Below, piece by piece: positions 1 through 64,000 of a stretch of DNA of 64,000 nucleotides. The DNA comes from a virus. Its lineage: Duplodnaviria > Caudoviricetes. The stretch spans positions 298 to 64,297 of the IMG/VR virus record IMGVR_UViG_2840908651_000002. One strand, 5' to 3'. Made by a program: the position numbers and the translations under genes. The notes under the pieces are model-generated. The model was given only the letters and a program-made list of their open reading frames with translations, was not told where the DNA came from and made no database searches. Within the stretch, counting starts at the first letter, position 1, and each line of letters begins with the position of its first letter.

Positions 1-525
1 GCCTCGCTTATGGACAACCGCCGCTGCGTCCCCCGATGGTCCGAACGGCAGGCCCAGCATGTCGCAGAAATACGCCGTCTGAGCGGCGGCATAGGCCGGG
101 TCACGCAGGATCTTGTCGTAGTGCAGGTGCAGCACGAAATGCGCGCCGAACAGGTTTGTAACTATGGATCGGGCGTGTCGGGTGTCGCGCTGGATCGACT
201 TTGCCATGACACGGCGCGCGGTGCGGTCATTGCGTGTGCCGATCATCTTCAACTGGCTCTTTGCCTGTTCTACCGGATCGCGGGTCAGAAAGATCGCGGC
301 ACCGTTGGGATGGCGAACGCGCGTCACGGTCGGGTCAATCCACTTGACCGCGCGCCCGGCCTGTAGAGCGAGCCATTCGTGATCCACTCCCGAGGGTGTG
401 ACCGGAATATCCTCGAAGGCCGGATGCGTACCGGCGCACGGGACACCCGCAGCCTGTAGCATCTGCATCACCATCGTCGTGCCGCAGCGGCCAAGCCCGG
501 TCACGAAAAGGACGGGGGTTCTCAT
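1..525 (-). CDS. Sulfotransferase-family P-loop protein (3' end off window; not in ORF track)
   Basis: ATG at 525 overlaps upstream stop (TGATG); hand translation MRTPVLFVTGLGRCGTTMVMQML...FLTRDP...LHYDKILRDP resembles the GxxRSGTT / RDP / YExLxxDP sulfotransferase motifs. Confidence 0.7.
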   Translation of the reverse strand, partial: MRTPVLFVTGLGRCGTTMVMQMLQAAGVPCAGTHPAFEDIPVTPSGVDHEWLALQAGRAVKWIDPTVTRVRHPNGAAIFLTRDPVEQAKSQLKMIGTRNDRTARRVMAKSIQRDTRHARSIVTNLFGAHFVLHLHYDKILRDPAYAAAQTAYFCDMLGLPFGPSGDAAAVVHKRG

Positions 526-995
526 CACGTCTCTCCCTTCGGCGGCGGCAGGCGCAGCGGCCCGTCAGTGGTGGTGATCGCGTCCCCGACGCGCCGTCCG
601 TCTGGCAGATGGATATGCGGCAGGAACGCGCTGTCCGTGTCGAGGAAGCCGACCATCATCATTGCGGCCTGCGCCTTGATCCAGTCGGCCAATATCGCCC
701 ACGCGGCCCGCTCGGCCTGCTGGCGGGCCTTGGCGCGGTGCTGCGCCACGGTCGAGCGCATCCGGCTGCTATGTGGGTTCTCTCGCAGCCATGCCTCGGC
801 ATAGGCACCGACACGCACCGGTATCGTGATCTCGCGACCATGCAGCCGAAACTGCGCGATGATCTTGTCGTCATCGTCATCCACCATGAAACCCACGGCG
901 GTTGCACCGACACCGCGTAGGGTGTCGCGGATTTCCTTCTCGCGGGCCTGACCGGCGGTCGATTGGGCGTAGGGGAGCTTCATGGACGTGGTCAC
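525..995 (-). CDS. Hypothetical phage protein
   Basis: 156-aa ORF, translationally coupled to both neighbours. Confidence 0.75.
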   Translation of the reverse strand: MTTSMKLPYAQSTAGQAREKEIRDTLRGVGATAVGFMVDDDDDKIIAQFRLHGREITIPVRVGAYAEAWLRENPHSSRMRSTVAQHRAKARQQAERAAWAILADWIKAQAAMMMVGFLDTDSAFLPHIHLPDGRRVGDAITTTDGPLRLPPPKGET

Positions 996-1396
996 CGCAT
1001 GATCATGTTCTGGATGGCTATTTCCAGACCGCTAGTGTGGCCGCGAAGCATGGACACCAGCACCTCCGAGATCATTTCGGGGATGCGCGTGCGGATTTCC
1101 TCCGCGATCATGGTCCTCATCTCTTTCTCGCGCCGGTCCAGTTCCTTCTGGATCGCCTCCTTGACCTTGCCGCCCATGACCTCCCGCACATGCTCTTGCA
1201 GCCACGGTTTCGGGCCTCCGAAGTGCCGGGTGTTGGTGTCACGGTAGAGTTCCGCGTTGATCGCGTCCGAGACGAGCTTCTGGAGCATTTCGTCGGGCAT
1301 GAGGTTGCCGATATCACCGCGTATCTTGGCCGTGATCCTGTCACGGAATTGGCGCATCGGGTCGTTGTCTGCTTCGGTTGCGGGGACGTTGGTCAT
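992..1396 (-). CDS. Hypothetical helical protein
   Basis: 134 aa, ATGA overlaps on both sides. Confidence 0.75.
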   Translation of the reverse strand: MTNVPATEADNDPMRQFRDRITAKIRGDIGNLMPDEMLQKLVSDAINAELYRDTNTRHFGGPKPWLQEHVREVMGGKVKEAIQKELDRREKEMRTMIAEEIRTRIPEMISEVLVSMLRGHTSGLEIAIQNMIMR

Positions 1397-3084
1397 GAGT
1401 TTTCTCCTTCTGCTGCGGTCTCGCCCAAAATGGACTTTGCCAACTGCCTGATCCGGGTTTCGTTCACAGGGGTCGCTTCGCTGGCGCCACCAAAGGGGTT
1501 TAGGATTCCGTGGCTTTGCGACGCCTTGAGGCCGAGCGCCGCCATGATCGCCGGGTCGGAGCCGCCGTTGACGTGCAGGAAATGGGCCGTAACAGGGCGC
1601 GTTTGCCCGTGCCGGTGCAGGCGACCGGTGAATTGCACATGCACCTGCGGCGACCAGTCCAGTTCGGCGTAGACGACATGCGCCGCACGGGTTTGCAGGC
1701 CGTCGATCCCGGCGCCGGAGCGCAGCGACATGAGCATGACGTTCGTATCGCCTTCGATGAACGCTTGACTGGCCTTCTTCTTGGCCGCCGTACTCTCCGA
1801 ACCCGTGAACATCATCGGATTGAGATCGGCCAGCCGCTCAAGAAGGATGTTGTAGACCTCGCGGTGCCACGCACCGACCAGAACCGGCTCGCCGCTCTCG
1901 ACGAGGGTCCGAACATAAGCGGCGACCGACCGCGCCTTGGCGACACCCGTCTCGTGGCGCATCAGCATGTTGAGCTCGCGCGCGGCAATGCCGCGCTCGT
2001 GGAACGACCCGCCCAGGACTCTCTGCGCCAGCTTCACCTGCAACTCACGGTCGGTTTGCACCGCACCGTCATCCCAATCGACCTCGATTACCGTCTTGGA
2101 AAGACCGGGGAGCGTCGCGGCGACCTCGGCGTGATCGTTGGTGCGGCGAAGGGTTATCCCTTCTTCTTGCAGGAATGCGCCAAGCGCCTCTGGGTCTTTC
2201 ACGATCCAATGCGTCCCGTGCGAGACGCACCAGTTGGTGATGAACTCCGGCCATGAGCCGAGAGCGCCGGGCGCGATATACTCGACCACGTTGAATATCT
2301 CGGAGCCGTAATTATAGATCGGCGTGGCACTGAGCCCGAGGCGGTTTTCCACCATTGAGCAGATCGACGCCGCCGCTCGCCCCTTCTCGGTCGCCTCTCC
2401 GTGGCGTAGCTCCTGAATCTCGTCGAAGATCACGGTGCGCAAGCCCATCGGCTCGATCATGTCCACCCAGGCGGCGATATTGGAGTAGCGGAAGACATAG
2501 ATATCGGCGACCTGCATCGGGCGCGGGTTGCGATCCTTGATCTCAACCGCTCGCAGGTGCGTGAACCGCTCGATATACTGCACCACCCACTGTGCGGAGA
2601 GGTGAGGCTGCACGACCACGGCGGCGGGCAGGCCCCAGCCGTCCGAGATCGCCGCCAGCGCGGAGACGGTCTTGCCGAGACCGACATCATCGAGCAGCAG
2701 AAGGCGACCGGTCTTGCGGAACAGGTCGGCGGCGCGGCACTGATACCCCATTGGAGCCTCGCCGTCGCGAAACCCGCCCAGGAGCGGCGGGGTGTATTCA
2801 ACGGAATGGATGGCCTCGATCTGCGCTTGGTTGTCGCGGTAGGCGTTCAGTTGCGTCGAAAGGCGGCCTTTGGTGGTCCCATCCATTTTCAGCGGGTATC
2901 GCTGCATGAACCACTCGAGATCGGCAGCGGTGGACGGTCGATCGCGTAGAACGAATGGCGGAACCGAGCCAAAGGGAACCCCCTTGAATACATCCTTGAA
3001 GCGCATGGAAACATGAGGCTTGAGCCGCGATACGACCCATGCCGGCTCGATCCGTTCGCTCGCGTAGTGCAGGCGTCCGTTCAC
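1393..3084 (-). CDS. SNF2-family (SF2) helicase/ATPase
   Basis: DDVGLGKT, DEIQ, LSATP, SLRSGAGIDGLQ, QFTGRLHRHGQ motifs; GTG start at 3084 overlaps upstream stop (GTGA). Confidence 0.9.
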   Translation of the reverse strand: MNGRLHYASERIEPAWVVSRLKPHVSMRFKDVFKGVPFGSVPPFVLRDRPSTAADLEWFMQRYPLKMDGTTKGRLSTQLNAYRDNQAQIEAIHSVEYTPPLLGGFRDGEAPMGYQCRAADLFRKTGRLLLLDDVGLGKTVSALAAISDGWGLPAAVVVQPHLSAQWVVQYIERFTHLRAVEIKDRNPRPMQVADIYVFRYSNIAAWVDMIEPMGLRTVIFDEIQELRHGEATEKGRAAASICSMVENRLGLSATPIYNYGSEIFNVVEYIAPGALGSWPEFITNWCVSHGTHWIVKDPEALGAFLQEEGITLRRTNDHAEVAATLPGLSKTVIEVDWDDGAVQTDRELQVKLAQRVLGGSFHERGIAARELNMLMRHETGVAKARSVAAYVRTLVESGEPVLVGAWHREVYNILLERLADLNPMMFTGSESTAAKKKASQAFIEGDTNVMLMSLRSGAGIDGLQTRAAHVVYAELDWSPQVHVQFTGRLHRHGQTRPVTAHFLHVNGGSDPAIMAALGLKASQSHGILNPFGGASEATPVNETRIRQLAKSILGETAAEGENS

Positions 3085-3464
3085 AGCCACCCCCTCGACA
3101 GATCCGCGACGAACAGCGGTATGCCCTCGACATCCTTGATGCTGGTGGGCCACGGCGTTCCTGTCGCCAAAACGAGGGCCGCGATCTCCGGCAGGGCCGC
3201 GTAGCGAACCAACTGCCTCCATATCGCGCGGCGGGGGTGCCCGACCTTGATCTCTACCCCGACCGGTCCGCAGAGAATGTCGATGCGATCCTTGGCGCTC
3301 AGGCGCGCCTCGGACTGGCATTCGATCCCCGCTGCCTCGATCACGGCAAGGACATCCCGGTGCGCCGTCGCCTCAGACGTCAGGTTGATCCGCGCCGCCT
3401 GTATCTCGGTGGCGATCCGGCGCGCGAGAAGGCTGGGGTGTATGGCGCATTCACCCGCCATCAC
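3081..3464 (-). CDS. PD-(D/E)XK nuclease-like protein
   Basis: E...RIDIL...VEIK...QLVRYA pattern. Confidence 0.65.
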   Translation of the reverse strand: MMAGECAIHPSLLARRIATEIQAARINLTSEATAHRDVLAVIEAAGIECQSEARLSAKDRIDILCGPVGVEIKVGHPRRAIWRQLVRYAALPEIAALVLATGTPWPTSIKDVEGIPLFVADLSRGWL

Positions 3465-4381
3465 TCACCCCCTGCCAGCGCGTGGAAGGCCGCGCGGACG
3501 ATGTCCTTTTGCACGGTCCAAGGCACGGCAATGTTCTCAAAGCGCTCCCTTGCCTGAGCATCGTAATAAGGGAGGGAGACGTAATGCTCTCCCATCATCA
3601 CGGGTTTGAGCCTGTCGAAAACAGGATTGGGCGTGTGGTCCAGCAGCACCCGCGCCGCCTCTCCCACCGTCACGGGGGCGGAGGTGAGGGCATCCGCTCT
3701 CGCGCGGGTATTGTTACGTGCCTGTCTTCTGTTCGCCTCTGCCCTAAGCTCGTCGGGCCAAACAGCCGATCCTATTGTTCCTGCTGTCGCATATTCCCAT
3801 TGACAGATCGGACATGGCGCTCCTGCGCCGCACTCGCAGCCATCGACGCTCCACGGGCGGTCTCTGTGGTTTTCGCAAACCCACTTCTCTCCGGCGCAGT
3901 TTCTGCATGTATCACTCAGGGCGAGGTCGAGAGTGGATTGGGGGATGCAGTGAAGGGCCGCGCGGAATATCTTGGGCGCGTGCCAGTCTGGCTTGTGAAT
4001 AATCGTATCCGGGCCGGGATAGTTCTGCCGGAACCAATCCGCGAAACGCTCCTGCATTTCAGCGGTGACGGTGATTTTCCCAGCCCCCTGTGCCTTCCCG
4101 TCCGCGTAGCCCTGTCGATAGGCATGATCCTTCATGCGCAGGTCCCACGGGCAGCGACTGGAATATTCTGGGGCTTCGCTCTCTCGCCACATCCCCATGC
4201 CGTCCTGCGGGCCGTCTGGACCGTTCGGCCCCACGCGCTCGGCGGCGTCCTCGAAACTGTATCTGCCAGCCTGTGATTTCAGGCCGGTGTAGCCCGCCGC
4301 ATTGGGGCGATAGTAGAGGCCGCGCTTCTCGATCAGGTATAGATCATTGCTCATTTCTTCGGTGTTCCTGTTCTCAGTCAT
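3461..4381 (-). CDS. Hypothetical multi-module phage protein with a Cys cluster
   Basis: Start MTENRN at 4381 after GGAGG; CRNC..CENH..CECG..CPIC. Confidence 0.7.
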   Translation of the reverse strand: MTENRNTEEMSNDLYLIEKRGLYYRPNAAGYTGLKSQAGRYSFEDAAERVGPNGPDGPQDGMGMWRESEAPEYSSRCPWDLRMKDHAYRQGYADGKAQGAGKITVTAEMQERFADWFRQNYPGPDTIIHKPDWHAPKIFRAALHCIPQSTLDLALSDTCRNCAGEKWVCENHRDRPWSVDGCECGAGAPCPICQWEYATAGTIGSAVWPDELRAEANRRQARNNTRARADALTSAPVTVGEAARVLLDHTPNPVFDRLKPVMMGEHYVSLPYYDAQARERFENIAVPWTVQKDIVRAAFHALAGGE

Positions 4382-4392
4382 CGGAACCTCCT

Positions 4393-5457
4393 TCAATGCG
4401 TCACGAATGCGATGGGCACGGGCGAGGCCCAGCACACACCGCAGTTGCCGCAGTGGGTGCCGCGCGGGCTGCCTTCCATCCCGTCGCGCTGCTCGGGGCA
4501 GACCACGGCATCGCCGATCCGCTTCTGCGCGGTCGGGAAATCGACGGTGAAGGTTCCCCACGGGCCGGTCACGTCGCTGTGCCGCATCCAGAAGCGATCC
4601 GGGTGCCGCCCGCGCACCGCGGCGATGTAATCCCCGATCTCGGTGCCTTGCTTGTGGGCGGTGAAGCCGAACACGAACAGGTTGGGGTGACGCTCAAGCG
4701 CGCGGGACCAGAACTCGACGTATTCGACCGACCAGAAATCCCCCAGGACATGCAGGCGGATCAGGATGCGTTCATGCCGATTGCAGAGGGCCGCGATCTC
4801 CTGGTCGAGCTGGGCGATCAGCGCGGGGCCGTGCCGCCAGCGCCGAGCGTGGGGCATGGAGTTGCCATAGCAGGATTGCCAATGAGCACAGGCCCTCGGG
4901 CACGTCGCGCGTTCCTCGAGCGTCAGCGTGTAGATGCGCGCCCCCTTGAGCCAGCCGACAAGCACGTCGCCGCCGATCTTTGCAGCGTTGCAGCCGTCTT
5001 TCAGAAGCGGCTCGCCGGGGTCGGGCTCGAACACGCGGCCCGGAAACAGCGTGCGCCGCGCATCGGCCGCCACGGTGGTAGAGGGATCGCCCATCGGCAC
5101 CGGCACGGTCTTGAATCGACGGCGGTCCTGCGCGCGCGCGCTCTTGGCCTTGGCGGCTCCTGCTTTGCGAAGGGCGGCCACGTCCCCCTTGGATTGCTTC
5201 CGCCCGCCACGGCTCAGGCCCACCGCGTAGATGTCGTTGTAGACCGTCTGGACCTTCACGCCGATGGCCTCCGCGATCTGGTGCGGCGTCTTTCCGCGCT
5301 TCGTGTCCTGCGCGACGATCTTGCGACGGAGTGCGACCTTGGGGCAGGGCTCGCGCCCGCGCCGCTCCTTCGTGGGCTTCTCTGGCACCGCTTCTACGCG
5401 GCCCGCGCTCACCGCCTCGTCAATGGCGGCGCGCTCATCTGGTGACAGCACATCCAT
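4393..5457 (-). CDS. N-terminal HTH plus GP88-like (radical-SAM-like Cys-rich) domain
   Basis: HTH PHQIAEAIGVKVQTVYND; TCPRAC..CY, RLHVLGDF..EY, FGFT, CP...CGNCGVCW. Confidence 0.65.
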   Translation of the reverse strand: MDVLSPDERAAIDEAVSAGRVEAVPEKPTKERRGREPCPKVALRRKIVAQDTKRGKTPHQIAEAIGVKVQTVYNDIYAVGLSRGGRKQSKGDVAALRKAGAAKAKSARAQDRRRFKTVPVPMGDPSTTVAADARRTLFPGRVFEPDPGEPLLKDGCNAAKIGGDVLVGWLKGARIYTLTLEERATCPRACAHWQSCYGNSMPHARRWRHGPALIAQLDQEIAALCNRHERILIRLHVLGDFWSVEYVEFWSRALERHPNLFVFGFTAHKQGTEIGDYIAAVRGRHPDRFWMRHSDVTGPWGTFTVDFPTAQKRIGDAVVCPEQRDGMEGSPRGTHCGNCGVCWASPVPIAFVTH

Positions 5458-5666
5458 TAGCGGTGCCCTTCCGAGCGCGACAGAATTTCATCAAGGCAGA
5501 TGATCGGCCACAGCAGGAGCATGGCAAAGGCCACAACCTCAATGAGTGCGGGCAGCCACGGCCCATCCTCCATCATGACCTCGCGCACCATGTCCCGCTC
5601 GTGATCGAAATGGCGCAGCCCGGCGGCGATGGGGAGAAGGTAGAGGATAATGGCGAGCCACATCAT
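5457..5666 (-). CDS. Small two-TM membrane protein
   Basis: Two hydrophobic stretches, coupled to neighbours. Confidence 0.6.
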   Translation of the reverse strand: MMWLAIILYLLPIAAGLRHFDHERDMVREVMMEDGPWLPALIEVVAFAMLLLWPIICLDEILSRSEGHR

Positions 5667-6088
5667 GCAGCACCCGCCTTGTCTGCCGCCGCCTCCACCA
5701 GCACCAAGAGGCCGATCTTCACGTCATCCTGGCAGGCGCGGAACGCGGTGAGCATCGCGGTCTCGACCTTGCTTTGGGAGGCCAGATCATCGGCGCGCGC
5801 CCCGTCGAGAGCATACTTCGCCGGGAGGCCGTTCCAGAAATAGTGCAGGTCGCAGGCCAGCACCTCGGCGATCCGAAAGAGCTTCGACGCGCTCACGCGG
5901 TTCGCGCCGGTCTCGTATTTCTGGACCTGCTGGAATTTCACGCCGATAGCCGCGCCAAGCTCGGTCTGCGTCATACCGACCGCCCTGCGTCGGTCACGGA
6001 TGCGCGCGCCGACATGGGTGTCGATATCGGCATCAGGCATGGCCTTGAGTTGTGGCTTCATGGTGTCGATCCTTTCTCGCCCGATCAC
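5663..6088 (-). CDS. XRE-family HTH regulator
   Basis: VGARIRDRR...TQTELGAAIGVKFQQVQKYETGANRVSASKL, typical alphaproteobacterial XRE. Confidence 0.9.
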   Translation of the reverse strand: MIGRERIDTMKPQLKAMPDADIDTHVGARIRDRRRAVGMTQTELGAAIGVKFQQVQKYETGANRVSASKLFRIAEVLACDLHYFWNGLPAKYALDGARADDLASQSKVETAMLTAFRACQDDVKIGLLVLVEAAADKAGAA

Positions 6089-6441
6089 GCGGGACTGGTT
6101 TCAGCAGGGACTTCGCGCGGGATGCGGACTGTGTCCGGGGCCTCTGCGATCCGCTCGAGCATCTGGAAGCTCTTGGGGTAGATCGGGCGGAAGCGCACGA
6201 TGGCGGCGAAGCCGGGCGTGTCGCAGACGCGCCTCCATTCCTTGCGGAACCAGCCGACACGCACCTTCTTCCAGCGCCAGAGCCAGCCGGGGCAATCAGT
6301 GGTGAGGGGGTCAGTCATCAGAATGCCGCAGCGGGCATCGAATTCGACCTGATACACCAACCCTTCACGCAGCAGGTGGGTGGGGCATGGGCCCCCATCG
6401 TGCGGAACCCATGCCCCCTTTTCGGTGCCCGGTTCAGGCAT
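6085..6441 (-). CDS. Hypothetical phage protein
   Basis: Probable start MPEPG at 6441; WVPHDGGPCP motif. Confidence 0.6.
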   Translation of the reverse strand: MPEPGTEKGAWVPHDGGPCPTHLLREGLVYQVEFDARCGILMTDPLTTDCPGWLWRWKKVRVGWFRKEWRRVCDTPGFAAIVRFRPIYPKSFQMLERIAEAPDTVRIPREVPAETSPA

Positions 6442-7513
6442 CGCCGCCCCCATCGTCCTCCCCGCCAATCCCGCGGATGTTCTCGGCGAGATCGAGAAGC
6501 CGCTGGTGGACGTCAGGCATGGCCCCCTCGAGCGCGGCCATCTGGTCCTTGTAGACGTCCAGCACCTCGTCCACGCCATCGCCCATAGTGGCGGCCAGAT
6601 CCTTTTCGATGAGGTCAGCGGCCTTGTTCAGGTCGATATCCGGAGCGGGCTTTTCGTGCCCAGCGGCGGCCCGGATTTCATCGAGGCGCTTGCGGTAGTG
6701 CTTCCGCGCCTTCTCGATGTCGCCGCCGGCGAGCTTCCCGGCGTCCTTCGCCGCGTCGGTCAGCGCGGCCTCGGTCTTGGCCGCATCCATGTTTTTGATC
6801 ATGATCGAGAGCGAGGGGGCACCGTCGTCTTTCGCGCCGGAATCGCGCCCGCGCTTCTTCGCAACCTTGCTGGCGACCGACGACGCCTTGCTGCCACCCT
6901 TGGGCGCCTCTTCCTCGGGGGTGACGTCGCGCATGTCGTCAGGCATGTCCCGTGCCTCTTCGGCCATAGCCACACCACGCAGCACATCCGCGAAAGTGTC
7001 ACGCAGCGCGAAACCGCGCGCGCGCATCTGCATCATGCGTTTGGGATATTGCGTCCACGGCCCCTGCTTGTTCAGCAGGCTGGCCTGTTGTGCGTCGTCG
7101 CGGGTAAATTCTCGCGTGACGCTGTTGGCCTGCCCCTTGCGCTTGACCGTGCAGGACGCGCCGTCGTCGCCCACGTCCTCGTTGATGTATTCCAACTTGC
7201 CCGAAGCCTGCACGAGTGCCAGCATGGCATCGCCCCAGATCGAGGGTCGGCCATTGATCACGGCGATGTTCTGCATGGCCTGCATCGGCGGCAAGCCAAG
7301 CTCATAACCCCACTGGATCGCGACGAGGACGTTGCCGGGTTTGCCCTGGTAGTCCTTCGGGATGATGCTGGACCCGCTGAGAATATCCGCAAAGCGCATC
7401 GCTTCGTCGAGGGTCTTGGGGGTGAGGTCGGCCATTCCGCCGGTCGGCACCTGACCCTGCTCTTGTTTCGGAATGGCCATGAGGGGGCCGGGCTTCTCCA
7501 TCGTTTGCGTCAT
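6434..7513 (-). CDS. RecT-like single-strand annealing recombinase
   Basis: GKPGNVLVAIQWGYELGL..MQAMQNIAVINGRP...WTQYPKRM..RARGFALRD; adjacent to exonuclease. Confidence 0.8.
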   Translation of the reverse strand: MTQTMEKPGPLMAIPKQEQGQVPTGGMADLTPKTLDEAMRFADILSGSSIIPKDYQGKPGNVLVAIQWGYELGLPPMQAMQNIAVINGRPSIWGDAMLALVQASGKLEYINEDVGDDGASCTVKRKGQANSVTREFTRDDAQQASLLNKQGPWTQYPKRMMQMRARGFALRDTFADVLRGVAMAEEARDMPDDMRDVTPEEEAPKGGSKASSVASKVAKKRGRDSGAKDDGAPSLSIMIKNMDAAKTEAALTDAAKDAGKLAGGDIEKARKHYRKRLDEIRAAAGHEKPAPDIDLNKAADLIEKDLAATMGDGVDEVLDVYKDQMAALEGAMPDVHQRLLDLAENIRGIGGEDDGGGDA

Positions 7514-8496
7514 TGTGCGCTCTCCTTCTTGCTGACGGCGCTGGTGAGCCGCAGGACGCGGCTCTCGGTGGTTTTGGTGTAGAGCGCTGCAAGATCAGGG
7601 TGGTCGGCACGCAGCGCCTTGGCGTCGATGCGGTCGGCGGTCTGCGCCTTCCATGTCGCGATCTTCTCCCCGCCGTGCGTCAGGACCTCCGCGTCTTCCG
7701 CAGCCTTCATGATCTCGAGCTTGAGCGCGTCTTCGCGCTTCTTGAGCTCCTTCATCTGCTCCTTGACGGTGTGCAGGTTGCAGGCGGCGTCATAGGTCTC
7801 GACCCCGACAATCTCGGTCTTCGCGTTCAAGTGGCGCGGCCAGCGGTGCAGGGCGTCGTCAACGGTCGATGGATCAGGGGGCTCGCGGGCCTCGACGCGC
7901 TTCCAAAACAACGCCGCTTCCTCTTGCAGGTCTGCGACGAGCTCGTCGTTGCGCGCGATGGTGAACTGGCGAAAGTCCGAACCGCCGATCAGGACGGCAA
8001 GATCAGCGACGTCGGCCTGCGTGATCCCGAGATACCACTGGCACTGGATCAGGTAGTAATCCGGCACATCATCGGTGCCGGCGTCCCCCCAATCGCCTGC
8101 GGCGAATGCGTTGGCGGTCTTGCACTCCAACACCCGGTCGGTGGTCAGGCGCCCGTCCTTCCAGCGTACGTTGCCCGCGATCTTGGGGTTGATCACAGCG
8201 CGGTCGATATTCGCCTGCATGAACGGGTGATCCGGGTGCTGCATCTGCACGTTGACGCGCTGCACCTTGTTGCCGGTGCGCTTGGCGTATTCCCTGGCCA
8301 CCACATCCTCGAGGACTTGGCCCCAATACTGATATTCCTTCTCTTCGGTATCCTCGTCCGGGATGGGCTCGACCTTGGAGCGATAGACGCTGTAGGGCGT
8401 ACCCCAGCGGGACATACCGAGGATCGCGGCAATATCGCTGCCGCCCAAGCCCGACTGGCGGGCCTCGAGAAATTCACGCCGTGACGGTGCTGTCAT
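7510..8496 (-). CDS. YqaJ / lambda-exonuclease family nuclease
   Basis: GLGGSDIAAILG, ANID, LECKT, YYLIQCQWYL. Confidence 0.92.
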   Translation of the reverse strand: MTAPSRREFLEARQSGLGGSDIAAILGMSRWGTPYSVYRSKVEPIPDEDTEEKEYQYWGQVLEDVVAREYAKRTGNKVQRVNVQMQHPDHPFMQANIDRAVINPKIAGNVRWKDGRLTTDRVLECKTANAFAAGDWGDAGTDDVPDYYLIQCQWYLGITQADVADLAVLIGGSDFRQFTIARNDELVADLQEEAALFWKRVEAREPPDPSTVDDALHRWPRHLNAKTEIVGVETYDAACNLHTVKEQMKELKKREDALKLEIMKAAEDAEVLTHGGEKIATWKAQTADRIDAKALRADHPDLAALYTKTTESRVLRLTSAVSKKESAQ

Positions 8497-8511
8497 GGTG
8501 ATCTCCTTCGT

Positions 8512-8718
8512 TCAAATGTTGATGATGGCGCTGATGGTCAGGGCGATACCCGCGAGCGCGCCCACGCACGCCAGAACGGCGACGGCGCGGTGCGCGAGGC
8601 TGAGGGCGTCGGCGGTGCGATCCCGGCGGATTGCGGGGCGGTTCAGGGCCTCGAACATGACTTCCCTGCGCCGGATCGCGCGTAGATCATCGGCAAGCTG
8701 CCGCGTGCCCCCGCTCAT
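8512..8718 (-). CDS. Small protein with C-terminal TM helix
   Basis: Start MSGGTRQ at 8718 overlapping upstream stop (ATGA). Confidence 0.6.
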   Translation of the reverse strand: MSGGTRQLADDLRAIRRREVMFEALNRPAIRRDRTADALSLAHRAVAVLACVGALAGIALTISAIINI

Positions 8719-8870
8719 GGCTTGGGCCCGACGAGCACCGTGCGATGGCCGGTGCCCCGGCACATATCGCAAGCTACAAGGCGCGCGCGGTTGCGGTCGT
8801 CGTAATCGGTCAGGCGACCGGTTCCACCGCATTCGCGGCAGAAATCGGACGTATCGACAAGGTCTTGCAT
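8715..8870 (-). CDS. 51-aa DnaJ-type zinc-finger protein (not in ORF track); first gene of the leftward early operon
   Basis: MQDLVDTSDFCRECGGTG...CDMCRGTG; two CxxCxGxG motifs; RBS GAGGATGG upstream. Confidence 0.75.
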   Translation of the reverse strand: MQDLVDTSDFCRECGGTGRLTDYDDRNRARLVACDMCRGTGHRTVLVGPKP

Positions 8871-8888
8871 GGGTTCCATCCTCGCATC

Positions 8889-8962
8889 TTGCGAGTTGGA
8901 ATATATTGCACATAGAACAACCGATGCAACTATAAAATTCCTCTTTGCAATCAGAATGCAAA
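8889..8962 (-). promoter_or_regulatory. Leftward early promoter/operator region (OL-like)
   Basis: AT-rich; TGGAATATATTGCA at 8897-8910 is identical to 9574-9587; several TTGC/GCAA half-sites. Confidence 0.65.
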
Positions 8963-9136
8963 GCGATAGCGTTTCCTGCGGCGGGCCAGGTCGCCCGTCA
9001 CGAGTGCAAAATCTGGGTCCAGCTAGCGGAAAGGGGGAACATATGGTGAGCGATAGCGAATCGGGTGATCACACCGAGGCCGATCAGCTCGAAGAGTTCG
9101 TGGAGCTTTTGGGGGAGATGGGGCCGAAGGGGCGTG

Positions 9137-9457
9137 CTAGTTTCGCTCGCCGCCTCCGCGAGGCCGGTGAGTTGCCGCCCGAGCCATGTCAAGCCAGCCA
9201 GCGCGACGATCCGGCGACAAAGTCCTGAACACATCCAGCAGGAATTGTTCATCCTCGGGCGTGGGGGCGTCGAAATCCACAAGCTCGGGTGGCTTGACGC
9301 CCAGCACGTCGGCAAGTTGCTGCTGCAACTCTGTGTTCAGGCGGCGCTCCCCACGCTCGATCTGTGCGAAATACGGCTGGGATATGCCGAGGATTTTCGC
9401 AACCTCTCGCTGCTTCATGCCCGCTGCGACCCGGGCCTCCTTGATTCTCAGACGCAT
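9137..9457 (-). CDS. CI-like XRE repressor lacking an S24 peptidase domain
   Basis: MRLRIKEAR...KQREVAKILGISQPYFAQIERG; divergent from cro-like gene. Confidence 0.85.
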   Translation of the reverse strand: MRLRIKEARVAAGMKQREVAKILGISQPYFAQIERGERRLNTELQQQLADVLGVKPPELVDFDAPTPEDEQFLLDVFRTLSPDRRAGWLDMARAATHRPRGGGERN

Positions 9458-9563
9458 GGCTCCATCCTTGCGTTTGCATCGCGCCACCCCAAGCGGCGCA
9501 CCTTTGGTCTGCTATCATAGTGCCCGCCGGTTTCCGCCACAAAGAGTAATTTATCGCAGCGTC

Positions 9564-9597
9564 TTGACAGGTCTGGAATATATTGCAAAAAGCAATA
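9564..9597 (+). promoter_or_regulatory. PR/OR-like promoter-operator
   Basis: TTGACA at 9564; palindrome ATATTGC-N5-GCAATAT. Confidence 0.7.
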
Positions 9598-9600
9598 TTG

Positions 9601-9843
9601 ATGCAGACCCTTGGCCAATACATATCGAACCACCCCATCCGCGCGACCCAGCGTGAGTGGGCACGGTTTCTCGGTGTCAGCCAACCGTACCTGTCGCAAA
9701 TCCTTTCCGGTACCCGCACGCCGCACTGGCGCGTGATGCGCCGTATCGAGGAGCGCACGCGCGGGGCGGTTCCGATGGCGGTGTGGTTTCAAGGTCTGGA
9801 TGAGAGATCGGCAGACACGGCGCAGGAGGCGGTAGCGTCATGA
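9601..9843 (+). CDS. Cro-like HTH protein
   Basis: TQREWARFLGVSQPYLSQILSG..P..MRRIEERTRGAV; recognition helix nearly identical to that of the repressor. Confidence 0.85.
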   Translation: MQTLGQYISNHPIRATQREWARFLGVSQPYLSQILSGTRTPHWRVMRRIEERTRGAVPMAVWFQGLDERSADTAQEAVAS

Positions 9844-10062
9844 TCTGCGAAAGAAATGCCCGAGCGGACAAGGGGCTGGTCCAGCGCGAGACTGTCCTAC
9901 TCCTTTCGGGGCTTCGGCCTTGCCAAGCCAATTCCGACCTGCGCGGCGGCGCTCGGGGGGGTCTCAGGAGCCCTACATTCATCCGCCAAGGTTGGGACGC
10001 GGGTCAGCCCCACCAGACGGGGCATCCATGTAAACGCACCTGCCTGCCTCGGTGCGAAACTT

Positions 10063-10092
10063 CCCCGGCGGCTTCGGTCGCCGGGGTCTTTC
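10063..10092 (+). terminator. Intrinsic terminator
   Basis: CCCCGGCGGC-TTCG-GTCGCCGGGG followed by TCTTTC. Confidence 0.75.
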
Positions 10093-10399
10093 TGCCGCAT
10101 TCCGGTCAGCGCACAGGCGCTGTCCCGAGCGCGGCGGGCTTAGCAGTGCCCGTAAAGCAGAACCGCCGATGCAGACTGTCGGATCAGGCGGCTAGACGGA
10201 TGAGGGGTGCAGGAAGGCTGCGCCACGCCCACGCGGCTCCGTTGACCTGGCCCGTGCTCGACCCTCGAATGCCGAGAGGCAGCGGAACGTCCCCGACCTA
10301 TGCCGAAGGTGACACTCAGCCGGACGCATTTGCGAGCGGGACCAGCGGCGGCGGGGGTAGCAGACCCGCCGCCGCGCCCCATCCACGCAGGAGAACATC

Positions 10400-10654
10400 A
10401 TGACCGATACCGACACCGCCCACCGCGTCACCGCCGACGAGCTGCGCCAGTTCATCGAACGGTTCGAGCGGCTCGAGGCCGAGAAGAAGGACATCGCCGA
10501 CCAGCAGAAGGAGGTGATGGCCGAGGCCAAGGCACGCGGCTACGACACCGCCGTCATGCGCAAGGTGATCGCACTGCGCAAGCGCGACCGGGACGACATC
10601 GCCGAGGAAGAGGCGGTGTTGGAGATGTATAAAGAAGCACTCGGGATGGGGTGA
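10400..10654 (+). CDS. gapR: GapR / DUF2312 nucleoid-associated protein
   Basis: ADELRQFIERFERLEAEKKDIADQQKEVMAEAKARGYD...R..IALRK...EEAVLEMYKEALGM. Confidence 0.93.
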   Translation: MTDTDTAHRVTADELRQFIERFERLEAEKKDIADQQKEVMAEAKARGYDTAVMRKVIALRKRDRDDIAEEEAVLEMYKEALGMG

Positions 10655-10658
10655 GGAG

Positions 10659-11000
10659 ATGGCCGCGCTCGGACCGAAGCTCCGTCGCATCGCAAACAGC
10701 CATGTCGGGTTTTTCTGCCCGGCCTGCCGGATGATGCACGTCATCCGCATCGGCGGCGATCGAGGGCAAGGCCCGCTATGGACCTGGGACGGGAATGAGG
10801 ACGAGCCGACATTCACGCCGAGCATCTACGTCAACCGACCGGGGCGGCTGCACAATCCCGCCGTGCCCTCCTGCCACAGCTATGTGGCTGACGGCCGCAT
10901 CAGGTTCCTGAACGACAGCACGCACGCTCTCGCGGGCCAGATCGTCGATCTACCGGACCTGACAGGTGCGGTCGGCGACCAGGTGAAAGGGACCGCGTGA
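10659..11000 (+). CDS. DUF6527-like Zn-binding protein
   Basis: FFCPAC..H, WTWDG...PTFTPSI, CHSYV.DG.I.FL.D.TH. Confidence 0.7.
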   Translation: MAALGPKLRRIANSHVGFFCPACRMMHVIRIGGDRGQGPLWTWDGNEDEPTFTPSIYVNRPGRLHNPAVPSCHSYVADGRIRFLNDSTHALAGQIVDLPDLTGAVGDQVKGTA

Positions 11001-11001
11001 C

Positions 11002-11202
11002 ATGAAAGCCAGCGTCAAGCGCGACGGAGAGTATGCCGTAATCCGCATCCCGATGGCGGACATCCATCGGCTGCGCGTCTCTCTTGAGCAGTGCCCGTGC
11101 CGCGCGCCGAAATCGAACGAAGCAACGGAAATTCGCGAGAGCTTGTCCGGGGCGCTGGGCCGCCTCGAGTCTCTGGCGCAACGACGAGGATTTACGGGCT
11201 GA
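11002..11202 (+). CDS. Hypothetical protein
   Basis: 66 aa, coupled to downstream gene (TGATG). Confidence 0.6.
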   Translation: MKASVKRDGEYAVIRIPMADIHRLRVSLEQCPCRAPKSNEATEIRESLSGALGRLESLAQRRGFTG

Positions 11203-11855
11203 TGAGCAGTGTGAAAAAAGTTTGCCGCAGTTGTGGCGAGACTTTCGACCGCCCATCAAGGCTGTCGTCAGCGCAATGGAGCGCGAGACAATATTGCTCG
11301 CGGTCATGTGCGGCCAAAAAGACAACCTTCTCCGACGCAGAAATTGTCGCGTTTTATGAGGGCGGAAAATCATCCCCTGAAATTGCCGAAATCGTGGGTA
11401 TTTGCCCTGTTCAAGTGCGTCGAGTTCTTCGTGCGGCTGGGTTTGATGCTCGTGATCTAAAGTCGGCTATGCAGCTTAGTCACAGCCGCCAGGAAGTAAA
11501 AAATAGAATGTCCCGATCGGCAAAAGGCAGAACGCACACCGAAGAAACTAAGCGCAAATTACGGTCCGTAATTGGGCCAGATCATGCGCTTTGGAGGGGC
11601 GGCCTTACTCTATCAGCGGGCGGGTATTTGGAATTTACCAAAAGCGAGGCGAACGGAGCACACGCTGGGCGGTATTTGCACCGAGTAATCGCTGAATGGG
11701 TTATCGGTCGAAGCATTGAGCCGGATGAGCACGTTCATCATCGTGACGGCAACAAGCTCAACAACTCTCCTGAAAATCTTGAAGTGATGAAAGCGGTTGA
11801 CCACGCGCGGCATCATGCCATCGAAAACGGATTAGGTAAGAAACGCTATGCTTAA
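11202..11855 (+). CDS. Free-standing HNH homing endonuclease (Zn finger, NUMOD3-like, HNH)
   Basis: CRSCG..F...YCSRSC; KGRTHTEETKRKL; VHHRDGNKLNNSPENL; visibly lower GC. Confidence 0.88.
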   Translation: MSSVKKVCRSCGETFDRPSRLSSAQWSARQYCSRSCAAKKTTFSDAEIVAFYEGGKSSPEIAEIVGICPVQVRRVLRAAGFDARDLKSAMQLSHSRQEVKNRMSRSAKGRTHTEETKRKLRSVIGPDHALWRGGLTLSAGGYLEFTKSEANGAHAGRYLHRVIAEWVIGRSIEPDEHVHHRDGNKLNNSPENLEVMKAVDHARHHAIENGLGKKRYA

Positions 11856-12312
11856 TCAATGCCAATTCATAGGAAATCTGGGGCGAGACCCTGAAACGCG
11901 GACATTCCAGAGCGGTGATAAGGTGTGCAACCTTCGCATCGCTGTAACTGAGAAGTGGAAAGACCGCGACGGTAACAAACAGGAGCGCACCGAATGGGTA
12001 TCGGTCGCTGTGTTTGGCCCGCTGGCAGATGTTGCCAATCAATATCTGCATAAAGGTTCGAAAGCCTATGTTTCTGGGAAAATGCGGACCCGAAAATGGC
12101 GGGACCAATCTGGCCAAGATCGCTATTCGACAGAAGTCGTGTTGCAGGGGCCTGACGCCAAGCTGGTTATGCTGGGCGGTCCGAACAACAGCAGCAACAG
12201 CAGCTACGGGAGCGGCGGCTATGGCGGGTCGTATGATGATGGCCTGGCCCGCGGCGGCCCGCCAGATGATCGAGACCGTCAACCCGATCTGGACGGAGAG
12301 ATCCCGTTCTAG
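11848..12312 (+). CDS. ssb: Single-stranded DNA-binding protein
   Basis: LNQCQFIGNLGRDPE...TEKWKD...ERTEW...C-terminal EIPF. Confidence 0.97.
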   Translation: MLNQCQFIGNLGRDPETRTFQSGDKVCNLRIAVTEKWKDRDGNKQERTEWVSVAVFGPLADVANQYLHKGSKAYVSGKMRTRKWRDQSGQDRYSTEVVLQGPDAKLVMLGGPNNSSNSSYGSGGYGGSYDDGLARGGPPDDRDRQPDLDGEIPF

Positions 12313-12314
12313 CC

Positions 12315-12743
12315 ATGCAGCGAATGAAAGCATCACAGTTCCAGGCCATCGTGCGCGCGCGCGAGCAGGGCAAGCAGGGCCGAAACAAGGATCGGCCCCG
12401 CGGGTCGAACAAGTATAGCGCCGAGCGCACGACGCTGGACGGCCACAAGTTCGACAGCAAGGCCGAGGCGCGGCGCTACGCGACCCTGCGCCAGATGGAG
12501 CGTGCCGGCCTTATCCGCGATCTCAGGCTGCAAGAGGCATACCATCTGCAAGGCCATGATGGCCCGCTGTTCTCCGAGGCGGGCCGCCCGCTGATCTACA
12601 AGGCGGATTTCGTCTACATCGACGTCACCGATGGGCAAGAGGTCATCGAGGACGTGAAGGGCATGAAAACGCAAGCCTACCGCCTCAAGAAGGCGCTCAT
12701 GGTCCAGATGGGCAAGCCGATCACGGAGGTGAGCGTCCGATGA
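12315..12743 (+). CDS. DUF1064-family PD-(D/E)XK endonuclease (resolvase-like)
   Basis: NKY.A..T..DG.KFDSK.EA.RY; YKADFVY; IEDVKG. Confidence 0.85.
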   Translation: MQRMKASQFQAIVRAREQGKQGRNKDRPRGSNKYSAERTTLDGHKFDSKAEARRYATLRQMERAGLIRDLRLQEAYHLQGHDGPLFSEAGRPLIYKADFVYIDVTDGQEVIEDVKGMKTQAYRLKKALMVQMGKPITEVSVR

Positions 12744-13570
12744 GTAAAGCTCCCGCCATGCCGATGTATTGGGACGCCTATTTGGCGGACACAACGCACC
12801 TGACCACGGAGGAGCACGGGGCGTATCTTCTCCTGCTGGGGGCAATGTGGCGGCGCAACGGGCGCGTCCCAGACGACGATAAAGACAACGCTCGAATCCT
12901 TGGCCTGACGCCCTCGAAATGGCGCAAGGTGAAGGCCCGGTTCTGCGATACCATTTCGGGTTTTCAAGTCGAAAACGGCATGATCACGCAAGAAAAGCTG
13001 CAAAAAACTTGGGAAAACACTCAAGAAAAGATCGAAAAGAACCGCACAAATGGCGCCAAGGGCGGCAGGCCAAAATCCAATAAAAACAACAACAAGGCAA
13101 AAGCGAACGGTTCTGTTTCGGATAACCCAACAGAAACCAAGCTAGCGCCAGGCGCAATGTCGCCTGACGACGACACGACAAAGCCGTTCGACGAGATCGC
13201 CGAGTGCGTTTCCGCCTACAACGAGATTGCCCGCGAAGCGGGGTGGCCCGAGGTGCGAGTTCTAAGCAAGGCTCGGAGGTCAGAGCTTTCCCAACGGCTC
13301 AAGGAGTGCGGGGGGATAGAGGGCTGGCGACATGCGCTGGCGAAAGCCCGGGCCTCTCCGCATTGTTGCGGCATGAATGACCGGGGCTGGACTGCGAATT
13401 TCGATTTTCTCGTGCGGCAGTCGTCTTTCACGAAACTCATGGAGGGCAATTATGACTACAGACCCAGCCAGGGCGGAAGCCCGAAAGGGACGCAGCCGGA
13501 GCGAACCGAACGGCACCGCAGGGTCGTTGCAGCCGCAGCCCGCGGAACCACCAGCCAAGACTGGGGTTGA
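12740..13570 (+). CDS. DUF1376/YdaU-type replication initiator
   Basis: MPMYWDAYLADTTHLTTEEHGAYLLLL; GAKGGRP; C-terminal W.ANFDFL....F.KL.EGNY. Confidence 0.88.
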   Translation: MSKAPAMPMYWDAYLADTTHLTTEEHGAYLLLLGAMWRRNGRVPDDDKDNARILGLTPSKWRKVKARFCDTISGFQVENGMITQEKLQKTWENTQEKIEKNRTNGAKGGRPKSNKNNNKAKANGSVSDNPTETKLAPGAMSPDDDTTKPFDEIAECVSAYNEIAREAGWPEVRVLSKARRSELSQRLKECGGIEGWRHALAKARASPHCCGMNDRGWTANFDFLVRQSSFTKLMEGNYDYRPSQGGSPKGTQPERTERHRRVVAAAARGTTSQDWG

Positions 13571-13988
13571 AGCCTATCTGGCCATGACGCCCGATCAGCT
13601 TGAGCGGCACCGCTCGAAGATCGCGGTGCGCGCCGAGGCGATCCTGGATCAGTTCTGGCGGGACGACGACACGTCTGACGCGCAGCGCGCGCTCGAGCTC
13701 GAGGGCTGGGCCGACGTGCTTGAGACCTGCTCGCACAGCGAGATCCGCAAGGCATGGGCCGAGTATCAGAAAACCGGGCCACGCACCCGCGCGGGGCGGC
13801 TCTACAAGCCCGACGCGGGAGCGCTCTACCGGATCATCGTCAAGCGTCGCCCGCCGCCCCCGCCGTCGCCCTTCGAGGCACCGCCGAAGCGGCACGGTCC
13901 GAGAGTGCCGCCCGAGGACGTGCAGGAGAAGCTGCGCAGCTTGGGCATCAAGTCGATGCCAAAGCCGGGTGATGGCGCTCGGTCGTGA
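13452..13988 (+). CDS. Hypothetical replication accessory (helicase loader position)
   Basis: ATG 13452 after GGAGG, overlaps initiator C-terminus; position only. Confidence 0.6.
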   Translation: MTTDPARAEARKGRSRSEPNGTAGSLQPQPAEPPAKTGVEAYLAMTPDQLERHRSKIAVRAEAILDQFWRDDDTSDAQRALELEGWADVLETCSHSEIRKAWAEYQKTGPRTRAGRLYKPDAGALYRIIVKRRPPPPPSPFEAPPKRHGPRVPPEDVQEKLRSLGIKSMPKPGDGARS

Positions 13989-14719
13989 CAGCCCCATCGG
14001 CAAAATCCCTGTTCCGCGCGACCAAGCGCAAGCCGCGCATCGACGCGGGGCAGGGGGTCTTGATGCCAGATCTTCCGATCCAGCATGCGCCCCGTCCGCC
14101 AGATGTGCGGCGCGAGGATGATTTCTACCCGACCGCGCAGCCAGATGCGGCCCGCGGCCTGATCCTTGCGGAGGGATGGCGGCTCTCCGAGCTTGGCGGC
14201 GTGATCTCGGAGCCCGCCGTGGGTGACGGCCACCTGGCGCGCGAGTTCGAGGCCCACGGCTTCACAGTGCGCGGCGGTGACCTGGTACAGCGGAAGTGGG
14301 AGGGGATCACCTGTCTCGGTTCGTTCTACGAGGCGACCGAAGCGGCCGCGCCCGTGATCATCACGAACCCACCTTTCTCGGAGATCAGCGCGCGCGATGG
14401 GCACGGACGCTGGTTGCGCCACACTCTCTCCCTGCCCGGGTGGCGCTATCTGGCCCTTCTCCTGTCGTGGGACTGGTGCGCGGCCCAAAAGAATGGGCAC
14501 GCCGCCCTGCTTGACGCACAGCCGTTTTCCTACGCCTATGTCCTACGCTGGAAGCTCGATTTTACCGGGGAAAGGTCGCCGCCGCAGCGCAATGCGTGGT
14601 TTATCTGGGATCGGGATGATCCGCGTTCGACACCGGGCAACGGGCCATATCCAGAGCCGTCGTTCCGCTTCATGGACAAGCCGCGCTGCGATACAGCTCG
14701 GCAGGTGGCGCTACTCTAG
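13985..14719 (+). CDS. Phage amino (N6-adenine-type) DNA methyltransferase
   Basis: DDFYPT, EPAVGDG, IITNPPF. Confidence 0.8.
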   Translation: MTAPSAKSLFRATKRKPRIDAGQGVLMPDLPIQHAPRPPDVRREDDFYPTAQPDAARGLILAEGWRLSELGGVISEPAVGDGHLAREFEAHGFTVRGGDLVQRKWEGITCLGSFYEATEAAAPVIITNPPFSEISARDGHGRWLRHTLSLPGWRYLALLLSWDWCAAQKNGHAALLDAQPFSYAYVLRWKLDFTGERSPPQRNAWFIWDRDDPRSTPGNGPYPEPSFRFMDKPRCDTARQVALL

Positions 14720-14937
14720 AATCCGACGACGAGGGCGAGAGCCAGGGCGGCGCATATAGCCTGCGTAAACGAGATCGCTGCCGCGCGCTTCCATGCTTTC
14801 GTCTGGTCGAGCGGGCCGCCGGGTTCGCGCGGATCATCGGACGATCGCGCATTATCACCCGCAAAGAGCACGCCAGCGATGGCGGGGGCTACGGCCAGGA
14901 GCATGATCCATTCGTTCATGCGCTCAATGATGGTCAT
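14716..14937 (-). CDS. Small two-TM protein
   Basis: Hydrophobic termini; start after GAGGGTGG. Confidence 0.55.
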   Translation of the reverse strand: MTIIERMNEWIMLLAVAPAIAGVLFAGDNARSSDDPREPGGPLDQTKAWKRAAAISFTQAICAALALALVVGF

Positions 14938-15256
14938 TACCACCCTCGATTGCAACCCAGCTTGCGCGCTTCATCCAGATCGGCTTGCCACCGATCAAAT
15001 CCCAGCCAGCGGGTGTCAGCTTGAGGTCATGGACCGAACCTACGGCGTTGGCGTAGACCGTGATCCAGCCGCAGTTCTCGGCCGTCTGGACGAGTTTTGA
15101 CACCTCCTGGTGGGTTTGGTCCATCTTGCGGGACAGGCGCGGCAGGCGCATTTCGAGCAGCCCCATCTGGTTGCTGCCGATGATTTCAAGCATCTGACGC
15201 ATGGCCGGGGTGTCGGCGCGGGTTTCCAGTGGTTCGATATCAAGTGTCACAGGCAT
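14924..15256 (-). CDS. Winged-helix (MarR-like) protein
   Basis: LPRLSRKM...VSKLVQTAENCGWI.......LKLTPAG. Confidence 0.6.
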   Translation of the reverse strand: MPVTLDIEPLETRADTPAMRQMLEIIGSNQMGLLEMRLPRLSRKMDQTHQEVSKLVQTAENCGWITVYANAVGSVHDLKLTPAGWDLIGGKPIWMKRASWVAIEGGNDHH

Positions 15257-15437
15257 ATCCGGTCCTTTCGTTCTTCATGAGTTCACAGCGCGCGACGTGG
15301 CGGTCGAGCACTCGTTCGATCTCCTCATCGGTCAGGGGGGCGTGCTGGTTCTGGCGCGCGGTCTCGAAGGCGGCGACGTAGCCGATCAGAATCGCGACGG
15401 TGAACCATGCGCGCCAGTCCTTTATGGGGCCCATCAT
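15240..15437 (-). CDS. Small protein with N-terminal TM
   Basis: 65 aa, coupled. Confidence 0.55.
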   Translation of the reverse strand: MMGPIKDWRAWFTVAILIGYVAAFETARQNQHAPLTDEEIERVLDRHVARCELMKNERTGYACDT

Positions 15438-15619
15438 GCTGCGTCATCCCCCTTCTCGGCCCGGATGCGGATATCCGAGCTCGACGCGCCGCACATGGGG
15501 CAGTGCATGGTTTGCATGGCGCGCGCCGCCAAGCTGATGTTCATGGGCAGGTAGAGGCCGGTCCATTCGTGCCCGCAGGCGACGCAGCCGACGGTGAGGG
15601 GGCGTTTGTCGGGGGTCAT
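15434..15619 (-). CDS. Zinc-ribbon protein
   Basis: CVACGHEW...CPMCG; ATG 15619 overlaps upstream stop. Confidence 0.7.
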   Translation of the reverse strand: MTPDKRPLTVGCVACGHEWTGLYLPMNISLAARAMQTMHCPMCGASSSDIRIRAEKGDDAA

Positions 15620-16248
15620 TCTGCGCGCTCCAATTCCGCTCTCATTGCGCGCATTTCCTTGCGTGCCTGCCGATCGCACCAGCGGTTAACAAAGAACCTG
15701 GCGTCGTCTTTCGCGGTGTGCCCCTTGACGTGCCGTGCAGACACCCCGACCAGATCGACGCGTGCCGTGGCGACGGCGCTGTTCCATATCTTGAGAAGGC
15801 TCCGGCTGCGAATCTTGCCGTAGATCAGGTGGACGACCGTCATGCAGTCGGTTTGCACCAACACGGATCTCGCGCCGTGCGCGCGAGCGATGTGGATGCC
15901 GTTCAAAGCAGCCCTAATTTCCGCTTCATCCGAGCGAGTGGTGACAGTGCGAAGCGGACCGCTCATCTTGATCGGGGAGTCATCGCCATCAATGCGTATC
16001 CACGCGGCCCACCCACCAGCCCCGGTTTTGCGGCAGTGGCTTGCGTCGGTTATGACGGTCGCTCTCATCCCCGGAAGTTTCTGCTCCTTTACGAGCCGCT
16101 GCGCGATCACCTGCCGGGCATGGTGACTGGACCCTCGCGCCATCTTTGCGGCGGCGCCTTTGCCGCTGTGACGGCACGGCTTGCCGATCGCTGCCCGGCA
16201 CTTGGGGCAGGAGGCGGTGTCGCGAATTTCGGAACGGGATAGGCTCAT
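15616..16248 (-). CDS. RNase HI with N-terminal Zn finger
   Basis: TDAS..GGWAAW, AEIRAA, QTDC, HVKGH, NRWCDRQA. Confidence 0.88.
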   Translation of the reverse strand: MSLSRSEIRDTASCPKCRAAIGKPCRHSGKGAAAKMARGSSHHARQVIAQRLVKEQKLPGMRATVITDASHCRKTGAGGWAAWIRIDGDDSPIKMSGPLRTVTTRSDEAEIRAALNGIHIARAHGARSVLVQTDCMTVVHLIYGKIRSRSLLKIWNSAVATARVDLVGVSARHVKGHTAKDDARFFVNRWCDRQARKEMRAMRAELERAE

Positions 16249-16829
16249 GTCGTTTCGCCCACCCGGTCGATGTTGCAGCGGTGGACGTCGAAAGTCAGCG
16301 CGACCACCCACGGGTTCTGATCCCATGCGTCGGGGCCGTGCAGGCTGTTCCAGAGGGCAGCAAAGTCGCTGCGAGAAGACATTGCGGCTTGGCGCGGCAC
16401 ATCAGCCATCGAAACAGCATCCACGCCCTCCGCAACCGCATCCGCCTCGCTGATCTCCTGCAACCGCTGCACCCGCACATCGGTCACGGTCAGGGTCAGG
16501 CGGGAAAACTTGCGCGGCATGTGGATGGGGGATTTCCACTTGAACGGTCCTTCGTGCGGAGAAATGATCTTGTCGCCGCACTGGTAATCGAGCGTGGCCT
16601 TGTAGCGCGGGCAGTCGCCGTGGTCGGACACCCCCATGCCCCAAGCCTCCCTTACCCAAAGCCGGTCGCCGGGGGCGTAGCTAGGAAGCGGCTGCATTTC
16701 GCGGCCATTCCATTCCATGATGCCGCTGCGCAAAAAATCCCGCTTACCGCACCTGCGCGTCTGTGTCTTGCGCCCGTCGAGCAGCGCCCGGACCATCGGC
16801 CCGCTGAATATGATAGGCTTGTCTGTCAT
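16245..16829 (-). CDS. ASCH/PUA-like phage protein
   Basis: PIIFSGPMVRALLDGRKTQTRR, GDRLWVREAW, W.SPIHMPR, NPWV. Confidence 0.8.
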   Translation of the reverse strand: MTDKPIIFSGPMVRALLDGRKTQTRRCGKRDFLRSGIMEWNGREMQPLPSYAPGDRLWVREAWGMGVSDHGDCPRYKATLDYQCGDKIISPHEGPFKWKSPIHMPRKFSRLTLTVTDVRVQRLQEISEADAVAEGVDAVSMADVPRQAAMSSRSDFAALWNSLHGPDAWDQNPWVVALTFDVHRCNIDRVGETT

Positions 16830-17581
16830 ACCGCCACCCCCTTCGCCCGGGCGATGGCTTTCTGCACCATGTCCCACGCGCTTGGCGGCATGGCATTGCC
16901 GTCATCGTTTTCGAGGTTTTCCAGCGCCGCGAGCATTTCATCGAATGTGGACTGCCTTTCCTCGCGCTCGGCCTCGTCCCTGGTGAGCGTCACGGTGATG
17001 TCGGTGGTCTTCTGTCGGTAGAAGCGATCCGCGACCGCCTTTTGCACGACGTGCTGGTCAGGGAGCGAAAACAGATTAGCCCCGACGATGGAGATGTGAT
17101 CCTTGATAAAAGCGTAGTCGCGCCGCTTGCCGGCGAAATTCAGAAAGTCCTCCTCGGTGTAGTGCTCGCGCTCCCCCACCATCCGCTCGGCTGTTGCCTC
17201 CATGCAGGCCATCACGTCGTCGATCATGGATGCGAGGGCTTGCTGCGGGGTGTCGAAGTGTTGGAGGCGCGTCGCGTGGATGCTGTGATCTCGCATCGTC
17301 ACGTTGCGCGCGGGCGAGAAGGTGCCGTTGGCATCAATCCAGCCGACGACGACATGGGGCAGGCGGGTGCAGACCAAGCCCGTGCCAAACCCGGCGGCGG
17401 CAAGACCGCTGGCCTTATACTCTCCGAGGTAGGCGTTGATAGCATCGGGGATCGAGGTGCAGCCTTTGATCCAGAAATATCCAGGCACATCAATCCGGGC
17501 GATTCGGATATCGTAAAGCGTCTGTTTTTCCTCATCTTTCACGGGCCAATCCTTTCTTGATCGGGTTTTGATTGATCGCAT
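16826..17581 (-). CDS. Hypothetical phage protein
   Basis: 251-aa ORF in operon; start uncertain. Confidence 0.65.
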   Translation of the reverse strand: MRSIKTRSRKDWPVKDEEKQTLYDIRIARIDVPGYFWIKGCTSIPDAINAYLGEYKASGLAAAGFGTGLVCTRLPHVVVGWIDANGTFSPARNVTMRDHSIHATRLQHFDTPQQALASMIDDVMACMEATAERMVGEREHYTEEDFLNFAGKRRDYAFIKDHISIVGANLFSLPDQHVVQKAVADRFYRQKTTDITVTLTRDEAEREERQSTFDEMLAALENLENDDGNAMPPSAWDMVQKAIARAKGVAV

Positions 17582-17618
17582 CGTGACGCGGCCCGCGCGG
17601 GGCCGCGCTGCGCTGCGG

Positions 17619-18026
17619 TCAGTCGAGGTCAGGTGGGGCCTGATCCGCCTTTTCCTGATTGCGCAGATAGGCGGCCTGGAGACCGGTGTGCGTCTTCACA
17701 TCCGAGCCGGGCACGAAATCCATGCGGTAGCCATCAGGGTAATGAGCACGGAACGTCTCGTGCCGATCAGGGCGCGAGCCTTCGAGGATGCCAAGGTCGT
17801 GAGGCATGTAGCCTTCGGCGCTGCAACCGTGGCTCCCAAGGCCGGTGCCATCTTCGGCGAGTAGGACCGCGGCGAGGAAGTAAGGCCCGCCACCGTTGTT
17901 GAAGCCGTAGATGACCGGCAGCTCCTCGACCGGCTTGTTGTGCGGATTGTAGACCGCGTAACCCTTTCCCTCCCATGCGTGCAGGTGTTGCGCGAGGTAC
18001 AAGTTTGCGGCGGCAGGTGTGGTCAT
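17619..18026 (-). CDS. Hypothetical phage protein
   Basis: Start MTTPAA after AAGGAG. Confidence 0.7.
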   Translation of the reverse strand: MTTPAAANLYLAQHLHAWEGKGYAVYNPHNKPVEELPVIYGFNNGGGPYFLAAVLLAEDGTGLGSHGCSAEGYMPHDLGILEGSRPDRHETFRAHYPDGYRMDFVPGSDVKTHTGLQAAYLRNQEKADQAPPDLD

Positions 18027-18049
18027 GATCTTGATCTCCTTGGTGGTGG

Positions 18050-19705
18050 TCAGGTGGATGAAGCCAGCGTGGCTTCGATTTCGGCTTGGTCGCGCAGGTG
18101 CTCGCAATTGGCCTTGACCAGCGCCATCGCCAAGGGCGGGCAGACGGAGTTGCCGCACATTCGGGTCTGTTCCGTCTTGGTCATTGGCCGACCATCCGGG
18201 GCGCGGTCGATGATGTAGCTGTCGGGAAAGCCCTGCGCGCGGAACTGCTCGCGCGGGGTGAGCATTCGCATGCCGATGTCGGTGATCGCGTAAGTCTGGC
18301 CGTCGATCTCGACCGTGACCAAGCCGAAGGTGTCACGGGTGCCGAGCGTGTGGAGCGGCCCGTCCGCGTCCTGGCCCAAGCCCTGACCGTAGTATTTCTG
18401 CAAGAACGCGGCGATGATCGCACCATGCTGCCCGCCTGCGGTCAGTGTCGGGTGCGGTGCGTCGATCGAGGCGCTGCGACGGGACGTTCCGTGCATATTC
18501 ATCAGGCTGGCCGCGACCACCTGCTGCTGCGTCCCGCGCGTGGTGAGTGTGCTCAGCGGCTCCGTGGCGGGGCGCCCGGCGTTCTTCTCCATCCTTGCAC
18601 CGGCATTGTGCTGGGCAAGGAAGGCCGCGACGAGGGCGTGCTTGCCCCCGCCTGCCACGAGCGTGCCGAGCGGCTTGTCGAGGCCCGGCACCCGCGGTTG
18701 CTGGCCGGGACGCTCGCCGTAGCCAGTTTGCACAAGCGTCGGCACGACCAAGCCGTGAGCATCGCGCGTAGCGGTCAGCGTCTTGAACGGCTCATCCAGA
18801 CCCTGACCACGAAAGTTCTCGCCTGAGTGATTGCAGGTCACGACAAACGGCTGCTTGGCCTCGACCACATAACGCATCACGCCGCGCGCGATCCGGCGCA
18901 GGGTTGCGTCTTTCAAAGGCCGCACCGCGCGCAGGCCGTGCTTTGCCATGATCTCGGCGCTGGTGTCGAAAATCGAGGGGCAGGGCAGGGACCAGTCAAT
19001 GATCTCTGCCGCCGTGCGCCACGGGTGTCGCGCACCCGCGATCACCTCGGCGCTGTCGGGGGCGCCGTGGGTCGGTTCCGGCCAGATGATCGGTCGACCG
19101 TCGCGACGGGCAATCACGAACAGGCGCTTGCGGATCGTCGGGGCGCCGTAGTCGCAGGCGCGAAGTTGGCGCCACTCGACCTTGTAGCCGAGGCGGCGCA
19201 GGCGGCGCACCCATTCGCGGAACGTCTCGCCCCGGCGCGTGATGTCGGGGCGGTTGTCGGGCGTGAGCGGGCACCAGTCCTGAAATTCCTCGACGTTTTC
19301 CAGCATGATCACATCGGGGCGCACGAGCTCGGCCCAATGCACCACGATCCATGCCAGATCGCGGATGTTCTTCTCTACAGGCTTGCCGCCCTTGGCTTTG
19401 GAGTGGTGTTTGCAGTCGGGGGAGAACCAGGCGAGGCCAACGCGCCGCCCGGGTGACACCACGTCGCGCGGGTCGATGGCGTAGATGCTGTTGATCAGGT
19501 GCCGGGTTTCGGGGTGGTTTACCTCGTGCATAGCCAGTGCGACCGGGTCGTGGTTGATCGCCACGTCCGGCCCGCGGCCAAGAGCCATCTCGATGCCGGT
19601 GCTCGCCCCGCCGCCCCCCGCGAAGCTGTCGATGATCATCGGCGGGCGAGGGTCGACCGGCGGCGCAGCAGGGGGGGTGTCGAGATTGCGCAGTGGCAGA
19701 GTCAT
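18050..19705 (-). CDS. C5 cytosine DNA methyltransferase
   Basis: DSFAGGGG, SPDC, LENV, R.RLF, R.LTPRE, GNSV. Confidence 0.95.
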   Translation of the reverse strand: MTLPLRNLDTPPAAPPVDPRPPMIIDSFAGGGGASTGIEMALGRGPDVAINHDPVALAMHEVNHPETRHLINSIYAIDPRDVVSPGRRVGLAWFSPDCKHHSKAKGGKPVEKNIRDLAWIVVHWAELVRPDVIMLENVEEFQDWCPLTPDNRPDITRRGETFREWVRRLRRLGYKVEWRQLRACDYGAPTIRKRLFVIARRDGRPIIWPEPTHGAPDSAEVIAGARHPWRTAAEIIDWSLPCPSIFDTSAEIMAKHGLRAVRPLKDATLRRIARGVMRYVVEAKQPFVVTCNHSGENFRGQGLDEPFKTLTATRDAHGLVVPTLVQTGYGERPGQQPRVPGLDKPLGTLVAGGGKHALVAAFLAQHNAGARMEKNAGRPATEPLSTLTTRGTQQQVVAASLMNMHGTSRRSASIDAPHPTLTAGGQHGAIIAAFLQKYYGQGLGQDADGPLHTLGTRDTFGLVTVEIDGQTYAITDIGMRMLTPREQFRAQGFPDSYIIDRAPDGRPMTKTEQTRMCGNSVCPPLAMALVKANCEHLRDQAEIEATLASST

Positions 19706-19902
19706 GTCCGTTCCCTCTCCAACCGTTCGATTTTCTCCCGCAGCCGCGCGTTCTCGGCGCGCAGCACCTCAATCGTCTCGGCTGGGCCACCAGGCTTACG
19801 GCTGTAGCGCCGCCATTCCGCCCGGCACTCGGGGCAGGCGCGCAAGCCGTCATCAGATTTCGGCTTGCCGCAGGCTGTGCATTCAGCGCTATGCACTATC
19901 AA
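19702..19902 (-). CDS. Small Cys-rich protein
   Basis: CTACG...CPEC plus coiled-coil tail. Confidence 0.6.
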   Translation of the reverse strand: MIVHSAECTACGKPKSDDGLRACPECRAEWRRYSRKPGGPAETIEVLRAENARLREKIERLERERT

Positions 19903-20288
19903 AACTCCCCCAGCGGCGTGGTGATGGGCTCAAGGCTGGACGCAGTGCCCCAGCCCATGAAGTGCGCGCGCCCGTCGCGATCACAGGCGTAGGCGCAGAC
20001 CGCGCGGACGCGATCCTCTGCCTCGCGGCGCGTCTGGTAGGGGCCTGCCATCATGTGCTCGCGCCCCGCATCGGTGGCGGTGACGTAGAAAAACCGCTCA
20101 GCCTCGGCGCGATCCCACGCATCCGCTCGCCAGATTGTCATCGAGCCGCGCGGGGTGTCGAATTTGATCGCGTCCTCGTCGTGCAGACGCCCAACCAGAT
20201 CGTCAGGAAGCCAGTTGTTGTCGCGCAGCAGGTCACCGGCAGAGATCGCCAGCGGCGCGCAGAATTGCTCGTGCAGAACCACGTCCAT
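19899..20288 (-). CDS. Hypothetical protein
   Basis: 129 aa with RBS. Confidence 0.65.
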   Translation of the reverse strand: MDVVLHEQFCAPLAISAGDLLRDNNWLPDDLVGRLHDEDAIKFDTPRGSMTIWRADAWDRAEAERFFYVTATDAGREHMMAGPYQTRREAEDRVRAVCAYACDRDGRAHFMGWGTASSLEPITTPLGEF

Positions 20289-20291
20289 CGC

Positions 20292-20879
20292 TCAGTCCTC
20301 CAATTTCTCGTTGTATTCGATCACTTCGATCTCGGTGCCGAATGGCACGGCCAGCACGAACAGGACGTGCAGGTCGTCGGGGCCGTAGCTGTGCCAGCCC
20401 CAATCCGCGGCGGTCTCGCTCAGGGCGAGGTCCTTCGCTTCTTCGGGCGTTCCTGTCGTGTGGCTCGACAGGTGGTGCGAGCCCTTGATCTCACCGAGCG
20501 CATCAAGCTCGCATACCGCGACGAGGTAGTGCTTCGTCATGGTCACGGTGCCGTTGTCGATGGCGCTCACCGAGATCACGCCCCCGGCCATCGCCTGCGC
20601 TGGTGCGCAGGTGGTGACCATCTCTGGTGCCGCCCGCTGCGCCTGTAATTCCTCGATATCGGCATAGGCGGGGCTCTCGTGTGTCACGGTGACAGCGCCG
20701 CCGTAGAGCGAAGGCTGAATGCCGTTAGGGCCGTAGGTGCGAACAAGGTCCTCCTGGACGACCTTTCCCAGCGCCGAGCTTCCGCTGCACGCGAGGCGCC
20801 AGCCAAGCTCGGTCTTGGTGGCCGACTGCATCGCGAGGTTCGTCGCGCGGCTCAATCCAATGATATCCATAGGGTCCAT
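20292..20879 (-). CDS. Hypothetical protein
   Basis: 195 aa in operon. Confidence 0.6.
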   Translation of the reverse strand: MDPMDIIGLSRATNLAMQSATKTELGWRLACSGSSALGKVVQEDLVRTYGPNGIQPSLYGGAVTVTHESPAYADIEELQAQRAAPEMVTTCAPAQAMAGGVISVSAIDNGTVTMTKHYLVAVCELDALGEIKGSHHLSSHTTGTPEEAKDLALSETAADWGWHSYGPDDLHVLFVLAVPFGTEIEVIEYNEKLED

Positions 20880-20898
20880 CCTTGCTGTTGGGGGTGGG

Positions 20899-21129
20899 TC
20901 AGGCGGCGTAAAAGACGAGCAGGTCGGCCTTGCGCTCTGCCCGGTGCTGGTTGGCGCGCAGGAGCCCGCACAGAAGCACCTCGCCGCACCGCGTGAGGCG
21001 GTCGCACAACTCGCCCCAAATCACCGCCGCGCGGCGATACTCGGCGATTGCCTGCCGCAGATCACCGGCATCGCGAGCCGCTTGGGCTGCGCGTTCGGCT
21101 GCGTAGGCATCAGCAGTGGTCTGTTCCAT
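20899..21129 (-). CDS. Hypothetical protein, first gene of the second leftward operon
   Basis: Start MEQTTA at 21129 after AAGGAGG. Confidence 0.65.
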   Translation of the reverse strand: MEQTTADAYAAERAAQAARDAGDLRQAIAEYRRAAVIWGELCDRLTRCGEVLLCGLLRANQHRAERKADLLVFYAA

Positions 21130-21156
21130 CCGAAGGCCCTCCTTGCTTCTCATCCG

Positions 21157-21190
21157 ATTGCAGGATGCAATATAATGCAACCGCAGTCAA
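21157..21190 (-). promoter_or_regulatory. Repressor-type promoter/operator of the second leftward operon
   Basis: Minus strand TTGACT-17-CATCCT; contains ATTGC-N5-GCAAT and a 12/14 match to the OR/OL 14-mer. Confidence 0.65.
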
Positions 21191-21375
21191 GTAAAGAGGC
21201 CAGCGCGAAAAGCAGTTTTTACAATCGCCAACAGGTTGCGTTTTTGGGGTGCCGGAGGGCCATCGTGCGCCAAAACAGGCAATATTCTGAAAAAAATCGG
21301 CAAGAATTTTTGCGTTAGTGACGTTCAAATTCGTCTCAAAGTTACACACCATAATTGTTTCACATGAAACACTTA

Positions 21376-21501
21376 GCAAAAGCGAACGGTTCGTTTTGGG
21401 CTAACCCAATCAAAACCATACCAGAACCAGAACCATAGTATATATCGAGACCTTACGGTCTCTCGTCGTCTGGCGACGACTCTCGACCCGATAACCCAAC
21501 A
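21376..21501 (+). repeat. Non-coding copy of the centre of the initiator gene; candidate replication origin
   Basis: 21376-21418 matches 13097-13139 at 36/43; 21465-21480 matches 13159-13174 at 14/16; GATAACCCAACA at both 21490 and 13121. Confidence 0.7.
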
Positions 21502-21584
21502 CCCGACACACCCTCTCGACTGGCCCTCTGGCCCTGTGCTATGAAATTGCACATCGCACCATCGCGCAGGCTCGGGCAGGGGTC

Positions 21585-22460
21585 ATGGCCACCAGGAAGC
21601 AAGCTCCATCCAAGACGAAGAAGGGAGCGGGGAAAGCCACGAAGAAGGCTGACGTCGCGCCATCCGGCTTGCCGTGGGGCCGCGAGCATTTCTGCCTCGA
21701 GTACGTCAAGGACGGCAACGCCACGCGATCCGCAATCGCCGCTGGATACTCCCGGAACAGCGCCAGCGAGCAGGGATATGATCTCCTCAGAAATCCTCAG
21801 ATCAAGGCTCGCATCGCCGAATTGCAGCGAGAGATCGCCCAGGAGCTCAAGATCGAGCACGCCGACATCCTCAAACGGATGTGGGACACCGCCACCGGAG
21901 ACCCCAACGATCTCGTCCGCGTCGAGCGCCGTTCATGCCGCTACTGCCACGGTGTCGACCACCAGTACCAATGGAAGACCGAGCGCGAATACCGCGACGC
22001 GGTCAACGCCTTCCTGCATGGTATCGCGGGCAATGATCACAAGGCCCTCATCGCCCTGGGCGAGGTGATCGACGCGGGCAACACCGTCCCGGGTATGCCC
22101 GACGACGAGGGTGGTTATGGGTACGACGCGACCGCTGCGCCATCGCTCGACTGCCCCGAGTGCTTCGGCGAGGGCGTTACCACCGTCCAGCTATCGGACA
22201 GCCGCGAGGCCATGTCACACCCGCTCTACGAGGGCGTGAAGCAGACCAAGGACGGCATCGAGGTCAAGATCGCCGACCGGGCCAAGGCGCTCGAGCAGGT
22301 CGCGCGGCACCTGTCGTTCTTCAAGGATGAGGTGAAGCTGGGCGCATCCGCCGAGCTCCTGGAAGCGGCGCGCAAGATCAACGCCGCGTCCCCGCCGCTC
22401 GATCCGGCCTACATGCGCGACAACGCGAGCCGCCTGATGGACGACGAGGGCGGTACATGA
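21585..22460 (+). CDS. Terminase small subunit
   Basis: F.LEYVKDGNATRSAIAAGYS..SA..QG..LL.NP.I; CRYCHG...CPECFGEG insert; ALEQVARHL. Confidence 0.92.
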   Translation: MATRKQAPSKTKKGAGKATKKADVAPSGLPWGREHFCLEYVKDGNATRSAIAAGYSRNSASEQGYDLLRNPQIKARIAELQREIAQELKIEHADILKRMWDTATGDPNDLVRVERRSCRYCHGVDHQYQWKTEREYRDAVNAFLHGIAGNDHKALIALGEVIDAGNTVPGMPDDEGGYGYDATAAPSLDCPECFGEGVTTVQLSDSREAMSHPLYEGVKQTKDGIEVKIADRAKALEQVARHLSFFKDEVKLGASAELLEAARKINAASPPLDPAYMRDNASRLMDDEGGT

Positions 22461-24118
22461 TGGCCGTGCAGGACGCACAACACACCCGCAAGGGCGCGTT
22501 TCCGGCGGAAATCGAAGCCGCAGCCGAGATCGCGCAGCTTCCCAACCCGCTGCCGCTCGACTACGAGCCCCGCGACACCACCGAGTTCCTGGCCTGCCTG
22601 AAAGACCCGCTCTGGCGCATCTGTTCGGGCCAGCTTTACAAGATCATGACCAAAAGCGACGAGCACCAGGAGGGCTCCGTCGTCCCGTTCCGGCCAAACA
22701 GGGCGCAACGGAGGTTCCTGGCCAAACTTCATACGCGAAACGTGATTTTGAAAGCCCGCCAATTGGGCTTCACGACCCTGATCGCCATCTATTTCCTCGA
22801 CCACGCGATCTTCAACGACGACCAGCGGTGCGGGATCATCGCCCACAGCCTCGAGGACGCGGGCGTGATCTTCCGCGACAAGGCGAAATTCGCCTACGAC
22901 CGCCTGCCGCAGATCGTCAAGGATCTCTATCCGCTCAAGAACAGCAACGAATCCGAGATGCTGTTCCACAACAACAGCGCCATGCGTGTGGCCGTCTCCA
23001 TGCGCTCAGGCACGATCCAGCGCCTTCACATCTCCGAGATGGGCAAGATCGCGGCCAAGTTCCCCCAGAAGGCCGAGGAAATCGTCAAGGGCTCGCTGCC
23101 CGCCGTTCCCGTCGATGGCATCGCCATCATCGAATCCACCGCTGAGGGTCAGGAAGGCAAGTTCTTCGACATCGCCGACCGGGCCGAGAAGCGCAGCCAC
23201 GATCCCACACCGCTTGGCCCCAAAGAGTTCAAGTTTCACTTCTTCCCGTGGTTCATCACCCCTGAATACGCCACCGATCCGCGCCACGTCCGCATCAGAC
23301 CCGAACAGCACGAGTATTTCGACAAGGTCGAGGCGGAAATGGGCGTGCGGCTCAAGCTGCCGCAGCGCGCATGGTATGTCACGACGCTCGAAAACGAGCA
23401 GGCGGGCGACAGCGAGGGCATGTGGCGGGAATACCCATCGACACCCGCCGAGTGCTGGATGCGCGGCACCGAGGGCATATGGTTCGCGCCCCAGCTCGCC
23501 CGCGCCCGCGCCGAAGGCCGCCTGTGCCCCATCCCGCATGTAAGCAACGTGCCGGTCCACACGTTCTGGGACATCGGGTCGGGCGACGGCACCGGCATCT
23601 GGGCCATGCAGGACGTCGGCACGCGCCATCGCTTCATCCGGTATTTCGAGGATTGGGCCAAGGGTTACAGCCACTACGTCAAGCTCCTGCGCGACACCGG
23701 CTGGCTCTTCGGCATCCACTACCTGCCGCATGATGCAACGCACGAGCGCCAGTTGGCCAACACCGTCGCTGCGCCGCTCTCCATGCTGCAAGAGCTTGCC
23801 CCTGACTGGCGCTTCAGGATCGTGCCGCGCGTGCCCGATCTCACACAAGGCATCAACATGACCCGCGAGGCGTTCGGCCAGTGCTGGTTCAACATCGACG
23901 GCTCGGGCGAGGACTGCGAGGCCGGTATTCGCCACCTCGATCTCTACAAGAAGAAATGGAACAGCCGCCTGGGCGTCTTCACCGACGAGCCCGAAAAGCT
24001 CGACGGGCACACCGAAGCCGCCGACTCGCTGCGCCAGTACGCGCAGGGCTACGATCCGGCCCACTTCAACGCACCAACCGCACCGAAACGACGCTCGAGG
24101 GGGGCGATGACGGCATGA
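22457..24118 (+). CDS. Terminase large subunit
   Basis: ILKARQLGFTT, HISE, IESTAEG, WDIG..D.T.IW, H.ADS.R. Confidence 0.93.
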   Translation: MMAVQDAQHTRKGAFPAEIEAAAEIAQLPNPLPLDYEPRDTTEFLACLKDPLWRICSGQLYKIMTKSDEHQEGSVVPFRPNRAQRRFLAKLHTRNVILKARQLGFTTLIAIYFLDHAIFNDDQRCGIIAHSLEDAGVIFRDKAKFAYDRLPQIVKDLYPLKNSNESEMLFHNNSAMRVAVSMRSGTIQRLHISEMGKIAAKFPQKAEEIVKGSLPAVPVDGIAIIESTAEGQEGKFFDIADRAEKRSHDPTPLGPKEFKFHFFPWFITPEYATDPRHVRIRPEQHEYFDKVEAEMGVRLKLPQRAWYVTTLENEQAGDSEGMWREYPSTPAECWMRGTEGIWFAPQLARARAEGRLCPIPHVSNVPVHTFWDIGSGDGTGIWAMQDVGTRHRFIRYFEDWAKGYSHYVKLLRDTGWLFGIHYLPHDATHERQLANTVAAPLSMLQELAPDWRFRIVPRVPDLTQGINMTREAFGQCWFNIDGSGEDCEAGIRHLDLYKKKWNSRLGVFTDEPEKLDGHTEAADSLRQYAQGYDPAHFNAPTAPKRRSRGAMTA

Positions 24119-24558
24119 GCGATGAACCCAACACACCCGTGATCGACCTCAGCTTGCGCCTCTGGCAGCGCACGCGAGGCGAAATCACCGTTATCGGGAC
24201 GTGGATACTCACGACCCGGCGCCCCTGCCTCGCGCTCGTGCCATCCCGGGCGCTGCCCACGCACGACCGGATCACGCCATGCCTCGTGCCGCTCGACATG
24301 GCCTTCGCATGGGACGAGCACACGGGCGATCCCGCCGACACCGCGGCGATGAGCTACCAGTTCGCCGCCGCTCTCGGGCTCAACCCGATGGAGCCACGCA
24401 ACGTCATCGCGGTCACCAGCATCGTGCGCGACAGCCTCGGCGATCTCCTGGCCATGCCGCCATTCCCCGAGGGAGAGAAGCAGGCCGTGGCCGATGTGCT
24501 GATCACCGATCCCAACACGGGCAAGACCACAGAAGCGGAGATCGTGGACAATGTTTGA
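24115..24558 (+). CDS. Hypothetical protein between terminase and portal
   Basis: ATG 24115 overlaps terL stop. Confidence 0.75.
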   Translation: MSDEPNTPVIDLSLRLWQRTRGEITVIGTWILTTRRPCLALVPSRALPTHDRITPCLVPLDMAFAWDEHTGDPADTAAMSYQFAAALGLNPMEPRNVIAVTSIVRDSLGDLLAMPPFPEGEKQAVADVLITDPNTGKTTEAEIVDNV

Positions 24559-26902
24559 GACCGACCGCGACAACGACGACGATCCGGCCAAGCGCAACCA
24601 GATCACGTTTCACGCTCCCAAATCCACCGACCCGATGGATCGCTACGATTTCGGCCAGGCGCCGGATGCGCAACAGGTGCAGCGGCTCCAACAGAGCCGA
24701 AACCTCGACGAAGGACGGCCCTACGAGCTCTTCAAGAACCTCATGGGTCACTATCGCCGTGAGATCGAGCGCCAGGGCAACAACCGCAACGAAATGGGGC
24801 TCGACGAGGACTTCTATGACGGCGACCAGTGGCGGGAGGAAGACAAGGCCGTGCTGGAATCGCGCGGACAGGCCCCGCTCGTCTACAACGTGATCTCGAC
24901 CACGGTAAACTGGATGCTCGGCACCGAGAAGCGGGGCCGCACGGACTACAAGATACTCCCACGTCAGGAGGAAGGCGGGAAGGCCGCCGAGCGCAAGAGC
25001 CAGCTTCTCAAGTACCTCTCGGACGTCAATCTCTCGGATTTCCACGTCAGCCGCAGCTTCAAGGACTGTGTCGTCTCCGGTCTTGGCTGGATCGAAAGCG
25101 GCGTGCAGGAGGATGACGAGGGCGAGGCTATCTATGATCGCTTCGAGACCTGGCGCAACATCCTCTTCGACAGCATGGCCACCGAGTCCGATCTGTCCGA
25201 CGGGCGCTACATCTTCCGCACCAAATGGACGGACGTCGATACCGCCAAGAGCATGTTTCGCGGGCGCGAAGACGTCATCGAGAAATCCGCCTCCACCAGC
25301 TTCGATCTCATGCGCAGCCTCGACGGGGCTGGCGACGAGCAGATGGACGCCGCCGAGGAAGAATGGAGCCAGACCAGCATCTACGGGGCCGCCGATGGTG
25401 CTGTTTCCGAGCGTGCCCGTGTGCGCCTCATCGAGGCATGGTTTCGCGTGCCGGTCGAAGATCGCTACATGCGCGGCGGCCAGTTCACGGGCGAGATATT
25501 CGACCCGCGCAGCCGCGGCCACATGGCCGACGTGGAGCGGGGCCGCGCGACCATCGTGAACAAGGTGCGGATGCGGATGCACGTCGCGATCATGGCCGAG
25601 GACGGGCTTCTCTACCTGTCCAAGTCGCCCTATCGCCACAACCACTTTCCGTTCACGCCGATCTGGTGCTACCGCAAAGGCCGAAATAACCTGCCCTACG
25701 GGGTGGTGCGCTCGATGCGCGGGCCGCAGGAGGACATCAACAAGCGCGCCTCCAAGGCCCTGCATATCCTCTCGTCCAACCGCGTGATCATGGATCGCGG
25801 CGCCGTGACTGATATGGACGCCTTCCAGGAAGAGCTTGCCCGCCCCGATGGCGTTCTGGTCAAGGAGCCCAACCACCACCTCGAAATTGCCGTCGATCGC
25901 GAGCTTGCTCCCGCGCACCTCGATCTCATGAGCCGGTCCATCGAAATGATCCAGCAGTTGAGCGGGATCACCGACGAGAACCTGGGCCGCACCACGAACG
26001 CCACGTCGGGCAAGGCGATCATCGCCCGGCAGGACCAGGGCGCGCTCGCCACCGCCTCGATCTTCGACAACCTGCGCCTTGCCCGGCAGATACACGGCTC
26101 CAAGATGCTCTCGCTCATGGAGCAGTTCATGACCGAGGAAAAGCGGTTCCGCATCACCAACATGCGCGGCAACGCCGAGTTCCTGAAGGTCAACGAGCCC
26201 GATCCCAACGCGCCTGACCAACTCCTGCCGGAGAGCGACATCGTCAGCACCAAGGCGGATTTCATCATCAGCGAGGACGACTGGAAAGCCACCATGCGGC
26301 AGGCGCAGGTCGAAGAGTTGTTCGAGATGATGACGCAGCTCGGGCAGACCAACCCCGAGCTTGTGCTGGTGGTGCTCGATCTCCTTGTGGAGACGATGGA
26401 CCTGCCCCAGCGCGAAGAGATCGTGAAGCGCATCCGCAAGCACACCGGTCAGGACGACCCGGACGCCGATCCGAACAATCCCGACCCCGAGACAATCGCA
26501 CGCCAGCAGGCTCAGGAAGAGCAGGCTCAGATGGAAAGACGTGCGGCAGAGGCGGAATTGGCCGACAAGGAGGCCAGCGCCGCCGAGAAGCGCGCCAAGG
26601 CCGAGAAGGTTGGCGCCGAGGGCGCCCGCGTCCTTGCGGAGATCCGACGCATCCTCGCCGAAACGGCCGGCGCGAACGTGGAAACGCAGGTCAAGGCACT
26701 CGAGGCCGCCGCCGCGATCATGAAGGCGCAGTCCGTCGCGGGGGTTGCCGATTCCATTCTCAGCGAGGCCGGATACCAGCCCGCCCCGGCGGGTGAGGGC
26801 CAGACCTCTCCTAACATGCCCGCCCCGGGCGCGCCGCAACCGCAACAGATGGCGCCGCCGCCGCAACAACAGCCTCAACTCCCGGTGCCGAGCGGCGCTT
26901 GA
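24551..26902 (+). CDS. P22-like portal protein
   Basis: DFYDGDQW...RGQAPLVYN; YGVVR.M..PQ..INKR; SG.AI.ARQ.QG; C-terminal coiled coil. Confidence 0.92.
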   Translation: MFETDRDNDDDPAKRNQITFHAPKSTDPMDRYDFGQAPDAQQVQRLQQSRNLDEGRPYELFKNLMGHYRREIERQGNNRNEMGLDEDFYDGDQWREEDKAVLESRGQAPLVYNVISTTVNWMLGTEKRGRTDYKILPRQEEGGKAAERKSQLLKYLSDVNLSDFHVSRSFKDCVVSGLGWIESGVQEDDEGEAIYDRFETWRNILFDSMATESDLSDGRYIFRTKWTDVDTAKSMFRGREDVIEKSASTSFDLMRSLDGAGDEQMDAAEEEWSQTSIYGAADGAVSERARVRLIEAWFRVPVEDRYMRGGQFTGEIFDPRSRGHMADVERGRATIVNKVRMRMHVAIMAEDGLLYLSKSPYRHNHFPFTPIWCYRKGRNNLPYGVVRSMRGPQEDINKRASKALHILSSNRVIMDRGAVTDMDAFQEELARPDGVLVKEPNHHLEIAVDRELAPAHLDLMSRSIEMIQQLSGITDENLGRTTNATSGKAIIARQDQGALATASIFDNLRLARQIHGSKMLSLMEQFMTEEKRFRITNMRGNAEFLKVNEPDPNAPDQLLPESDIVSTKADFIISEDDWKATMRQAQVEELFEMMTQLGQTNPELVLVVLDLLVETMDLPQREEIVKRIRKHTGQDDPDADPNNPDPETIARQQAQEEQAQMERRAAEAELADKEASAAEKRAKAEKVGAEGARVLAEIRRILAETAGANVETQVKALEAAAAIMKAQSVAGVADSILSEAGYQPAPAGEGQTSPNMPAPGAPQPQQMAPPPQQQPQLPVPSGA

Positions 26903-26919
26903 TCGCCCGGCATCACCAG

Positions 26920-26941
26920 CCTTGTCGCAAGATGTGAAAGG
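26920..26941 (+). promoter_or_regulatory. CGCA-NGA-UGYG leader hairpin occluding the RBS of 26950
   Basis: CCTT(G)TCGCA-AGA-TGTGA-AAGG. Confidence 0.6.
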
Positions 26942-26949
26942 AAACAGCG

Positions 26950-27423
26950 ATGGCATTTACCGCAGTACCGAAACTGGAAACCACCGCCGCAGGCAACAGC
27001 ACCGGCATTTCCATGTCCATGTCCGTGTCGCCCAAGGGGCGGCGTGCAACCGTGCGGATCACGCTCAATGCGGACGCCCAGAAGCGCCTGTTCAACCGTG
27101 CGCTCAACCCCGAGACGGACAAGGTTGACGTGCTGATCGGGCGCGGCGTCGATGAGGGCCATGCCAAGATCGTGCTGAACCCGAATGGCGCGCACCAAAT
27201 CCGCAACAGCATGAAGGGGTCGGTGTCGATCCGCATGGCGCGCTGGGACCTTCTGCCGGAAGGCAAGCGCCCCGCGGGCAGCGTGAAGCCGCTCGGTGAT
27301 GCCGAGATTGAGGGCGACAAGATCACCGCGCTCGTGCTCCTGCCCGATTGGGCCAGCCCGAAGAAGCGCGAGCGTGCCGCGGCAGACGCGAAGAGGGTCA
27401 ACGCCGGGGAGGCGCGGAGGTGA
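26950..27423 (+). CDS. Hypothetical beta-rich protein
   Basis: 157 aa, RBS AAGGA. Confidence 0.75.
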   Translation: MAFTAVPKLETTAAGNSTGISMSMSVSPKGRRATVRITLNADAQKRLFNRALNPETDKVDVLIGRGVDEGHAKIVLNPNGAHQIRNSMKGSVSIRMARWDLLPEGKRPAGSVKPLGDAEIEGDKITALVLLPDWASPKKRERAAADAKRVNAGEARR

Positions 27424-27665
27424 CGGACGACGACAAGATCGTCAGCCTGACCGGTGCGCCGCTGCACTTTTGCGGCACGCCGGGGCAGTTGTTCGACCTC
27501 AAAGAGGTTGTCGACGGGCTGGTCGAGAACGACGCGCAACAGGCCATCGTGATCGGACGCCTGCCCGACGGCAGGCTCTACGTCGGATCGACCCACAGCA
27601 CCGAGACCTGCTCCCTGCTTCTGGGGCAGGCGCAGCACTTCATCCACAAGCATTACGAGGTATGA
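27420..27665 (+). CDS. Hypothetical protein
   Basis: GTG start overlapping upstream stop. Confidence 0.65.
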   Translation: MTDDDKIVSLTGAPLHFCGTPGQLFDLKEVVDGLVENDAQQAIVIGRLPDGRLYVGSTHSTETCSLLLGQAQHFIHKHYEV

Positions 27666-27669
27666 GCAG

Positions 27670-28047
27670 ATGGTCGCCCAAGACATGAACATGGCCCGGA
27701 TCGAGGATGCCGCCCAGCTTGCGCACGAGGTCAACCGCGCCTTCTGTGCCAGCATGGGCGATGGCAGCCAGCCCCGTTGGAATGACGCGCCCGACTGGCA
27801 GCGCGAATCCGCCATTCAGGGCGTGCGCCACGCCTTCGAAAACCCGCACGCCAGCCCCGAGGACAGCCACAACAACTGGATGGCGCAGAAGGCGCGCGAC
27901 GGGTGGCGGTTCGGGCTGGTGAAGGACGAGCGCGCCAAGGAACACCCCTGCATGGTGCGCTACGACCAACTCAGCCCCACCGAGCGCGTGAAGGACGCGC
28001 TCTTTCTCGCCGTGGTCCGCACCTACCTGGCGCTGGATCACGGCTGA
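27670..28047 (+). CDS. RyR-domain protein
   Basis: SHNNWMAQK..DGW.FG..KD...K.HPCMV.YDQL...E..KD. Confidence 0.8.
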   Translation: MVAQDMNMARIEDAAQLAHEVNRAFCASMGDGSQPRWNDAPDWQRESAIQGVRHAFENPHASPEDSHNNWMAQKARDGWRFGLVKDERAKEHPCMVRYDQLSPTERVKDALFLAVVRTYLALDHG

Positions 28048-28077
28048 CCGACAGACAGAGAGAGAGGAAACAGCACC

Positions 28078-28338
28078 ATGACCACCACCAAAGGTAAATA
28101 CCGCGTCGGCACGACCTTCAATCCTAGCGGCAACGATGTCGTGGACGAGATCAAGGCGCGCGCCGCCGATCTGATCGACTTCATCGAAAATGAGATCGAC
28201 GTGCCGCCGCACGAAACGCCCAACGAAACGCGCCAGAGCGCGGAAATCGCTCGCCTCAAGGCGTTGGCGCAGACGGAAATCGAAAGCGCGGCCATGTGGG
28301 CGGTCAAGGCCGCCACCAAGCGCAAACCGGGCGAGTGA
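28078..28338 (+). CDS. Acb2/Tad1-like helical-hairpin protein (candidate immune-signal sponge)
   Basis: FNPS...VDEIK..A..LID...RLKALAQTEIESAAMWAVKA. Confidence 0.6.
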   Translation: MTTTKGKYRVGTTFNPSGNDVVDEIKARAADLIDFIENEIDVPPHETPNETRQSAEIARLKALAQTEIESAAMWAVKAATKRKPGE

Positions 28339-28348
28339 GGGCAGTCCG

Positions 28349-28621
28349 ATGAAGCAAGACAGAGACAAGCAACCAGAAACCCGCATCATCCCCGCCTGCA
28401 ACGGCGGGTATGTCGTTGAGCAGGGCTCCGGCGACCCTCGCGTCAGGTCGAACCTCATCGGTGCGTATTCCAGCGCGACCGACCTCATCAAGGCCATGCC
28501 GGAAATTCTCGGCACGGACGGCCTCGACGTGGTCGTGCGCCCGTCGATCAACGTACTGACGGGAAAAGAGGTGTTCGGCGCGCATTGCGCCAACATCCAG
28601 GACGGCTCCGACCTCGTTTAG
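28349..28621 (+). CDS. Hypothetical protein
   Basis: ATG 28349 after GAGGG. Confidence 0.6.
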   Translation: MKQDRDKQPETRIIPACNGGYVVEQGSGDPRVRSNLIGAYSSATDLIKAMPEILGTDGLDVVVRPSINVLTGKEVFGAHCANIQDGSDLV

Positions 28622-28655
28622 CAAGCCCTCGACACCACAGAAAAGGATCAGACTA

Positions 28656-29627
28656 ATGGCTGATGACGACAAGACCACCACCGACGACAACGAGCTTCTG
28701 ACCGAAGAAGAGCGCGCCGCGCTTGACGCGGAAGAAGGCGAAGAGATCGACGGCAGCGCCTCGCTGACCGACGAAGACACCCAGCGCTGGCGTGATGCCG
28801 GATGGGGCGGCGAACCCGCGCCCGCCGAGGAGGATACCGCCCCGTCTGCGCAGGGAGACGACACCACGCAGGCCGCCCAGGGCGACGACACGGTCGCGGC
28901 GCAGCAGGGTGACGATACCGCGCCCTCGGCCCAGCAGCAGGGCGATGGGGACAAGCCGCGCCAGCAGGCTCCCGTGGATACCTCGCAGTATGACAGCGAG
29001 ATCGACGGTCTGCGCCAGCAGGAGCAGGCGTTGCTGGACAAGTATGACGATGGCGACCTGTCGCGCGATGAGCTCAGGGAGCAGCAGGCGGCGCTGCAAG
29101 AGAAGATCGACAGCGCGGTCGAGGGACGCGCCATCGCCCGCAAGCAACTGGCGGACGAGACCGAGCAGTGGAACGACGCGGTATCCAAATACCTCACCGA
29201 CTACGAGGGCCTGAAATCCGAGGGCGTGATCGCAGCGTTCGACGCCGAGGTGCGCGCCGTCACGTCCAACCCCGCGCTCGCCAACCGCAGCTTCAAGGAG
29301 CAACTGGCCATCGCGCACCGCCGTCTTGTCTCGACCGCAGACGACCTCGGCCTCAAGGACGTCCCGCCGATCAAGGGGCAGGAGCCTGCGCCACAGCCAC
29401 AGCCGCAGCCGCAGCAGCAGCGCGCCACCGACCCTCGCGGCGATGATCTGCGCACGCCGCCCAAGACGCTCGCCCGCGTTCCCGCTTCCGACATGAGCGA
29501 CACGGGCGACAGCAAATACGCCGCCTTGCAGCGCGTGGTGGACACCGGCAAGCCAGAAGAGGTCGAGAGGGCTATGGCCCAGCTTTCCGACGAAGAGCGC
29601 GATATCTTCTCGTCCATGATGGTCTGA
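28656..29627 (+). CDS. Scaffolding-like acidic protein
   Basis: Acidic, coiled-coil, located before capsid; C-terminal AMAQLSDEER. Confidence 0.7.
   Translation: MADDDKTTTDDNELLTEEERAALDAEEGEEIDGSASLTDEDTQRWRDAGWGGEPAPAEEDTAPSAQGDDTTQAAQGDDTVAAQQGDDTAPSAQQQGDGDKPRQQAPVDTSQYDSEIDGLRQQEQALLDKYDDGDLSRDELREQQAALQEKIDSAVEGRAIARKQLADETEQWNDAVSKYLTDYEGLKSEGVIAAFDAEVRAVTSNPALANRSFKEQLAIAHRRLVSTADDLGLKDVPPIKGQEPAPQPQPQPQQQRATDPRGDDLRTPPKTLARVPASDMSDTGDSKYAALQRVVDTGKPEEVERAMAQLSDEERDIFSSMMV
28851..28931 (+). repeat. 27-nt tandem repeat (QGDDT x3) in scaffold gene
   Basis: CAGGGNGACGAYAC at 28851, 28878, 28905. Confidence 0.8.
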
Positions 29628-29658
29628 TCGGGCCGAACGAAAGAAAGGGAGGCGCCGA

Positions 29659-29862
29659 ATGCTGGTGCTCAGGCTGAAAGCGTCGGACCGCGTGCAGGTC
29701 GGCGACCTGGTCTTCGAGATCAAGGAAGCGGCGGCAGGGCGTGTCCGTATCGCGTTCGGCGCTCCAAAATCCATCCCGATCCACAACGATACGAGCGGCG
29801 GCCCACCCGTGTTCGACCTCGACGAGCCGGAAGGAGGCATCACGCTGCATTCGCTCGAGTGA
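29659..29862 (+). CDS. CsrA/RsmA-fold RNA-binding protein (divergent)
   Basis: MLVL......V.VGD..........VRIA..APK.I.IH aligns with CsrA MLIL..........IGD...........VRIG..APK.V.VHR; RBS GGGAGG. Confidence 0.75.
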   Translation: MLVLRLKASDRVQVGDLVFEIKEAAAGRVRIAFGAPKSIPIHNDTSGGPPVFDLDEPEGGITLHSLE

Positions 29863-29893
29863 TCGAGGTATCACCCGATGGACGGAGACTGAT

Positions 29894-29921
29894 GGGGGCG
29901 TGATCTGCGCCCCCTTTTCTT
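29894..29921 (+). terminator. Intrinsic terminator ending the portal-scaffold-csrA unit
   Basis: GGGGGCG...CGCCCCC then TTTTCTT. Confidence 0.8.
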
Positions 29922-29930
29922 GTGACACAA

Positions 29931-29969
29931 CATATGGTATGCGTTTAACAGCTAGAGCGCATGATGTGC
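29931..29969 (+). promoter_or_regulatory. Late promoter box plus leader hairpin (capsid)
   Basis: CATATGGTATG-N15-GCGCA TGA TGTGC. Confidence 0.7.
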
Positions 29970-30006
29970 CTATGCAGGTCGTTCAAAACCCGCATGAGGA
30001 AACATT

Positions 30007-31101
30007 ATGCCCCAGACCATCATCCCCTTTGGCGACGTCAAGGCCCAGAAGAAGTGGTCCTCGAACCTCGCCGTCGACGTCCTCCACAAGAGCTACTTTT
30101 CCAAGAAGTTCATCGGCAAGGGCGACAACAACATCATCGAGCAGAAGACCGAGCTTGAATCGGACAAGGGCGAGAAGATCAGCTTCGACCTGTCCGTCCA
30201 GCTTCGCGGTGGCCCGACGCAGGGCGATGCCCGCGTGAAGGGCAAGGAAGAGAACCTGCGCTTCTACTCGGACGAGGTCATCATCGACCAGACGCGCAAA
30301 TCGGTCTCCGCTGGCGGCCGCATGACTCGGAAGCGCACCGCGCACGACATGCGCGTCGTCGCCAAGAACCGCCTCGGCGACTACTGGTCGAAGTACATCG
30401 ACGAGCTCATGTTCATCTACCTTTCCGGCTCGCGCGGGATCAACGAGGATTACATCGAGCCGACGGACTTCACCGGGCACGCGGGCAACCCGATCCAGGC
30501 GCCCGACACCCAGCACATCCTCTACGGCGGCGATGCGGTGTCCAAGGCCACCATCGTGGCGGCGGACAAGATGACCCGCAACGTCATCGAGCGTGCCTGC
30601 ACCAAGGCCCGCATGATGCGCGCCCTCGACCCCACCACCGCGAACATGATGCCGGTCTCCATCGAGGGCGAGGACCGTTACGTCACGGTCATGTCGCCCA
30701 ACCAGGAGCAGGACCTTCGCACGGATGAAGGCAACGGCTGGCTCGACGTCCAGAAGGCCGCCGCTGCCGCCGAGGGATCGAAGAACCGCATCTTCAAGGG
30801 CGGCCTGGGCATGATCAACAACGTGATCCTGCACAGCCACGAGAGCGCCATCCGGTTCAGCGACTATGGAACCGGCTCCGATCTCCCCGCCGCGCGGGCG
30901 CTCTTCATGGGCCGGCAGGCCGGTGTCTGCGCCTACGGCACCACCAAGGGCCAGCGGTTCATGTGGAAGGAAGAAATGGAGGACTACGATAACGAGCCGA
31001 CCGTCGTGGCGGGCACCATCGTTGGGTGCAAGAAGACCCGCTTCAACGGCAAGGACTTCGGGATCATGGCCCTCGACACCTACGCCACCCCGGCTGGCTG
31101 A
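30007..31101 (+). CDS. Major capsid protein (N4-gp56 / DUF4043 type)
   Basis: TELESDKGEKISFDL..QL..., GKEENL....DEVIIDQTR, F.G.DFG. Confidence 0.92.
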   Translation: MPQTIIPFGDVKAQKKWSSNLAVDVLHKSYFSKKFIGKGDNNIIEQKTELESDKGEKISFDLSVQLRGGPTQGDARVKGKEENLRFYSDEVIIDQTRKSVSAGGRMTRKRTAHDMRVVAKNRLGDYWSKYIDELMFIYLSGSRGINEDYIEPTDFTGHAGNPIQAPDTQHILYGGDAVSKATIVAADKMTRNVIERACTKARMMRALDPTTANMMPVSIEGEDRYVTVMSPNQEQDLRTDEGNGWLDVQKAAAAAEGSKNRIFKGGLGMINNVILHSHESAIRFSDYGTGSDLPAARALFMGRQAGVCAYGTTKGQRFMWKEEMEDYDNEPTVVAGTIVGCKKTRFNGKDFGIMALDTYATPAG

Positions 31102-31169
31102 TGTGACTGAGGCGGGCGCGTGGAGCGCCCGCTTCGCTACGTAAACCGGACTGAAACAGGATCAGACCC

Positions 31170-31610
31170 ATGCTCCAGCAAAACGATTTCGCATATGGCC
31201 GCGCCCAGCAGCCCGTCGGCTACGCCTTCGGCGTCGTCTGCGCCGCCATCCTCACCCACGAGTTCACCGAGGATTTCACCGCCGCGTCGGACGTCCTCGA
31301 GCTCGGCTTCCTGCCCGGCGGTGCGCAGGTCATCGGCGCGACCCTCATCGGCGAAGGGCTCGGCGTGATCACCGCCGATATCGGCACGATGGACGGCAAG
31401 GCGGGCGAGAACGACGCCACCCGCGCGCTCACCACCGACCTGCTCTTCGATGCCGTCTCCGTGAACGATGCCGAAAATGCCGCCACCGTGCTCAACTGCC
31501 TCGGGATCGCGCGCGCCGCGGACCATCGCGGGATCGGGGCCACTCTGAGCGGCGACGTGGCTGCGGGGGCGGGCAAGAAGATCACCGTCGTCCTCCAATA
31601 CATCTACTGA
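31170..31610 (+). CDS. Putative capsid decoration/cement protein
   Basis: Beta-rich, D.LELG.LP.GA.V; follows capsid. Confidence 0.65.
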   Translation: MLQQNDFAYGRAQQPVGYAFGVVCAAILTHEFTEDFTAASDVLELGFLPGGAQVIGATLIGEGLGVITADIGTMDGKAGENDATRALTTDLLFDAVSVNDAENAATVLNCLGIARAADHRGIGATLSGDVAAGAGKKITVVLQYIY

Positions 31611-31645
31611 TCCCGCGCGGATCGAAACCAAAAGGGAGAAGCAAG

Positions 31646-32119
31646 ATGCTGATCGTCTCCAAGATTCAGCGCACCGGTGGCAGCCGCGTGACAGTGGGCG
31701 GCTCTGATTACCATTTCGAGCCGCGCGGCCCGAAGGGAGAGCATGTCGCCGAGGTCGAAAACGAGGCGCACATCAAGCGCCTCCTTTCCGTCCCCGAGGG
31801 GTTCGAACCCTACGACCCCGGTGAGGCCAAGGACATCATGCCGGACCCGGACCCGGAGCCAACGCCCGAAGAACGCCTTGAATCGGCGATCGAGCCCGAT
31901 GGCAACGATGAGGGCGTCGATGACGGCGACGACGACACCGCTGAAGACAGCCTCGAGAACAACGTCGAGCCCGACCAGGACGACGGCCTCGAGGATATGT
32001 CCGACCTCGATCTGTCGCACGCCTACAAGGACGAGTTCGACGCCATGCCGCGCAAGAACATGAAGCGCGAAACCATTATCCGGCACATCCGCAAGGCGCG
32101 CGCCGACGCTGAAATCTGA
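31646..32119 (+). CDS. Hypothetical protein with acidic linker and small C-terminal helical domain
   Basis: 157 aa, RBS GGGAG. Confidence 0.75.
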   Translation: MLIVSKIQRTGGSRVTVGGSDYHFEPRGPKGEHVAEVENEAHIKRLLSVPEGFEPYDPGEAKDIMPDPDPEPTPEERLESAIEPDGNDEGVDDGDDDTAEDSLENNVEPDQDDGLEDMSDLDLSHAYKDEFDAMPRKNMKRETIIRHIRKARADAEI

Positions 32120-32127
32120 GGTTTCAC

Positions 32128-32826
32128 ATGCCCGCGCTCATTGCCAAAGACGTCCTTGAGCGCGCGCAGACGCTCCTGCAAGACCCAAACGGCACGCACT
32201 GGCCACTCCCCGAGTTGGCCAGTGCGCTCAATGACGCCCTTCTCGAAATCTGCCTCACGAAGCCGTCGGCCTGCGCCGAAACGGTCGTCCTGTCATTGCA
32301 GGAAGGCACATGGCAGACGCTCGATGCGGGGCAGACCCAACTCCTGCGCGTCGTGCGCAACATCACCAGTGGGGCCGGTGACGCCGTTCGCACCTCCAAC
32401 CTGGCGATCACGCCCATCGAGCGGGACGCGCTCGACAACCAGATACCCGACTGGCACGACGCGACACGGCACCCGGCCTCGGCGACCGTCCTGCATGTCA
32501 TGACGGACCCGATGAACCCCACCGATTTCTACGTCTACCCGGCCAACGACGGCAATGGGCAGATCGAAGCGATGGTGGCGGTCGAGCCGACGTCTGTCTC
32601 AATCCCCGGCGTGGGGCCGGACGTGCTGACCAACTACACCGACGAGGTCGATATCTCGCCCATCTACAAGTCGGCGCTGATTGACTACATCCTCTACCAG
32701 TCTCACGCCAAGGACATGCAGATGGCCGGCGCATCGCAGCGTGCGATGGCGCATTACCAGTCGTTCCTGTCGAAGCTCGGGGTGCGTCGCAAGGTCGAGG
32801 CCGTGGCCACCCCGGATTCCGCATGA
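32128..32826 (+). CDS. Head-tail adaptor (DUF6682-like)
   Basis: L.RA..LLQD....W...EL...LNDA; FYVYP; AL.DYILY. Confidence 0.75.
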   Translation: MPALIAKDVLERAQTLLQDPNGTHWPLPELASALNDALLEICLTKPSACAETVVLSLQEGTWQTLDAGQTQLLRVVRNITSGAGDAVRTSNLAITPIERDALDNQIPDWHDATRHPASATVLHVMTDPMNPTDFYVYPANDGNGQIEAMVAVEPTSVSIPGVGPDVLTNYTDEVDISPIYKSALIDYILYQSHAKDMQMAGASQRAMAHYQSFLSKLGVRRKVEAVATPDSA

Positions 32827-32851
32827 AGCGCAAACCGAAGCAGGGGGCGCA

Positions 32852-33511
32852 ATGTCGAGCACCATCAACCTGATCGAGTTCCTGCCGCTGGTGCGGCCGC
32901 ACGCGCCCGGCGCGGCGATCCCCAACATGACGCAGGCGCTTCGCAAGGCAGCGATCGAGTTCTGCGAGAAAACCCGGTGCTGGCGCTACCGCGTCAACGT
33001 GCAGGTCACGCGCCAGGATTACCCCGTGGTGACGCCCGCTTATGCGGAGATCCACGAGATCGAGCGCGCCGAGTTCGATGGCAACCGCCTCACCCCGGTC
33101 GAATACGATGATCTGACCTTCCAGGAGCTTTCGCAGGCCGAGGCGGGCGTGCCGCACCTCATCACCCAGATGACCTATGACCAGGTCGCCATCGTGCCGT
33201 TTGCCACGGGCTCTTTGTCCCTTTCTCTGTTCCTCAAGCCCCGGCACGGGGACAATATGACCACCGGCACCGATGGCCTGCCGTCGAATTTTTACGATCT
33301 GGTGCCCGAGGTCTTGTATTCGCGCTTCGGGGAGACCATCGCATCGGGCGCGATCGCACGCCTTCTCATCATCCCGCAGCAGCCGTTCACCAACCTCGAT
33401 CTGGCCGCCGTGCATCAGGCGAAATTCGAGGACGGCGTGAGCCGGTTCAACGCGGCCAACGTACGCGGACAGCACCGCGCCCGCCCGCGCGTCCGCGCAA
33501 GCTGGTTTTGA
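32852..33511 (+). CDS. Second adaptor / tail tubular protein
   Basis: FLP.V.P..PG......ALR.AAIEFCEKT.CWR; IASGA.ARL. Confidence 0.7.
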   Translation: MSSTINLIEFLPLVRPHAPGAAIPNMTQALRKAAIEFCEKTRCWRYRVNVQVTRQDYPVVTPAYAEIHEIERAEFDGNRLTPVEYDDLTFQELSQAEAGVPHLITQMTYDQVAIVPFATGSLSLSLFLKPRHGDNMTTGTDGLPSNFYDLVPEVLYSRFGETIASGAIARLLIIPQQPFTNLDLAAVHQAKFEDGVSRFNAANVRGQHRARPRVRASWF

Positions 33512-33523
33512 GGTGGCCGCTCC

Positions 33524-35317
33524 ATGAGACTGCGCTTCACCACGTTCCAGGGCGAGCTCCCCCGGCTGCACAAGACGCTCCTGCCCGATGGCGCGGCACA
33601 GGTGGCGCTCGACACCAACCACGAACGCGGAACACTCAAATCGCTCCATGACGATCTCGCTCTGCACGACGCGAGCCCGTCCGTGCCTGCGGATTTCTAC
33701 CTGCACAACGGCACGTCCTGGCTCACCTTCTCCAAGAACGTCGATGTCGTGCCCGGGCCCGTCGCCGATGATCGTCTTTACATCACCTATGATGATGGTT
33801 CTGCCCCGATCATGAAGGACATGAGCGACGGCGGCGCGGAGTATCCGCTGGCTCTGCCGACCCCGTCCGCAGCGCCGATCACGAGCATCGAGACCGCGTC
33901 GCAGGACGCCACCTATGGCGACCCTCAAACGCCTTACGATCCGGGTCTGACCAATACCGAGTTCATCACCGCGCTCTACAACGACGTGCTGGGCCGCGAC
34001 CCCGATGCCGCCGGTCTGGCCTTCTGGGTGGGGCTTCTGGACGATGGATCGCTTACGCGCGAGGAAATAATCGACGAGTTTGCGAGTCGCGTGCCGCCCT
34101 CAACATCGCTGCCGCAGGAAGACCGAATCTACGTCTATACCTGGGTGTCCTCTTTCGACGAAGAAAGCCTGCCAAGCCCGCCCAGCACGTCGCTCACGGT
34201 GATCGAGGGAAGCACGGTCAACGTCTCCTTCATCGACCAGCCGCCCAGTGGCAGCCGGATCAACCGACTGCGCGTCTATGTCAGCCAGACCACCGCGCTC
34301 GGGGCCACGGAGTTCTTCTTCATCAAGGAGTTCGACATCGGTGTGACCGCCTACGTCCATGATTTCGAGACGGACCCGCTGCAAGAGCTTCTGCCGAGCG
34401 CATCCTACGATCCTCCCGTCACGGGCCTCGAGGGTGTCACGCGGATGCAGTCGGGGATGATGGCGGCGTTCAAGGGCAAGTCGGTGTATTTTTGCGAGCC
34501 ATACCGGCCCCACGCATGGCCCCAGAGGTACGAGCTTCTGACCGAGAACGATGTCGTGGGTCTCGTTGCTTTCGGGTCCATGTTGGCCGTCCTGACCACC
34601 GGTGAGCCCTACATCGTGCAGGGGACAGCACCGGAAAACCTCATCATGGAGCGGATCGAGCAGAACGCCCCGTGCGTGTCGGCAGACGGGATTGTCGATC
34701 TCGGCTATGCTGCGGCCTATCCCAGCACGGACGGACTCATCACCCTATCGCAATCGAGCGGCGCACAGAACATCACGCGCGGGCTCTTCGAGCGGGACCA
34801 GTGGCGGGAGTTGAAACCAGAAACGTTCAGCGCGGGCGCACGGGACGGGGCCTATGTGTTCAGCTTCGATCCCGGCGACGGCGGCGGGCGTCAGACGGCC
34901 ATGATCGCGCTCAATGCGCAGCAACCCAGCTATGTCCGCACGTCCAACGGCGCGGACAAGCTCAGGTTCGACGTCTACACCGGCAACCTGCACTACATCG
35001 ACGGCTCGAGCATCATCAAGGAGTTCGCCAGCACGCAGGCCGGGTATCTGGCCGTCGATTGGCAGTCCAGGCAGGCGCACCTGCCGACACTGACCAGCTT
35101 TGCCGCGATCCTCGTAGAGGGAGAGGAATTGGCCGACCCATCAGGGTTCGAGGCGACTGTCTACCGCGATGGGGTAGAGCACACCACCATCACGACCCTG
35201 GGCGAGCCCGCCCGCCTTGCGTCGGGCCTCGGGCGGCGCTGGTCCGTGCGCGTGAAGGGGAAGGTCGAGATCACGCGGATCACGCTCGCGGGAGACATGA
35301 CGGAAATCTGGGGGTGA
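33524..35317 (+). CDS. Tail nozzle / tubular-B-like protein with DUF4214-like insert
   Basis: F.GELPR...LLP; R.YVYTWV...EES.PS; F.EPY.PHAWP; insert at about 33950-34090. Confidence 0.75.
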   Translation: MRLRFTTFQGELPRLHKTLLPDGAAQVALDTNHERGTLKSLHDDLALHDASPSVPADFYLHNGTSWLTFSKNVDVVPGPVADDRLYITYDDGSAPIMKDMSDGGAEYPLALPTPSAAPITSIETASQDATYGDPQTPYDPGLTNTEFITALYNDVLGRDPDAAGLAFWVGLLDDGSLTREEIIDEFASRVPPSTSLPQEDRIYVYTWVSSFDEESLPSPPSTSLTVIEGSTVNVSFIDQPPSGSRINRLRVYVSQTTALGATEFFFIKEFDIGVTAYVHDFETDPLQELLPSASYDPPVTGLEGVTRMQSGMMAAFKGKSVYFCEPYRPHAWPQRYELLTENDVVGLVAFGSMLAVLTTGEPYIVQGTAPENLIMERIEQNAPCVSADGIVDLGYAAAYPSTDGLITLSQSSGAQNITRGLFERDQWRELKPETFSAGARDGAYVFSFDPGDGGGRQTAMIALNAQQPSYVRTSNGADKLRFDVYTGNLHYIDGSSIIKEFASTQAGYLAVDWQSRQAHLPTLTSFAAILVEGEELADPSGFEATVYRDGVEHTTITTLGEPARLASGLGRRWSVRVKGKVEITRITLAGDMTEIWG

Positions 35318-35320
35318 GCC

Positions 35321-36529
35321 ATGAACAACCGCCAGCAGCGTGATGTCGAGCGCCTGACAGGCCGCCGCCGCGACACGGCACAGCGGGCGATCCTGTGGTC
35401 CGAGCTCGAAACCCTTGCACAGAAGCTCTCGGGGATGCTCAGGACGCAGAAGGCCGCCAAGGTCATAGCGGAGCAACTGGACGGAACCTCTCTCAGCGAA
35501 ACAGCGATCAACCGCTCCAACGCGATCCGTGAGGTCAACCAGCTTATCGACAGCACCAACGAGTTCATCGCGAACGAGGCGGCGCGGCTCGATGCGTCCG
35601 ACCAGGCAATCATCGACACGAACATTGCCGCGGTCGAGGTGCGGCTTGATGACGCCGAGGTTGCCGTTCAGGACGAGATCACCGCGCGCACCGACGGGGA
35701 CACCGCGCTCGGACAGCAGATCACGACGGTCGAGGCCAACCTTGCCGCCGCCGAAGCGAACGTCACGCAGAACGCCAGTGCGATCGCGACCATCGAGGGA
35801 TTTCAGGCGGCAACCTATTCGCTACGGGTGGACGCGGGAGATGCCGAAGGCTCCCTCGAGCTTGTCGCCGCCGACGATCCGATCAACGGTCCCGCCAGCG
35901 CCGTGCGGATCAGGGCCGACAACATCCTTCTCGATGGCACAGTTCTTGCTCATCACATCGACGTGGCGTCTCTGGCTGCCGATGTGGGTTTTATCGGAGA
36001 GCTCACGACCAACACCGCGTTCATCGGCGATCTGACCGCGCAGACCGCGTTCATCCAGGACATCCAGGCTATCGACATTTCCGCCGACCGGATCACCAGC
36101 GGAAAGGTGGGGACTGATTTCATCGACTTTGACGGAACATCGCTGTCGAAGGACCCCGTGACCGGCTACCTGCAAGTAGCGGTCGAAGGCATCCAGACCT
36201 TCAACATCAAGCCCCAGGAGGTGACGACCGGCGGGTTTTCCGCGAACGGATCGGACTTCAACTTCACTGGCGTCGCCGGAGCGAAAGCGATGATTTGGGC
36301 CGCGGCGCAAGAAATAAACGGCGACCCGAATGGGGAAGCTGAAATCCGGCTTAATGGCACAACACTGGTTACAATTCCAGTCCCGCCGAGCACGGTTGTT
36401 TCGTTCTTTGCTTTCTCCAATCCGTCCGGAGCGGGCTCCGTAACAAGTGGCTCAAATACGGTCAGCCTGTTCATAAGTGGCGGCAGCGTGGAGAAACGCA
36501 ACCTCATGGCCCTACAGGCAAAGGTTTAG
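35321..36529 (+). CDS. Tail tip / host-specificity J-like C-terminal region protein
   Basis: E.TAR...D.AL...ITTV.A coiled coil; IRADNILLDG; ISADRITSG. Confidence 0.65.
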   Translation: MNNRQQRDVERLTGRRRDTAQRAILWSELETLAQKLSGMLRTQKAAKVIAEQLDGTSLSETAINRSNAIREVNQLIDSTNEFIANEAARLDASDQAIIDTNIAAVEVRLDDAEVAVQDEITARTDGDTALGQQITTVEANLAAAEANVTQNASAIATIEGFQAATYSLRVDAGDAEGSLELVAADDPINGPASAVRIRADNILLDGTVLAHHIDVASLAADVGFIGELTTNTAFIGDLTAQTAFIQDIQAIDISADRITSGKVGTDFIDFDGTSLSKDPVTGYLQVAVEGIQTFNIKPQEVTTGGFSANGSDFNFTGVAGAKAMIWAAAQEINGDPNGEAEIRLNGTTLVTIPVPPSTVVSFFAFSNPSGAGSVTSGSNTVSLFISGGSVEKRNLMALQAKV

Positions 36530-36531
36530 CC

Positions 36532-37122
36532 ATGACACTCGGAACGCATGTCACAGTCTATGATGCCGCAGGCGAAATCCTGCGCTGCGTCGCGGTGTTC
36601 GACCCGCGCGATGCGTCGATACAGGCCAAGGAAGGCGAGTTCTGGCTGCTTGGCAAGTCGGACCCTAAGCGCGACCGCGTCAATGCGGGCGTCATCGTGC
36701 GCAAGACAGCGGCTGAAATCGAGGTCATCGAATTTGCAGAGGCTTTGCCATCCGCAAAGCGCGAGATTGTCCTGCTGGTTCGCCAGAAGCGCCTCGAGTT
36801 CATCACGGATTTGCCCGCGCAGGTCGAGGTCTACAAAAAGAAGGAGGCCGAGGCTCGTGCCTATCTCGTCGACCCCGCGCCCGATCTGGCCGATTACCCC
36901 CGGCTCTCCGACGAGATAGGCATTACCGCCCCAACCGCGCAGGACTTGGCCACGCTCTGGGTGGCGATGGCCGACGCATGGGATGCGGCGGATCGCACCG
37001 TGGAGCGCGCACGCATGGAGGCGAAGGCTGCGCTTGCGGGCGCCACCACAACCGCTGAAGTGGACGCGGCCATGACGGCGCTGCGCGTGGCGCTCGACGC
37101 CGTCCAGCCGCCCGACCTTTGA
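36532..37122 (+). CDS. Tail fibre assembly-like protein
   Basis: Q..VY..K..EA.AY; follows tail tip gene. Confidence 0.6.
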   Translation: MTLGTHVTVYDAAGEILRCVAVFDPRDASIQAKEGEFWLLGKSDPKRDRVNAGVIVRKTAAEIEVIEFAEALPSAKREIVLLVRQKRLEFITDLPAQVEVYKKKEAEARAYLVDPAPDLADYPRLSDEIGITAPTAQDLATLWVAMADAWDAADRTVERARMEAKAALAGATTTAEVDAAMTALRVALDAVQPPDL

Positions 37123-37149
37123 AAAGCGCGTCCTTTCCCGCCCGGCCTA

Positions 37150-37189
37150 CATATGGTATGAAACAGGTATCCCCGCGCAGGATGTGCGG
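37150..37189 (+). promoter_or_regulatory. Late promoter box plus leader hairpin (internal virion operon)
   Basis: CATATGGTATG-N14-GCGCA GGA TGTG; stem CCGCGCA/TGTGCGG. Confidence 0.7.
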
Positions 37190-37227
37190 CCAAAACGCTT
37201 ACGATCAGGCGAAAGGCCAGCCATTCC

Positions 37228-37689
37228 ATGCCGCTACCCAACGATCAGATTGACGATCTCGCCCGGGAATGGGCTCTGGGCGACGAGGACGCGGTGCGGT
37301 TCCTGGTCAATTTCATGCACATGGTGCGACTGGCCGACGACATCGCCGACGGTGATAGCGCCGCGCCGGTGCCGGACATGGCCAACCTGCTTGTGCGGGC
37401 CTGGCTCGAGCATTCGTGCAACCCCTTCTTCCAGAGGCACAGCGGCGCGCTTGGCGCTACGATGGCGAACGCGGTTCTCATGTGGGAGAAAAGCGAGGAC
37501 TGGCGGCAGAGCGACAACCGCAAGACCCGCATGTTTGCCTTCGTGGCCCGAGAGACGGTCGAGCATGTCGCGCACACCGTTGCCTTCATCGTGGGCGGCT
37601 ACCAGCACGCGAAGGAGGTAGCGCAGGAAATCCACGAGTTGAGCCATCAGGCGAGCGGCGAAACCTTCGAGGATTGGGAGGTAGAGTAA
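37228..37689 (+). CDS. Helical protein with DDxxD motif
   Basis: VRLADDIADGD; NPFF. Confidence 0.75.
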   Translation: MPLPNDQIDDLAREWALGDEDAVRFLVNFMHMVRLADDIADGDSAAPVPDMANLLVRAWLEHSCNPFFQRHSGALGATMANAVLMWEKSEDWRQSDNRKTRMFAFVARETVEHVAHTVAFIVGGYQHAKEVAQEIHELSHQASGETFEDWEVE

Positions 37690-38741
37690 TGGGAATTTAT
37701 GGCGGCGGCAGCGCACCGAGCCCCGATCCCAAGATCGGCGAAGCCGCGATGAAATCGGCCGAGATCGGGGAAGACTATCTCGGCTTCATGCGCGAGCAGG
37801 CAAAAATCTCGAACAAGTGGGCCGAGGATGACCGTTCTCGCTACAAGAGCGTGTTCGAGCCACTACAGGACCAATACATCAACGAAGCACTGCAAGGGCC
37901 GGACTACGACGAGGTCGCGGGTTCTGTGCGCCGCGCCGGGGCTGATGCGCGCCGCCAGTTCAGCCTTGCACAGGGACAGGAAGAGCGCCGCCTTGCCGCC
38001 TCGGGTGTCGATCCCGCCTCGGGCCGGTCCCGCGAGGCCACCCGCCGCTCGGAATTGACCGAGGCTCTTGGCGTCGCCGGGGCGCGCAACACCACTCGGA
38101 TCACCGAACGGGCTCGCGCCGAGGACAGGGCCGACGCCGAGACCGCGAACGCGATCAACATGGGCTCAGGTCTCGCCGTGAACCCGGCCACGTCGCTGGG
38201 CATTTCCAACAGCGCCAATTCGTCGGGCTTTCGCGGTGCGATGCAGGGCTACGGCCAGCAGGGGCAGTTGCTCAACACACAGTATCAGCAGCAGCTTCAA
38301 TCGTGGCAGGCCGACCAGGCATCGTCCAACTCGATGTGGGGCGGCATCGGCAGTCTCGCGGGGCTCGGCATCTCGATGATGAGCTCCAAGGACTACAAGG
38401 AGGACAAGCGCCCGGCCCGCGGGGTGCTCGACACCCTCAAGGGGATGCCCGTGGAGGAATGGACCTACAAGAAGGGGATCGCGGACGAGGGCCGCCATAT
38501 CGGGCCGTATGCCGAAGACTTCCATTCCGCCACCGGCAAGGGCGACGGCAAATCCATCCCGTTTCAGGATGCCCTGGGCGTCACGATGGGCGCGGTGCAG
38601 GAGCTTGCCGACAAGGTGGACAAGCTCGAGGGCGGCAAGACGCGCCGCAAGCGTCCCGGCGGGCGCGGCGTGATGGACACCGCGCCGCGTGAGGCGTCGG
38701 GCTCCGGCCCCGAGCCGCGCAGCATCGCGGGGGCGGCCTGA
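37689..38741 (+). CDS. Internal virion / ejection protein with C-terminal S74-like chaperone domain
   Basis: GGGSAP.PDP start; Gly/Gln-rich; SSKDYK...EEWTYK...HIGPYAEDF. Confidence 0.75.
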   Translation: MGIYGGGSAPSPDPKIGEAAMKSAEIGEDYLGFMREQAKISNKWAEDDRSRYKSVFEPLQDQYINEALQGPDYDEVAGSVRRAGADARRQFSLAQGQEERRLAASGVDPASGRSREATRRSELTEALGVAGARNTTRITERARAEDRADAETANAINMGSGLAVNPATSLGISNSANSSGFRGAMQGYGQQGQLLNTQYQQQLQSWQADQASSNSMWGGIGSLAGLGISMMSSKDYKEDKRPARGVLDTLKGMPVEEWTYKKGIADEGRHIGPYAEDFHSATGKGDGKSIPFQDALGVTMGAVQELADKVDKLEGGKTRRKRPGGRGVMDTAPREASGSGPEPRSIAGAA

Positions 38742-39472
38742 TGGCGTTCGGATCGTTCCTCAGCGGCCTCGCGGGCGGGATTTCTTCGGGCGAAAACCTC
38801 AAGGAGCGGCGCAAGGAGCGCGGTGTCCTTGAGAGCCTGGCGAAGCAGGGCGGTGACGGCGATCACAAGCGCCCGGGCGAAGAGGGTTACAAGGGGACAC
38901 CCCCGTTCGTGCCGGATAATGGCGGCGCCGGTGGGCGCGCTGGTGGAGGCGCTGTGCCCGAGAACGAGCGCGACCTTCTGGCCCTGACGCTGGATGCAGA
39001 GGCCGGGGGCGAGGGCTATGACGGGATGCTGGCCGCAGGCTCGGTCATCGCCAACCGGGCCAAGGAAGGCGGCTATGGCGGCGACGTGAAACAGGTCATC
39101 ATGAAGCCGGGCCAGTTCAGCGCGTGGAACAGCGTCACGGGCTACGCCGGGGGCGAAGGCGGGCTCGACATGTCCAGCCGCAAGCCGTCGCAGGACGCCT
39201 ACAGGGTGGCCGACGCGATCCTCTCGGGCGACTACCGGGACCCGACAGGTGGCGCGACGCACTATTACAACCCGGCGGCGGCCAGCCCGAAATGGGGGCA
39301 AGACGCGGGCGGCAACTGGCACCGCATCGGCAACCATGTGTTTGGTCGCGCTGATGCGGGACGCGACAGGTATGCTGGCCCGTCCAGCGGTGCCGCATCG
39401 AGCACACCGAAGCCGACCGAGCGCGGCGTGATGGGCCGGGGCGAAAGCCTCGTCACCCGCTATTACAGGTAA
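38741..39472 (+). CDS. Virion-associated SleB-type (Hydrolase_2) cell wall hydrolase
   Basis: EAGGEG..GMLA.G.VI.NR, QFSAWN, DPTGGATHYYNP, IGNHVF. Confidence 0.88.
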   Translation: MAFGSFLSGLAGGISSGENLKERRKERGVLESLAKQGGDGDHKRPGEEGYKGTPPFVPDNGGAGGRAGGGAVPENERDLLALTLDAEAGGEGYDGMLAAGSVIANRAKEGGYGGDVKQVIMKPGQFSAWNSVTGYAGGEGGLDMSSRKPSQDAYRVADAILSGDYRDPTGGATHYYNPAAASPKWGQDAGGNWHRIGNHVFGRADAGRDRYAGPSSGAASSTPKPTERGVMGRGESLVTRYYR

Positions 39473-39483
39473 GGAGGACGCAG

Positions 39484-41346
39484 ATGTCCGGGCTGGGATC
39501 ATTCATTCAGGGCGCGTTCCAGGGCTACGAGTATGGCGAGTCGGTCAAGGACCGAAAGACGCAGCGCAAGCGCGACAAGGAGCGCCACGAGTGGGCGCGC
39601 GAGAACCAGGAATGGCGGCGCGAGAACAACGATTGGGCCTCCGACCAGCGTGATCGCCAGCGCGAGGCATGGGAGCGCGCGGACGATGAGCGTGACACCC
39701 TCTCCGACATCCACCGCGAGACGCGCGAAGGCTACGAATCCGGGACCGCTGCGCCCGAGCCACGCCCCGGCGAGGTCTCTTCGCGCGGCCCGACTGATGC
39801 GCGCCCCCAGGCACGCGGTGTCGTGGATGCGCCGTCCGACAGGCCACGTCCGCAGATGCGCCCGCGCTCCATCGCGCCGCAGCCCAGCGTAAGCTCCGAA
39901 GGCCCCCAACAGCCCGCAGTGCCCGGCCAGCAGGGGAAAGGACCGGTCGCGCCGCAACCGCCACAGGACGCGGCTCCGGCGATGCAGCAGCCCACGCAGA
40001 CCATGCAGCCGGGCCGCTCCGTGCGCGGGGTGGCTGGCGAGCAGGGAGCGCCCATGCCGCGCATCTTCGCAGAGCATCCGCGCGCGCAACAGGCGGCACA
40101 GCAAGCCGGGATCGGCCTCGAGGCCCTTTGGGCGCGCATGAGGCCCGAAGGGCAACGCACCTTCATCGAAATGGACGGCGGGGCGGCGGGCCCACAACCC
40201 ACGCCCACGCCGCCGCAGACACGCCCGCAGAGCGATCCGTCCGGTCGTCCGCAGATGGGCGCACGCCAACCGGCGGCACCCGAAGCACGCCCCGGCCCGC
40301 AGGCCCCCCAGCAGTTCCCGCAGGGCGGGGCTGTGCAGCGAGCGGCCCCCGATGGGCGCGGCGTTGCTCGCCAGACGGACGGCCCCGGCCCGATCAGCGG
40401 ACCCGAGCAACCTGCGCCCCGTGATGCCGCGCAGCGACCGCCAGAGCGGCCCGGTGCGCCCGGCGCTGCCCCGAAGGTGGGCAATATCGACGTGCGCGAA
40501 GCGTCCACGGAGGAATTGGATGCGCAGGCCACCCAAAACCCGCCGGATCAGGGCGGGGCGCCATCGGTCGAGGCCGCCGGGGCGGCGGTGCAGGAGACCG
40601 CGCAATCCTCGCGCGGCGTTGTGGGGCAGGGGACTGGCAAGGTGAACCCGGAGGACGAAGAGCGCGCCTCGCAGACCTTCATGCAGTATTATGCCGAGAA
40701 TGCCGCCCCGAAGATCGTGGAATACTACCTGTCGCAAGGCGACGTCGAGAAGGCGACCGCCTTCCAGGAATGGGCAGACAGCCAGAAGGTGAAAGGCCAG
40801 ATGGCGAGCTGGTCGAAGGCGATCTGGGCGATCACAAACGGCGACGAGGACCGCTTCGTCGATCACCTCTCCGCGACCTACAACGCCATCGACGACGGCC
40901 TGTCGATCGACCCGAAAAAGACCAAGTTCAAGCACGACAAGGACGGCAATATCATCGGCGGCACACTGGCCGTCATCAACGACGAGACGGGCGAAACTTC
41001 GATCACCGAGTACGACAACCAGCAGGACATCGTGGAGATGGCGGTCTACGCCCTCGCGCCCGAGCAGACGTTCGAGTACCTGTGGGGCCTGAGCCAGCAG
41101 GCGCGAGAGTTGCGGATCAAGAAACAGGGCGGGATCGAGCCGCTTGACCTTGCCAAGGAGATCCGGCGCGAGGCGGACAGCATCCGCAGCTCGCAGGAGT
41201 TCGCATCCGCCGAGACGCGCATGTCCGAGCAGCAGATCGAAGAGATCGCGCGTCAGAATGTCTACCGTCGCCTCGGCGCGACCACTGGTGCGTCCACGGG
41301 ACAAGATGCAGCGGTTGGGGCCGGGGAGCCCCCCAGACTTAGGTGA
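39484..41346 (+). CDS. Internal virion protein with long Pro/Gln-rich linker
   Basis: GLGSF.QG...G start shared in style with 38741; position. Confidence 0.75.
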   Translation: MSGLGSFIQGAFQGYEYGESVKDRKTQRKRDKERHEWARENQEWRRENNDWASDQRDRQREAWERADDERDTLSDIHRETREGYESGTAAPEPRPGEVSSRGPTDARPQARGVVDAPSDRPRPQMRPRSIAPQPSVSSEGPQQPAVPGQQGKGPVAPQPPQDAAPAMQQPTQTMQPGRSVRGVAGEQGAPMPRIFAEHPRAQQAAQQAGIGLEALWARMRPEGQRTFIEMDGGAAGPQPTPTPPQTRPQSDPSGRPQMGARQPAAPEARPGPQAPQQFPQGGAVQRAAPDGRGVARQTDGPGPISGPEQPAPRDAAQRPPERPGAPGAAPKVGNIDVREASTEELDAQATQNPPDQGGAPSVEAAGAAVQETAQSSRGVVGQGTGKVNPEDEERASQTFMQYYAENAAPKIVEYYLSQGDVEKATAFQEWADSQKVKGQMASWSKAIWAITNGDEDRFVDHLSATYNAIDDGLSIDPKKTKFKHDKDGNIIGGTLAVINDETGETSITEYDNQQDIVEMAVYALAPEQTFEYLWGLSQQARELRIKKQGGIEPLDLAKEIRREADSIRSSQEFASAETRMSEQQIEEIARQNVYRRLGATTGASTGQDAAVGAGEPPRLR

Positions 41347-41352
41347 TCTCGC

Positions 41353-41479
41353 TTGACCGGCGAATCGCGCCGCGCTATCTATCCTCGCAGGATCACCTTG
41401 CTTTTCATCCATCCTTGCGAGGGTGTCCTGTCCGACCAGATGGGGTCCGGTGCGCTCGTCGCACCGGACCTTTTCTTTT
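41353..41479 (+). ncRNA. Candidate small RNA with own promoter and terminator
   Basis: TTGACC-17-TATCTA; hairpin 41383-41422; 11-bp terminator stem 41444-41470 plus TTTTCTTTT. Confidence 0.5.
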
Positions 41480-41507
41480 GCCGCTGCTTCCCTGCCAGCC
41501 CCGTCTT

Positions 41508-41545
41508 TGCTAAGGTGCGCGAGACATACCGCGCATGATGTGTGG
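41508..41545 (+). promoter_or_regulatory. Late promoter-like box plus leader hairpin (giant gene)
   Basis: TGCTAAG...CCGCGCA TGA TGTGTGG. Confidence 0.6.
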
Positions 41546-41574
41546 CCACCCTCCAACTCCGTAAGGGGAAAGCT

Positions 41575-44500
41575 GTGGCACGCAAGAACGTCTTTGCGCT
41601 CGATCCCGTCGAATATGAGCTTGAACGTCAGGAGGCCCAACGCCAGGGCCGCGGCATTTTCGAGGAAAAGAAGCCGAAGGCGCCCGCGCCCGCGCTCAAG
41701 CCCGACGGATCGCCGGATTACGGGCGGATTGCCACGGACACGCAGGTCCCGCGCAACCTCATCATTGCCCTCACCGACGCCGCCGGTCTCAAGAATGGCG
41801 CACAGAAAGGCGCATTCGCCACCGAGGCCGCCAGCCGGATCGGGCAGGAAATGGCCGCGGGAAAGGATGCGCGCGCCGCGCTGGCGTCCATTCTGGGCGA
41901 GGATGCGCCGGTCGATGACCTGATCAAGGCGGCCAAGGCCGTGCCGGAATACGACCGGATCGGGACCGAAGGGGACGAGGCGGCGCAGGCCGATCCCACG
42001 GAAAGTGGATCGGCGCTCGGCGATGCCGGAAAGCAGTTCGCAGGCGGCGTCGCAAAGGGCTCTGGCGCGTCGGTCGAGGGCTTCGGCCTTCTGCGCACCA
42101 GCCGCCTTTACGACCCGCTGAACCTCATCAACGACGAGGGCAAGGAGCGCGTCGGCGAAGCCACCCGATCCGTTGCCGATGCCATGCGGGAGTGGGGCGA
42201 GGAAACGCAGGCCGGTGTCAGCCCGCAAAGCCTTGAGGCCATCAAGGGGAGCACGCCCGATGGCGACCTCTTCAAGCCGTCCACCTGGTCGCTTGGGGAG
42301 AAGCCGTCGCTGCGCGGATACGCGATGCTCACGATGGACGTGCTGGGCTCGCTCGCCCCGGTTGTCGTGTCGTCGGTGATCGGCACGCCGGGCGCGGGTG
42401 CGGCGGTCGGCGGGATGCAATCCGGTGGTGCGGGCGCGGAGATGGCGCGCGAGATCGTCCAGAGCGCCGCGAAGGAGCGCGTGGAAGGCCCGGACGGCGA
42501 AATGATCTCGCGCCTCGAGGCCGACAGTTCCTATTACCGAGATCTGCGCGAACAGGGCGAGAGCCACGAGGTCGCGGTTCAGAAGACGACCGAGGCGGCA
42601 GAACGGCTCGCCGCGCTCTACGCCGCGCCCATCGGTGCGCTTGGTGGTGCATTCACCGGGACCCTTGTCACGGGCGGCATGCGCGGGCTGGCAGGGAGAT
42701 CGGCCGCAACGCGCGTGGGCGGTGGTGCCGCGCTCGGGGCCGCCGAGGAATCGGCGCAAGAGGTTGCCGAGGGCATGGCGGCCAAGGCCGGGGCAGGGCA
42801 GGCCGCCGGCATGGATGTCGATGTGACCGAAGGCACCTTCGGCGACGCGATCCTGGGCGCACTCGGCGGCGGCCCGGTCGGCGCAGTAGGCGGGATTGCC
42901 ACCGAGGGCCCCGCGACGCGAGACGAAGACGACGAGACCCCGCCACCCGCGCAACTGCCACCTCCTGACACACCGCCCCTGCCGTCACCTGAGCCCACCG
43001 GCCCCATCGGGCGGGCTGCGCAGAAGGCCCCGGGTATGCTGACCGGCGATTTCGAGGAAGGCACGCGCATCACGGTGCAAGGACAGGGGAGCAACCCGTT
43101 CGAGGCCGAGTTCGTGGAGGAAACGCCCAACGGCGTGCGCCTGCGCGACGAGACCGGCCCCATCCTGATCCCGCGCCAGGACATCGAGAGCGGCGCGGTC
43201 CAGATCGGGCAGGCCGAGCGCCGCACGCCCACCGGCATGTTCCCCGACATGAAGCCCGGGGCCGAGGTGGCGCTGCGCGACGCGGACGGGCGGGACTATA
43301 CCGGCGTGTTCCTGCGTGAGGATGAGGGTGGCGTTGCGGTGCGGATCGCGGGGCAGGAGATTACCCTGTCGCCGCAGGAGTTCGACGAGGCCCGCGACGC
43401 GGCGCAGCGCGACGAAACCGACGCTCCGAAGGAGGCAGAGGCGCAGGATCAAGGCGCGGACGAGGCGGGAGCAGCCATCGAAATCCCCGAGGGCGTGGAC
43501 CCGGGCGAGGTCGAGCAGATCGCGTCGGACCTGATCAACGAACAGGACATGGACCGCCCGAGCGCCGAGGCGCAGGCGATCCAGACGATCCAGCAGCGCA
43601 TGGAGGAAGAGCGCGCCGCCGAAGAGCAGGCGGCGATCCCCGGCGCGCAGGACATGGCCGAACAGGGCGAGGTCACGCCGCCCGATGAGGGGCAGGCACA
43701 GGGGGAGGTCGCCCCGGTCGAGCCCCAGCCGCCCGCGTCGGTCGAGGGTGTCGACCCTGACCTCGACACCCCCCAATCCCCCGAGCTTCAAGCGGAGTGG
43801 TGGAAGAGCCTGCCCCGTCTGCGCAAGGCGGCGAAAGATATCGGAATGACCAAGGAGGCGCTGGCCGACGAATGGTCCGACAAGGGCGCGCTCACCGCCG
43901 CCGTGGACGCCGAGCTTGGTCGCCTCGGCGACACCGCGCAGCAATCGGGCCTGTCCCAAAATCCGGCACAGGAGCCCGAGAACGTCGATGACATCGACGT
44001 GGACGCCCTGATCGGCCAGAACCTTGATGAAATGGACGCTGAGGATGCCGCGCTTGTGGGTGATGAAAGCAACACAAGCGGCGTTGTGGAACAGGAACAG
44101 GGGGAAGGTGAACCACAAACTGACGAGGCCGACCCTGCCGCCGACATCGAACAGGCCGCGCAGGAGACCGAGGAAAACCCCACGCCCGCGCAGGCCGAGG
44201 CCGAGAATTACAAGACCGGAAAAGCCGAGTGGCAGGGGCGCACGCTCTCCATCGAGAACCGCAAGGGCTCTATGCGCCGCAAGGTCGGCCCCGACGGCGA
44301 AACCGCGTGGGAGGTCGAAATGCCCGCCCATTATGGCCGCATTCTCAAGACCGAGGGTGCGGATGGCGATCACGTCGATTTCTACATGGGCGACAACCCC
44401 GCCTCGGAATCGGTCTGGGTGATCGACCAGATGGACGCGGACACGGGCCGCTACGATGAGCACAAGGTGATGCTGGGCTTCGACAACGCCAATGCGGCGG

Positions 44501-47500
44501 CAGAGACCTACATGGACGGGTTCAGCGACGGCAAGGGGCCGGATCGCCTGGGCGGTATGCGCAAGATGAGCGTGACCGGGTTCAATGAATGGCTCGAGGG
44601 CGACACGACCGCGCCGGTGACACCGATGGCGAAACGGCAGGACAAGGACGCGGCGCAGGCAGGGGATGACACGAACCCGAAGGGCCCGCGCGTTGTCGTG
44701 AACGAGGTGGGGGCAGATGGGCTGACAGAGAGCGAGCGCGCCGCAGGAAAAGCGCCGCTCGACCTTGTGACGGTCACGGACGTCTACGGCGACACTCACC
44801 GGGTCAGTAAACGCACGCTCGACTCGGATCGCCCCATGCTGCGCCGCTTCAATGCCAATGGCGAAGAAATCGACGGCTCGCTCCTGTCGCGCGATAATAT
44901 CGACACAGACGGGACGGGGGTCACTGCCACCTTTGCTGATAGCCCTGTGATCGGCGGTGGCCGCACAGCAGACAAACCCCTTGCCAGTGAAGCCGCGATA
45001 AAGCGTGCGATCAGAAAGCGGGGGCAGAAGGTCGAGGATTTCGATATTCAGGAGGTCAACGGCGGCTACCTGGGTGTTCGGAAGACCGGGTCAGAAGCCG
45101 CCGAGGCCGAGGCGGCGGGGTGGACCGAGGACGCCACGCCGCCTGATGAGCCGCAGCCGCGCGAAGCGGAAAGCGTTGACGTGCGGACACTTCCCGGCAA
45201 ACACGGCAAGGTGGACACCAACCTTGTGAAGATCAACATGCGGAAGTGGCCGGAGGGCTATGACGTAACAGGGTCATACGATATTCCCGGCTTTGCTGGC
45301 GGCACCCTTTCCACGCCTTACCGCCAGTTCTATCCCACCAAGCACGAAGCGGCGGCGGCAGCGCTGAAAATGAGCGTTGGCCGCAATACATTCCCCGATG
45401 AGCCCCGCGCTCCGTTCCCGACCCAAAAGCATGTGTCGGATGGAAGGAAGATTCGTCAATTCCTAGAAGAGTTGGCGACCCCGGAAGCGTGGGCCGCCGA
45501 GGTCGAGGCTGAAAGTCCAAGTGTATCGATTGAACAGGACGCGGAAAATCGCTCCACTTCGACCGGCGACGCCCCCGCAGAGACCGTCGAGGATATCGAC
45601 GTCGATGCGCTCATCAGCGAGAACCTTGACCAGATGGAGGCCGAGGATGCCGCCGAATCCGAAGCGTCCACGAGCGACGAGCAGCGCATCACAGACAGCT
45701 TCCTCGAGGCATTCCGCGCCGGGGAACGGTTCGCGCGCATCACGCAGGCCCGCAAGCGCGCGGGCGAGGCGCTGGGACGCGATATCGAGGTCTCGGATTT
45801 CACGATGCTCGAGGAAGCGATCGAGGCCGCCGTCGTCATGCGGGCGCGCGAGATCGTCGCGGGCGAGAGCGATCCCGTCACCGTCTATGCCGACCTTCTC
45901 GACCTCTACGACGCGCAGCCGATCCTGTCGGAGCGCACGCCCGAGAAGATGCGCAATCAGGCATATTCCACGCCCGCCCCGCTGGCCTATGTCGCCTCGC
46001 GGCTCGTCGGGATCGGCGACCGGACGCGCGTTGTAGAGCCGTCGGCGGGCAACGGGATGCTCCTGATCGAGGCCGCGCCCGAGAACGTGCAGGCCAACGA
46101 GTTGCAGCCGCACCGCGCTGCACAGTTGGAGCGCATCTTCCCCGGTTCCGTGAGCCAGGGCGATGCGATGGACATGACGGCCGCACCGTTCGACGTGCTG
46201 ATCACCAACCCGCCTTTCGGGCGCGTCATGAACGAGGACACGCGCCAGAAGAAGGAGTGGGCCTTCGGCGACACGGGCGTCAAGACCAAGGAAATTGATC
46301 ACGCGATGGCGTATCGCTATCTCGAACAGATGCCCGACGATGGCCGCGCCGTCCTGATCGTGGGCTCCGTGAAAAAAACCGGGGACCGCAAGAAGAATTA
46401 CCAGGAGCGGTCGAAACTCACCTTTTACAAGACCCTTTTCGACCATTACAATGTAACCGAGCACTTCACGGTCAATGGCGACCTCTACAAGCGGCAGGGT
46501 GCGGCATGGCCGGTCGATGTGATCGTGATCGACGGGCGCGCGCCCTCTGCCCGCGCCTATCCGATGGCAGAGCCGCCCGAGGTTCTTTCGACCTGGGCCG
46601 AGATTGGAAGGAAGCTGAACGATGCCCCTGACGTGGACACCACCGGGCGCGGACCCGGTGACGCAGTCGGTGGAGGTGCCGAAGGCGATGGACCTGACGG
46701 TGGAGCAGTATCACCAACTGGTGATGCAGCGGGTCAACCGGATGCGGGACGAAGCGACCGACCCAGCGGATCGCGCGGCACTGGCGGACTTTCTGTCGAA
46801 CCGGGGCGCGGAGCCCGCGGCGACACTGGTGGGGATGGTGAACCAGTTGGAGGAAACGGCCAACCTGCCGTGGAGCCTGACGCCGCCCCGGACGTTTCCG
46901 GTGAAGAAGGAAGACCTGAAACTGGAACGGATGGAGCGTCCGAACCTGTCGGCGTTTCTGAACGCCATCGAGAGCCGGGGGGCGTAGGGCCCCGCACCGC
47001 CGGTCAGGCGGCGCAGGAGGGCGTCCAGAAGACCGGCGATGCCGTGAAGGACGCCGGGGCCGCGATCAAGGCCATCCTCAACGCAAAGATCGACCCCAAC
47101 AAGACCGGGGCGATGGGTGCGGGCTTCCTGCAAGACGTCTACGAGCAGATCGAGCCGCACCTGAAATCCGCTTGGGACAACGTCACGGGCGCGGCCAAGG
47201 ATTTCAAGGAGGCGGTGGGGCTGTTCCTGCGCGCCGTGCGCGAGCAGATGGGCCTGACCACCGCCGAGTTGCGCAACCTGCAACCCTACCTCGCGAAATT
47301 CGTGGAAGACGCGAAAGCCGCATGGGGCAAGCCGAAGTCCGAGCGTGGCCCGGCGCGCGAGAACACCGAGGCCGAGACAGACTTTCAGGTGGCCTACCAG
47401 CCACGCTCGTCGGCACAGTTCCGGATCGGCTCCCTGGTCCCGCGCGCGATGGAGCAGGCCGCCCAGGAGGCGCTGGACAAGATCGAGGCCAAGCACGGCC

Positions 47501-50500
47501 CCGTTGACAAGTATGTCGCGAGCGAGCTGGGCTATGATCTCGACGACATGCTGGGCACGCCCGAAAAGAAGGGGTATTTCGCCGCCGAGCAGGTCGATGC
47601 GCTGGCTCTGGCGATCAACAACGTCAGTCAGGGCAAGGGCTTCATCATTGGCGATCAGACCGGAATCGGCAAGGGCCGGTTCGTGGCGGCCATGCTGCGT
47701 CATGCCGAGAAACAGGGGAAGATCCCGATCTTCGTGACCGAGAAACCCGGTCTCTATGCCGACATGGTGCGCGATCTGCGCGATATAGGCATGGCCGACG
47801 CGCAGGACGGGATCATCGCGACGAACAACACGCTCGACGCCATCCCGATCACGGGGCCGGATGACACCTTTACCAGGGCGGCACCGAAGGAGCGAAAGGC
47901 TCTCTTCAACGCGCTGATGTCGGGAAAGCTGCCCGAAGGCAAGCGGTTCGTGTTCACCACCTACGACCAGATGCAGACCGCGCAGGGCAAGTGGCCCGAG
48001 CGCGCCAACGCGATCCGCGCTGCGGCCCCCAATGCCGTCATCATCATGGATGAAAGCCACAACGCGGGCGGCAGCGCGGGCGCGTCCCGCAACGTGCGAG
48101 AGCCCGGCGCGATGCCGGAGAACCGTGCCGAGTTCTTCCGCGACCTGGTCGATATGAGCGCGGGATCGGTGTTCTCGTCGGCGACCTACGCCAAGAACCC
48201 CACGGTCATGTCGCTCTACCGCTCGACCAACCTGAGCCTTGCGCTGCCAGAGGGCAGCCGCATGGACGATCTCGGCCCGGCCATCGAGCGCGGCGGCGTG
48301 CCCCTGCAACAGGTGATTGCCAATGCCATCGCGGGCGACGGCCAATACCTGCGGCGTGAGAAATCCTTTGCCGGGATCGACTTCAACTTCACGCACGAGC
48401 TCGGCGACGACAACCCGATCAAGGTGGATCGGGATATGGCCATCAACGTCTCGCAGGTGATGGGCGAGATCGCGATGTTCGACTCCGAGGTCATGTCTGG
48501 CGTGCGCGAGAGCTTCATCGCGCAAATCCAGGGTGAGGGCCTGATGGCGGGCAATGACGGATTCGTCGGCCCGGATTCGATCTCCAAGACCAGCGACAAC
48601 CCGTTTGCGTCGAGCTTTCACAACCTCGTCAGCCAGTTCCTTCTCGGCGTGAAGGTGAACGAGGTCGCCGACATGGCGATCAACAAATGGAAGGCCGGCG
48701 AGAAGCCCATCCTCGGCGTGATGAACGTCAACTCGTCGGTGATAAACGAGTACATGGCCGTGAATGGCATTCATGAGGACGGCCAGGAGGTCGATCTGAA
48801 TTTCACGACCATCGTGGACCGCTACCTCGAGCGCCTGCGCCGCATCAAGATCGAGAAATCCGACAACACGCAGTTCTACTACACCATGACCGACGCGGAC
48901 ATGGGCGACGCCGCCGCGGCGGAAATGCGGCGGGTGCGCGATCTGATCTACAGCCTGCCGATCGAGGACATGCCTGGATCGCCTGTCGATGCGATGCTCG
49001 ACCGGATGCGCGCGGCGGGTATGAAGGTCGATGAGATCACGGGCCGCAGCACCGTGATCGAGGACGGCCGCCGCGCCACACGCTCGCCGGGGCAGGGCGA
49101 GAACAAGCGCCGAATGAACGAGTATAATTCCGGCGCGCTCGATGGGCTGGTGATATCGTCATCCGGGGCGACGGGCTTTTCCATGCACGCGACCGACGCA
49201 CCGAACAACGACGGCAAAAAGCGGCACATGATCATCGCCCAGCCCCATGCCGATATCAACGTGTTCATGCAGATGCTCGGGCGCATCAACCGCACCGGCC
49301 AGACCGTGTTGCCGGAATACACGCTCGCAGTCTCCAACCTGTCGCTCGAGCGGCGCGTGGCGGCGATCCTGTCGAAGAAGATGGCGTCGCTCAACGCCAA
49401 CACGACAGCCGCGAAGCGTGGGGCGACGTCGCTCGGCGATGGCGCGGATTTCATCAACGAGGTGGGCGATCACGTCGTGCGCCGCTACCTTGCCGACAAC
49501 AATGATCTCGCCATCAGGACGGGCCTTGTCGAGGGCGATGCCGACGGTGACCAGAACGGCAAGATCGAGGGCATTGCCAAGAAGCTGACCGGGCGGTTCG
49601 CGTTTCTGCACCCCGACGAGGTGGACCGGCACTACGAGGCCATCGGCTCGGCGTTCCGTGACTACATGGCGCAACTCGAGGTCGAGGGCAGCAACCCCCT
49701 CGAGGCGAAAACCCTCGACCTCGAGGCGAAGACCATCAGTTCTTTTGTGCTGTCCGAGGGTCATGGCACTGATAGCCTTCTCGATGCCGATCTGACGCTC
49801 GAGAAGATCGACGCCAAGAAACCGGGCAAGCCGTACACCGCGCAGCGTGTCGATGAGCTCGTCAACGAAGGGCTCGACGGCAAGACCCCGGATGCGTGGT
49901 TGAAAGATGCACAGGACGCGCTCGACGCGAAGATGCCCGCCTACCAGACCAAGCTCGAAGAGGACAAGGCGGATCGTGAGAAGAGGCTGGCCGCCGCGCA
50001 AGACACCGCGAGGCAGGCCGAGGCCGCGATCCCACGGCTGGAAGAATCCCTCGAGAAGGCAAAGGTTGCGCGCGACGAGGTGAACGCGGCGGACGACGAC
50101 GCCAGAAAGGCGGCGGCGGATGCCGTCAAGAAGGCCGACAAGGCGCTCTCGCAGGCGCGGCGTCACGTCACCAAGACCAAGCGGGACGTCGAGAAGGCGG
50201 CCGCGCTCATCGAGGACGTCGAAAACCGCATGAAGCGGCAGGAGCAGGCGGTCGCGAGCATCAAGACGGCGCTGGAAGGCGTTGTCCCGGGGGCGACATA
50301 CCGCATCACGACACCGTCCTTTGACACTCCGGCGGTGGTGATCGAGACCGATCTGTCCCAGCAGGGGGCAAACCCGACAGCGGCGGGCGCAATCCGCGTG
50401 CGCTTTGCCGTGGCCGACAACATGCGCGAGATCGCCTTCTCGCTCAACCAGATCATGAACCAGAGCGCCGAGGCGAACATCACGCCTGATCCCAACCTCA

Positions 50501-53500
50501 ACTGGAAACCGGCGTTCACGGCGGGGCAGAGCGTGTCGCGCGAGCAGCGGTGGATGGCGACAGGCAACCTTATCGCCGGGGTCGACCGCTTCAAGAACAG
50601 CACCGGGCAGATCGTGATCTACACGACCGCTGATGGGCGTCAGCGCACCGGGCTTCTCATGCCCAAGAAATTCGACCCAGCACAGGAGTTGGACAAGGAG
50701 GACGTCCGTTTCCCCGACACCGCGACGGCGGCCGCGTTCCTGCAACAGTATGATGCGGTTCTGAAAACCGCCGACAAGAACGTGAGTTTCCAGCAGGACG
50801 GCGCCGACTTCAAGCTCCGCGTGGGCAAGGCGCGGGGCCGGGCCTTCTTCTTGCTCAAGGCGGTGCAGTCCTACATCCGCGATTTCCGTGACACCGGGAA
50901 GGGCTATGTGGGCCGGATCAATCGCGGTGATCTGAAAACCGTGCTCGACATCTATGCCGATAATCTCGGGGTGTCCTATGTCGCTGACAATTTCAAGGAT
51001 GCGGCGCGCGAGGTTTCCGGGCAGGAAACCCCTGATTTCGAGGCCGGGGCGGGCAGCGAGGTAAAGGCCGCACGCGGGCGGCGCGCAGGCGCGGGGAGCA
51101 CGACCTTCACGGAAGAAGGCGCGCGCCAGTTGCGCAATGACCTCGAGGCCGAGCTTTCGCGGTTCGTCAAGTCCGGTCGGATAAAGCTGCGCCTGGCCGG
51201 CGGCTTTACATATGGCGGCTTCACTCTCGACGGGTTCTTCTACGACAACGTGATCGGTGTTGGCGCCAAGGCCCCGGAGGGGCCGATGGGCATTCTGCGC
51301 CACGAGATCATCCACGCGCTCCGCAGCAAGGAGCTTTGGGGCCGTGATTACGGCCTGTTCACCAAGGACGAATGGCGCACGCTGGCCAAGGCTGCCCGGC
51401 GCATCCCGCATATCCGCGAGCGTGTCGAGCGTGAGTATGCCGATCTGAACACCGCGGGCCAGACCGAGGAAATGATCGCCGAAATGTTCCGCGAGTGGAT
51501 GCAGGAGCGCGAGACGCGCAGCGAGGCGGGCAAGGCCCTCGACAAGCTGCGCCGGATCATCGAGGCCATCGCGAACGCTCTGCGCCGCAACGGGGCGAAC
51601 GAGGCCGCTCAGGTGATGGAGCGTATCCGTTCGGGCGAGGTTGGCGGGCGCGGCCCGGACGGCCCCGGTGGGCCAGGTGCTGGGGGCGTCAAGGCCAGCC
51701 GCCGTCGCTCCGACCCGTCATCGCCGCGCGGTGTGCCGCACCCCAAGCCCCGCCAGTGGCGCAAGAAGGGTGGTGACCTCTGGCGCGATTTCCTCTCCGA
51801 TGCGATGGGGGGCGGCCCGCTTGGTAAATACAACCTCCTGGCGCTTGTTCCGGGCCGACCGCTCTTTGAAGAGCTCGGGCGCAACCTGCCCGGCGCACAG
51901 ACCTATCTGCGTCTCAAGGAAAAGATGGACGCAATGCGCCAGGAGTGGCACGCCAAGACCGACACCGTGGCGCGCGAGTGGATCAAGCTGGGCAACCAGA
52001 ATACCGAGGCCAATGGTCGCCTCATGGACCTCATGCACCGCGCGACGCTGGCTGGCGTGGACCCATCCAGGGACTTTGATCGCGGCAAGTATGACGATGA
52101 TTTCGCCGATCAGCGCTACATGACGTGGCTGAACCTGCGCCGCGAGTTCGAGGCGCTGCCGCGAGACTATCAGCGCATGTTCCGCAAGGTGCGCAACGAA
52201 TACAGCAACATGGCCGACGAGTTCGAGAAGGCCGTGATAGAGAACATCCAGACCGCGCAGAAGGTCGCCCTCAAGCGCGCCCAGAAGGCCCATGACAAGG
52301 AAATGCGTCGGATCACCGACGAGGGCCTGACCGGGCAGGAGAAGCAGGACGCCATCGACGAGGCGAAGCACATGCTCGGCCAGGCGAAAGCCCGCATGGG
52401 CTGGGCGCAGAACGCGCGGGTAGCGGAATTGCGCGCGCAGTTCGAGTCCAACCGTCTCTCGGGGCCTTATTTCCCGCTGGCGCGTTTCGGCAAATATTTT
52501 GTGGCCGCACGCGACGAGAAAGGCCGGGTAGTCTCCTTCTCGCGGTTCGAGAAACAGCGCCAGCAGCGCGACGAGGCGAAGCGCATGGAAGCCGAGGGCT
52601 ACGAGGTGGAGCGCGGCGTGCTGGGCGAGAGCGACGCAGATCTCAAGAAGATGGTCGATCCGTCCTTCGTGGCCGATATCGAGAACCTTCTGGGGACGTG
52701 GGATGTGGACCCGGCCGTCATGGACACGGTCTGGCAGAAATGGCTGGAAACGCTGCCGGATCAGTCGATCCGCACCAGCCGCATTCACCGCAAGGGCCAA
52801 TCGGGTTTCAGCAAGGATGCGCTGCGCGCCTTCACCCACCATATGTTTCACGGGGCACACCAACTGGCCCGCCTGAAATACGGGCTACAGATGGAGGACG
52901 CGGTCAGCGACGCCTACGACGAGGCCGCCCTGAGCCGCGACGCGAACCGCGCGACGCTCGTGGTCGACGAAATGAACCGCCGCCACCAGTACACGATGCA
53001 ACCCAACGTCGCGCCGTGGGCCAGCGGGATCACGTCTTTGGCGTTCGTTTGGTATCTCGGGGCAACCCCGGCAGCGGCGATGGTCAACATGACGCAGACG
53101 ACCGTCATGGGCGTGCCGCTGATGCGCGCCGCCTTCCAGGGCACCAGCATTGGCGAGATCGGCAAGCAGTTGGGCAAGGCCAGCATGGATTTTGTGCAAG
53201 GCCGGGGGTCCGCCGACAACTCGCCGCGCCTCACCGAGGATGAAAAGGCCGCACTCGACGAAGCCTACCGCCGGGGCACGATCGACAAGACGCAGGCGCA
53301 CGAGCTCGCGAGTGTGGCCGAGACCGGGATCGAGTATAGCGGGACGCGCGAGAAGATCATGCGGTTCTTCTCCTATATGTTCCACAAGGCCGAGGTCTTT
53401 AACCGAGAGGTCACGTTCCTCGCCAGCTATCGCCTCGCGCGCGACAAGGGGCTCATGCAGGAGAAGGCCATCGACCGCGCCGCCTCGCTGACGTGGAAAA

Positions 53501-54540
53501 TCCATTTCGACTACCAGGGCAGTTCCCGCGCCCGGTTCATGCAACCGGATTTTGCGAGGGTGCTCCTGATCTTTCGACAGCACAGCGTGAACCTTCTGTA
53601 TCGCCTGTTTCGCGACACGCAGCAGACGTTCGAGGGCAAGACCGAGGCCGACCGGCGCGAGGCGAAAGCGCAGCTTGTCGGCATCACCCTGTCGATGATG
53701 GCGCACGCCGGGATCACCGGCACATGGGGCTACGGGCTCATCACTATGCTCCTGAGCATGTTCTTCCCCGGTGACGATGACGATATCGACGAATGGCTGC
53801 ACGACGCGCTTCTGCTCGAGGGCAACGGCATGGGCACGGCGGCGTGGAATTACACGATGGGCATGGCGCTCAAGGGCGTTCCCGGCCATGTGACCGGCGT
53901 GGCGCTGTCCGAGCGCATCGGTATGCCGAACCTGTGGTTCCGTGGGCCGTTCTACGACATGGAGGCCGCCGACACGTTGCAGCACTATGTCCACGAGGCG
54001 CTGGGGCCCGCGGCCAGCATCTTGTTCAGCATGGGGCGCGGTATCCAGCAGGTCTCGGAGGGCAACGTGTGGCGCGGGGCCGAGTCGATGGTGCCGAAGA
54101 TGGCGAACGACCTGTCGCAGGGCTTCCGCTACGGGCTCAATGGCGTTCAGAACAGCAATGGCGATCCGATCCTCGAGGACGTGTCGCCATACCAGGCCAT
54201 CGTGCAGGCCGTGGGTTTCACCCCGGCTCAACTGGCCGAGCGGTATGACGACATGAGCCGGATGCGTGACATGGAGCGCCAGATCGAGCAGGAGCGGTCC
54301 TCGCTGCACCGTGAGGCAGGTGATGCCGTCATGGACGGGAAGGGGCTCCCGCGACACGTCCTCAAGAAGATCAGGGCGTTCAACAAGGCGCACCCCACCT
54401 TCCCGATCACGGGCGACACGCTGCGCCGTTCCATGAAGTCCCGCAAGCGGTGGAGCGAAGGCGTTGCGGGTGGTATCAATATCAACCCCCGACTGCGCTC
54501 GCAGATCGAGGAAGGCATGGCCCCTCGCCTCTACGAGTAA
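41575..54540 (+). CDS. Giant polyvalent DarB-like virion protein: PPase-like, N6-adenine MTase, Strawberry-notch-type SF2 helicase, HExxH peptidase-like and PLxRFG domains
   Basis: GTG 41575 after AAGGGGA; ENRKGS.R..HYG....GADGDH.D..DEHKVMLGF; EPSAGNG, NPPF (46207); GDQTGIGKGR, DESHN, QMLGRINRTGQ; HEIIH (51301); PLARFG (52474). Confidence 0.9.
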   Translation: MARKNVFALDPVEYELERQEAQRQGRGIFEEKKPKAPAPALKPDGSPDYGRIATDTQVPRNLIIALTDAAGLKNGAQKGAFATEAASRIGQEMAAGKDARAALASILGEDAPVDDLIKAAKAVPEYDRIGTEGDEAAQADPTESGSALGDAGKQFAGGVAKGSGASVEGFGLLRTSRLYDPLNLINDEGKERVGEATRSVADAMREWGEETQAGVSPQSLEAIKGSTPDGDLFKPSTWSLGEKPSLRGYAMLTMDVLGSLAPVVVSSVIGTPGAGAAVGGMQSGGAGAEMAREIVQSAAKERVEGPDGEMISRLEADSSYYRDLREQGESHEVAVQKTTEAAERLAALYAAPIGALGGAFTGTLVTGGMRGLAGRSAATRVGGGAALGAAEESAQEVAEGMAAKAGAGQAAGMDVDVTEGTFGDAILGALGGGPVGAVGGIATEGPATRDEDDETPPPAQLPPPDTPPLPSPEPTGPIGRAAQKAPGMLTGDFEEGTRITVQGQGSNPFEAEFVEETPNGVRLRDETGPILIPRQDIESGAVQIGQAERRTPTGMFPDMKPGAEVALRDADGRDYTGVFLREDEGGVAVRIAGQEITLSPQEFDEARDAAQRDETDAPKEAEAQDQGADEAGAAIEIPEGVDPGEVEQIASDLINEQDMDRPSAEAQAIQTIQQRMEEERAAEEQAAIPGAQDMAEQGEVTPPDEGQAQGEVAPVEPQPPASVEGVDPDLDTPQSPELQAEWWKSLPRLRKAAKDIGMTKEALADEWSDKGALTAAVDAELGRLGDTAQQSGLSQNPAQEPENVDDIDVDALIGQNLDEMDAEDAALVGDESNTSGVVEQEQGEGEPQTDEADPAADIEQAAQETEENPTPAQAEAENYKTGKAEWQGRTLSIENRKGSMRRKVGPDGETAWEVEMPAHYGRILKTEGADGDHVDFYMGDNPASESVWVIDQMDADTGRYDEHKVMLGFDNANAAAETYMDGFSDGKGPDRLGGMRKMSVTGFNEWLEGDTTAPVTPMAKRQDKDAAQAGDDTNPKGPRVVVNEVGADGLTESERAAGKAPLDLVTVTDVYGDTHRVSKRTLDSDRPMLRRFNANGEEIDGSLLSRDNIDTDGTGVTATFADSPVIGGGRTADKPLASEAAIKRAIRKRGQKVEDFDIQEVNGGYLGVRKTGSEAAEAEAAGWTEDATPPDEPQPREAESVDVRTLPGKHGKVDTNLVKINMRKWPEGYDVTGSYDIPGFAGGTLSTPYRQFYPTKHEAAAAALKMSVGRNTFPDEPRAPFPTQKHVSDGRKIRQFLEELATPEAWAAEVEAESPSVSIEQDAENRSTSTGDAPAETVEDIDVDALISENLDQMEAEDAAESEASTSDEQRITDSFLEAFRAGERFARITQARKRAGEALGRDIEVSDFTMLEEAIEAAVVMRAREIVAGESDPVTVYADLLDLYDAQPILSERTPEKMRNQAYSTPAPLAYVASRLVGIGDRTRVVEPSAGNGMLLIEAAPENVQANELQPHRAAQLERIFPGSVSQGDAMDMTAAPFDVLITNPPFGRVMNEDTRQKKEWAFGDTGVKTKEIDHAMAYRYLEQMPDDGRAVLIVGSVKKTGDRKKNYQERSKLTFYKTLFDHYNVTEHFTVNGDLYKRQGAAWPVDVIVIDGRAPSARAYPMAEPPEVLSTWAEIGRKLNDAPDVDTTGRGPGDAVGGGAEGDGPDGGAVSPTGDAAGQPDAGRSDRPSGSRGTGGLSVEPGRGARGDTGGDGEPVGGNGQPAVEPDAAPDVSGEEGRPETGTDGASEPVGVSERHREPGGVGPRTAGQAAQEGVQKTGDAVKDAGAAIKAILNAKIDPNKTGAMGAGFLQDVYEQIEPHLKSAWDNVTGAAKDFKEAVGLFLRAVREQMGLTTAELRNLQPYLAKFVEDAKAAWGKPKSERGPARENTEAETDFQVAYQPRSSAQFRIGSLVPRAMEQAAQEALDKIEAKHGPVDKYVASELGYDLDDMLGTPEKKGYFAAEQVDALALAINNVSQGKGFIIGDQTGIGKGRFVAAMLRHAEKQGKIPIFVTEKPGLYADMVRDLRDIGMADAQDGIIATNNTLDAIPITGPDDTFTRAAPKERKALFNALMSGKLPEGKRFVFTTYDQMQTAQGKWPERANAIRAAAPNAVIIMDESHNAGGSAGASRNVREPGAMPENRAEFFRDLVDMSAGSVFSSATYAKNPTVMSLYRSTNLSLALPEGSRMDDLGPAIERGGVPLQQVIANAIAGDGQYLRREKSFAGIDFNFTHELGDDNPIKVDRDMAINVSQVMGEIAMFDSEVMSGVRESFIAQIQGEGLMAGNDGFVGPDSISKTSDNPFASSFHNLVSQFLLGVKVNEVADMAINKWKAGEKPILGVMNVNSSVINEYMAVNGIHEDGQEVDLNFTTIVDRYLERLRRIKIEKSDNTQFYYTMTDADMGDAAAAEMRRVRDLIYSLPIEDMPGSPVDAMLDRMRAAGMKVDEITGRSTVIEDGRRATRSPGQGENKRRMNEYNSGALDGLVISSSGATGFSMHATDAPNNDGKKRHMIIAQPHADINVFMQMLGRINRTGQTVLPEYTLAVSNLSLERRVAAILSKKMASLNANTTAAKRGATSLGDGADFINEVGDHVVRRYLADNNDLAIRTGLVEGDADGDQNGKIEGIAKKLTGRFAFLHPDEVDRHYEAIGSAFRDYMAQLEVEGSNPLEAKTLDLEAKTISSFVLSEGHGTDSLLDADLTLEKIDAKKPGKPYTAQRVDELVNEGLDGKTPDAWLKDAQDALDAKMPAYQTKLEEDKADREKRLAAAQDTARQAEAAIPRLEESLEKAKVARDEVNAADDDARKAAADAVKKADKALSQARRHVTKTKRDVEKAAALIEDVENRMKRQEQAVASIKTALEGVVPGATYRITTPSFDTPAVVIETDLSQQGANPTAAGAIRVRFAVADNMREIAFSLNQIMNQSAEANITPDPNLNWKPAFTAGQSVSREQRWMATGNLIAGVDRFKNSTGQIVIYTTADGRQRTGLLMPKKFDPAQELDKEDVRFPDTATAAAFLQQYDAVLKTADKNVSFQQDGADFKLRVGKARGRAFFLLKAVQSYIRDFRDTGKGYVGRINRGDLKTVLDIYADNLGVSYVADNFKDAAREVSGQETPDFEAGAGSEVKAARGRRAGAGSTTFTEEGARQLRNDLEAELSRFVKSGRIKLRLAGGFTYGGFTLDGFFYDNVIGVGAKAPEGPMGILRHEIIHALRSKELWGRDYGLFTKDEWRTLAKAARRIPHIRERVEREYADLNTAGQTEEMIAEMFREWMQERETRSEAGKALDKLRRIIEAIANALRRNGANEAAQVMERIRSGEVGGRGPDGPGGPGAGGVKASRRRSDPSSPRGVPHPKPRQWRKKGGDLWRDFLSDAMGGGPLGKYNLLALVPGRPLFEELGRNLPGAQTYLRLKEKMDAMRQEWHAKTDTVAREWIKLGNQNTEANGRLMDLMHRATLAGVDPSRDFDRGKYDDDFADQRYMTWLNLRREFEALPRDYQRMFRKVRNEYSNMADEFEKAVIENIQTAQKVALKRAQKAHDKEMRRITDEGLTGQEKQDAIDEAKHMLGQAKARMGWAQNARVAELRAQFESNRLSGPYFPLARFGKYFVAARDEKGRVVSFSRFEKQRQQRDEAKRMEAEGYEVERGVLGESDADLKKMVDPSFVADIENLLGTWDVDPAVMDTVWQKWLETLPDQSIRTSRIHRKGQSGFSKDALRAFTHHMFHGAHQLARLKYGLQMEDAVSDAYDEAALSRDANRATLVVDEMNRRHQYTMQPNVAPWASGITSLAFVWYLGATPAAAMVNMTQTTVMGVPLMRAAFQGTSIGEIGKQLGKASMDFVQGRGSADNSPRLTEDEKAALDEAYRRGTIDKTQAHELASVAETGIEYSGTREKIMRFFSYMFHKAEVFNREVTFLASYRLARDKGLMQEKAIDRAASLTWKIHFDYQGSSRARFMQPDFARVLLIFRQHSVNLLYRLFRDTQQTFEGKTEADRREAKAQLVGITLSMMAHAGITGTWGYGLITMLLSMFFPGDDDDIDEWLHDALLLEGNGMGTAAWNYTMGMALKGVPGHVTGVALSERIGMPNLWFRGPFYDMEAADTLQHYVHEALGPAASILFSMGRGIQQVSEGNVWRGAESMVPKMANDLSQGFRYGLNGVQNSNGDPILEDVSPYQAIVQAVGFTPAQLAERYDDMSRMRDMERQIEQERSSLHREAGDAVMDGKGLPRHVLKKIRAFNKAHPTFPITGDTLRRSMKSRKRWSEGVAGGININPRLRSQIEEGMAPRLYE
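46622..46987 (+). CDS. Nested overprinted gene (+1 frame) in the giant protein linker
   Basis: AAGGAAG 7 nt before ATG; 104/121 codons end in G/C while host-frame GC3 drops to about 45% (hand count). Confidence 0.6.
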   Translation: MPLTWTPPGADPVTQSVEVPKAMDLTVEQYHQLVMQRVNRMRDEATDPADRAALADFLSNRGAEPAATLVGMVNQLEETANLPWSLTPPRTFPVKKEDLKLERMERPNLSAFLNAIESRGA

Positions 54541-54565
54541 GGTGGCGGGTTTCGCGCGCCTACTT

Positions 54566-54604
54566 CATGTGGTATGGATAGGCCAGCAACGCGCAAGATG
54601 TGTG
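54566..54604 (+). promoter_or_regulatory. Late promoter box plus leader hairpin (tail fibre/DGR)
   Basis: CATGTGGTATG-N14-GCGCA AGA TGTGTG. Confidence 0.7.
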
Positions 54605-54638
54605 CTGCAAGCTGACTTTCTCAGGTCGAGGCTTTGCA

Positions 54639-57600
54639 ATGCCAGACTCTTGCGCCGTTTCGGGCTCCATCAGGGATATCGGTTTTCAGCCGGAAGAGGG
54701 TGCGATCGTTCGCTTCACTCTTCTTGGCGCGAAGGCCGTGCGCCAATCCAATTCGCTCGTCGTGCCGGATTTCGTCGAGGCGACCACTGACGCGAATGGC
54801 GACTTCACCGAGAGCCTGATCCCGAACAGCTATATCGTTGAGATCATCACGCCGAGCGGCGGATCTTCCGCGCCCCTGAACATCACCGTTCCTGACGCCG
54901 AGACGGCGATCTTGGCTCAGATCGTGGACCTGCCGCCCCCGGCGTCGCTGAACGCTGCCGAACAGGCTGTTGTGGATGCACAGGCGGCGCGGGACGCCGC
55001 GAGCGCCAGCGCCACGGCGGCTGTGACCAGCGAGACCAATGCAGCGACCAGCGAGGCGAATGCCGGGACCTCTGAAACGAATGCTGGTGCATCTGCTCAA
55101 CTCGCCGCCGATTGGGCTGAAAAGGGCGACGGCCAAGATGTTGATGGCGTCGGCACCCGCTCGGCCAAGCATCATGCCGGTCAGTCGGCGACCAGCGCGA
55201 GCAATGCAGCCATCTCGGAGACGAACGCGGCTAACAGTGCAGCGGCGGCTGCAACGTCCGAGACCAACGCGGGGGCATCCGAGAGTGCGGCGACCGCCAG
55301 TGCGGGCGCGGCGTCTACCTCGGAGACCAACGCGGCCAACAGTGCATCGGCGGCGTCTACCTCGGAGACCAACGCGGCCAACAGTGCATCGGCGGCGGTC
55401 ACATCGGAGACCAACGCGGCCAATAGCGCGAGCGCGGCGGCTGGTTCCGCGAGCGCCGCCGCCTCTTCGGAGACGAACGCGGCAACCAGCGAAACCAATG
55501 CGGCCGCCTCCCTGACGTCGATCCTCTCCCGCCACCTTGGCACCTATGTCGACGACCAGGCGGCGGATACGGCGCACCCAACTGCGACGGACGGCGCGTT
55601 CTATTACAATTCCACCACCGACTCCCTTCGCCTGCGCTCGTCTGGCGCGTGGACTGAAGCCGTTCTGGACGCCAACGGGTTTCTGGCCGCGTCCAACAAC
55701 CTGGGCGACCTGGGCGACGTGCCGACGGCAAAAACGAACCTCAGCCTCGGCACGGCGGCAGATGCAGATGTCCCTGCGGCGGGCGACGCCACTGCTGCGC
55801 AGGTTGTCAAAGGCAACGATACGCGATTGAGCGATGCGCGTGCCCCGACTGCGCACACCCACGACCTATCCGACATCACCGATGCGGGCACCGCGGCTTC
55901 GCAGGATAGCACGGCATTCGCCACCGCCACCCAGGGCACGAAGGCTGATAGCGCGCAACAGCCCCCGATTGAGGGTGCGTTCGTTGATGGCGACAAGACC
56001 AAGTTGGATCATATCTCCGTCACCCAGGCGGTTGATCTGGATGCGATGGAGACCCGCGTCAACCAACTTGATGCGTCAGTTGTTCTCTCGGGAACGTGGG
56101 ACGCTTCCATAGGCACATTTCCCGGTGGCGGCGCTGCGCAGAGGGGCGAAAGCTGGATCGTCAGTGTCGGCGGGACAGTTGGCGGCGAGACCTTTGTTGC
56201 GAATGATCGGATCGTCGCGACCTCGGACAACGCGAGCACCACGCTCTATGCCGATTGGCACAAGCTCGATTATACCGATGCTGTCTTGTCCGTGGCAGGC
56301 AAGACCGGAGCCGTGTCGCTGGTCAAAGCCGACATCGGGGATTTCAGCGATGCGGATTATGCAACGGCAGCGCAGGGCGCGAAGGCCGACAGCGCATTAC
56401 AGCCGGGTGAAGCGGTAGAGAAAACAGCCGCAACCGGCTCAGCGGCCCTGCCGGTCGGCACGCAAGCGCAGCGCGACACTACCCCGGCGGCGGGGTATCT
56501 ACGCTTTAACTCAGAGGCCGGCGCGTTCGAGGGCCACGATGGCTCTGACTGGGGCGCTATCGGCGGGTCGGCGTCCTCGGTGAATATCACCGGCGCGACC
56601 ACGGTCTACGTTGACCAGCAGGAAACCTATACGATCACGGACTATTCGGCCTTCGCGACCTATGCCGTCGGCGCGGCGTCCGGCACAGTGACCATCAACG
56701 GCGACACCATCACCTACACCGCGCCCGCGACGGACGGCTCGGAAACCCTGACGGTCACGAAAGACGGCGTGGCGGTTGACTTCGCAGTCACCATCGCCCC
56801 TGCCGGGGTCGAGGCACCCACACATGTATCTCCGGCGGACGGCGCCACTGACATAGGTGGCACCCAGACACTTCAATCGTCGGCTTTCAGCTGGATCGGC
56901 CTGTCCGACACACACGCGTCCTCGGACTGGCAGCTAGCGACGGATGCTGCGTTCACCAACCTGGTCACCAGCACCACGGCGGATGCCACGAACCTCACCA
57001 CCTGGGAGGTCACGGGGCTGTCGGAGAGCCAGACCTATTACTGGCGCGTCCGCCACACCGGCACGAGCAACGGCACATCGGACTGGTCCACCCCCACCAG
57101 CTTCACGACAGCGGCCAGCTTCGGCGGTCTGATCGGTGTCGCGGGCGACCAGGGTTTCGGCGTCGGGGAGTATCCGGACACGCTGCCAGCAGGCTTTTCC
57201 AACATGGCTGGCAATACCGATCCGGCCAATGCCAATTATGGCAACTACCAATACAGCGACGGCTCGATCATGGTGTTCGTGCCGCGCTTCTACTACCGGA
57301 TCGGCGACGCGGGATCACCCAACTACGGCACCTACGGCGCCAACGCGATCGACATTGCCGGGGTGGATACCTTTGCGGACGAGGCGTCGGCCAACGCCGC
57401 AGGCTACGCCATGCACCGGGCGTTCGTGGATGGCGGCGCGGTCAAGCACGGGTTCTTCGTGGACAAGTATCTATGCTCGCAGAATGCAGGTAACGACGCC
57501 GGCAAATCGGTTCAGAACGGCGTGCCGATCTCGCTGACCACATCCACCAGCTACACGCGCTCCGACGGCATGACGGGCTGCACGGGCATTCTGGCCGACG

Positions 57601-58433
57601 CGGTGGTTCTATCCCGCGCGCGCGCCGCGGGCATGAATGCGGCCTCGGCGTTTATTTATTCGGCGCTCTGGCTGCTGTCTGTCGCGCACGGGCAGGCGGC
57701 CACGGCCGCGACGAACTGCGCCTGGTATGACGGCACCGACACCACGAACTACCCCAAGGGCTGCAACAGCGCCCTCGCGGACGTGGACGACGGCACGGTG
57801 ACGTTCACGACTGCGGGCGACAGCGGCAGTGCTGACAAGCCCCTGACCGGCTCGGCCAGCAACCTCGCCAAAACCGCGCACAACGGTCAGGCTTGCGGCG
57901 TTGCCGACCTTAACGGGGCGATGTGGGAGGTCATGCTGGGCATAACTGCGCCGGGCGCCAATGCGACCGACAGCACACAAATCGCCAGCGGCGACGTCTA
58001 TGTGCTCAAGGAGAGCGCCGCCCTCGGCGATTTGACCAGCGGATACAACACCATCAACGACGCCTGGGGCGATGCCACGCATCTCGGCGGGCTCTATGAC
58101 TCCGAGGTCGGACTGATGGTGTGGGGTGCCACCACCGGGTGGCAATATCTCGGCAGCGGCACCAACCAGGTGCTGGATGGCGCGACCAGCGGGCAGGGAT
58201 ACCAGCGCACCGCGACCGGGCTGCCCATGGCCACCAACAGCTATGACGCTACGGGCACAAACCTGTGGGGGCTTGATGGGCAATACGCTTACAACCGGTC
58301 GAACCTTTTCCCGCTCGTCGGCGGCACTTGGGCCAATGGCTCGGCCGCCGGCGTTGGCGCGCGCTTCTGGTACTCCTACCGGTCGTATGACTCCACCGTC
58401 GTTGGGTTCCGCGCCGCGGCCTATGGATCGTAA
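54639..58433 (+). CDS. Tail fibre / receptor-binding protein, DGR target with C-terminal CLec-type variable region
   Basis: Stf-like SETNAA repeats, FN3-like domain (YYWRVR..SDWS), DLNG.MWE, GGTW....G.........GFRAA. Confidence 0.92.
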   Translation: MPDSCAVSGSIRDIGFQPEEGAIVRFTLLGAKAVRQSNSLVVPDFVEATTDANGDFTESLIPNSYIVEIITPSGGSSAPLNITVPDAETAILAQIVDLPPPASLNAAEQAVVDAQAARDAASASATAAVTSETNAATSEANAGTSETNAGASAQLAADWAEKGDGQDVDGVGTRSAKHHAGQSATSASNAAISETNAANSAAAAATSETNAGASESAATASAGAASTSETNAANSASAASTSETNAANSASAAVTSETNAANSASAAAGSASAAASSETNAATSETNAAASLTSILSRHLGTYVDDQAADTAHPTATDGAFYYNSTTDSLRLRSSGAWTEAVLDANGFLAASNNLGDLGDVPTAKTNLSLGTAADADVPAAGDATAAQVVKGNDTRLSDARAPTAHTHDLSDITDAGTAASQDSTAFATATQGTKADSAQQPPIEGAFVDGDKTKLDHISVTQAVDLDAMETRVNQLDASVVLSGTWDASIGTFPGGGAAQRGESWIVSVGGTVGGETFVANDRIVATSDNASTTLYADWHKLDYTDAVLSVAGKTGAVSLVKADIGDFSDADYATAAQGAKADSALQPGEAVEKTAATGSAALPVGTQAQRDTTPAAGYLRFNSEAGAFEGHDGSDWGAIGGSASSVNITGATTVYVDQQETYTITDYSAFATYAVGAASGTVTINGDTITYTAPATDGSETLTVTKDGVAVDFAVTIAPAGVEAPTHVSPADGATDIGGTQTLQSSAFSWIGLSDTHASSDWQLATDAAFTNLVTSTTADATNLTTWEVTGLSESQTYYWRVRHTGTSNGTSDWSTPTSFTTAASFGGLIGVAGDQGFGVGEYPDTLPAGFSNMAGNTDPANANYGNYQYSDGSIMVFVPRFYYRIGDAGSPNYGTYGANAIDIAGVDTFADEASANAAGYAMHRAFVDGGAVKHGFFVDKYLCSQNAGNDAGKSVQNGVPISLTTSTSYTRSDGMTGCTGILADAVVLSRARAAGMNAASAFIYSALWLLSVAHGQAATAATNCAWYDGTDTTNYPKGCNSALADVDDGTVTFTTAGDSGSADKPLTGSASNLAKTAHNGQACGVADLNGAMWEVMLGITAPGANATDSTQIASGDVYVLKESAALGDLTSGYNTINDAWGDATHLGGLYDSEVGLMVWGATTGWQYLGSGTNQVLDGATSGQGYQRTATGLPMATNSYDATGTNLWGLDGQYAYNRSNLFPLVGGTWANGSAAGVGARFWYSYRSYDSTVVGFRAAAYGS
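55028..55510 (+). repeat. Coding heptad/14-aa repeats (SETNAANSASAAST), including a perfect 42-nt tandem at 55311-55394
   Basis: Repeated GAGACCAACGCGGC units. Confidence 0.85.
58306..58425 (+). repeat. DGR variable repeat (VR)
   Basis: 120-bp ungapped match to 58893-59012; 16 mismatches, all opposite TR adenines. Confidence 0.97.
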
Positions 58434-58438
58434 CTGGT

Positions 58439-58460
58439 GGGTGGCGCGGGAGCGCCACCC
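58439..58460 (+). promoter_or_regulatory. DGR target-recognition hairpin
   Basis: GGGTGGCGC-GGGA-GCGCCACCC, perfect 9-bp stem just 3' of VR and absent after TR. Confidence 0.88.
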
Positions 58461-58474
58461 TTGAAGGACAGAGA

Positions 58475-58888
58475 ATGCAAACACAGAAATGCAACCACCC
58501 GGAAGCGTCGATCCTGCACAAGTGCCGCGAGGTGATCAAGCTGCTGAACGTGCACCTCAATCACTTCCCGCGCCACGAGCGCTACGGGCTGTGTCAGCAA
58601 ATCCGCGGCGCGATGTATGACGTCTATGCGCTGATTGTGGAGTGCCATAAGCGGTACCACAACAAGACCAGCCTGACGCGCTTGGACGTGCGGCACGAGC
58701 AACTGCGCATGCTGGTCAATCTGGCGTTCGAGATGGGCTATTACGCATTTCACGACAACAAGCGCGGTCGGGCAGAGTCCGAAGCGCTGCGCCGATATAC
58801 CGCGGCCTCCATCCTCATCAACGAGGTTGGGGCCATGATCGGCGGATGGATTCGCAGCCTTCGGGGTGCGGATAGGGCGGGGGCTTAA
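58475..58888 (+). CDS. avd: DGR accessory variability determinant (four-helix bundle)
   Basis: L..FPRHERY.L..QIR...; L..LD...EQLR.LV.LA...GY; E.G.MIGGWI; basic; located between VR and TR. Confidence 0.92.
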   Translation: MQTQKCNHPEASILHKCREVIKLLNVHLNHFPRHERYGLCQQIRGAMYDVYALIVECHKRYHNKTSLTRLDVRHEQLRMLVNLAFEMGYYAFHDNKRGRAESEALRRYTAASILINEVGAMIGGWIRSLRGADRAGA

Positions 58889-58892
58889 AATG

Positions 58893-59012
58893 TTTTCCCG
58901 ATCGTCGGCGGCAATTGGACCAATGGCTCGGCCGCCGGCGTTGGCGCGCGCAACTGGAACAACAACCGGTCGAATGACAACAACAACGTTGGGTTCCGCG
59001 CCGCGGACTATG
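58893..59012 (+). repeat. DGR template repeat (TR)
   Basis: AAC/AAT-rich copy of VR, 25 adenines. Confidence 0.97.
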
Positions 59013-59127
59013 ACTTCATCCCTGAAATCCCGAGATGGGAATACTGGAGACATAGGGAGCACTCTGTCCTGCCAGATGGCGAAATCTGCAAGGCATGGCT
59101 TTCCAGTACCTGCGGGGACCGTCAGCC

Positions 59128-60126
59128 ATGCCTAAGCGCCACGGAAACCTCTATGAGCACGCCTTCACGCTGGACCGGCTGCACGCGGCCTATCTGCGCG
59201 CACGGCGGGGCAAGCGAAAGACGCTGTCGGTCAAGCGCTTTGAGCGCGACCTTGGCGCCAACCTTGCTGCAATACATGATGATCTGACGTCCGGAGATTA
59301 CAGGCCGCAGCCCTATCGTCACTTTACCGTTTACGGCCCGAAACCCCGCCGGATCGCCGCACCCACGTTCCGCGACGTTGTCGTGCAGCACGCGATCTAC
59401 GCCATGATCAGCCCGATCTTCGAGGCGACGTTCATTGACCAAAGCTATGGATGCAGGGCGGGCGGCGGCGCGCACCGGGCCAGTGACTACCTGCAATCGG
59501 CGATGCGCGCCGCGCCCGAGGACGCTGTGCTTCTGCAAATGGATATCCGCAAATTTTACTACCGCATCGACCACGCCATCCTGCGCAGCCTGATCGAGCG
59601 CAAGATCAAGGACCGCGCCCTTGTCGACCTGATGATGCGCTTCGCCTGCGATGGCTCCGGCACCATCGGCCTGCCGATCGGCAACCTGCTCTCGCAGATT
59701 TACGCGCTGATCTATCTCGATGCGATGGATCACTTCATCAAGCGCGACATGAAAGTGAAGCGCTATGCCCGCTATGTCGATGACTTCGTGATCATCGCCG
59801 AGGATCGAGAGACTGCGCGGCGCATCAAGGGGCAAATCGAGGCATTCCTGTCTGATCGGCTGAATCTTGAGCTATCCAAATGGCGCATCGCAACCCCGCG
59901 CCAGGGCACCAATTTCGTTGGCTTTCGGACGTGGCGGTCCCGCCGCTTTGTGCGCAAGCGCGCGCTCTACAACTTCTCGAAGGCGCTTCGAGAGGGCCGG
60001 GTGGACAGCCTCACAAGCATCATGGGCCACGCGAAACGTACATCGAGCTATGCCCACATGGCGCGCCGCCTGTCGGCTGAGCGGCCAGACCTGAAATTGC
60101 CACGCAAGCTAGAGGCGACCCTATGA
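59128..60126 (+). CDS. DGR reverse transcriptase
   Basis: PKPR.I.AP.FRD.VVQHA, DI.KFY..IDH, GLPIGNLLSQ, RYVDDF, FVGF. Confidence 0.96.
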   Translation: MPKRHGNLYEHAFTLDRLHAAYLRARRGKRKTLSVKRFERDLGANLAAIHDDLTSGDYRPQPYRHFTVYGPKPRRIAAPTFRDVVVQHAIYAMISPIFEATFIDQSYGCRAGGGAHRASDYLQSAMRAAPEDAVLLQMDIRKFYYRIDHAILRSLIERKIKDRALVDLMMRFACDGSGTIGLPIGNLLSQIYALIYLDAMDHFIKRDMKVKRYARYVDDFVIIAEDRETARRIKGQIEAFLSDRLNLELSKWRIATPRQGTNFVGFRTWRSRRFVRKRALYNFSKALREGRVDSLTSIMGHAKRTSSYAHMARRLSAERPDLKLPRKLEATL

Positions 60127-60662
60127 TCTACAGCTACACAACGCACATCACCACCGGCCCCAACGGCGCGATACTGCGCTTTCGCAACACCGAAGATCAG
60201 GACGCGACCGTGCTGGGCGCGATCGGCGGCGCGACCATTGTGCATGTGCCCGATGGCGTCACCATGCCCGCCCAGCCCGCCGAAATCGGCTGGGCGCAGG
60301 TCACGCTGTCTGATGCAGACCGCACGACCTTATCCCGGACATCGCCTGTGGCACGACGCATCAAGGAGCGCCGCGACAAGGCAATGATTGGCGGAGTGAT
60401 CGTCAACGGCATTTCCATTGCCACCGACGACCTGTCCCAGCAGCGCATAACGGGCGCTGCGCTCGCGGCACAGATCGACAGCACGACCACGGTTCAGTGG
60501 AAGATGCCGGACAGCACGTTCGCGGTTCTGGATGCGGCACAGATCACCGGAATCGCGCAGGCGGTTCGCGCCCACGTCCAGGCGTGCTTTGACCGCGAGG
60601 CCGAGCTGTTATCCGCGCTGTTTTCGGGTGAGCCCTACGACATCGAAACGGGATGGCCGTAA
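60123..60662 (+). CDS. DUF4376-like tail fibre assembly protein
   Basis: IK..RD....GG..V.G....TD..SQ; WK..D; AV..HVQACF.RE. Confidence 0.75.
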   Translation: MIYSYTTHITTGPNGAILRFRNTEDQDATVLGAIGGATIVHVPDGVTMPAQPAEIGWAQVTLSDADRTTLSRTSPVARRIKERRDKAMIGGVIVNGISIATDDLSQQRITGAALAAQIDSTTTVQWKMPDSTFAVLDAAQITGIAQAVRAHVQACFDREAELLSALFSGEPYDIETGWP

Positions 60663-60719
60663 CCCATGATCAGGCAAGTGACACTAGCCAAGTCTCAAGA
60701 GATCACGGGGGGATCGTAA

Positions 60720-61091
60720 ATGCTCTCAACAAAGGCATTTGCCTGGTCAAGCACGGCATTCTTCACCTGGGCCGTCGCGATTATAGAGACATACGGCTCA
60801 AGCCTGTTCGCCGTGGCGCTGGCCGCATTCGGTGCTCTCCTTGCGTCGGTAGAAGCCGAAACGCGGCACTGGCTCACGCGCTGCATGGTGCTCGTCTTCA
60901 ACTTCCTGACCGGCGTCATGGGGGGCGCGACGGTAGCGTTTGCTGTTCACGACAGAATGGGCGTCACGGCACCGTTCGTCCTGCTCCTTGCTTCACTGGT
61001 CATCGCATATGTCGCGCACGATGCGCTTGCTGGCGTGAAGATGGCCATCGCGTCGCGCGTGTCTCGCTGGCTTCGGGGGGGGCGGAAATGA
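60720..61091 (+). CDS. Putative holin
   Basis: Three to four TM segments, basic C-terminus, upstream of endolysin. Confidence 0.7.
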   Translation: MLSTKAFAWSSTAFFTWAVAIIETYGSSLFAVALAAFGALLASVEAETRHWLTRCMVLVFNFLTGVMGGATVAFAVHDRMGVTAPFVLLLASLVIAYVAHDALAGVKMAIASRVSRWLRGGRK

Positions 61092-61201
61092 AGAGGATCG
61101 TCAGATCGCATTTATGGCGTCGCGCGAGGGAGGTTTTCTCTGTTCTCTCGTGGCTCGCAATTCTGGGGTCGCTGGCCCTCATTTGGGTAGGGGGAAGGTG
61201 A
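61088..61201 (+). CDS. 37-aa single-TM protein (possible antiholin/lysis accessory)
   Basis: MKRIVRSHLWRRAREVFSVLSWLAILGSLALIWVGGR; ATGA/TGATG coupling on both sides. Confidence 0.55.
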   Translation: MKRIVRSHLWRRAREVFSVLSWLAILGSLALIWVGGR

Positions 61202-62259
61202 TGATAAAGCGCACCATCACGCACTGGACCGCCGGGGGTGGGCGCGCGTCGGCAGTGGACCTGCGCCATTACCACAGGCTCACCGAGTTCGACGGAACCT
61301 ACGTGAAGGGCAACGAGGCGATCGAGGATAACATCGTGACCTCGGACGGCGACTACGCGGCCCACACGTTGCACCTCAACACCGGCAGCATGGGATTGGC
61401 CATGTGCGGCATGAGGGGCGCGCAGGAAAGCCCGTTCGATGCCGGGCCGTCGCCCATCACCGAAAAGCAGTTCGAGCGCCACTGCGCTCTGCTCGCGGCC
61501 CTGCACATCGAATATGCGGTGCCGGTCACGCCCGAGACATGCCTGACCCACGCCGAGGTCGAGCCGCGGCTGGGCGTCAAGCAGCGCGGCAAGTGGGATC
61601 TGACGCGCGTGCCGCACCGGCCCGAGCTGCGAGGTGCCTTTGCCGTGGGCGATTACATGCGCGGGCGCGTGCGGGCCTACATGGAGGACATGACCGGCAT
61701 CCCCGATGTCGTGGCCAATCGCCCGACCTTGCGGGCGGGCGCGCGCGGTGAGTTTGTCCGCGACCTGCAAGGCCAGCTTCGCGACCTGGGCTACCCGCTC
61801 GGCAAGGTGGATGGCATCTACGGCGCGCGCACCCGTGACGCCGTGCTGTCGTTTCAGGCCGAGCAGGGGCTTGCCACCGATGGCGAGGCCGGGCCCCGCG
61901 TCTGGACGGCGCTGGAACGTGCCACGGCCCGGCCCGAGCGCGAGGTGACGGAGGCGGACCTGCGGGAGCGTGGATCGCAGACGATCAAGCGCGCCGACCG
62001 GGGCGAGAAGGCCATGACAATCGTGGAATCGACGGTCGCCGGCGGCGCGTCCCTCGGCGGTGTCATGGAGGCTGCGCGGGTGGCGAAGGATGCCGAAGGG
62101 CTGCTCGAGACCGGCCAGAGGTTGCTGCAAGAGTATTGGCTTCTCCTGCTGGTCTGCGTCGCCGCGTTCGTGCTGGCGCGCTACGGCAAGCGCATCCTGC
62201 GCGAGATCAAGGAATACCGCGTCAAAGACGCGCGTGAAGGAAGGAACCTTTCGCGATGA
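61201..62259 (+). CDS. Endolysin: amidase-2-like domain, PG-binding domain and C-terminal TM
   Basis: HWTAG, HYH, AAHT..LN..S.G, THAE, GKWD; LQ..L..LGY..G.VDGIYG.RT..AV..FQ...GL..DG.AGP. Confidence 0.9.
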   Translation: MIKRTITHWTAGGGRASAVDLRHYHRLTEFDGTYVKGNEAIEDNIVTSDGDYAAHTLHLNTGSMGLAMCGMRGAQESPFDAGPSPITEKQFERHCALLAALHIEYAVPVTPETCLTHAEVEPRLGVKQRGKWDLTRVPHRPELRGAFAVGDYMRGRVRAYMEDMTGIPDVVANRPTLRAGARGEFVRDLQGQLRDLGYPLGKVDGIYGARTRDAVLSFQAEQGLATDGEAGPRVWTALERATARPEREVTEADLRERGSQTIKRADRGEKAMTIVESTVAGGASLGGVMEAARVAKDAEGLLETGQRLLQEYWLLLLVCVAAFVLARYGKRILREIKEYRVKDAREGRNLSR

Positions 62260-62555
62260 TCGCCCGACTTCTCGCCCCCGTCGCCATGCCGCTCCTCGGG
62301 GTGCTGCTCGCCGCTCTTGTTGGATCGGGTGGCTGGATAATGCTGCAAGCGCGCTGGCTGGAGAATGCCGAGACGACGATCAAGCAGCGCGAGGCAGAAC
62401 TGTCCCGCGCGCTCGGCCGCGCCGAAACCTGCACCAACCGTTTGCGTAATATCAAGGAGGCACAGCAAGATGCTGAAACCGCTGCTGATCCTAGCTTTGT
62501 TGTCCCCGAGCACTGGCTGTCTCCGGGAGGTAGAGCCGACACCCCCGCCGATTGA
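62256..62555 (+). CDS. i-spanin (Rz-like)
   Basis: N-terminal TM plus coiled coil after endolysin. Confidence 0.75.
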   Translation: MIARLLAPVAMPLLGVLLAALVGSGGWIMLQARWLENAETTIKQREAELSRALGRAETCTNRLRNIKEAQQDAETAADPSFVVPEHWLSPGGRADTPAD

Positions 62556-62709
62556 GGACGCGTTGTTCTGTGACACGGTGACTGATCCCGCGTGGTTCAC
62601 GCAGGAAGAGATTGACGACCGCACGGCTGCGGGCTGGACCCGCAACCTCGCGTGGCAATACGCGATCAACCTGTCGTGGGATCGCGAGTGCGAGGAGCCG
62701 GGGCCATGA
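62470..62709 (+). CDS. o-spanin (Rz1-like lipoprotein)
   Basis: AAGGAGG RBS; MLKPLLILALLSPSTGC lipobox-like; Pro-rich; overlaps i-spanin. Confidence 0.75.
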   Translation: MLKPLLILALLSPSTGCLREVEPTPPPIEDALFCDTVTDPAWFTQEEIDDRTAAGWTRNLAWQYAINLSWDRECEEPGP

Positions 62710-62734
62710 TGTGGACGCTGGCCCTCTGGCCTGC

Positions 62735-63940
62735 CTACTTCCCCAGCCTGACGACCGTCGAATCCGCCTCGGCGCCGGTGACGTAATCCGCCCAAGCCTG
62801 CATGACAGGGCGGCGGCGCTCGAGCATGTCAGAGCGGGCGTAGGACCGCTCCACCCGTCCGCCGATGGTGTGGGCGAGCACCGTTTCTGAAACTTCCCAG
62901 CCCGTCGCATCGGTGTCCTGCACCCACGTTCGGAAGCTGGTGCGGAATCCGTGCGGTCGGCCAGGTTCGCCCATGTCGCGCATGAATTTCGAGAGGCCGG
63001 CATCGCTCACGGGATTGCCGTTAGAGATCGCGAAGAGATATTCCCCGCCGAGCGCCCTACGCGCCTCGACGATCTCCATCGCGGCGTCTGATAGCGGAAC
63101 CCGGAAATCCCGCACCTTGCCCACCTGACCCTTCATGCGCGCGGCGGGCACGGTCCATAAGTCGCCCTCGATCTCGTCGAAGCGTGCACCGCGACATCCC
63201 GACGCGCGCACCAGCGTCAGGATCATGAAGCGCAGACAGGCGGCGGTGGTGCCGCGTCCCTCGAGACGAGCGAAGAGGTCAGGGATGTCCTGCCACGGTG
63301 TAGCCGGGATGGGCTCCGGCGTGTGGATCACTGCGCCAAGCATGTGCTTCGCCGCATCGACGGTGAAGGGATCGCAGTCGTAGCCCATGAGTTTCCCCTG
63401 TTGGAATATGATGCGAAGTCGCCGGATTGCCTTGGTCGCCGTTGGGTGCTTGGTCCGCCATAGCCGTTCGAGCGCGGCCTTAATATCATGCTGCCGCACC
63501 GTGCTGATCGGCTTGCGACCGATCTTCGGGAAGATATGGTTCTCGAGGGGGGAGAGCCAGCGGCCCGCTTTGCCTTCGGCGCGGAGTATTGCCTTACGCG
63601 CCTCGAAGACGTCGCGCGTCAGTGTCTCGAGGGTGGGGTCGTCACGCTCGATTTCTGCACGGGCGCTTTCTATAGCCGCGCGTCGCTCGGTGATTGGGTC
63701 GCGGTCCTGGGTGAGCACAGACGCCCATCTGTCGCGCTGGGCGCGCGCGTCGGCAAGGCTCACGTCCGGCCAGGTGCCGAGTCCCATCTGCCGCCGCTTG
63801 CCTGCAAAGGAATAGCGCCACACCCACTTCCCGGTGGTGTCGCCCTTGTGCAGCTCCAATCCCTTGCCGTCGCCGAGCCTGCCCGGCCCGGCCTTGCGGA
63901 TCGCTACCGCGGTGAGGTTCCCCATGATCTGGTCCGCCAT
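62735..63940 (-). CDS. int: P4-like tyrosine integrase with arm-binding domain (start uncertain, 63925 or 63940)
   Basis: DGKGL.L, W..RY...GK...MGLG.WP.VSLA.AR; catalytic R, K, HGFR, LAH, Y. Confidence 0.95.
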   Translation of the reverse strand: MADQIMGNLTAVAIRKAGPGRLGDGKGLELHKGDTTGKWVWRYSFAGKRRQMGLGTWPDVSLADARAQRDRWASVLTQDRDPITERRAAIESARAEIERDDPTLETLTRDVFEARKAILRAEGKAGRWLSPLENHIFPKIGRKPISTVRQHDIKAALERLWRTKHPTATKAIRRLRIIFQQGKLMGYDCDPFTVDAAKHMLGAVIHTPEPIPATPWQDIPDLFARLEGRGTTAACLRFMILTLVRASGCRGARFDEIEGDLWTVPAARMKGQVGKVRDFRVPLSDAAMEIVEARRALGGEYLFAISNGNPVSDAGLSKFMRDMGEPGRPHGFRTSFRTWVQDTDATGWEVSETVLAHTIGGRVERSYARSDMLERRRPVMQAWADYVTGAEADSTVVRLGK

Positions 63941-64000
63941 CTGGTATGCCACCGTGACGCCGGATTGCGTCACGCCGGGCCGGTCCTTGCTGGACGGCAT

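Follow-up and report, generated by a model that had tools for sequence, protein, structure and literature searches.

Late-gene leaders and their recurrent hairpin

The window (the whole 64,000-nt stretch of viral DNA that we analysed) belongs to a temperate Bcep22-like podophage whose relatives are found for the most part in Alphaproteobacteria. An earlier note on this DNA had reported a short motif recurring in five intergenic leaders. We find four exact copies of GCGCA-NGA-U-GUG, matching GCGCANGATGTG (29957, 37175, 41531 and 54591), all intergenic and on the plus strand, and a fifth, shorter copy, TCGCAAGATGTG, at 26925 (Table 1). The motif is enriched relative to shuffled sequence, with 4 occurrences of GCGCANGATGTG against 0.11 expected (at least 4 reached in 0/100 shuffles) and 9 matches to CGCANGATGYG against 1.14 expected (at least 9 in 0/100). 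The pattern shows a one-strand bias in five related genomes (8/1, 2/4, 0/4, 4/0 and 4/0), in which the reversed control pattern has 2 matches in total.

The layout of the four main leaders is as the note had claimed: the motif lies 50, 53, 44 and 48 nt from the likely start codons, within the range of 44-53 nt, and an extended -10 box ends 14-16 nt 5' of each GCGCA. TRTGGTATG is exact at 29933, 37152 and 54568, and the giant-gene site has TGCTAAGGT instead. No two-hexamer promoters were found within 29000-42000, and the four late promoters are without a -35 hexamer. In relatives, canonical -35/-10 promoters are found with the end of the -10 at 13-18 nt 5' of CGCA; TGCTATAAG or TGCTATAGT, or full TTGnnn-N17-GATAAT promoters, occur at that distance. 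Intrinsic terminators precede two of the late units of the window, those of the capsid and the giant gene.

Table 1. Coordinates of the late-leader elements and associated features in the window
Feature	Position	Strand	Evidence
CsrA-family gene, 67 aa, candidate trans-acting factor, last gene before the capsid transcription unit	29659..29862	+	Pfam, profile, synteny
Intrinsic terminator between csrA-like gene and capsid promoter	29894..29914	+	9-bp stem then TTTTCTT
Extended -10 box TGGTATGCG, capsid promoter	29935..29943	+	motif match
Capsid-leader hairpin, core GCGCAUGAUGUGC at 29957-29969, loop AUGAU, likely start ATG 30007	29955..29971	+	covariance model, 22 bits
Capsid translation start region CGCAUGAGGAAACAUUAUG, partner of the alternative long-range helix	29990..30009	+	fold/duplex calculations
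Extended -10 box TGGTATGAA	37154..37162	+	motif match
Leader hairpin CCGCGCAGGAUGUGCGG, 37228 operon, loop AGGAU, likely start ATG 37228	37173..37189	+	covariance model, 29.4 bits
Strong intrinsic terminator before giant-gene promoter	41442..41472	+	13-bp stem then TTCTTTTG
Extended -10 box TGCTAAGGT	41508..41516	+	motif match
Leader hairpin CCGCGCAUGAUGUGUGG, giant polyvalent-protein gene, likely start GTG 41575	41529..41545	+	covariance model, 26.5 bits
Extended -10 box TGGTATGGA	54570..54578	+	motif match
Leader hairpin ACGCGCAAGAUGUGUGC, tail-fibre / diversity-generating retroelement (DGR) target gene, likely start ATG 54639	54589..54605	+	covariance model, 22.2 bits
Copy adjacent to the ribosome-binding sequence (RBS), UCGCAAGAUGUGA, then at once the AAAGGA RBS of gene 26950	26925..26943	+	motif, RNAfold
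Possible early-left copy UCGCAAGAUGCGA, between TTGCAT-N18-TATATT promoter-like site and GGAUGG-AUG	8882..8894	-	layout; membership uncertain

As RNA, the element forms a hairpin of 6 bp (NNGCGC/GUGCN'N') in which one G.U pair never varies and the loop reads A-NGA-(N); the four window loops are AUGAU, AGGAU, AUGAU and AAGAU, one of them thus containing GGA. The major-capsid leader carries the same element across ~80 relatives, an orthologous copy being present in nearly all of them, and in most relatives it occurs in the capsid leader alone. The other main hairpins have orthologues as well: that at 37173 in L073 and L005, with an AGA loop and a pairing-preserving C-to-U change, that at 41529 in L078, L080, L077 and L086, and that at 54589 in L083.

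We aligned 39 hairpins from different leaders and distant phages. GCGC/GUGC, the loop A, G and A, and the closing C10-G16 pair are invariant in 39/39, and the two outer pairs vary in a compensatory manner: pair 6-20 is CG in 18, UG in 5, AU in 4, GC in 4, GU in 3 and unpaired in 5, and pair 5-21 is CG in 19, AU in 5, UG in 2, GC, GU and UA in 1 each and unpaired in 10. The outer-pair covariation score was 0.255 as compared with 0.123 +/- 0.019 in shuffles, none of which (0/500) reached it in a type of test that kinship inflates; slid controls scored 0.06-0.10. Permuting the flanks (34 unique flank combinations) gave 67.8 +/- 5.6 consecutive outer pairs versus 96 observed (0/10,000 reach). The earlier claim of complementary outer stems around a constant G-U pair is therefore borne out by the G.U pair in 39/39 and by compensation at two outer pairs across related phages, but the outer stem at the capsid site of the window is weaker than was stated, since it needs a bulged A or contains an A.C mismatch. 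Stem covariation, tolerance of G.U pairs with one of them invariant, strand specificity and a position 3' of predicted promoters all argue, as had been proposed, for a structure formed in RNA.

A covariance model built from the 39 leader hairpins, with the four main sites of the window in its training set, found only these four in the window, and Rfam gave 0 matches to curated RNA families at gathering thresholds over the whole window. The sequence turned up in no RNA sequencing run. The RBS-adjacent copy reached just 10.8 bits (at 26926; E 1.7). RNAfold pairs its preceding CCUU with the following AAGG of the RBS, in agreement with its earlier description as part of an RBS-sequestering hairpin; its orthologue in L002/L005 has a UGA loop, and L001 contains two paralogous sites with this layout. 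The weaker hairpins that the note had grouped with the family are indistinguishable from chance: the GC-ANGAU-GC pattern, which includes 31641 and 62465, has 12 matches against 6.0 expected (12 reached in 2/100 shuffles), and the model listed none of 8883, 31641, 62465, 22466 and 32820 at E<=10. The context of 31641 is kept in the closest relatives only (L002/L005/L008) and is absent in L011, L013 and L015. At 8882-8894 (minus strand) the order of promoter-like site, hairpin, GGAUGG and AUG is convincing, but membership of this copy in the family is uncertain because a conserved counterpart, sought among relatives, was not found.

Possible pairing with the start of translation

A second way of folding, absent from the earlier account, is suggested by the region around the capsid translation start, to which the loop and 3' arm of the element are complementary and with which they covary; the leader can thus adopt either fold, but not both. 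Over 31 leaders the cognate duplex energy is -13.3 versus -9.9 +/- 0.47 kcal/mol for permuted partners (0/10,000), and this was replicated on independent genome loci (-14.0 versus -9.8 +/- 0.5; 29 leaders, 0/10,000). Examples of the helix are CAUGACGUG/CACGUCAUG, CAUGAGUGC/GCACUCAUG, GGAUGUGC/GCACAUCC and GGAGCUGCC/GGUAGCUCC. In 4/4 window leaders the motif is paired with the start region in the fold of minimum energy, and folds that retain the hairpin are at best 4.7-7.3 kcal/mol less stable. Complementarity to the start region is no better than that of control genes in the giant-gene and fibre leaders (17/48 and 25/48 equally good, respectively), and the helix, which the Xanthomonadales group lacks, is weak in Itty13, LASTA and Parlo.

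The capsid start region also carries a second CGCAUGA / GGA copy over the RBS, with CGCAUGAGGAAAC ~35 nt 3' of the hairpin, and CGCATGAGG does overlap the capsid RBS, as the note had said. The 26925 and 8882 copies each abut an RBS, and no consistent second site over the RBS was seen in the other three main leaders.

A CsrA-family gene beside the capsid leader

Directly 5' of the capsid leader lies a gene that the note had overlooked (29659-29862). Its product matches the Pfam CsrA family (PF02599) at E 5.3e-6 and 26.7 bits, just below the curated cutoff of 27, and a profile of 17 phage homologues finds RsmE (2jpp) at E 1.5e-12 and other CsrA chains at E 4e-9 to 3e-7. An AlphaFold model (mean pLDDT 69; ~81-85 over residues 1-40) has strands at 2-7, 11-14, 17-20, 28-33 and 41-44, and together with the RsmE alignment it predicts the five strands of CsrA in ~45 residues, including the N-terminal ML.L and AP(K/D)xVxI strands. 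A Foldseek search with this model, a monomer, had no hit at E<=0.001; the monomer of a swapped dimer may well be missed in this way. Judged by its sequence, the protein is a member of the CsrA family. The gene is syntenic with the 'CsrA-like regulator' gp54 of Bcep22 and belongs to a set that also includes the CsrA-like genes of DC1, JC1 (gp47), GP4, LASTA, Parlo and PEp14.

A CsrA-like frame stands directly 5' of the capsid gene in 38/43 viral contigs having upstream sequence and in 24/36 genome loci, as well as in Bcep22, Itty13, LASTA, Parlo, Skulduggery and PEp14. Non-adjacent csrA-like genes occur elsewhere in the genome, apparently inside the same prophage, and in some prophages ~31-33 kb away from the capsid leader. 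L139 and L141, the most distant of the relatives that lack the upstream gene, are without the element too.

Arg44 is required for RNA binding in CsrA/RsmE. The aligned residue is Asn in the window protein and N, H, V, I, K, M, F, C or R in relatives, those of the R44 type having AGGA(N) loops. We considered a link between Arg at this position and a GGA loop, which 42/51 rows fit, and rejected it on phylogenetic grounds: the capsid tree provides 5-6 independent contrasts, of which ~1.8 agree with the link, 0 oppose it and 3.2 are neutral (sign test p ~0.5), and PEp14 (Arg, UGA loop) and three Xanthomonadales prophages (Arg, AGAA/AGCA loops) are counter-examples. The proposal of a CsrA-like regulator has thus gained a concrete, syntenic candidate gene and an RsmE-like loop layout, but the relaxed NGA specificity that went with it is not attributable to one residue. 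In the portion of PMC11879866 available, knock-down of a csrA homologue in coliphage PTXU04 led to small plaques.

What may read the hairpin

In the MS2 and PP7 coat-protein operators and in lambda N/boxB, a small hairpin loop is read in a sequence-specific manner and controls the neighbouring gene. We propose recognition of this kind here; those proteins are unrelated, the MS2 operator covers the start codon, and N acts on RNA polymerase. According to the available parts of PMC4005645, in RsmE targets the A(N)GGAX loop is carried by a stem whose closing pair is C-G, the loops of RsmZ SL3/SL4 being 5-nt AGGAX, and the authors used GGA-to-AGA changes to abolish binding. As in the CsrA/RsmA/RsmE leader sites and RsmZ/RsmY decoys, so far as these parts describe them, a short hairpin presents an A-NGA-N loop directly on a C-G-closed stem (39/39, stem 6 bp); the candidate protein is likewise a small CsrA-family member. 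The known leaders often combine an upstream high-affinity hairpin with an RBS site, an arrangement that the capsid leader may share. Unlike in those sites, the position of the first G in GGA may hold U, A or G, so that a CsrA-type GGA is found in 1/4 window loops, the GCGC/GUGC stem with its G.U is invariant, the element would stand at the very 5' end of late phage mRNAs, the candidate regulator is phage-encoded and has Asn in the window in place of RsmE Arg44, and a competing start-region helix is part of the design. Of the four main loops, three read UGA or AGA, and changing GGA to AGA is how RsmE binding was abolished in that paper; we therefore assume that an altered protein specificity would be needed.

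On balance, we favour the hairpins being operators of the phage's own CsrA-like protein, which would set the translation of late genes or the stability of their mRNA; transcription of the hairpin and its binding by this protein are our inference. The hairpin at the start of late messages, next to a phage CsrA-type gene, suggests that capsid and tail genes are probably controlled post-transcriptionally. Four late units bounded by terminators (capsid, 37228 operon, giant polyvalent protein and tail fibre) are predicted to carry it from ~4-9 nt past their transcription start, and its loop and 3' arm may pair instead with the stretch between RBS and AUG, most clearly in the capsid leader. During transcription it would emerge ~40 nt ahead of this competing partner. 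As the long-range fold is calculated to be the more stable, we favour activation, in which a protein clamping the hairpin would leave the start region open for translation. The logic is that of phage Mu, where the small protein Com binds a hairpin upstream of the sequestered mom start region and opens it, although Com is a zinc-finger protein unrelated to CsrA and has one site rather than one in every late leader. Classical CsrA repression, with one dimer bridging the hairpin and a GA/GGA site on the RBS, seems about as possible, and so does protection of the mRNA 5' end from decay. CsrA sites at the 5' end of the flhDC leader raise the lifetime of that mRNA, though in a host regulon with GGA sites. 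Such protection of the flhDC 5' end is mentioned in the accessible text of PMC4005645.

The element could also work in cis, without a dedicated protein: a 5' hairpin would stabilise late mRNAs or set the folding pathway, the anti-start-region helix would adjust how strongly the capsid gene is translated, either at all times or as temperature or ribosome load changes, and the csrA-like gene would act elsewhere. Covariation supports both folds without reference to a protein, promoter spacing suggests a 5'-terminal position, the correlation between protein and loop breaks down on the capsid tree, and the csrA-like gene can be as distant as described above. We nevertheless consider this unlikely, as a stabiliser or switch requires pairing rather than sequence, and the stem and loop letters that are invariant in 39/39 hairpins indicate a sequence-specific reader; the csrA-like gene is, in addition, tightly syntenic with the element. 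Very improbable, in our view, is an element acting in DNA at ~+7 to +20, be it a downstream promoter element, an operator of a late transcription factor or a sigma-dependent Q-type pause site. It would fit the constant distance to the -10 box at four promoters lacking a -35 hexamer, and CANGAT resembles a weak -10-like hexamer such as that of lambda pR'. However, the compensatory outer positions accept G.U-type pairs (UG 5, GU 3 at 6-20) and the core has an invariant G.T, combinations that are mismatches in DNA; the conserved hexamer of sigma70 pausing and Q antitermination, with A at 2 and T at 6, is not seen, the last base of CA-NGA-N being U, C, G, A or absent; RBS-adjacent copies sit within operons without a promoter box; and the element covaries with a translation start 40 nt away.

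Least probable of all is that the long late operons are subject to processive antitermination, with the hairpin as a nut/put-like site. The hairpin just 3' of each late promoter, the terminators between units, the 13-kb gene downstream and a stem-loop size that we take to resemble boxB would suit it, but no N-like or Q-like protein was found among the 58 window proteins scanned (Pfam or PHROGs), the element is confined to the capsid leader in most relatives, and covariation with the start-codon region indicates translation. We give a slim chance, smaller than that of the DNA element, to a host RNA-binding protein (CsrA/RsmA or other) whose target the phage exploits: GGA loops of Burkholderia-/Ralstonia-type relatives fit canonical CsrA sites, but the Burkholderia hosts of these phages are reported, in the part of PMC7366521 available, to be without chromosomal csrA, relatives of the window are mainly in Alphaproteobacteria, and gammaproteobacterial phages, whose hosts have CsrA, carry AGA/UGA loops that canonical RsmE leaves unbound.

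In the available portions of the literature, phage CsrA-like genes are treated as host-acting 'moron' genes with no target named (PMC9144972, PMC8310193, PMC7366521, PMC11879866). As Burkholderia hosts are reported to lack csrA, a host-directed role is not the obvious one, and in contrast to the published view of Bcep22-like CsrA genes we propose a cis-target in the phage's own late leaders. Tentatively, and with considerable doubt, this may be taken further: Bcep22-like phage CsrAs, rather than being host-directed morons, would form the trans half of a self-contained late-gene switch, in which an NGA-retuned protein locks the hairpin during transcription, so that the capsid gene would be translated only once expression of the portal-scaffold-csrA operon had taken place. 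A hairpin operator would then begin each late mRNA, or at least that of the capsid, and its 3' half would otherwise seal the start codon. If true, a viral CsrA would have its first cognate RNA target, and would serve mainly to activate translation, in hosts without a CsrA of their own. The hairpin beside a csrA-like gene would give phage-borne CsrA proteins a first proposed target.

The hairpin and its genomic setting

The window, with a G+C content of about 64%, is a temperate Bcep22-type podophage. Its late block encodes, on the + strand, the small and large terminase subunits, portal, major capsid and internal virion proteins, and goes on to the polyvalent virion protein, a tail-fibre gene with its retroelement, and an endolysin. 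The polyvalent virion protein resembles the DarB-like gp75 of Bcep22, and the integrase at the right end indicates that the element is temperate or a prophage. At the DNA level the capsid gene shares 70-74% identity with its counterparts in Bcep22, BcepIL02, DC1 and the Ralstonia GP4-like phages; no close relative of the window was found in the phage collection searched. Relatives found through the capsid protein come mostly from Alphaproteobacteria (Thioclava, Rhodoblastus, Mesorhizobium, Agrobacterium, Rhizobium, a Brucella sp. record and Hoeflea) and otherwise from Beta- and Gammaproteobacteria. Together, the GapR-like gene and the alphaproteobacterial relatives suggest that the host is alphaproteobacterial. 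Searches of the window returned no Rfam match and no tRNA.

The exact motif GCGCANGATGTG was found four times in the window, always on the + strand and always in intergenic sequence, against 0.11 expected, and the shorter CGCANGATGYG nine times against 1.14 expected. The earlier note had placed four late-gene copies 44-53 nt before a start codon and shortly after an extended -10-like box; both hold, with TG(G/C)TA(T/A)(G/A)nn lying 14-16 nt ahead of each. At the fifth, shorter site the core is followed directly by AAAGGA-N7-ATG. The recurrence is real for these five sites, and it extends more widely than that note had seen.

Features of the window that bear on the hairpin and its setting
Feature	Position	Strand	Remarks
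First early-left gene	8512-8911	-	small protein, two CxxC pairs; behind possible hairpin 8882-8894
GapR-like DNA-binding protein	10400-10654	+	E 6e-33
Hairpin, fifth site	26925		before gene 26950
RyR-domain protein	27670-28047	+	125 aa; E 2.1e-10; between portal and scaffold-region genes
Acb2/Tad1 hairpin-domain protein	28078-28338	+	86 aa; Pfam PF24729, E 9.7e-12; in head-gene block; family of phage sponges of cyclic-nucleotide defence signals
csrA-like gene leader	29628-29658		ACGAAAGAAAGGGAGG
CsrA-family protein	29659-29862		67 aa; flanked by scaffold-region genes and by capsid terminator and promoter
Terminator, capsid unit	29894-29914		strong, intrinsic
CTT(C/T)CC box, capsid unit	29914-29920		
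Hairpin, capsid leader	29957	+	50 nt before ATG 30007
Major capsid	30007-31101	+	
Hairpin, operon leader	37175	+	53 nt before ATG 37228
Terminator, giant-gene unit	41442-41472		strong, intrinsic
CTT(C/T)CC box, giant-gene unit	41471-41476		
Hairpin, giant-gene leader	41531	+	44 nt before GTG 41575
Polyvalent DarB-like virion protein	41575-54540	+	4321 aa; inorganic pyrophosphatase-like, methyltransferase-like, Strawberry-notch-type helicase (AAA_34, Helicase_C_4) and LPD39 domains
Hairpin, tail-fibre leader	54591	+	48 nt before ATG 54639
Tail-fibre gene	likely start 54639	+	1264 aa; upstream of the retroelement parts
Diversity-generating retroelement, bAvd-like accessory protein	58475-58888	+	3' of tail-fibre gene
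Diversity-generating retroelement, reverse transcriptase	59095-60126	+	3' of tail-fibre gene
Tyrosine integrase with Arm DNA-binding domain	62735-64000	-	right end; reading frame reaches window edge

Promoters in the window were called from extended -10 boxes and from the promoters of relatives; no two-hexamer sigma70 promoter was found within positions 29000-42000. Relatives of the Burkholderia, Ralstonia and enterobacterial types carry a canonical TTGnnn-N17-(G/T)A(T/G)AAT promoter followed by the element, with the end of the -10 box 13-18 nt ahead of CGCA. If transcription is assumed to start about 7 nt past the -10 box, the stem begins at roughly +4 to +9, and this spacing suggests that the hairpin is transcribed. 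No public RNA sequencing run containing 29600-31200 is listed. A CTT(C/T)CC box recurs about 21 nt 5' of the TGnTA box across 24 promoter units from the window's clade. It could serve a late factor as a -35-like element, or could simply represent T-tails of the terminators ahead of these units.

Conservation, covariation and a second fold

Among 48 related viral contigs, nearly all capsid leaders carry GCGCA-NGA-(N)-GUGC 45-55 nt 5' of the ATG. The element is also present in the capsid leaders of Bcep22, Itty13, LASTA, Parlo, Skulduggery and PEp14, and in most of 36 genome loci. The five genomes nearest to the window carry the unit of extended -10 box and hairpin three to five times each, on a single strand and before orthologues of the same genes, and a reversed control pattern matched them only twice in total. 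In Bcep22 (genome positions 1-50000) the promoter-plus-hairpin unit precedes the capsid gene only, so that its spread over several leaders is a feature of the window's clade. Four prophages of Stenotrophomonas, Thermomonas and Lysobacteraceae (L126, L127, L129, L131) have capsid leaders with two tandem hairpins, GCGC-AGCA-GUGC and GCGC-AGAA-GUGC; these show no complementarity to the start region, and position 44 of the CsrA-like protein is Arg or Lys.

We aligned 39 distinct leader hairpins. Ten loci reached only through the composite pattern scan, and so selected by the pattern itself (L049, L050, L055, L057, L058, L059, L061, L063, L064 and L066), were omitted from the alignment, the covariation analysis and the flank permutation. 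The inner pairs C-G, G.U, C-G and G-C (or G.U) are unbroken throughout, and the two outer pairs covary, with CG, AU, GC, UA, UG and GU all seen; pair 4-22 is without support in this alignment. The loop reads A-N-G-A-(N), where N is U, A or G in real leaders. Covariation exceeded all 500 shuffles and every slid register, and none of 10,000 permutations of 5' against 3' flanks did as well, although the relatedness of the sequences inflates both kinds of test.

The earlier note had added looser hairpins at 31641, 62465, 22466, 32820 and 8882-8894 (minus strand); these were indistinguishable from background both in pattern counts and with a covariance model built from the 39 hairpins (R1). For the early-left site, a pattern search of five related genomes returned one identical 13-mer, in G002, outside a leader context. 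The protein encoded behind it looks zinc-finger-like by eye, and Pfam gave no match for its longer reading frame. The layout of the fifth site, CGCANGANGTGAAAGGA, occurs in 30 stretches of 2.9 million viral contigs (27 distinct contexts, 12 with a start codon 3-10 nt downstream), which by rough estimate is not above chance; support for this arrangement comes only from an orthologue and from two paralogues in the related contig L001.

In capsid leaders the AUG itself, or the stretch that separates it from the ribosome-binding sequence, is complementary to the loop and 3' arm of the hairpin. Both sides of this helix change together between clades (GGAUGUGC/GCACAUCC; GGAGUGC/GCACUCC; GGAAGUGC/GCACUUCC; GGAGCUGCC/GGUAGCUCC; CAUGACGUG/CACGUCAUG; CAUGAGUGC/GCACUCAUG; CAUGAUGUGC/GCACAUCAUG). 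In each of two independent sets, none of 10,000 permutations equalled the cognate duplexes, which were 3.4-4.2 kcal/mol more stable than permuted ones; in the genome-locus test the motif of L115 was mislocated onto the start region, and L124, L125, L128, L139, L140 and L141 were not scored. The Xanthomonadales group, loci L121 and L135 and three gammaproteobacterial phages are exceptions to the helix. Within the window, complementarity to the leader's own start region is unusually strong for the capsid and 37228 leaders (1 and 4 of 48 control genes were as good) and not for the giant-gene and fibre leaders (17 and 25 of 48). In all four leaders the minimum-energy fold joins the motif to the start region, and the best fold that contains the hairpin lies 4.7-7.3 kcal/mol above it. 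The two folds are mutually exclusive, since each takes up the 3' arm.

The CsrA-like protein

The csrA-like gene is the last of the portal-scaffold operon. A profile of its phage homologues matches RsmE (E 1.5e-12), and Bcep22 gp54, annotated as 'CsrA-like regulator', occupies the same position. A homologue stands at this place in 38 of 43 viral contigs with upstream sequence and in 24 of 36 genome loci. In Agrobacterium/Rhizobium-type prophages (L030/G007, L111/G012, L113/G013) it is not adjacent and lies about 31-33 kb from the capsid locus, apparently, from the coordinates, within the same prophage; in G007 the match lies within an open frame of 189 aa. The hairpin is still present in their capsid leaders, and so is a perfect match between leader and start region for the alternative helix. 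The csrA-like gene's own leader has A-AGA-A just 5' of the ribosome-binding sequence, possibly an autoregulatory site without a hairpin. A fold search with a monomer model against the PDB gave no match at E<=0.001, which is evidence neither way.

Annotated CsrA homologues in Bcep22-like and other phages date back to 2011. Phage csrA genes are called morons, or their role in the phage cycle is stated to be untested (PMC7366521, PMC8310193, PMC9144972, PMC11879866). No RNA target is named for a phage CsrA in the literature searched; further phage csrA genes may be given in the supplements to PMC7366521 and PMC11879866.

As described for RsmE, targets are A(N)GGAX loops on a C-G-closed stem, 5-nt AGGAX loops included; the protein reads G and A through its backbone, Arg44 either touches the backbone of the loop or stacks against the A, and GGA-to-AGA changes abolish binding (PMC4005645). 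The phage element shares this architecture, but the first G of GGA is free, and the residue of the window's protein that aligns with Arg44 is Asn. A link between Arg44 and GGA looked perfect in the first 28 rows compared. Over 51 rows (22 Arg with GGA, 20 non-Arg with non-GGA, 6 non-Arg with GGA, 3 Arg with non-GGA) it failed under phylogenetic pairing on the capsid tree (5-6 independent contrasts, sign test null; the partial capsids L102 and L103 were left out of trees). PEp14 and the Xanthomonadales rows are counter-examples, and this line carries no weight as support.

Proposed mechanism and significance

The most economical reading, and a plausible one on this comparative evidence, is a two-state leader operated by a protein. 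The 5' hairpin would form first, and the phage CsrA-like protein would recognise its loop and stem, with activation or repression as the outcome. In the activation version the clamped hairpin would keep the start region open; this version is slightly favoured, as calculation makes the closed fold the stable one, and a csrA-like gene at the end of the portal-scaffold operon would give capsid synthesis a sensible timing. Under repression a single dimer would bridge the hairpin and the ribosome-binding sequence, an arrangement that would fit the copies at 26925 and 8882, which abut that sequence. Either version could also include stabilisation of the 5' end.

Of the other explanations, an RNA device working without any protein is unlikely. 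A DNA element is improbable: that wobble pairs are tolerated, that one G.U never varies and that the sites favour one strand all point to RNA and not to a palindrome in DNA. Operation by a host protein is slightly more improbable still, and antitermination is the least probable. The earlier note had proposed operators for an RNA-binding regulator; that proposal stands as plausible, having gained a named candidate in the CsrA-like protein and lost the looser hairpins.

We propose that the element is plausibly a variation on the CsrA-operator theme and a candidate operator of the phage's own CsrA-like protein. With a conserved, operator-like hairpin in the capsid leader right beside the gene, the role of the phage CsrA becomes a simple bench question, and one worth asking since it calls for a small experiment. 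Candidate sites that do without the first G of GGA, elsewhere obligatory, would make this natural CsrA variant useful for studying CsrA specificity, and the leader itself offers a compact two-state design in which covariation supports either fold. As an aid to annotation, the element flags late promoters and the capsid gene over a wide range of alpha-, beta- and gammaproteobacterial phages and prophages.

What the first reader, a model, noticed from the sequence alone, without database searches (positions are those of the whole stretch)
29659..29862. Phage CsrA-like protein plus its own hairpin sites: a candidate self-contained Csr regulon for virion assembly
Seen: a 67-aa ORF with strong RBS that aligns to CsrA over the five beta strands (MLVL..., VGD, VRI, APK, IH). 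It has Asn at the position of the RNA-contacting Arg44, altered residues 5-6, and an acidic Pro/Gly tail instead of the helix. It is the last gene before a terminator and the capsid promoter. Established: CsrA dimers bind GGA-loop hairpins near RBSs, and most Alphaproteobacteria lack chromosomal csrA. Inference: this variant recognises the ANGAU-loop hairpins in the capsid, internal-protein, giant-protein, tail-fibre/DGR and spanin leaders, tuning stoichiometry or timing of late translation and possibly DGR activity. It would be an orthogonal protein-RNA pair. I am not aware of this being described, but cannot check the literature here.
Basis: partly seen in the sequence, partly recalled or inferred. 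Interest (0 to 1): 0.9.

Follow-up and report, generated by a model that had tools for sequence, protein, structure and literature searches.

The report
Phage CsrA-like gene and capsid-leader RNA switch
A small phage gene of the CsrA RNA-binding family sits just before the capsid gene, whose messenger RNA begins with a conserved element able to hide its own start site, so the pair may be a self-contained switch for making capsid protein.

Summary
The 67-aa ORF (29659-29862, +) is real and has the CsrA fold: Pfam CsrA E 5e-6, family profile against RsmE E 3e-13, model within about 1 A of solved CsrA chains over 44 residues. Asn replaces the essential Arg44.

The gene is not new. It is annotated "CsrA-like regulator" at the same position, between the scaffold-like and capsid genes, in Bcep22-like podophages. 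Papers call it a moron that manipulates the host.

The link to RNA appears to be undescribed. Every related capsid leader examined (47 unique) starts with GCGC-A(N)GA(N)-GUGC, 39-56 nt before the AUG. In 33 of 38 leaders, the loop pairs with the Shine-Dalgarno-to-AUG region, with compensating changes (median z -3.1).

GGA loops go with Arg44 (26 of 27) and other loops with other residues (14 of 15). These reflect only 2-3 independent changes.

The window's clade carries 3-5 strand-specific copies in late leaders.

Best reading (about 0.45): the protein binds the 5' element and controls capsid translation, probably by keeping the start site open. No binding was tested. It is a new variant of a known kind, of moderate to high interest.

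The parts
28656..29627 (+). Scaffold-like gene (323 aa), directly upstream; the CsrA-like gene follows it in the same operon
   Evidence: phrog_8246 E 1.3e-36. The same order is seen in related loci and in annotated phages.
29647..29652 (+). Shine-Dalgarno GGGAGG of the CsrA-like gene
   Evidence: Read from the sequence.
29659..29862 (+). CsrA-like gene, 67 aa, with Asn43 at the place of Arg44 and an acidic Pro/Gly tail
29894..29918 (+). Terminator-like stem-loop (9 pairs, 7 G-C) and T run that ends the portal-scaffold-CsrA-like operon
   Evidence: A like hairpin stands at the same place in L002.
29931..29941 (+). Conserved promoter-like box CATATGGTATG, 15 nt before the 5' element. Its function is inferred, not shown.
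   Evidence: Exact copies at 29931, 37150 and 54566. Similar boxes stand 14-16 nt before the element in related genomes. It is not a sigma-70 consensus match.
29957..29969 (+). 5' element of the capsid leader, GCGC-AUGAU-GUGC. On its own it can fold as a small hairpin (-6.5 kcal/mol).
   Evidence: It is conserved in all 47 unique related leaders.
29959..29967 (+). 5' strand of the predicted long-range helix (GCAUGAUGU)
   Evidence: MFE and centroid of 29953-30021: -22.7 kcal/mol, z -3.65, 1 of 200 shuffles as stable.
29969..29999 (+). Central hairpin of the leader. Its outer pairs take in AGG of the Shine-Dalgarno GAGGA.
30002..30010 (+). 3' strand of the long-range helix (ACAUUAUGC), containing the capsid start codon 30007-30009
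   Evidence: Complementarity with compensating changes is seen across relatives.
30007..31101 (+). Major capsid protein gene (364 aa)
   Evidence: Pfam Phage_capsid_3 E 7.8e-63; phrog_334 E 3.1e-118.
26925..26936 (+). One-mismatch copy of the element (TCGCAAGATGTG), 14 nt before the ATG of the gene after portal
   Evidence: A syntenic copy is present in L002.
37175..37186 (+). Exact copy (loop AGGAU) in the leader of gene 37228, with the box at 37150. The predicted fold again pairs the element with the AUG region.
   Evidence: -24.5 kcal/mol, z -2.1. A syntenic copy is present in L002.
41531..41542 (+). Exact copy (loop AUGAU) in the leader of the giant gene. The likely true start is GTG 41575, and the stretch just 3' of the hairpin is complementary to that start.
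   Evidence: Orthologous leaders in three other genomes carry it, with loop N = U, G or A.
54591..54602 (+). Exact copy (loop AAGAU) in the leader of the tail-fibre gene next to the DGR cassette, with the box at 54566. The likely start is ATG 54639.
   Evidence: The fold is not better than shuffles (z -0.7).

Best explanation
The ORF encodes a divergent CsrA-fold protein of a phage lineage. In this lineage, the gene is fixed as the last gene of the portal-scaffold operon, just before a terminator and the separately transcribed capsid gene.

The capsid mRNA begins with a conserved element, GCGC-A(N)GA(N)-GUGC, which has two exclusive fates:
- It can fold into a small hairpin that shows A(N)GA in its loop, the shape of a CsrA site.
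- Its loop and 3' arm can pair with the stretch between the Shine-Dalgarno sequence and the AUG, often including both, which closes the ribosome-binding site.

I propose that the protein binds the hairpin form and so sets capsid translation. I favour activation over repression at about 60:40. The 5' hairpin is made first during transcription. A protein that catches it would stop the closing helix from forming, so capsid protein would be made only once the portal-scaffold operon has been expressed.

In the window's clade (Rhodobacterales hosts), the same element, with a free N, heads three or four further late leaders, which widens the control.

Shown: the fold, the synteny, the RNA element and its predicted pairing. 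Inferred: binding, its direction and its timing.
For: 1. Fold and family.

2. Fixed position:
- A CsrA-like ORF lies directly upstream of the capsid leader in 38 of 48 capsid-related viral loci. Of the other 10, 5 have 210 nt or less of upstream sequence.
- The same holds in 6 of 9 genome loci by profile, plus a divergent one in L066.
- It also holds in 8 annotated phages from Alpha-, Beta- and Gammaproteobacteria hosts.
- Three distant relatives of the capsid lack the gene, and their capsid gene follows the scaffold gene after 12-23 nt with no leader.

3. The element is present 39-56 nt before the AUG in every leader examined.
- C8, A9 and G11 are invariant and A12 is at least 90% conserved, while neighbouring positions vary. 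That is more constraint than pairing alone needs.

4. The closing helix:
- The loop pairs with the start region in the MFE of 33 of 38 unique leaders.
- 37 of 38 have at least 5 such pairs; the AUG is paired in 30 of 38, and at least 2 of 4 SD bases in 29 of 38.
- Leaders are more stable than shuffles: median z -3.1, and 40 of 47 below -2.
- Cognate 5' element and start-region duplexes beat non-cognate ones (permutation p 1e-4; one representative of each of 21 types, p 5e-5).
- At the loop position before GA, the pairs are G-C 22, U-A 11, G-U 5 and A-U 1.

5. Protein and RNA vary together. Among 42 distinct proteins: GGA loop with Arg44 26, non-GGA with another residue 14, and 2 exceptions.

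6. In RsmE complexes, Arg44 stacks on the A of A(N)GGAX or touches the loop backbone (PMC4005645, passages).

7. Clade copies: 15 matches in 5 related genomes, all on the late-gene strand, against 1 control match. Orthologous leaders keep the element while N changes.

8. The host order has essentially no CsrA of its own.
Against: - No binding, expression or structure-probing data exist. No RNA run was listed.
- Arg44 is reported as essential for RNA binding in RsmA (PMC3791407, passages), and the window's protein lacks it.
- The Arg44/GGA link rests on about 2 changes of loop type and 3 of residue on the capsid tree. The independent-pairs test has no power.
- PEp14 (Arg with AUGAC) and L066 (Tyr with AGGAU, in a weakly matching ORF, hhalign 82%) are exceptions.
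- The small hairpin has almost no covariation: 1 double change, and 32 of 500 shuffles do as well. It is the MFE in only 1 of 38 leaders.
- The closing helix could work with no protein at all.
- Five related loci carry the element with no CsrA-like ORF in the sequence held.
- Pair counts come from folds fitted to each sequence.
- In Beta- and Gammaproteobacteria phages, the motif count is no higher than the control, so there is no regulon there.
- In phage JC1, one peptide of the protein was found in virions (PMC9144972, passages), which hints at another role.
Confidence: 0.45

Rival explanations
1. The binding is the same but the sign is opposite. The dimer bridges the 5' element and a second A(N)GA/GGA site at the Shine-Dalgarno sequence (CAUGAGG or CAUGGAG) and represses capsid translation, as canonical CsrA does. 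This would hold capsid output in proportion to the scaffold operon.
For: - A purine motif of the same type overlaps the SD in most leaders: CAUGAGG in the window, and AUGGAG or CAGGAG in GGA-type leaders.
- The two sites lie about 35-45 nt apart.
- Repression through an SD site is the textbook CsrA mode (my knowledge; A(N)GGAX motif from PMC4005645, passages).
Against: - The start site is already predicted to be closed without any protein, so a repressor seems redundant for the most needed virion protein.
- SD sequences are purine-rich anyway, so the second "site" may be chance.
- GAGGCA-type SDs hold no GGA.
Confidence: 0.25
2. The RNA element works alone, as a cis structure that stabilises or attenuates late mRNAs or belongs to the late promoter region. 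The CsrA-like protein acts elsewhere, on host mRNAs, as the moron or host-manipulation view in the literature holds.
For: - Papers propose host manipulation or anti-CRISPR roles (PMC8450108, PMC9144972, PMC10269572, PMC8310193, passages).
- The helix is well supported without needing a protein.
- The element occurs in 5 loci with no gene in view.
- Independent co-changes of protein and loop are few.
Against: - The gene keeps one position next to the capsid leader across hosts of three proteobacterial classes, including hosts without any Csr system (PMC7366521, passages). A host-specific moron would be expected to come and go.
- Many copies have lost Arg44, which canonical host GGA targets would need.
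- The loop bases A, G and A are invariant, beyond what pairing requires.
Confidence: 0.2
3. The protein has lost RNA binding and serves as a protein partner, for example an assembly or virion-associated factor. Alternatively, the hairpins are boxB-like sites for a different factor that modifies RNA polymerase.
For: - Asn sits at the place of the essential Arg44 (PMC3791407).
- One peptide was found in JC1 virions (PMC9144972).
- CsrA is known to bind proteins such as CesT and FliW (titles of PDB hits 5z38 and 5dmb).
- The hairpins sit a fixed 14-16 nt after a promoter-like box. This recalls lambda nut sites (my knowledge).
Against: - Strand beta1 (MLVLKLK) and the beta5 region, the RNA-binding edges of CsrA, are the best-kept parts of the subfamily.
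- No candidate antiterminator was looked for or seen.
- Complementarity to the start codon region points to translation, not transcription.
Confidence: 0.1

Closest known systems
CsrA/RsmA/RsmE translational regulators (Pfam PF02599; PDB 2jpp, 1y00, 1vpz)
   Same: - Same fold over residues 1-44.
- A small size of about 60-70 aa.
- Conserved beta1 and beta5 edges.
- The candidate RNA site is a short stem with A(N)G(G)A in the loop near a ribosome-binding site, like the A(N)GGAX sites described in PMC4005645.
   Different: - Asn at Arg44; L-R-L-K instead of L-T-R-K/R in beta1.
- No predicted C-terminal helix.
- The loop has one G (AUGAU), not GGA.
- Phage-borne, in a host order without CsrA.
- No antagonist sRNA was seen (Rfam: none).
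"CsrA-like regulator" genes of Bcep22-like podophages (BcepIL02 gp49, Bcep22 gp54, DC1, JC1 gp47, CSP3 orf23, Ralstonia GP4/Gervaise, Erwinia PEp14, Klebsiella LASTA, Serratia Parlo, Pseudomonas Itty13)
   Same: - Same gene order: portal, scaffold-like, CsrA-like, capsid.
- Same capsid family at 61-70% identity.
- The same leader element and start-closing helix.
   Different: - Only 17-32% identical to the window's protein. tblastn of the window's protein found none of them.
- The Burkholderia and Ralstonia members keep Arg44 and a GGA loop.
- They show one site, not several.
- The papers treat them as morons and name no phage target.
CsrA-dependent activation by opening an SD-sequestering structure (E. 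coli ymdA) or by protecting a 5' end (flhDC). Recalled from my own knowledge, not read here.
   Same: - The proposed logic is the same: the site lies in the strand that would otherwise close the ribosome-binding site.
- The site sits at the very 5' end of the mRNA.
   Different: - Here regulator and target would be neighbours on one phage genome.
- The closing helix spans about 45 nt and encloses a second hairpin.
- Nothing has been tested.
Phage translational control of assembly genes (P22 scaffold autoregulation, T4 RegA, MS2 coat-operator). Recalled.
   Same: A small phage protein would tune translation of morphogenesis genes through an RNA hairpin near the start site.
   Different: - The protein fold is different.
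- Here the regulator is a separate gene coupled to the scaffold operon, and the target is the capsid gene.
Lambda-type N/boxB nut hairpins. Recalled.
   Same: A GC stem of 4-5 pairs with a five-base purine-rich loop, a fixed short distance after promoters of several operons.
   Different: - No N-like protein or boxA is known here.
- The element is complementary to the start codon region, which nut sites are not.

Membership tests
CsrA/RsmA family (PF02599) | Significant match to the family profile | tested here: met
   The single sequence gives E 5.3e-6 and 26.7 bits, just under the curated 27. The profile of 29 relatives against PDB gives RsmE E 3.2e-13 and CsrA E 5.1e-10. Relatives L038, L019 and L009 pass the cut-off.
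CsrA/RsmA family (PF02599) | Five-strand beta fold of the subunit | tested here: met
   In the AF2 model, pLDDT is about 91 over residues 1-40. The top 13 Foldseek PDB hits are all CsrA/RsmA/RsmE, rmsd about 1.0 A over 44 columns with E 7e-3 to 7e-2, which is weak because the protein is short. Beta1 and beta5 are unpaired in the monomer model, as expected for strands that pair across subunits.
CsrA/RsmA family (PF02599) | Interlocked homodimer | not testable with these tools
CsrA/RsmA family (PF02599) | Arg44, essential for RNA binding (PMC3791407, passages) | tested here: not met
   Asn43 aligns with Arg44. Within the phage family, the position is N, H, K/L, V, G, C, L or Y in 15 distinct proteins and R in 27.
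CsrA/RsmA family (PF02599) | C-terminal alpha helix | tested here: inconclusive
   No helix appears in the model, but pLDDT is 48-71 beyond residue 40.
CsrA/RsmA family (PF02599) | Binds GGA in hairpin loops or single strands | not testable with these tools
   There is only a candidate site, with AUGAU, AGGAU or AAGAU loops.
CsrA-like regulators of Bcep22-like podophages | Gene lies between the scaffold-like and major capsid genes | tested here: met
   Window. 38 of 48 viral loci. Annotated phages.
CsrA-like regulators of Bcep22-like podophages | Sequence kinship with named members | tested here: inconclusive
   phrog_9500 E 0.066, and tblastn against phages found nothing. However, a profile of the window's own subfamily finds the Arg44-type ORFs at E 1e-6 to 1e-2 at the same position, and one alignment holds both types.
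CsrA-like regulators of Bcep22-like podophages | Capsid leader with the 5' element and start-closing helix. This feature is defined here, not in the literature. | tested here: met
CsrA activation by opening a start-site-closing structure (ymdA type, recalled) | Start site sequestered by a strand that carries the CsrA-type site | tested here: met
   By prediction only.
CsrA activation by opening a start-site-closing structure (ymdA type, recalled) | Protein-dependent opening and higher translation | not testable with these tools
   Needs reporter, toeprint or probing experiments.
Lambda-type N/boxB antitermination (recalled) | A cognate arginine-rich N-like protein and boxA next to the hairpin | not tested
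   Only the hairpin's shape and its fixed distance from a promoter-like box were seen.

The most novel reading that the evidence does not exclude
A phage carries its own orthogonal CsrA-RNA pair as an assembly checkpoint. The regulator, made at the end of the portal-scaffold operon, catches a 5' hairpin on the nascent capsid mRNA and stops it from closing the start site, so capsid protein appears only after portal and scaffold. Protein position 44 and the loop (GGA against a single G) have shifted together. This has produced natural variants with different specificities, and in the roseobacter-host clade the pair has grown into a regulon of 4-5 late leaders.
Probability: 0.3. Interest if true: 0.8.

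Novelty: new variant of a known kind. Interest (0 to 1): 0.6.

Why it matters
- The gene is annotated in dozens of phage genomes: 47 and 12 phage records hold relatives of two members. It is usually called a moron that manipulates the host.
- A conserved target beside the gene itself would replace that guess with a concrete, testable role in virion production.
- It would add a case of CsrA-type activation and a simple way to time capsid synthesis.
- It would give a set of small natural protein-RNA pairs (Arg44 with GGA, Asn or His with a single G) that could serve as independent translational switches, including in hosts that have no Csr system.
- The predicted start-closing helix in capsid leaders is of interest for phage gene expression whatever the protein does.

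Tried and rejected
I used the search for related loci and the genome search instead.
- No whole genome is held for the window.
- The search for related loci on genome contigs with alignment A1 failed for lack of a conserved stretch.
Only the monomer was folded.
- Near-identical phage DNA, and tblastn of the 67-aa protein against the phage collection: no match.
- Rfam at gathering scores over 26000-56000: no family.
- RNA runs: none was listed, so no read laying was made.
- RNAalifold on the MAFFT alignment of leaders returned only the small hairpin. The 3' half of that alignment is out of register, so this says nothing against the long-range helix. I tested the helix with register-free duplex energies and per-sequence folds instead. 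I did not build a covariance model.
- Promoter-like box CATRTGGTATG with 2 mismatches: 16 matches against 13.3 expected, not enriched. Only the 3 exact copies beside the element are notable.
- Independent-pairs test for Arg44 against GGA: only 1-2 usable pairs, so no power. The Fisher p of 4e-9 ignores kinship and is not evidence on its own.
- I considered and dropped the idea that non-GGA loops shield the phage from a host CsrA. Four of 4 gammaproteobacterial phages first examined fit it. Skulduggery, on Pseudomonas, has a GGA loop with Arg44. Hosts without CsrA carry both types.
- The "spanin leader" site at 61014 has one mismatch and lies inside an open frame.
- The leaders of 41575 and 54639 do not fold better than shuffles.
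- Gill et al. 2011 (PMC3187461) is not held. Supplements were not opened. Either may say more on the gene.
- Not-in-print claim: the searches found no paper that links a phage CsrA homologue to a capsid leader.
- The search of earlier findings by sequence returned nothing.
Full report
**The object.** Window 29659-29862 (+) is a 67-aa ORF with an ATG start and GGGAGG 7 nt upstream. It follows a 323-aa scaffold-like gene (phrog_8246, E 1.3e-36). After it come a terminator-like hairpin with a T run (29894-29914) and then the major capsid gene at 30007 (Pfam Phage_capsid_3 E 7.8e-63).

The surroundings form a podovirus-type late region. It holds small and large terminase, portal, capsid, virion proteins, a 4332-aa ORF, a tail fibre with a DGR cassette, and an endolysin. 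The window is a prophage. An identical locus (L065) lies on a 476,439-base contig whose record title, as printed, names a roseobacter-group alphaproteobacterium.

**Is it CsrA-like?** Yes.
- Pfam CsrA scores E 5.3e-6, 26.7 bits against a cut-off of 27.
- The best PDB sequence match is RsmE. In that alignment Asn43 stands at Arg44, and L-R-L-K stands at L-T-R-K.
- A profile of 29 relatives hits RsmE at E 3.2e-13.
- An AlphaFold2 model is confident over residues 1-40 and shows no C-terminal helix.
- Its 13 best PDB matches are all CsrA, RsmA or RsmE chains, at about 1 A over 44 residues.
- The dimer could not be tested.

**Is it new?** No, not as a gene.
- Among 1.84 billion representative proteins, only 10 match the single sequence at E up to 0.001, and tblastn finds nothing in the phage collection.
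- Synteny shows what it is. A CsrA-like ORF lies just upstream of the capsid leader in 38 of 48 capsid-related viral contigs.
- Of the 10 contigs without it, 5 hold 210 nt or less of upstream sequence. Four of the remaining five belong to records rated 9-40% complete. The fifth, a complete provirus, has the ORF about 33 kb away beside a scaffold-like gene.
- Public records annotate the gene as "CsrA-like regulator" at this position in BcepIL02, Bcep22, Itty13, PEp14, Gervaise, LASTA, Parlo and Skulduggery.
- Two members have relatives in 47 and 12 phage records.
- Passages read in PMC7366521, PMC8450108, PMC9144972, PMC10269572, PMC8310193 and PMC11879866 list these genes. They call them morons or possible host manipulators, report one virion peptide in JC1, and report a small-plaque knock-down phenotype for a csrA homologue of another phage. 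[quoted passage not shown]
- None of the five literature searches found a phage target for it.

**The RNA motif.**
- GCGCANGATGTG occurs exactly four times in the window, always on the + strand and between genes: at the capsid gene, gene 37228, the giant gene and the tail-fibre gene. With one mismatch there are 11 matches against 3.3 expected.
- A fifth, one-mismatch copy precedes the gene after portal.
- Three exact copies follow a box, CATRTGGTATG, by 14-15 nt.
- In five related genomes of the same clade, the shorter pattern GCANGATGTG occurs 15 times, always on the late-gene strand, against one control match.
- The copies sit 14-16 nt after similar boxes. Orthologous leaders, for example that of the giant gene in four genomes, keep the element while N changes.
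- In five isolates from Beta- and Gammaproteobacteria, the relaxed pattern is no more frequent than its control. Only the capsid leader copy is general.

**What the element does in the capsid leader.**
- In the whole leader, the predicted fold is different and much stronger (-22.7 kcal/mol, z -3.65). Bases 29959-29967 pair with 30002-30010, which hold the start codon. A central hairpin takes in part of the Shine-Dalgarno sequence.
- This holds across the family. The loop of the "hairpin" is paired with the start region in 33 of 38 unique leaders, and the small hairpin is the best fold in 1.
- 37 of 38 have at least 5 such pairs. The AUG is paired in 30, and at least half of the SD in 29.
- 40 of 47 leaders fold better than shuffles by more than 2 sd, with a median z of -3.1.
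- The complementarity is specific. Each 5' element fits its own start region better than those of other phages (p 1e-4; p 5e-5 with one representative of each of 21 element types).
- Changes are compensated. For example, the loop base before GA pairs as G-C in 22 leaders, U-A in 11, G-U in 5 and A-U in 1.
- Those counts come from folds fitted to each sequence. RNAalifold on the plain MAFFT alignment could not see the helix because the 3' half is out of register.
- The small hairpin is possible in 98.6% of cells but hardly varies, with one double change.
- The leader therefore has two exclusive states that share the GUGC arm and the loop.

**Link between protein and RNA.** Four observations point to a link.
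1. Gene and leader travel together across hosts of three proteobacterial classes. Three distant capsid relatives without the gene have no leader at all, with gaps of 12-23 nt.
2. The loop bases A, G and A are invariant or nearly so, although pairing alone would let them change. The motif A(N)GA(N) in a short stem is the shape of CsrA sites (A(N)GGAX, PMC4005645).
3. The residue at position 44 goes with the loop. Among 42 distinct proteins, 26 combine Arg with a GGA loop. Another 14 combine a different residue (N, H, K/L, V, G, C or L) with a single-G loop. The two exceptions are PEp14, and the weakly matching ORF of L066. In RsmE complexes, Arg44 stacks on the first A of the motif or touches the loop backbone (PMC4005645).
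4. The host order has almost no CsrA: 1 of 121 genomes has a match, and that match is this same prophage module with Arg44 and an AUGGAU loop. A host Csr system is therefore an unlikely partner.

Several points weigh against the link.
- On the capsid tree, the loop type changes only about twice and the residue about three times, so the association has little independent support.
- Arg44 is reported as essential for RNA binding (PMC3791407).
- The RNA helix could act alone.
- Nothing was measured.

**Most likely mechanism.** The protein, made from the end of the portal-scaffold operon, binds the 5' element in its hairpin form and thereby controls whether the start site of the capsid mRNA closes. 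I favour activation. The hairpin is transcribed about 45 nt before its competitor, so a bound protein would keep the start site open. This would tie capsid synthesis to prior expression of portal and scaffold. It resembles CsrA activation of ymdA in E. coli, which I recall and did not read here. Repression through a second site at the SD is the main variant.

I put binding to the leader at roughly 0.7 in all, split between activation (0.45) and repression (0.25). I put a protein-independent RNA element with a host-directed or other protein role at about 0.3.

**Verdict.** The claim of novelty for the gene is wrong, and the hairpin is better seen as one state of a leader switch. The proposed phage-internal target appears to be undescribed in the library searched and is directly testable.

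Noticed in passing
window 28078-28338 (+): An 86-aa ORF in the head module matches the Acb2/Tad1 hairpin domain (Pfam PF24729, E 9.7e-12). This is a family of phage sponges for immune signalling nucleotides.
   Followed up: no
window 27670-28047 (+): A 125-aa ORF with a RyR domain (Pfam E 2.1e-10) and strong PHROG matches of unknown function.
   Followed up: no
window 41542-54540 (+): A 4332-aa ORF. The longest-ORF start lies inside the leader hairpin, so the likely true start is GTG 41575, after AGGGGA. Its domains were not examined.
   Followed up: partly
window 54600-60662 (+): A DGR-like cassette lies after the 1277-aa tail-fibre gene: a bAvd-like gene (58475-58888), a 206-nt spacer, a reverse transcriptase (59095-60126) and a DUF4376 protein. 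Template and variable repeats were not mapped.
   Followed up: no
L017 5660-5884 (same as L067): The CsrA-like ORF of this relative is 74 aa and matches the profile twice (profile positions 2-21 and 2-43). This suggests a partial internal duplication of the N-terminal strands.
   Followed up: no
L064 1378-1917 (-) and L074: In two Rhizobiales-type proviruses, the scaffold-like and CsrA-like genes lie 33-38 kb from the capsid gene. In the one examined (L064), they are on the opposite strand. The capsid leader still carries the element with an AUGAC loop.
   Followed up: partly
L058 2790-3501 (Ralstonia phage Gervaise): An extra 95-aa ORF of unknown function sits between the CsrA-like gene and the capsid leader, so the two are not always adjacent.
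   Followed up: no
P0005 and P0006: Two odd hits of the single-sequence search. One is a 1749-aa protein with 10 matched stretches. The other is a 194-aa protein made of three tandem copies of a 57-aa unit containing P-I-H-N-D. They are probably unrelated repeats.
   Followed up: no
window 37228-38741 (+): Two overlapping ORFs in different frames: 153 aa from 37228, and 441 aa from 37416 with a Peptidase_S74 chaperone domain. The true gene borders are unclear.
   Followed up: no

What the first reader, a model, noticed from the sequence alone, without database searches (positions are those of the whole stretch)
46622..46987. Overprinted gene hidden in the MTase-helicase linker of the giant protein
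Seen: in the giant frame this stretch is a low-complexity G/D/P linker using codons rare elsewhere in the gene (GGA, GGT, GCA, CCT; GC3 about 45%). The +1 frame is an open 121-codon ORF with SD AAGGAAG, 86% GC3, preferred codons (CTG, GTG, GAG) and amphipathic helices (LTVEQYHQLVMQRVNRM, RAALADFLS, LSAFLNAIES). The codon anomaly starts and ends at this ORF's boundaries. Inference: a real nested gene, perhaps a regulator, inhibitor or chaperone of the adjacent enzyme domains; standard annotation would miss it.
Basis: partly seen in the sequence, partly recalled or inferred. Interest (0 to 1): 0.75.

Follow-up and report, generated by a model that had tools for sequence, protein, structure and literature searches.

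The report
Hidden gene inside giant phage protein's linker
A real, widely conserved but almost never annotated small gene is written in a second reading frame inside the flexible linker of a giant phage anti-restriction protein, so one stretch of DNA encodes both a floppy tether and a folded acidic protein of unknown fold.

Summary
The window is a Roseovarius prophage whose 4,332-aa polyvalent protein has a DarB-like methylase-helicase pair. ORF 46622-46987 (121 aa) lies in its +1 frame, across the G/D/P linker.

- **Codon anomaly:** giant-frame GC3 is 0.40 inside 46651-46971 against 0.85 outside. Synonymous codon choice there is the oddest in the gene (z -7.8).
- **Openness alone proves nothing:** chance gives 0.38.
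- **Conservation:** 50 of 50 related viral contigs (40-68% GC), one metagenome contig and six cyanobacterial plasmids carry a +1 ORF at the same site. Most start at ATG after an AAGGAG Shine-Dalgarno.
- **Selection:** changes silent in the nested frame are accepted twice as often as changes silent in the giant frame, in 12 of 12 independent pairs. Both frames stay open against chance.
- **Fold:** AlphaFold gives pLDDT 89.5, with no Pfam, PHROG or structural relative.

It is a dual-coding region: a folded acidic protein in one frame, a disordered tether in the other. Expression is not shown, and its role (partner of the enzyme pair, or separate anti-defence factor) is inferred only.

The parts
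41542..54540 (+). Giant polyvalent protein gene (4,332 aa). Pfam domains: InPase, N6-MTase, Sbno-type helicase (AAA_34, Helicase_C_4) and LPD39. A PLxRFG-type C-terminal region is also present; that label comes from the names sources give to homologues.
   Evidence: ORF list and translation. Pfam hits. It sits in a prophage with small terminase, P22-type portal and capsid genes upstream.
45688..46617 (+). DNA methyltransferase domain of the giant protein (residues about 1383-1692). It ends in ...WPVDVIVIDG...TWAEIGRKL.
   Evidence: Weak Pfam N6_Mtase and UPF0020 hits. The NPPF motif is visible in the translation. Alignment A6 of 21 homologues has 56% mean column identity.
46594..46653 (+). Block with almost no synonymous variation in the giant frame. 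It holds the SD, the upstream stop, the ATG and the first 11 nested codons.
   Evidence: Window versus L002: third-position identity is 0.95 here. This is the maximum of 4,166 sliding 20-codon windows (mean 0.39, sd 0.12).
46606..46614 (+). Shine-Dalgarno-like GGAAGGAAG. It is formed by the giant-frame codons for G-R-K.
   Evidence: An SD core of at least 4 nt is present in 40 of 44 unique loci (AAGGAG in 27), with spacing 6-9 nt in 39. The AAG and GAG codons are used even where the locus prefers AAA and GAA.
46616..46618 (+). TGA stop in the +1 frame, one codon before the nested ATG.
   Evidence: An in-frame stop lies 1-2 codons upstream in 33 of 44 unique loci.
46622..46987 (+). Nested gene in the +1 frame: 121 aa, pI about 5, alpha/beta fold.
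   Evidence: Translation. Homologues. Selection tests. AlphaFold pLDDT 80.7 with 9 sequences and 89.5 with 35.
46621..46989 (+). The same DNA read in the giant frame: a G/D/P/A/R-rich low-complexity tether between the methylase and the helicase module.
   Evidence: Translation. Giant-frame pN/pS is about 1.2 in relatives. The frame stays open although chance would close it: P is 0-0.05 in 20 loci.
46651..46971 (+). Segment of anomalous giant-frame codon usage (GC3 0.40 against 0.85 outside).
   Evidence: Change-point search. Codon log-likelihood z = -7.8.
47632..49434 (+). Strawberry-notch-type SF2 helicase module of the giant protein (AAA_34 at residues 2031-2284, Helicase_C_4 at 2494-2631).
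   Evidence: Pfam.

Best explanation
Window 46622-46987 is a dual-coding stretch.

**Giant frame.** The DNA encodes a disordered G/D/P-rich tether. It joins the DNA-methylase and the Sbno-type helicase of a DarB-like 'methylase-helicase dyad' in a prophage polyvalent protein. Here only composition and openness are selected, not the residues.

**+1 frame.** The same DNA encodes an independent 121-aa acidic alpha/beta protein of a previously unnamed family.
- It is translated from its own Shine-Dalgarno and ATG, which are built from the last codons of the methylase domain.
- A stop codon just upstream in that frame rules out read-in from further upstream.
- The arrangement is old. It is shared by phage contigs of 40-68% GC and by cyanobacterial plasmids.

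**What is shown:** the position, the start signals, purifying selection on the nested frame, selection for openness of both frames, and foldability.

**What is inferred:** that it is translated.

**Function, by inference only (about 40%).** The protein works with the dyad it is embedded in, as an accessory subunit, an assembly chaperone or an auto-inhibitor. One possibility is an acidic protein that occupies the DNA-binding surface until the giant protein is delivered with the DNA. Nesting would guarantee co-inheritance and co-expression. The confidence given is for the nested gene being real and functional, not for this role.
For: **Start signals.**
- Third-position identity between the window and metagenome locus L002 peaks at 0.95 over SD + ATG + 11 codons. 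This is the highest of 4,166 windows (mean 0.39).
- Among 44 unique loci, 43 start with ATG. 40 have an SD core (27 have AAGGAG), with spacing 6-9 nt in 39. 33 have a stop 1-2 codons upstream.
- The SD codons AAG and GAG are kept in L013, where AAG is 22% of Lys codons and GAG is 20% of Glu codons.

**Conservation.**
- A +1 ORF lies at the same site in 50 of 50 IMG/VR loci found with the giant-frame methylase end. Lengths are 92-167 codons, and 31 loci have 129-135.
- It is also present in L002.
- It is present in 6 cyanobacterial plasmids at 23-100% identity.
- An HMM of the window's own 9-member family hits these ORFs. E-values: L003 1e-25, L009 3e-19, L008 4e-16, L048 2e-8, and 1e-4 to 0.05 for most of the main clade (L027 0.09, L032 0.46). 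Reversed-sequence controls give 0.23 at best.

**Selection.**
- In 258 pairs of 24 unique loci, median pN/pS is 0.56 for the nested frame. It is 1.23 for the giant frame over the same span and 0.21 for the upstream methylase. Nested is lower than giant in 258 of 258 pairs.
- In 12 disjoint pairs, changes silent in the nested frame but altering the giant number 286 of 2,746 possible (0.104). Changes altering the nested frame but silent in the giant number 173 of 3,448 (0.050). The direction is the same in 12 of 12 pairs.
- P(+1 frame open by chance) is 0.014-0.53 per locus. P(giant frame open given the nested protein) is 0-0.052, and 0 of 3,000 simulations in 14 of 20 loci.

**The window's own clade.**
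- P0009 threads onto giant P0036 as its +1 ORF at 119 of 120 codons. The inferred locus has giant-frame GC3 0.40.
- Over the same columns, nested identity is 0.45-0.47 and giant identity 0.35-0.39, while the giant's flanks are 0.77-0.78 identical.

**Fold.** pLDDT is 80.7 with 9 sequences and 89.5 (pTM 0.79) with 35. All five models score at least 84.7.

**Relatives in metagenomes.** Laid contigs cover the ORF with 0-19 differences. The only length change listed in it is a 9-nt deletion at its end.
Against: - No expression evidence of any kind: no RNA run, Ribo-seq or peptide.
- Openness of the +1 frame in the window alone is expected by chance (P = 0.38).
- The pairwise frame test between the window and L002 was inconclusive (z about 2 in both frames).
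- Nested pN/pS of about 0.5 is only moderate constraint.
- NG86 values are biased in overlapping frames, and the 258 pairs are not independent. This is why the 12 disjoint pairs were also counted.
- Homology of the short (92-124 aa) variants and of the Bacteroides phage ORF to the family is not shown.
- A Xanthomonas plasmid homologue has no +1 ORF, so the dyad can exist without it.
- For the proposed role there is no direct evidence. No known fold or family was found. No in-frame fusion to the giant was found among the stored proteins longer than 250 aa (about 140, most of them giants), apart from one frameshifted contig.
Confidence: 0.85

Rival explanations
1. The nested protein is real but has nothing to do with the giant protein. 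On this reading it is a stand-alone anti-defence effector, for example an acidic DNA-mimic-like inhibitor of restriction or another host immune system. It would merely use the tolerant linker as coding space. This rivals only the functional part of the best explanation.
For: - The proteins are acidic: median pI 4.45 and net charge -8 over 44 loci.
- Only core residues are conserved (W5, P7, V17, L34 and a few Leu/Pro), while surfaces vary.
- In close pairs the nested region diverges faster than the flanking methylase. For L014/L016, nested pN is 0.073 and pS 0.252, against 0.004 and 0.030 upstream. This is typical of arms-race proteins.
- The host gene is an anti-restriction module. DarB is the archetype (passages of PMC5512222 read).
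Against: - It has kept a fixed position between methylase and helicase across phages and plasmids of different phyla. A free-standing effector would be expected to move or be lost.
Confidence: 0.3
2. The ORF is not initiated independently. A +1 ribosomal frameshift (or a genomic indel) takes ribosomes from the giant frame into it. The result would be a truncated methylase-only isoform with a folded C-terminal domain.
For: Protein P0014, from a 2.5-kb public contig, reads methylase end, then about 60 linker residues, then continues in frame into the C-terminal half of a nested-type protein and stops at its stop (HMM E 2.9e-13 at residues 250-314). So such a fusion can be encoded.
Against: - A stop codon lies 1-2 codons before the nested ATG in 33 of 44 loci.
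- ATG is kept in 43 of 44 loci and an SD at canonical spacing in 39 of 44. None of this is needed for frameshifting.
- The N-terminal residues from Met1 are among the best conserved (MPLTWTPPG, W5, P7).
- No significant RNA structure lies around the start (z 0.51).
- P0014 is a single short contig, and its shift is in mid-ORF. It is most simply an indel or an assembly error.
Confidence: 0.05
3. The linker plus its ORF is a selfish in-frame insertion element of the ShiLan type. Such an insert is tolerated in a methylase gene because it reads through without stops, and its out-of-frame ORF serves the element's own spread.
For: - The closest published analogue has the same architecture: an out-of-frame ORF in an insert that reads open in a phage methylase gene (abstract of PMC11855218).
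- A Xanthomonas plasmid homologue lacks the ORF.
- The region diverges faster than its flanks.
Against: - No nuclease signature was found. There was no Pfam, PHROG or PADLOC family at meaningful E.
- No conserved His, Asn, Cys, Asp or Glu column exists in 35 sequences.
- The ORF is present in 50 of 50 related viral loci at one fixed site. A homing element would show a patchy presence/absence pattern.
- The giant frame over it is held open by selection.
Confidence: 0.05
4. The ORF is a by-product of composition. A G/D/P-rich linker has few T's at codon position 2, so its +1 frame is open and looks GC3-rich, and no protein is made.
For: P(+1 frame open) is 0.38-0.40 for the window and L002 when only the giant's amino acids are kept. 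High-GC genomes are full of long spurious ORFs, for example the 687-aa antisense ORF 46711-48774.
Against: - It does not explain the giant-frame wobble GC of 0.40 or the z = -7.8 codon anomaly.
- It does not explain the conserved ATG, SD and upstream stop.
- It does not explain openness in 40-45% GC phages, where P is 0.015-0.05.
- It does not explain the substitution phase following the nested frame in 12 of 12 disjoint pairs.
- It does not explain a pLDDT 89.5 fold.
Confidence: 0.03

Closest known systems
Rz/Rz1 spanin genes of phage lambda (Rz1 wholly embedded in the +1 frame of Rz). This comparison is recalled from general knowledge and was not checked in a call.
   Same: A complete gene with its own start lies inside another gene on the same strand in the +1 frame. 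Both products are functional in a phage. In lambda the two products form one complex, which is the model for the 'partner' reading here.
   Different: Here the host gene is a 13-kb multidomain polyvalent protein, and the embedded gene occupies only an inter-domain tether. The host frame is not constrained in sequence over the overlap (pN/pS about 1.2). There is no lipoprotein or membrane signal. The family is unrelated and has no known fold. Interaction is not shown.
ShiLan-type out-of-frame HNH endonuclease inserts in actinophage DNA methylase genes (PMC11855218; abstract read)
   Same: An insert in a phage methylase gene reads open in the host frame as a loop, and hides a complete ORF in another frame. 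The ORF is missed by annotation.
   Different: The hidden ORF there is a homing HNH nuclease with patchy distribution. Here there is no nuclease motif. The ORF was present in all 50 related viral loci examined. It is also under joint selection with the host frame.
Overprinted (de novo overlapping) genes of viruses, in which one of the two frames is typically disordered (review PMC8227390, seen only in search listings)
   Same: Dual coding with asymmetric constraint. One frame is folded and conserved; the other is low-complexity and tolerant.
   Different: - Most documented cases are in small RNA or ssDNA viruses and are lineage-restricted. This one spans dsDNA phage contigs of 40-68% GC and cyanobacterial plasmids.
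- The usual 'which frame is ancestral' test by codon usage gives opposite answers in high-GC and low-GC members. The direction of overprinting is therefore open.
DarB-like methylase-helicase dyad of polyvalent proteins (Iyer et al. 2017, PMC5512222; passages read)
   Same: The host gene has the dyad (an N6-MTase followed by an SF2/Sbno helicase) within a large polyvalent protein of a prophage, next to packaging genes.
   Different: That paper's text has no occurrence of 'overlapping', 'frameshift', 'linker' or 'low-complexity'. A gene inside the dyad's spacer is not described there.

Membership tests
Embedded same-strand overlapping gene (Rz/Rz1-type arrangement) | A complete ORF lies wholly inside another gene, on the same strand, in a different frame. 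| tested here: met
   46622-46987 lies inside 41542-54540, in frame +1. The same holds in L002 and in 50 of 50 IMG/VR loci.
Embedded same-strand overlapping gene (Rz/Rz1-type arrangement) | The embedded ORF has its own translation-initiation signals. | tested here: met
   ATG in 43 of 44 unique loci, and an SD core in 40 of 44 with spacing 6-9 nt in 39. The peak of synonymous conservation lies over SD + ATG. This is sequence-level evidence only.
Embedded same-strand overlapping gene (Rz/Rz1-type arrangement) | Purifying selection acts on the embedded frame. | tested here: met
   Nested pN/pS is 0.56, against 1.23 for the giant frame. The acceptance rate is 0.104 for nested-silent changes and 0.050 for nested-altering changes, in the same direction in 12 of 12 disjoint pairs.
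Embedded same-strand overlapping gene (Rz/Rz1-type arrangement) | The host frame is also functional across the overlap. | tested here: met
   The giant frame is open in all loci. The chance of this, given the nested protein, is 0-0.052.
Embedded same-strand overlapping gene (Rz/Rz1-type arrangement) | The embedded product is made in the cell. | not testable with these tools
   No RNA run, Ribo-seq or proteome was at hand.
Out-of-frame homing-endonuclease insert (ShiLan type) | The hidden ORF encodes an HNH or other homing nuclease. | tested here: not met
   No Pfam, PHROG or PADLOC family at meaningful E. No conserved catalytic-type column in the 35-sequence alignment.
Out-of-frame homing-endonuclease insert (ShiLan type) | Presence and absence are patchy among close relatives. 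| tested here: not met
   Present in 50 of 50 viral loci. The only absence seen is in a distant Xanthomonas plasmid homologue.
Programmed ribosomal frameshift product | The alternative frame is entered from the upstream frame and has no start of its own. | tested here: not met
   A stop lies 1-2 codons upstream in 33 of 44 loci, with ATG and SD conserved. No significant local RNA structure. No slippery-site search was made.
DNA-mimic anti-restriction proteins (Ocr/ArdA-like) | The protein is strongly acidic. | tested here: met
   Median pI 4.45 and median net charge -8 over 44 loci. The window's own protein has pI 5.0 and net charge -4.
DNA-mimic anti-restriction proteins (Ocr/ArdA-like) | Sequence or fold likeness to Ocr or ArdA. 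| tested here: not met
DarB-like methylase-helicase dyad in a polyvalent protein (for the host gene) | An N6-adenine MTase domain is followed in the same polypeptide by an SF2/Sbno helicase. | tested here: met
   N6_Mtase and UPF0020 hits (weak, E about 7e-4) at residues 1537-1607. AAA_34 (4e-18), ResIII and Helicase_C_4 (9e-17) at residues 2016-2631. 608 plasmid records show the same two-piece match.
DarB-like methylase-helicase dyad in a polyvalent protein (for the host gene) | The gene sits in a phage or conjugative element, with other polyvalent-protein domains. | tested here: met
   LPD39 (5e-59) and InPase (6e-47) in the same protein. Terminase_2, P22_portal and Phage_capsid_3 genes lie upstream.

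The most novel reading that the evidence does not exclude
The DarB-like methylase-helicase dyad of phage and plasmid polyvalent proteins may really be a three-part machine. Its third subunit would be an acidic protein of new fold, written in the +1 frame of the dyad's own tether since before the split of the phage and cyanobacterial-plasmid lineages. It would act as the dyad's built-in partner or auto-inhibitor (a DNA-surface mimic released on delivery). If so, it would be one of the oldest and most widespread dual-coding regions known in dsDNA mobile elements, overlooked because gene callers forbid nested same-strand genes.
Probability: 0.3. Interest if true: 0.85.

Novelty: new variant of a known kind. 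Interest (0 to 1): 0.74.

Why it matters
- **Rarity.** Embedded same-strand genes are known in phages, but few have comparative support. This one is carried by more than 40 distinct phage contigs and several plasmids, across a wide GC range.
- **A hidden family.** The protein has no Pfam or PHROG family and no solved-structure relative. It sits inside one of the most common anti-restriction modules of mobile elements.
- **Reinterpretation of the linker.** A 'low-complexity linker' turns out to be the shadow of a folded protein in another frame.
- **A screening recipe.** A wobble-position GC dip, a local peak of synonymous conservation, and an SD-ATG directly after a stop could be used to scan other giant phage proteins.
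- **Consequences for experiments.** If the protein proves to be a partner or inhibitor of the dyad, it changes how DarB-like anti-restriction is thought to work. Mutations or truncations made in the 'linker' of such proteins would also hit a second gene.
- **Immediately testable.** A copy lies on a plasmid of the model cyanobacterium Picosynechococcus PCC 7002 (NC_010480.1, 100513-101013, minus strand).

Tried and rejected
**Searches that found nothing**
- tblastn of the nested protein P0001 against plasmids and phages: no match.
- tblastn of a main-clade nested protein (L017): no match.
- blastn of the start block against plasmids: no match.
- Exact pattern scan of viral contigs: 0 matches.
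- First viral-contig scan with the 3-sequence nested alignment: 91 pattern matches, none confirmed. The patterns were too narrow; the later scan with the giant-frame methylase end worked.
- ESM Atlas: no usable hit.
- Pfam, PHROGs, PADLOC and a PDB profile: nothing meaningful.
- Rfam: only a chance snoRNA hit at E 0.07, below the gathering score.
- RNA fold around the start: z 0.51.

**Hits rejected or tests that were inconclusive**
- P0005, a 347-aa repeat protein hit at 9e-9, is rejected. It matches 63 unrelated Pfam families through its repeats.
- The pairwise frame test of the window against L002 was inconclusive, because the pair is saturated.
- The first attempt to infer the P0036/P0009 locus failed on one inconsistent codon and was redone with that codon skipped.
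- An early idea that distant plasmid homologues have a linker about 90 aa shorter, so that the ORF is an insertion, was dropped. The cyanobacterial plasmids do carry the ORF.
- The codon-usage test for which frame is ancestral is uninformative. It points opposite ways in high-GC and low-GC members.

**Sequencing runs**
- No RNA holder was listed.
- Only 4 of the differences inside the ORF were displayed: 2 nested-silent, 1 giant-silent and 1 altering both. 201 further differences were not shown, so no count was built on them.
- Parts of the stretch without contig cover are not interpreted.

**Not possible or not done**
- Supplementary files of papers were not consulted. They might hold proteomic peptide lists for PCC 7002 or for polyvalent-protein phages that bear on expression.

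**Literature**
- Five full-text searches were made, and one paper's text was searched.
- No description was found of a gene nested in a polyvalent protein or in the methylase-helicase spacer.
- This covers only the open-access library searched.


Full report
**1. What is there**

The window matches a Roseovarius nitratireducens TFZ contig at 100% identity. Around the finding lies a prophage:
- a small terminase at 21495-22460;
- a P22-type portal at 24503-26902;
- a capsid protein at 29998-31101;
- an amidase with a peptidoglycan-binding domain at 61039-62259.

The giant ORF 41542-54540 (4,332 aa) is a 'large polyvalent protein'. Pfam finds InPase, a weak N6-methylase signal, a Strawberry-notch-type helicase (AAA_34, ResIII, Helicase_C_4) and LPD39. 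This is the methylase-helicase dyad whose archetype is the anti-restriction protein DarB of phage P1 (passages of PMC5512222).

It sits exactly between the end of the methylase (...TWAEIGRKLND) and the region that leads to the helicase.

**2.

- Giant-frame GC3 is 0.65-0.91 along the 13-kb gene. It drops to 0.47 only at 46582-46941.
- A change-point search puts the low-GC3 segment at 46651-46971, with 0.40 inside and 0.85 outside. That is within the ORF.
- Read in the +1 frame, the stretch has GC1/2/3 of 0.67/0.46/0.86. This is the signature of the genes of this window.
- It is the only nested ORF of at least 100 codons in the 64 kb with that signature.
- The synonymous codons chosen in the giant frame are the least typical of any 122-codon stretch of the gene (z -7.8).
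- Other G/P/A-rich stretches of the same protein keep GC3 at 0.75-0.82.
- GGAAGGAAG lies 7-9 nt before the ATG, and a TGA in the +1 frame lies one codon before it.

Against this, the openness of the frame means nothing by itself. With the giant's amino acids fixed and codons redrawn from the gene's usage, the +1 frame stays open in 38% of trials.

**3. Relatives of the nested protein**

- A scan of 1.8 billion representative proteins found a 120-aa protein 50% identical over its full length (8e-26), and a 128-aa one.
- A profile search raised the family to nine members of 120-135 aa, all beginning MPLTWTPPG or similar. One is annotated 'hypothetical protein' in Roseivivax lentus.
- A metagenome contig (L002) has a 5,068-aa giant ORF with a 135-codon +1 ORF at the same place.
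- Between the window and L002 the giant genes differ at 61% of third positions. Yet over SD + ATG + the first 11 nested codons, third-position identity is 0.95. This is the highest of 4,166 windows.
- The rest of that pair is too diverged, and frame-specific scores were inconclusive.
- For a closer relative, the 120-aa protein P0009 threads onto the 4,963-aa giant P0036 as its +1 ORF at 119 of 120 codons. The nucleotides this implies again show giant-frame GC3 of 0.40.
- Over the same columns the nested proteins are 45-47% identical and the giant-frame linkers 35-39%. The flanking giant domains are 77-78% identical.

**4. The decisive set**

Scanning IMG/VR with the giant-frame methylase end gave 50 viral loci. 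Their GC is 0.40-0.68, and their methylase ends are 35-74% identical to the window's. In all 50 the giant frame runs open through the spacer. In all 50 the +1 frame holds an ORF beginning about 94-148 nt after the WPVDV motif (L005 was checked by eye).

Among 44 unique loci, counting the window and L002:
- 43 start with ATG;
- 27 have a perfect AAGGAG 6-7 nt upstream, and 40 have some SD core;
- 33 have a stop 1-2 codons before the start.

The SD is made of the giant's K-E-K codons. It uses AAG and GAG even in a phage where these make up 22% and 20% of Lys and Glu codons.

An HMM of the window's own nine-member family recognises these ORFs. E-values run from 1e-25 down to 0.05 for most of them, through clear intermediates. 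Reversed controls reach 0.23 at best. The short forms (92-124 aa) are not reached.

**5. Selection**

For 24 unique main-clade loci (258 pairs):

| Region and frame | Median pN/pS |
|---|---|
| Nested frame | 0.56 |
| Giant frame, same span | 1.23 |
| Upstream methylase | 0.21 |

- Nested pN/pS is lower than giant in 258 of 258 pairs.
- Substitutions are most frequent at nested codon position 3 in 243 of 258 pairs.

Because the pairs share history, I also took 12 disjoint pairs:

| Type of change | Observed / possible | Rate |
|---|---|---|
| Silent in nested, altering giant | 286 / 2,746 | 0.104 |
| Altering nested, silent in giant | 173 / 3,448 | 0.050 |
| Altering both | 319 / 6,115 | 0.052 |

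The direction is the same in 12 of 12 pairs. So whether the giant's residue changes makes no difference to acceptance, while whether the nested residue changes halves it.

Both frames are nevertheless kept open:
- the chance that the +1 frame is open is 0.014-0.53 per locus;
- the chance that the giant frame is open, given the nested protein, is 0-0.052, and 0 of 3,000 simulations in 14 of 20 loci.

In low-GC phages the nested GC3 is 0.63-0.73 against a genomic GC3 of 0.25-0.35. This shows that the giant frame imposes G/C-starting codons (Gly, Ala, Asp, Glu, Pro, Arg). Composition is therefore set by the dual code, not by host bias.

**6. The protein**

- AlphaFold2 gives mean pLDDT 80.7 with nine sequences and 89.5 (pTM 0.79) with 35. 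It predicts a small N-terminal sheet packed on four to five helices.
- No control fold was run.
- The conserved columns are core residues (W5, P7, V17, L34, R37 and some Leu/Pro). No catalytic-type column exists.
- The proteins are acidic, with median pI 4.45.
- In close pairs the nested region diverges faster than the adjoining methylase (L014/L016).

**7. Distribution beyond phages**

- Six cyanobacterial plasmids carry a 167-aa +1 ORF at the same junction, with a GAGGA SD. These include one of Picosynechococcus PCC 7002.
- They are 23-100% identical among themselves. One copy is recognised by the family HMM at 2.6e-4. None of the six records annotates the ORF.
- Bacteroides phage BS-TP4 has a 119-aa +1 ORF there, but homology is not shown and it is not annotated.
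- A Xanthomonas plasmid homologue has none.
- In the window's own genome the giant is on record as a predicted protein but the nested ORF is not.

**8. Rivals**

- **Composition by-product.** Excluded by sections 4 and 5.
- **Frameshift-fed tail.** Suggested by one 2.5-kb contig whose product switches in mid-ORF into the nested frame (P0014). The conserved stop, SD, ATG and N-terminus speak for independent initiation.
- **ShiLan-like selfish insert.** This is the closest published analogue (abstract of PMC11855218). It fails on the nuclease and on patchiness.
- **What the protein does.** This remains open. I favour a role with the dyad (about 40%) because its position between the two domains has been fixed across phyla. 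A stand-alone acidic anti-defence factor is nearly as likely (about 30%). Binding could not be tested.

**9. Other data**

Contigs of four metagenome runs cover the ORF with 0-19 differences. The only length change listed in the ORF is a 9-nt deletion at its end. No description of such a nested gene was found in five literature searches or in the polyvalent-protein paper.

**10. Verdict**

The nested gene is real by every comparative test available, it is old and widespread, and it is unannotated. Translation is inferred, not shown, and the function is unknown.

Noticed in passing
window 59056-60126 (+): A reverse-transcriptase gene (RVT_1, E 1e-17) lies at the prophage end, between the giant gene and the amidase/PG-binding lysis gene (61039-62259). 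It could be a retron, a DGR or a group II intron RT.
   Followed up: no
window 46424-46452 (+): A sigma-70-like promoter match, TTTACA-17-TACAAT (10 of 12; 1 found against 0.1 expected in shuffles), lies about 170 nt upstream of the nested ATG. It sits inside the conserved methylase motif FYKTLFDHYNV. It could be an internal promoter or just a by-product of those codons.
   Followed up: no
protein P0014 (317 aa, from a 2.5-kb public contig): The methylase end and about 60 linker residues run in frame into the C-terminal half of a nested-type protein and stop at its stop codon. This is a mid-ORF frame switch: an indel, an assembly error or a natural fusion.
   Followed up: partly
window 46987 (runs X2 and X3): Metagenome contigs carry a 9-nt deletion right at the nested stop codon and the end of the linker. 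It is a multiple of three, so both frames are kept.
   Followed up: no
L014 versus L016, L013 versus L014, L011 versus L012 (nested region against the 300 nt upstream): In close pairs the nested/linker region is much more diverged than the adjoining methylase (for example pS 0.25 against 0.03). This points to fast evolution or recombination confined to the spacer.
   Followed up: partly
NC_010480.1 100513-101013 (-) and five other cyanobacterial plasmids (hits H44-H49): An unannotated 167-aa +1 ORF sits at the methylase-helicase junction of plasmid 'strawberry notch' proteins. One is in the model strain Picosynechococcus PCC 7002, so it is a convenient place to test expression.
   Followed up: partly
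L055 (Xanthomonas citri plasmid NZ_CP020886.1), locus about 2300-2800: This dyad homologue has no +1 ORF. Its spacer reads as ordinary helical sequence in the giant frame (…PPWEMTLREWDAALAE…), which faintly recalls the nested family's first helix. The family HMM did not score it.
   Followed up: partly
L004, L005, L006, L007, L010, L041, L042, L045, L047, L050: A second, shorter form (65-124 aa) of the +1 ORF lacks the N-terminal W-x-P hairpin. It shares a central '...Q.L(I/V)..N...L' motif and a hydrophobic C-terminal helix. Homology to the long form is not shown.
   Followed up: partly
window 46711-48774 (-): A 687-codon antisense ORF overlaps the giant gene. It is a typical high-GC artefact, and it shows why ORF length alone is no evidence here.
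   Followed up: no
main-clade loci (e.g. L013 3502 onward): In most viral loci the nested stop lies directly before the helicase N-terminal motif GL(K/T)DRRGQE-ET--QV-Y-PHS. The window and its close relatives have about 120 extra helical residues (46990-47358) between the nested gene and that motif.
   Followed up: no
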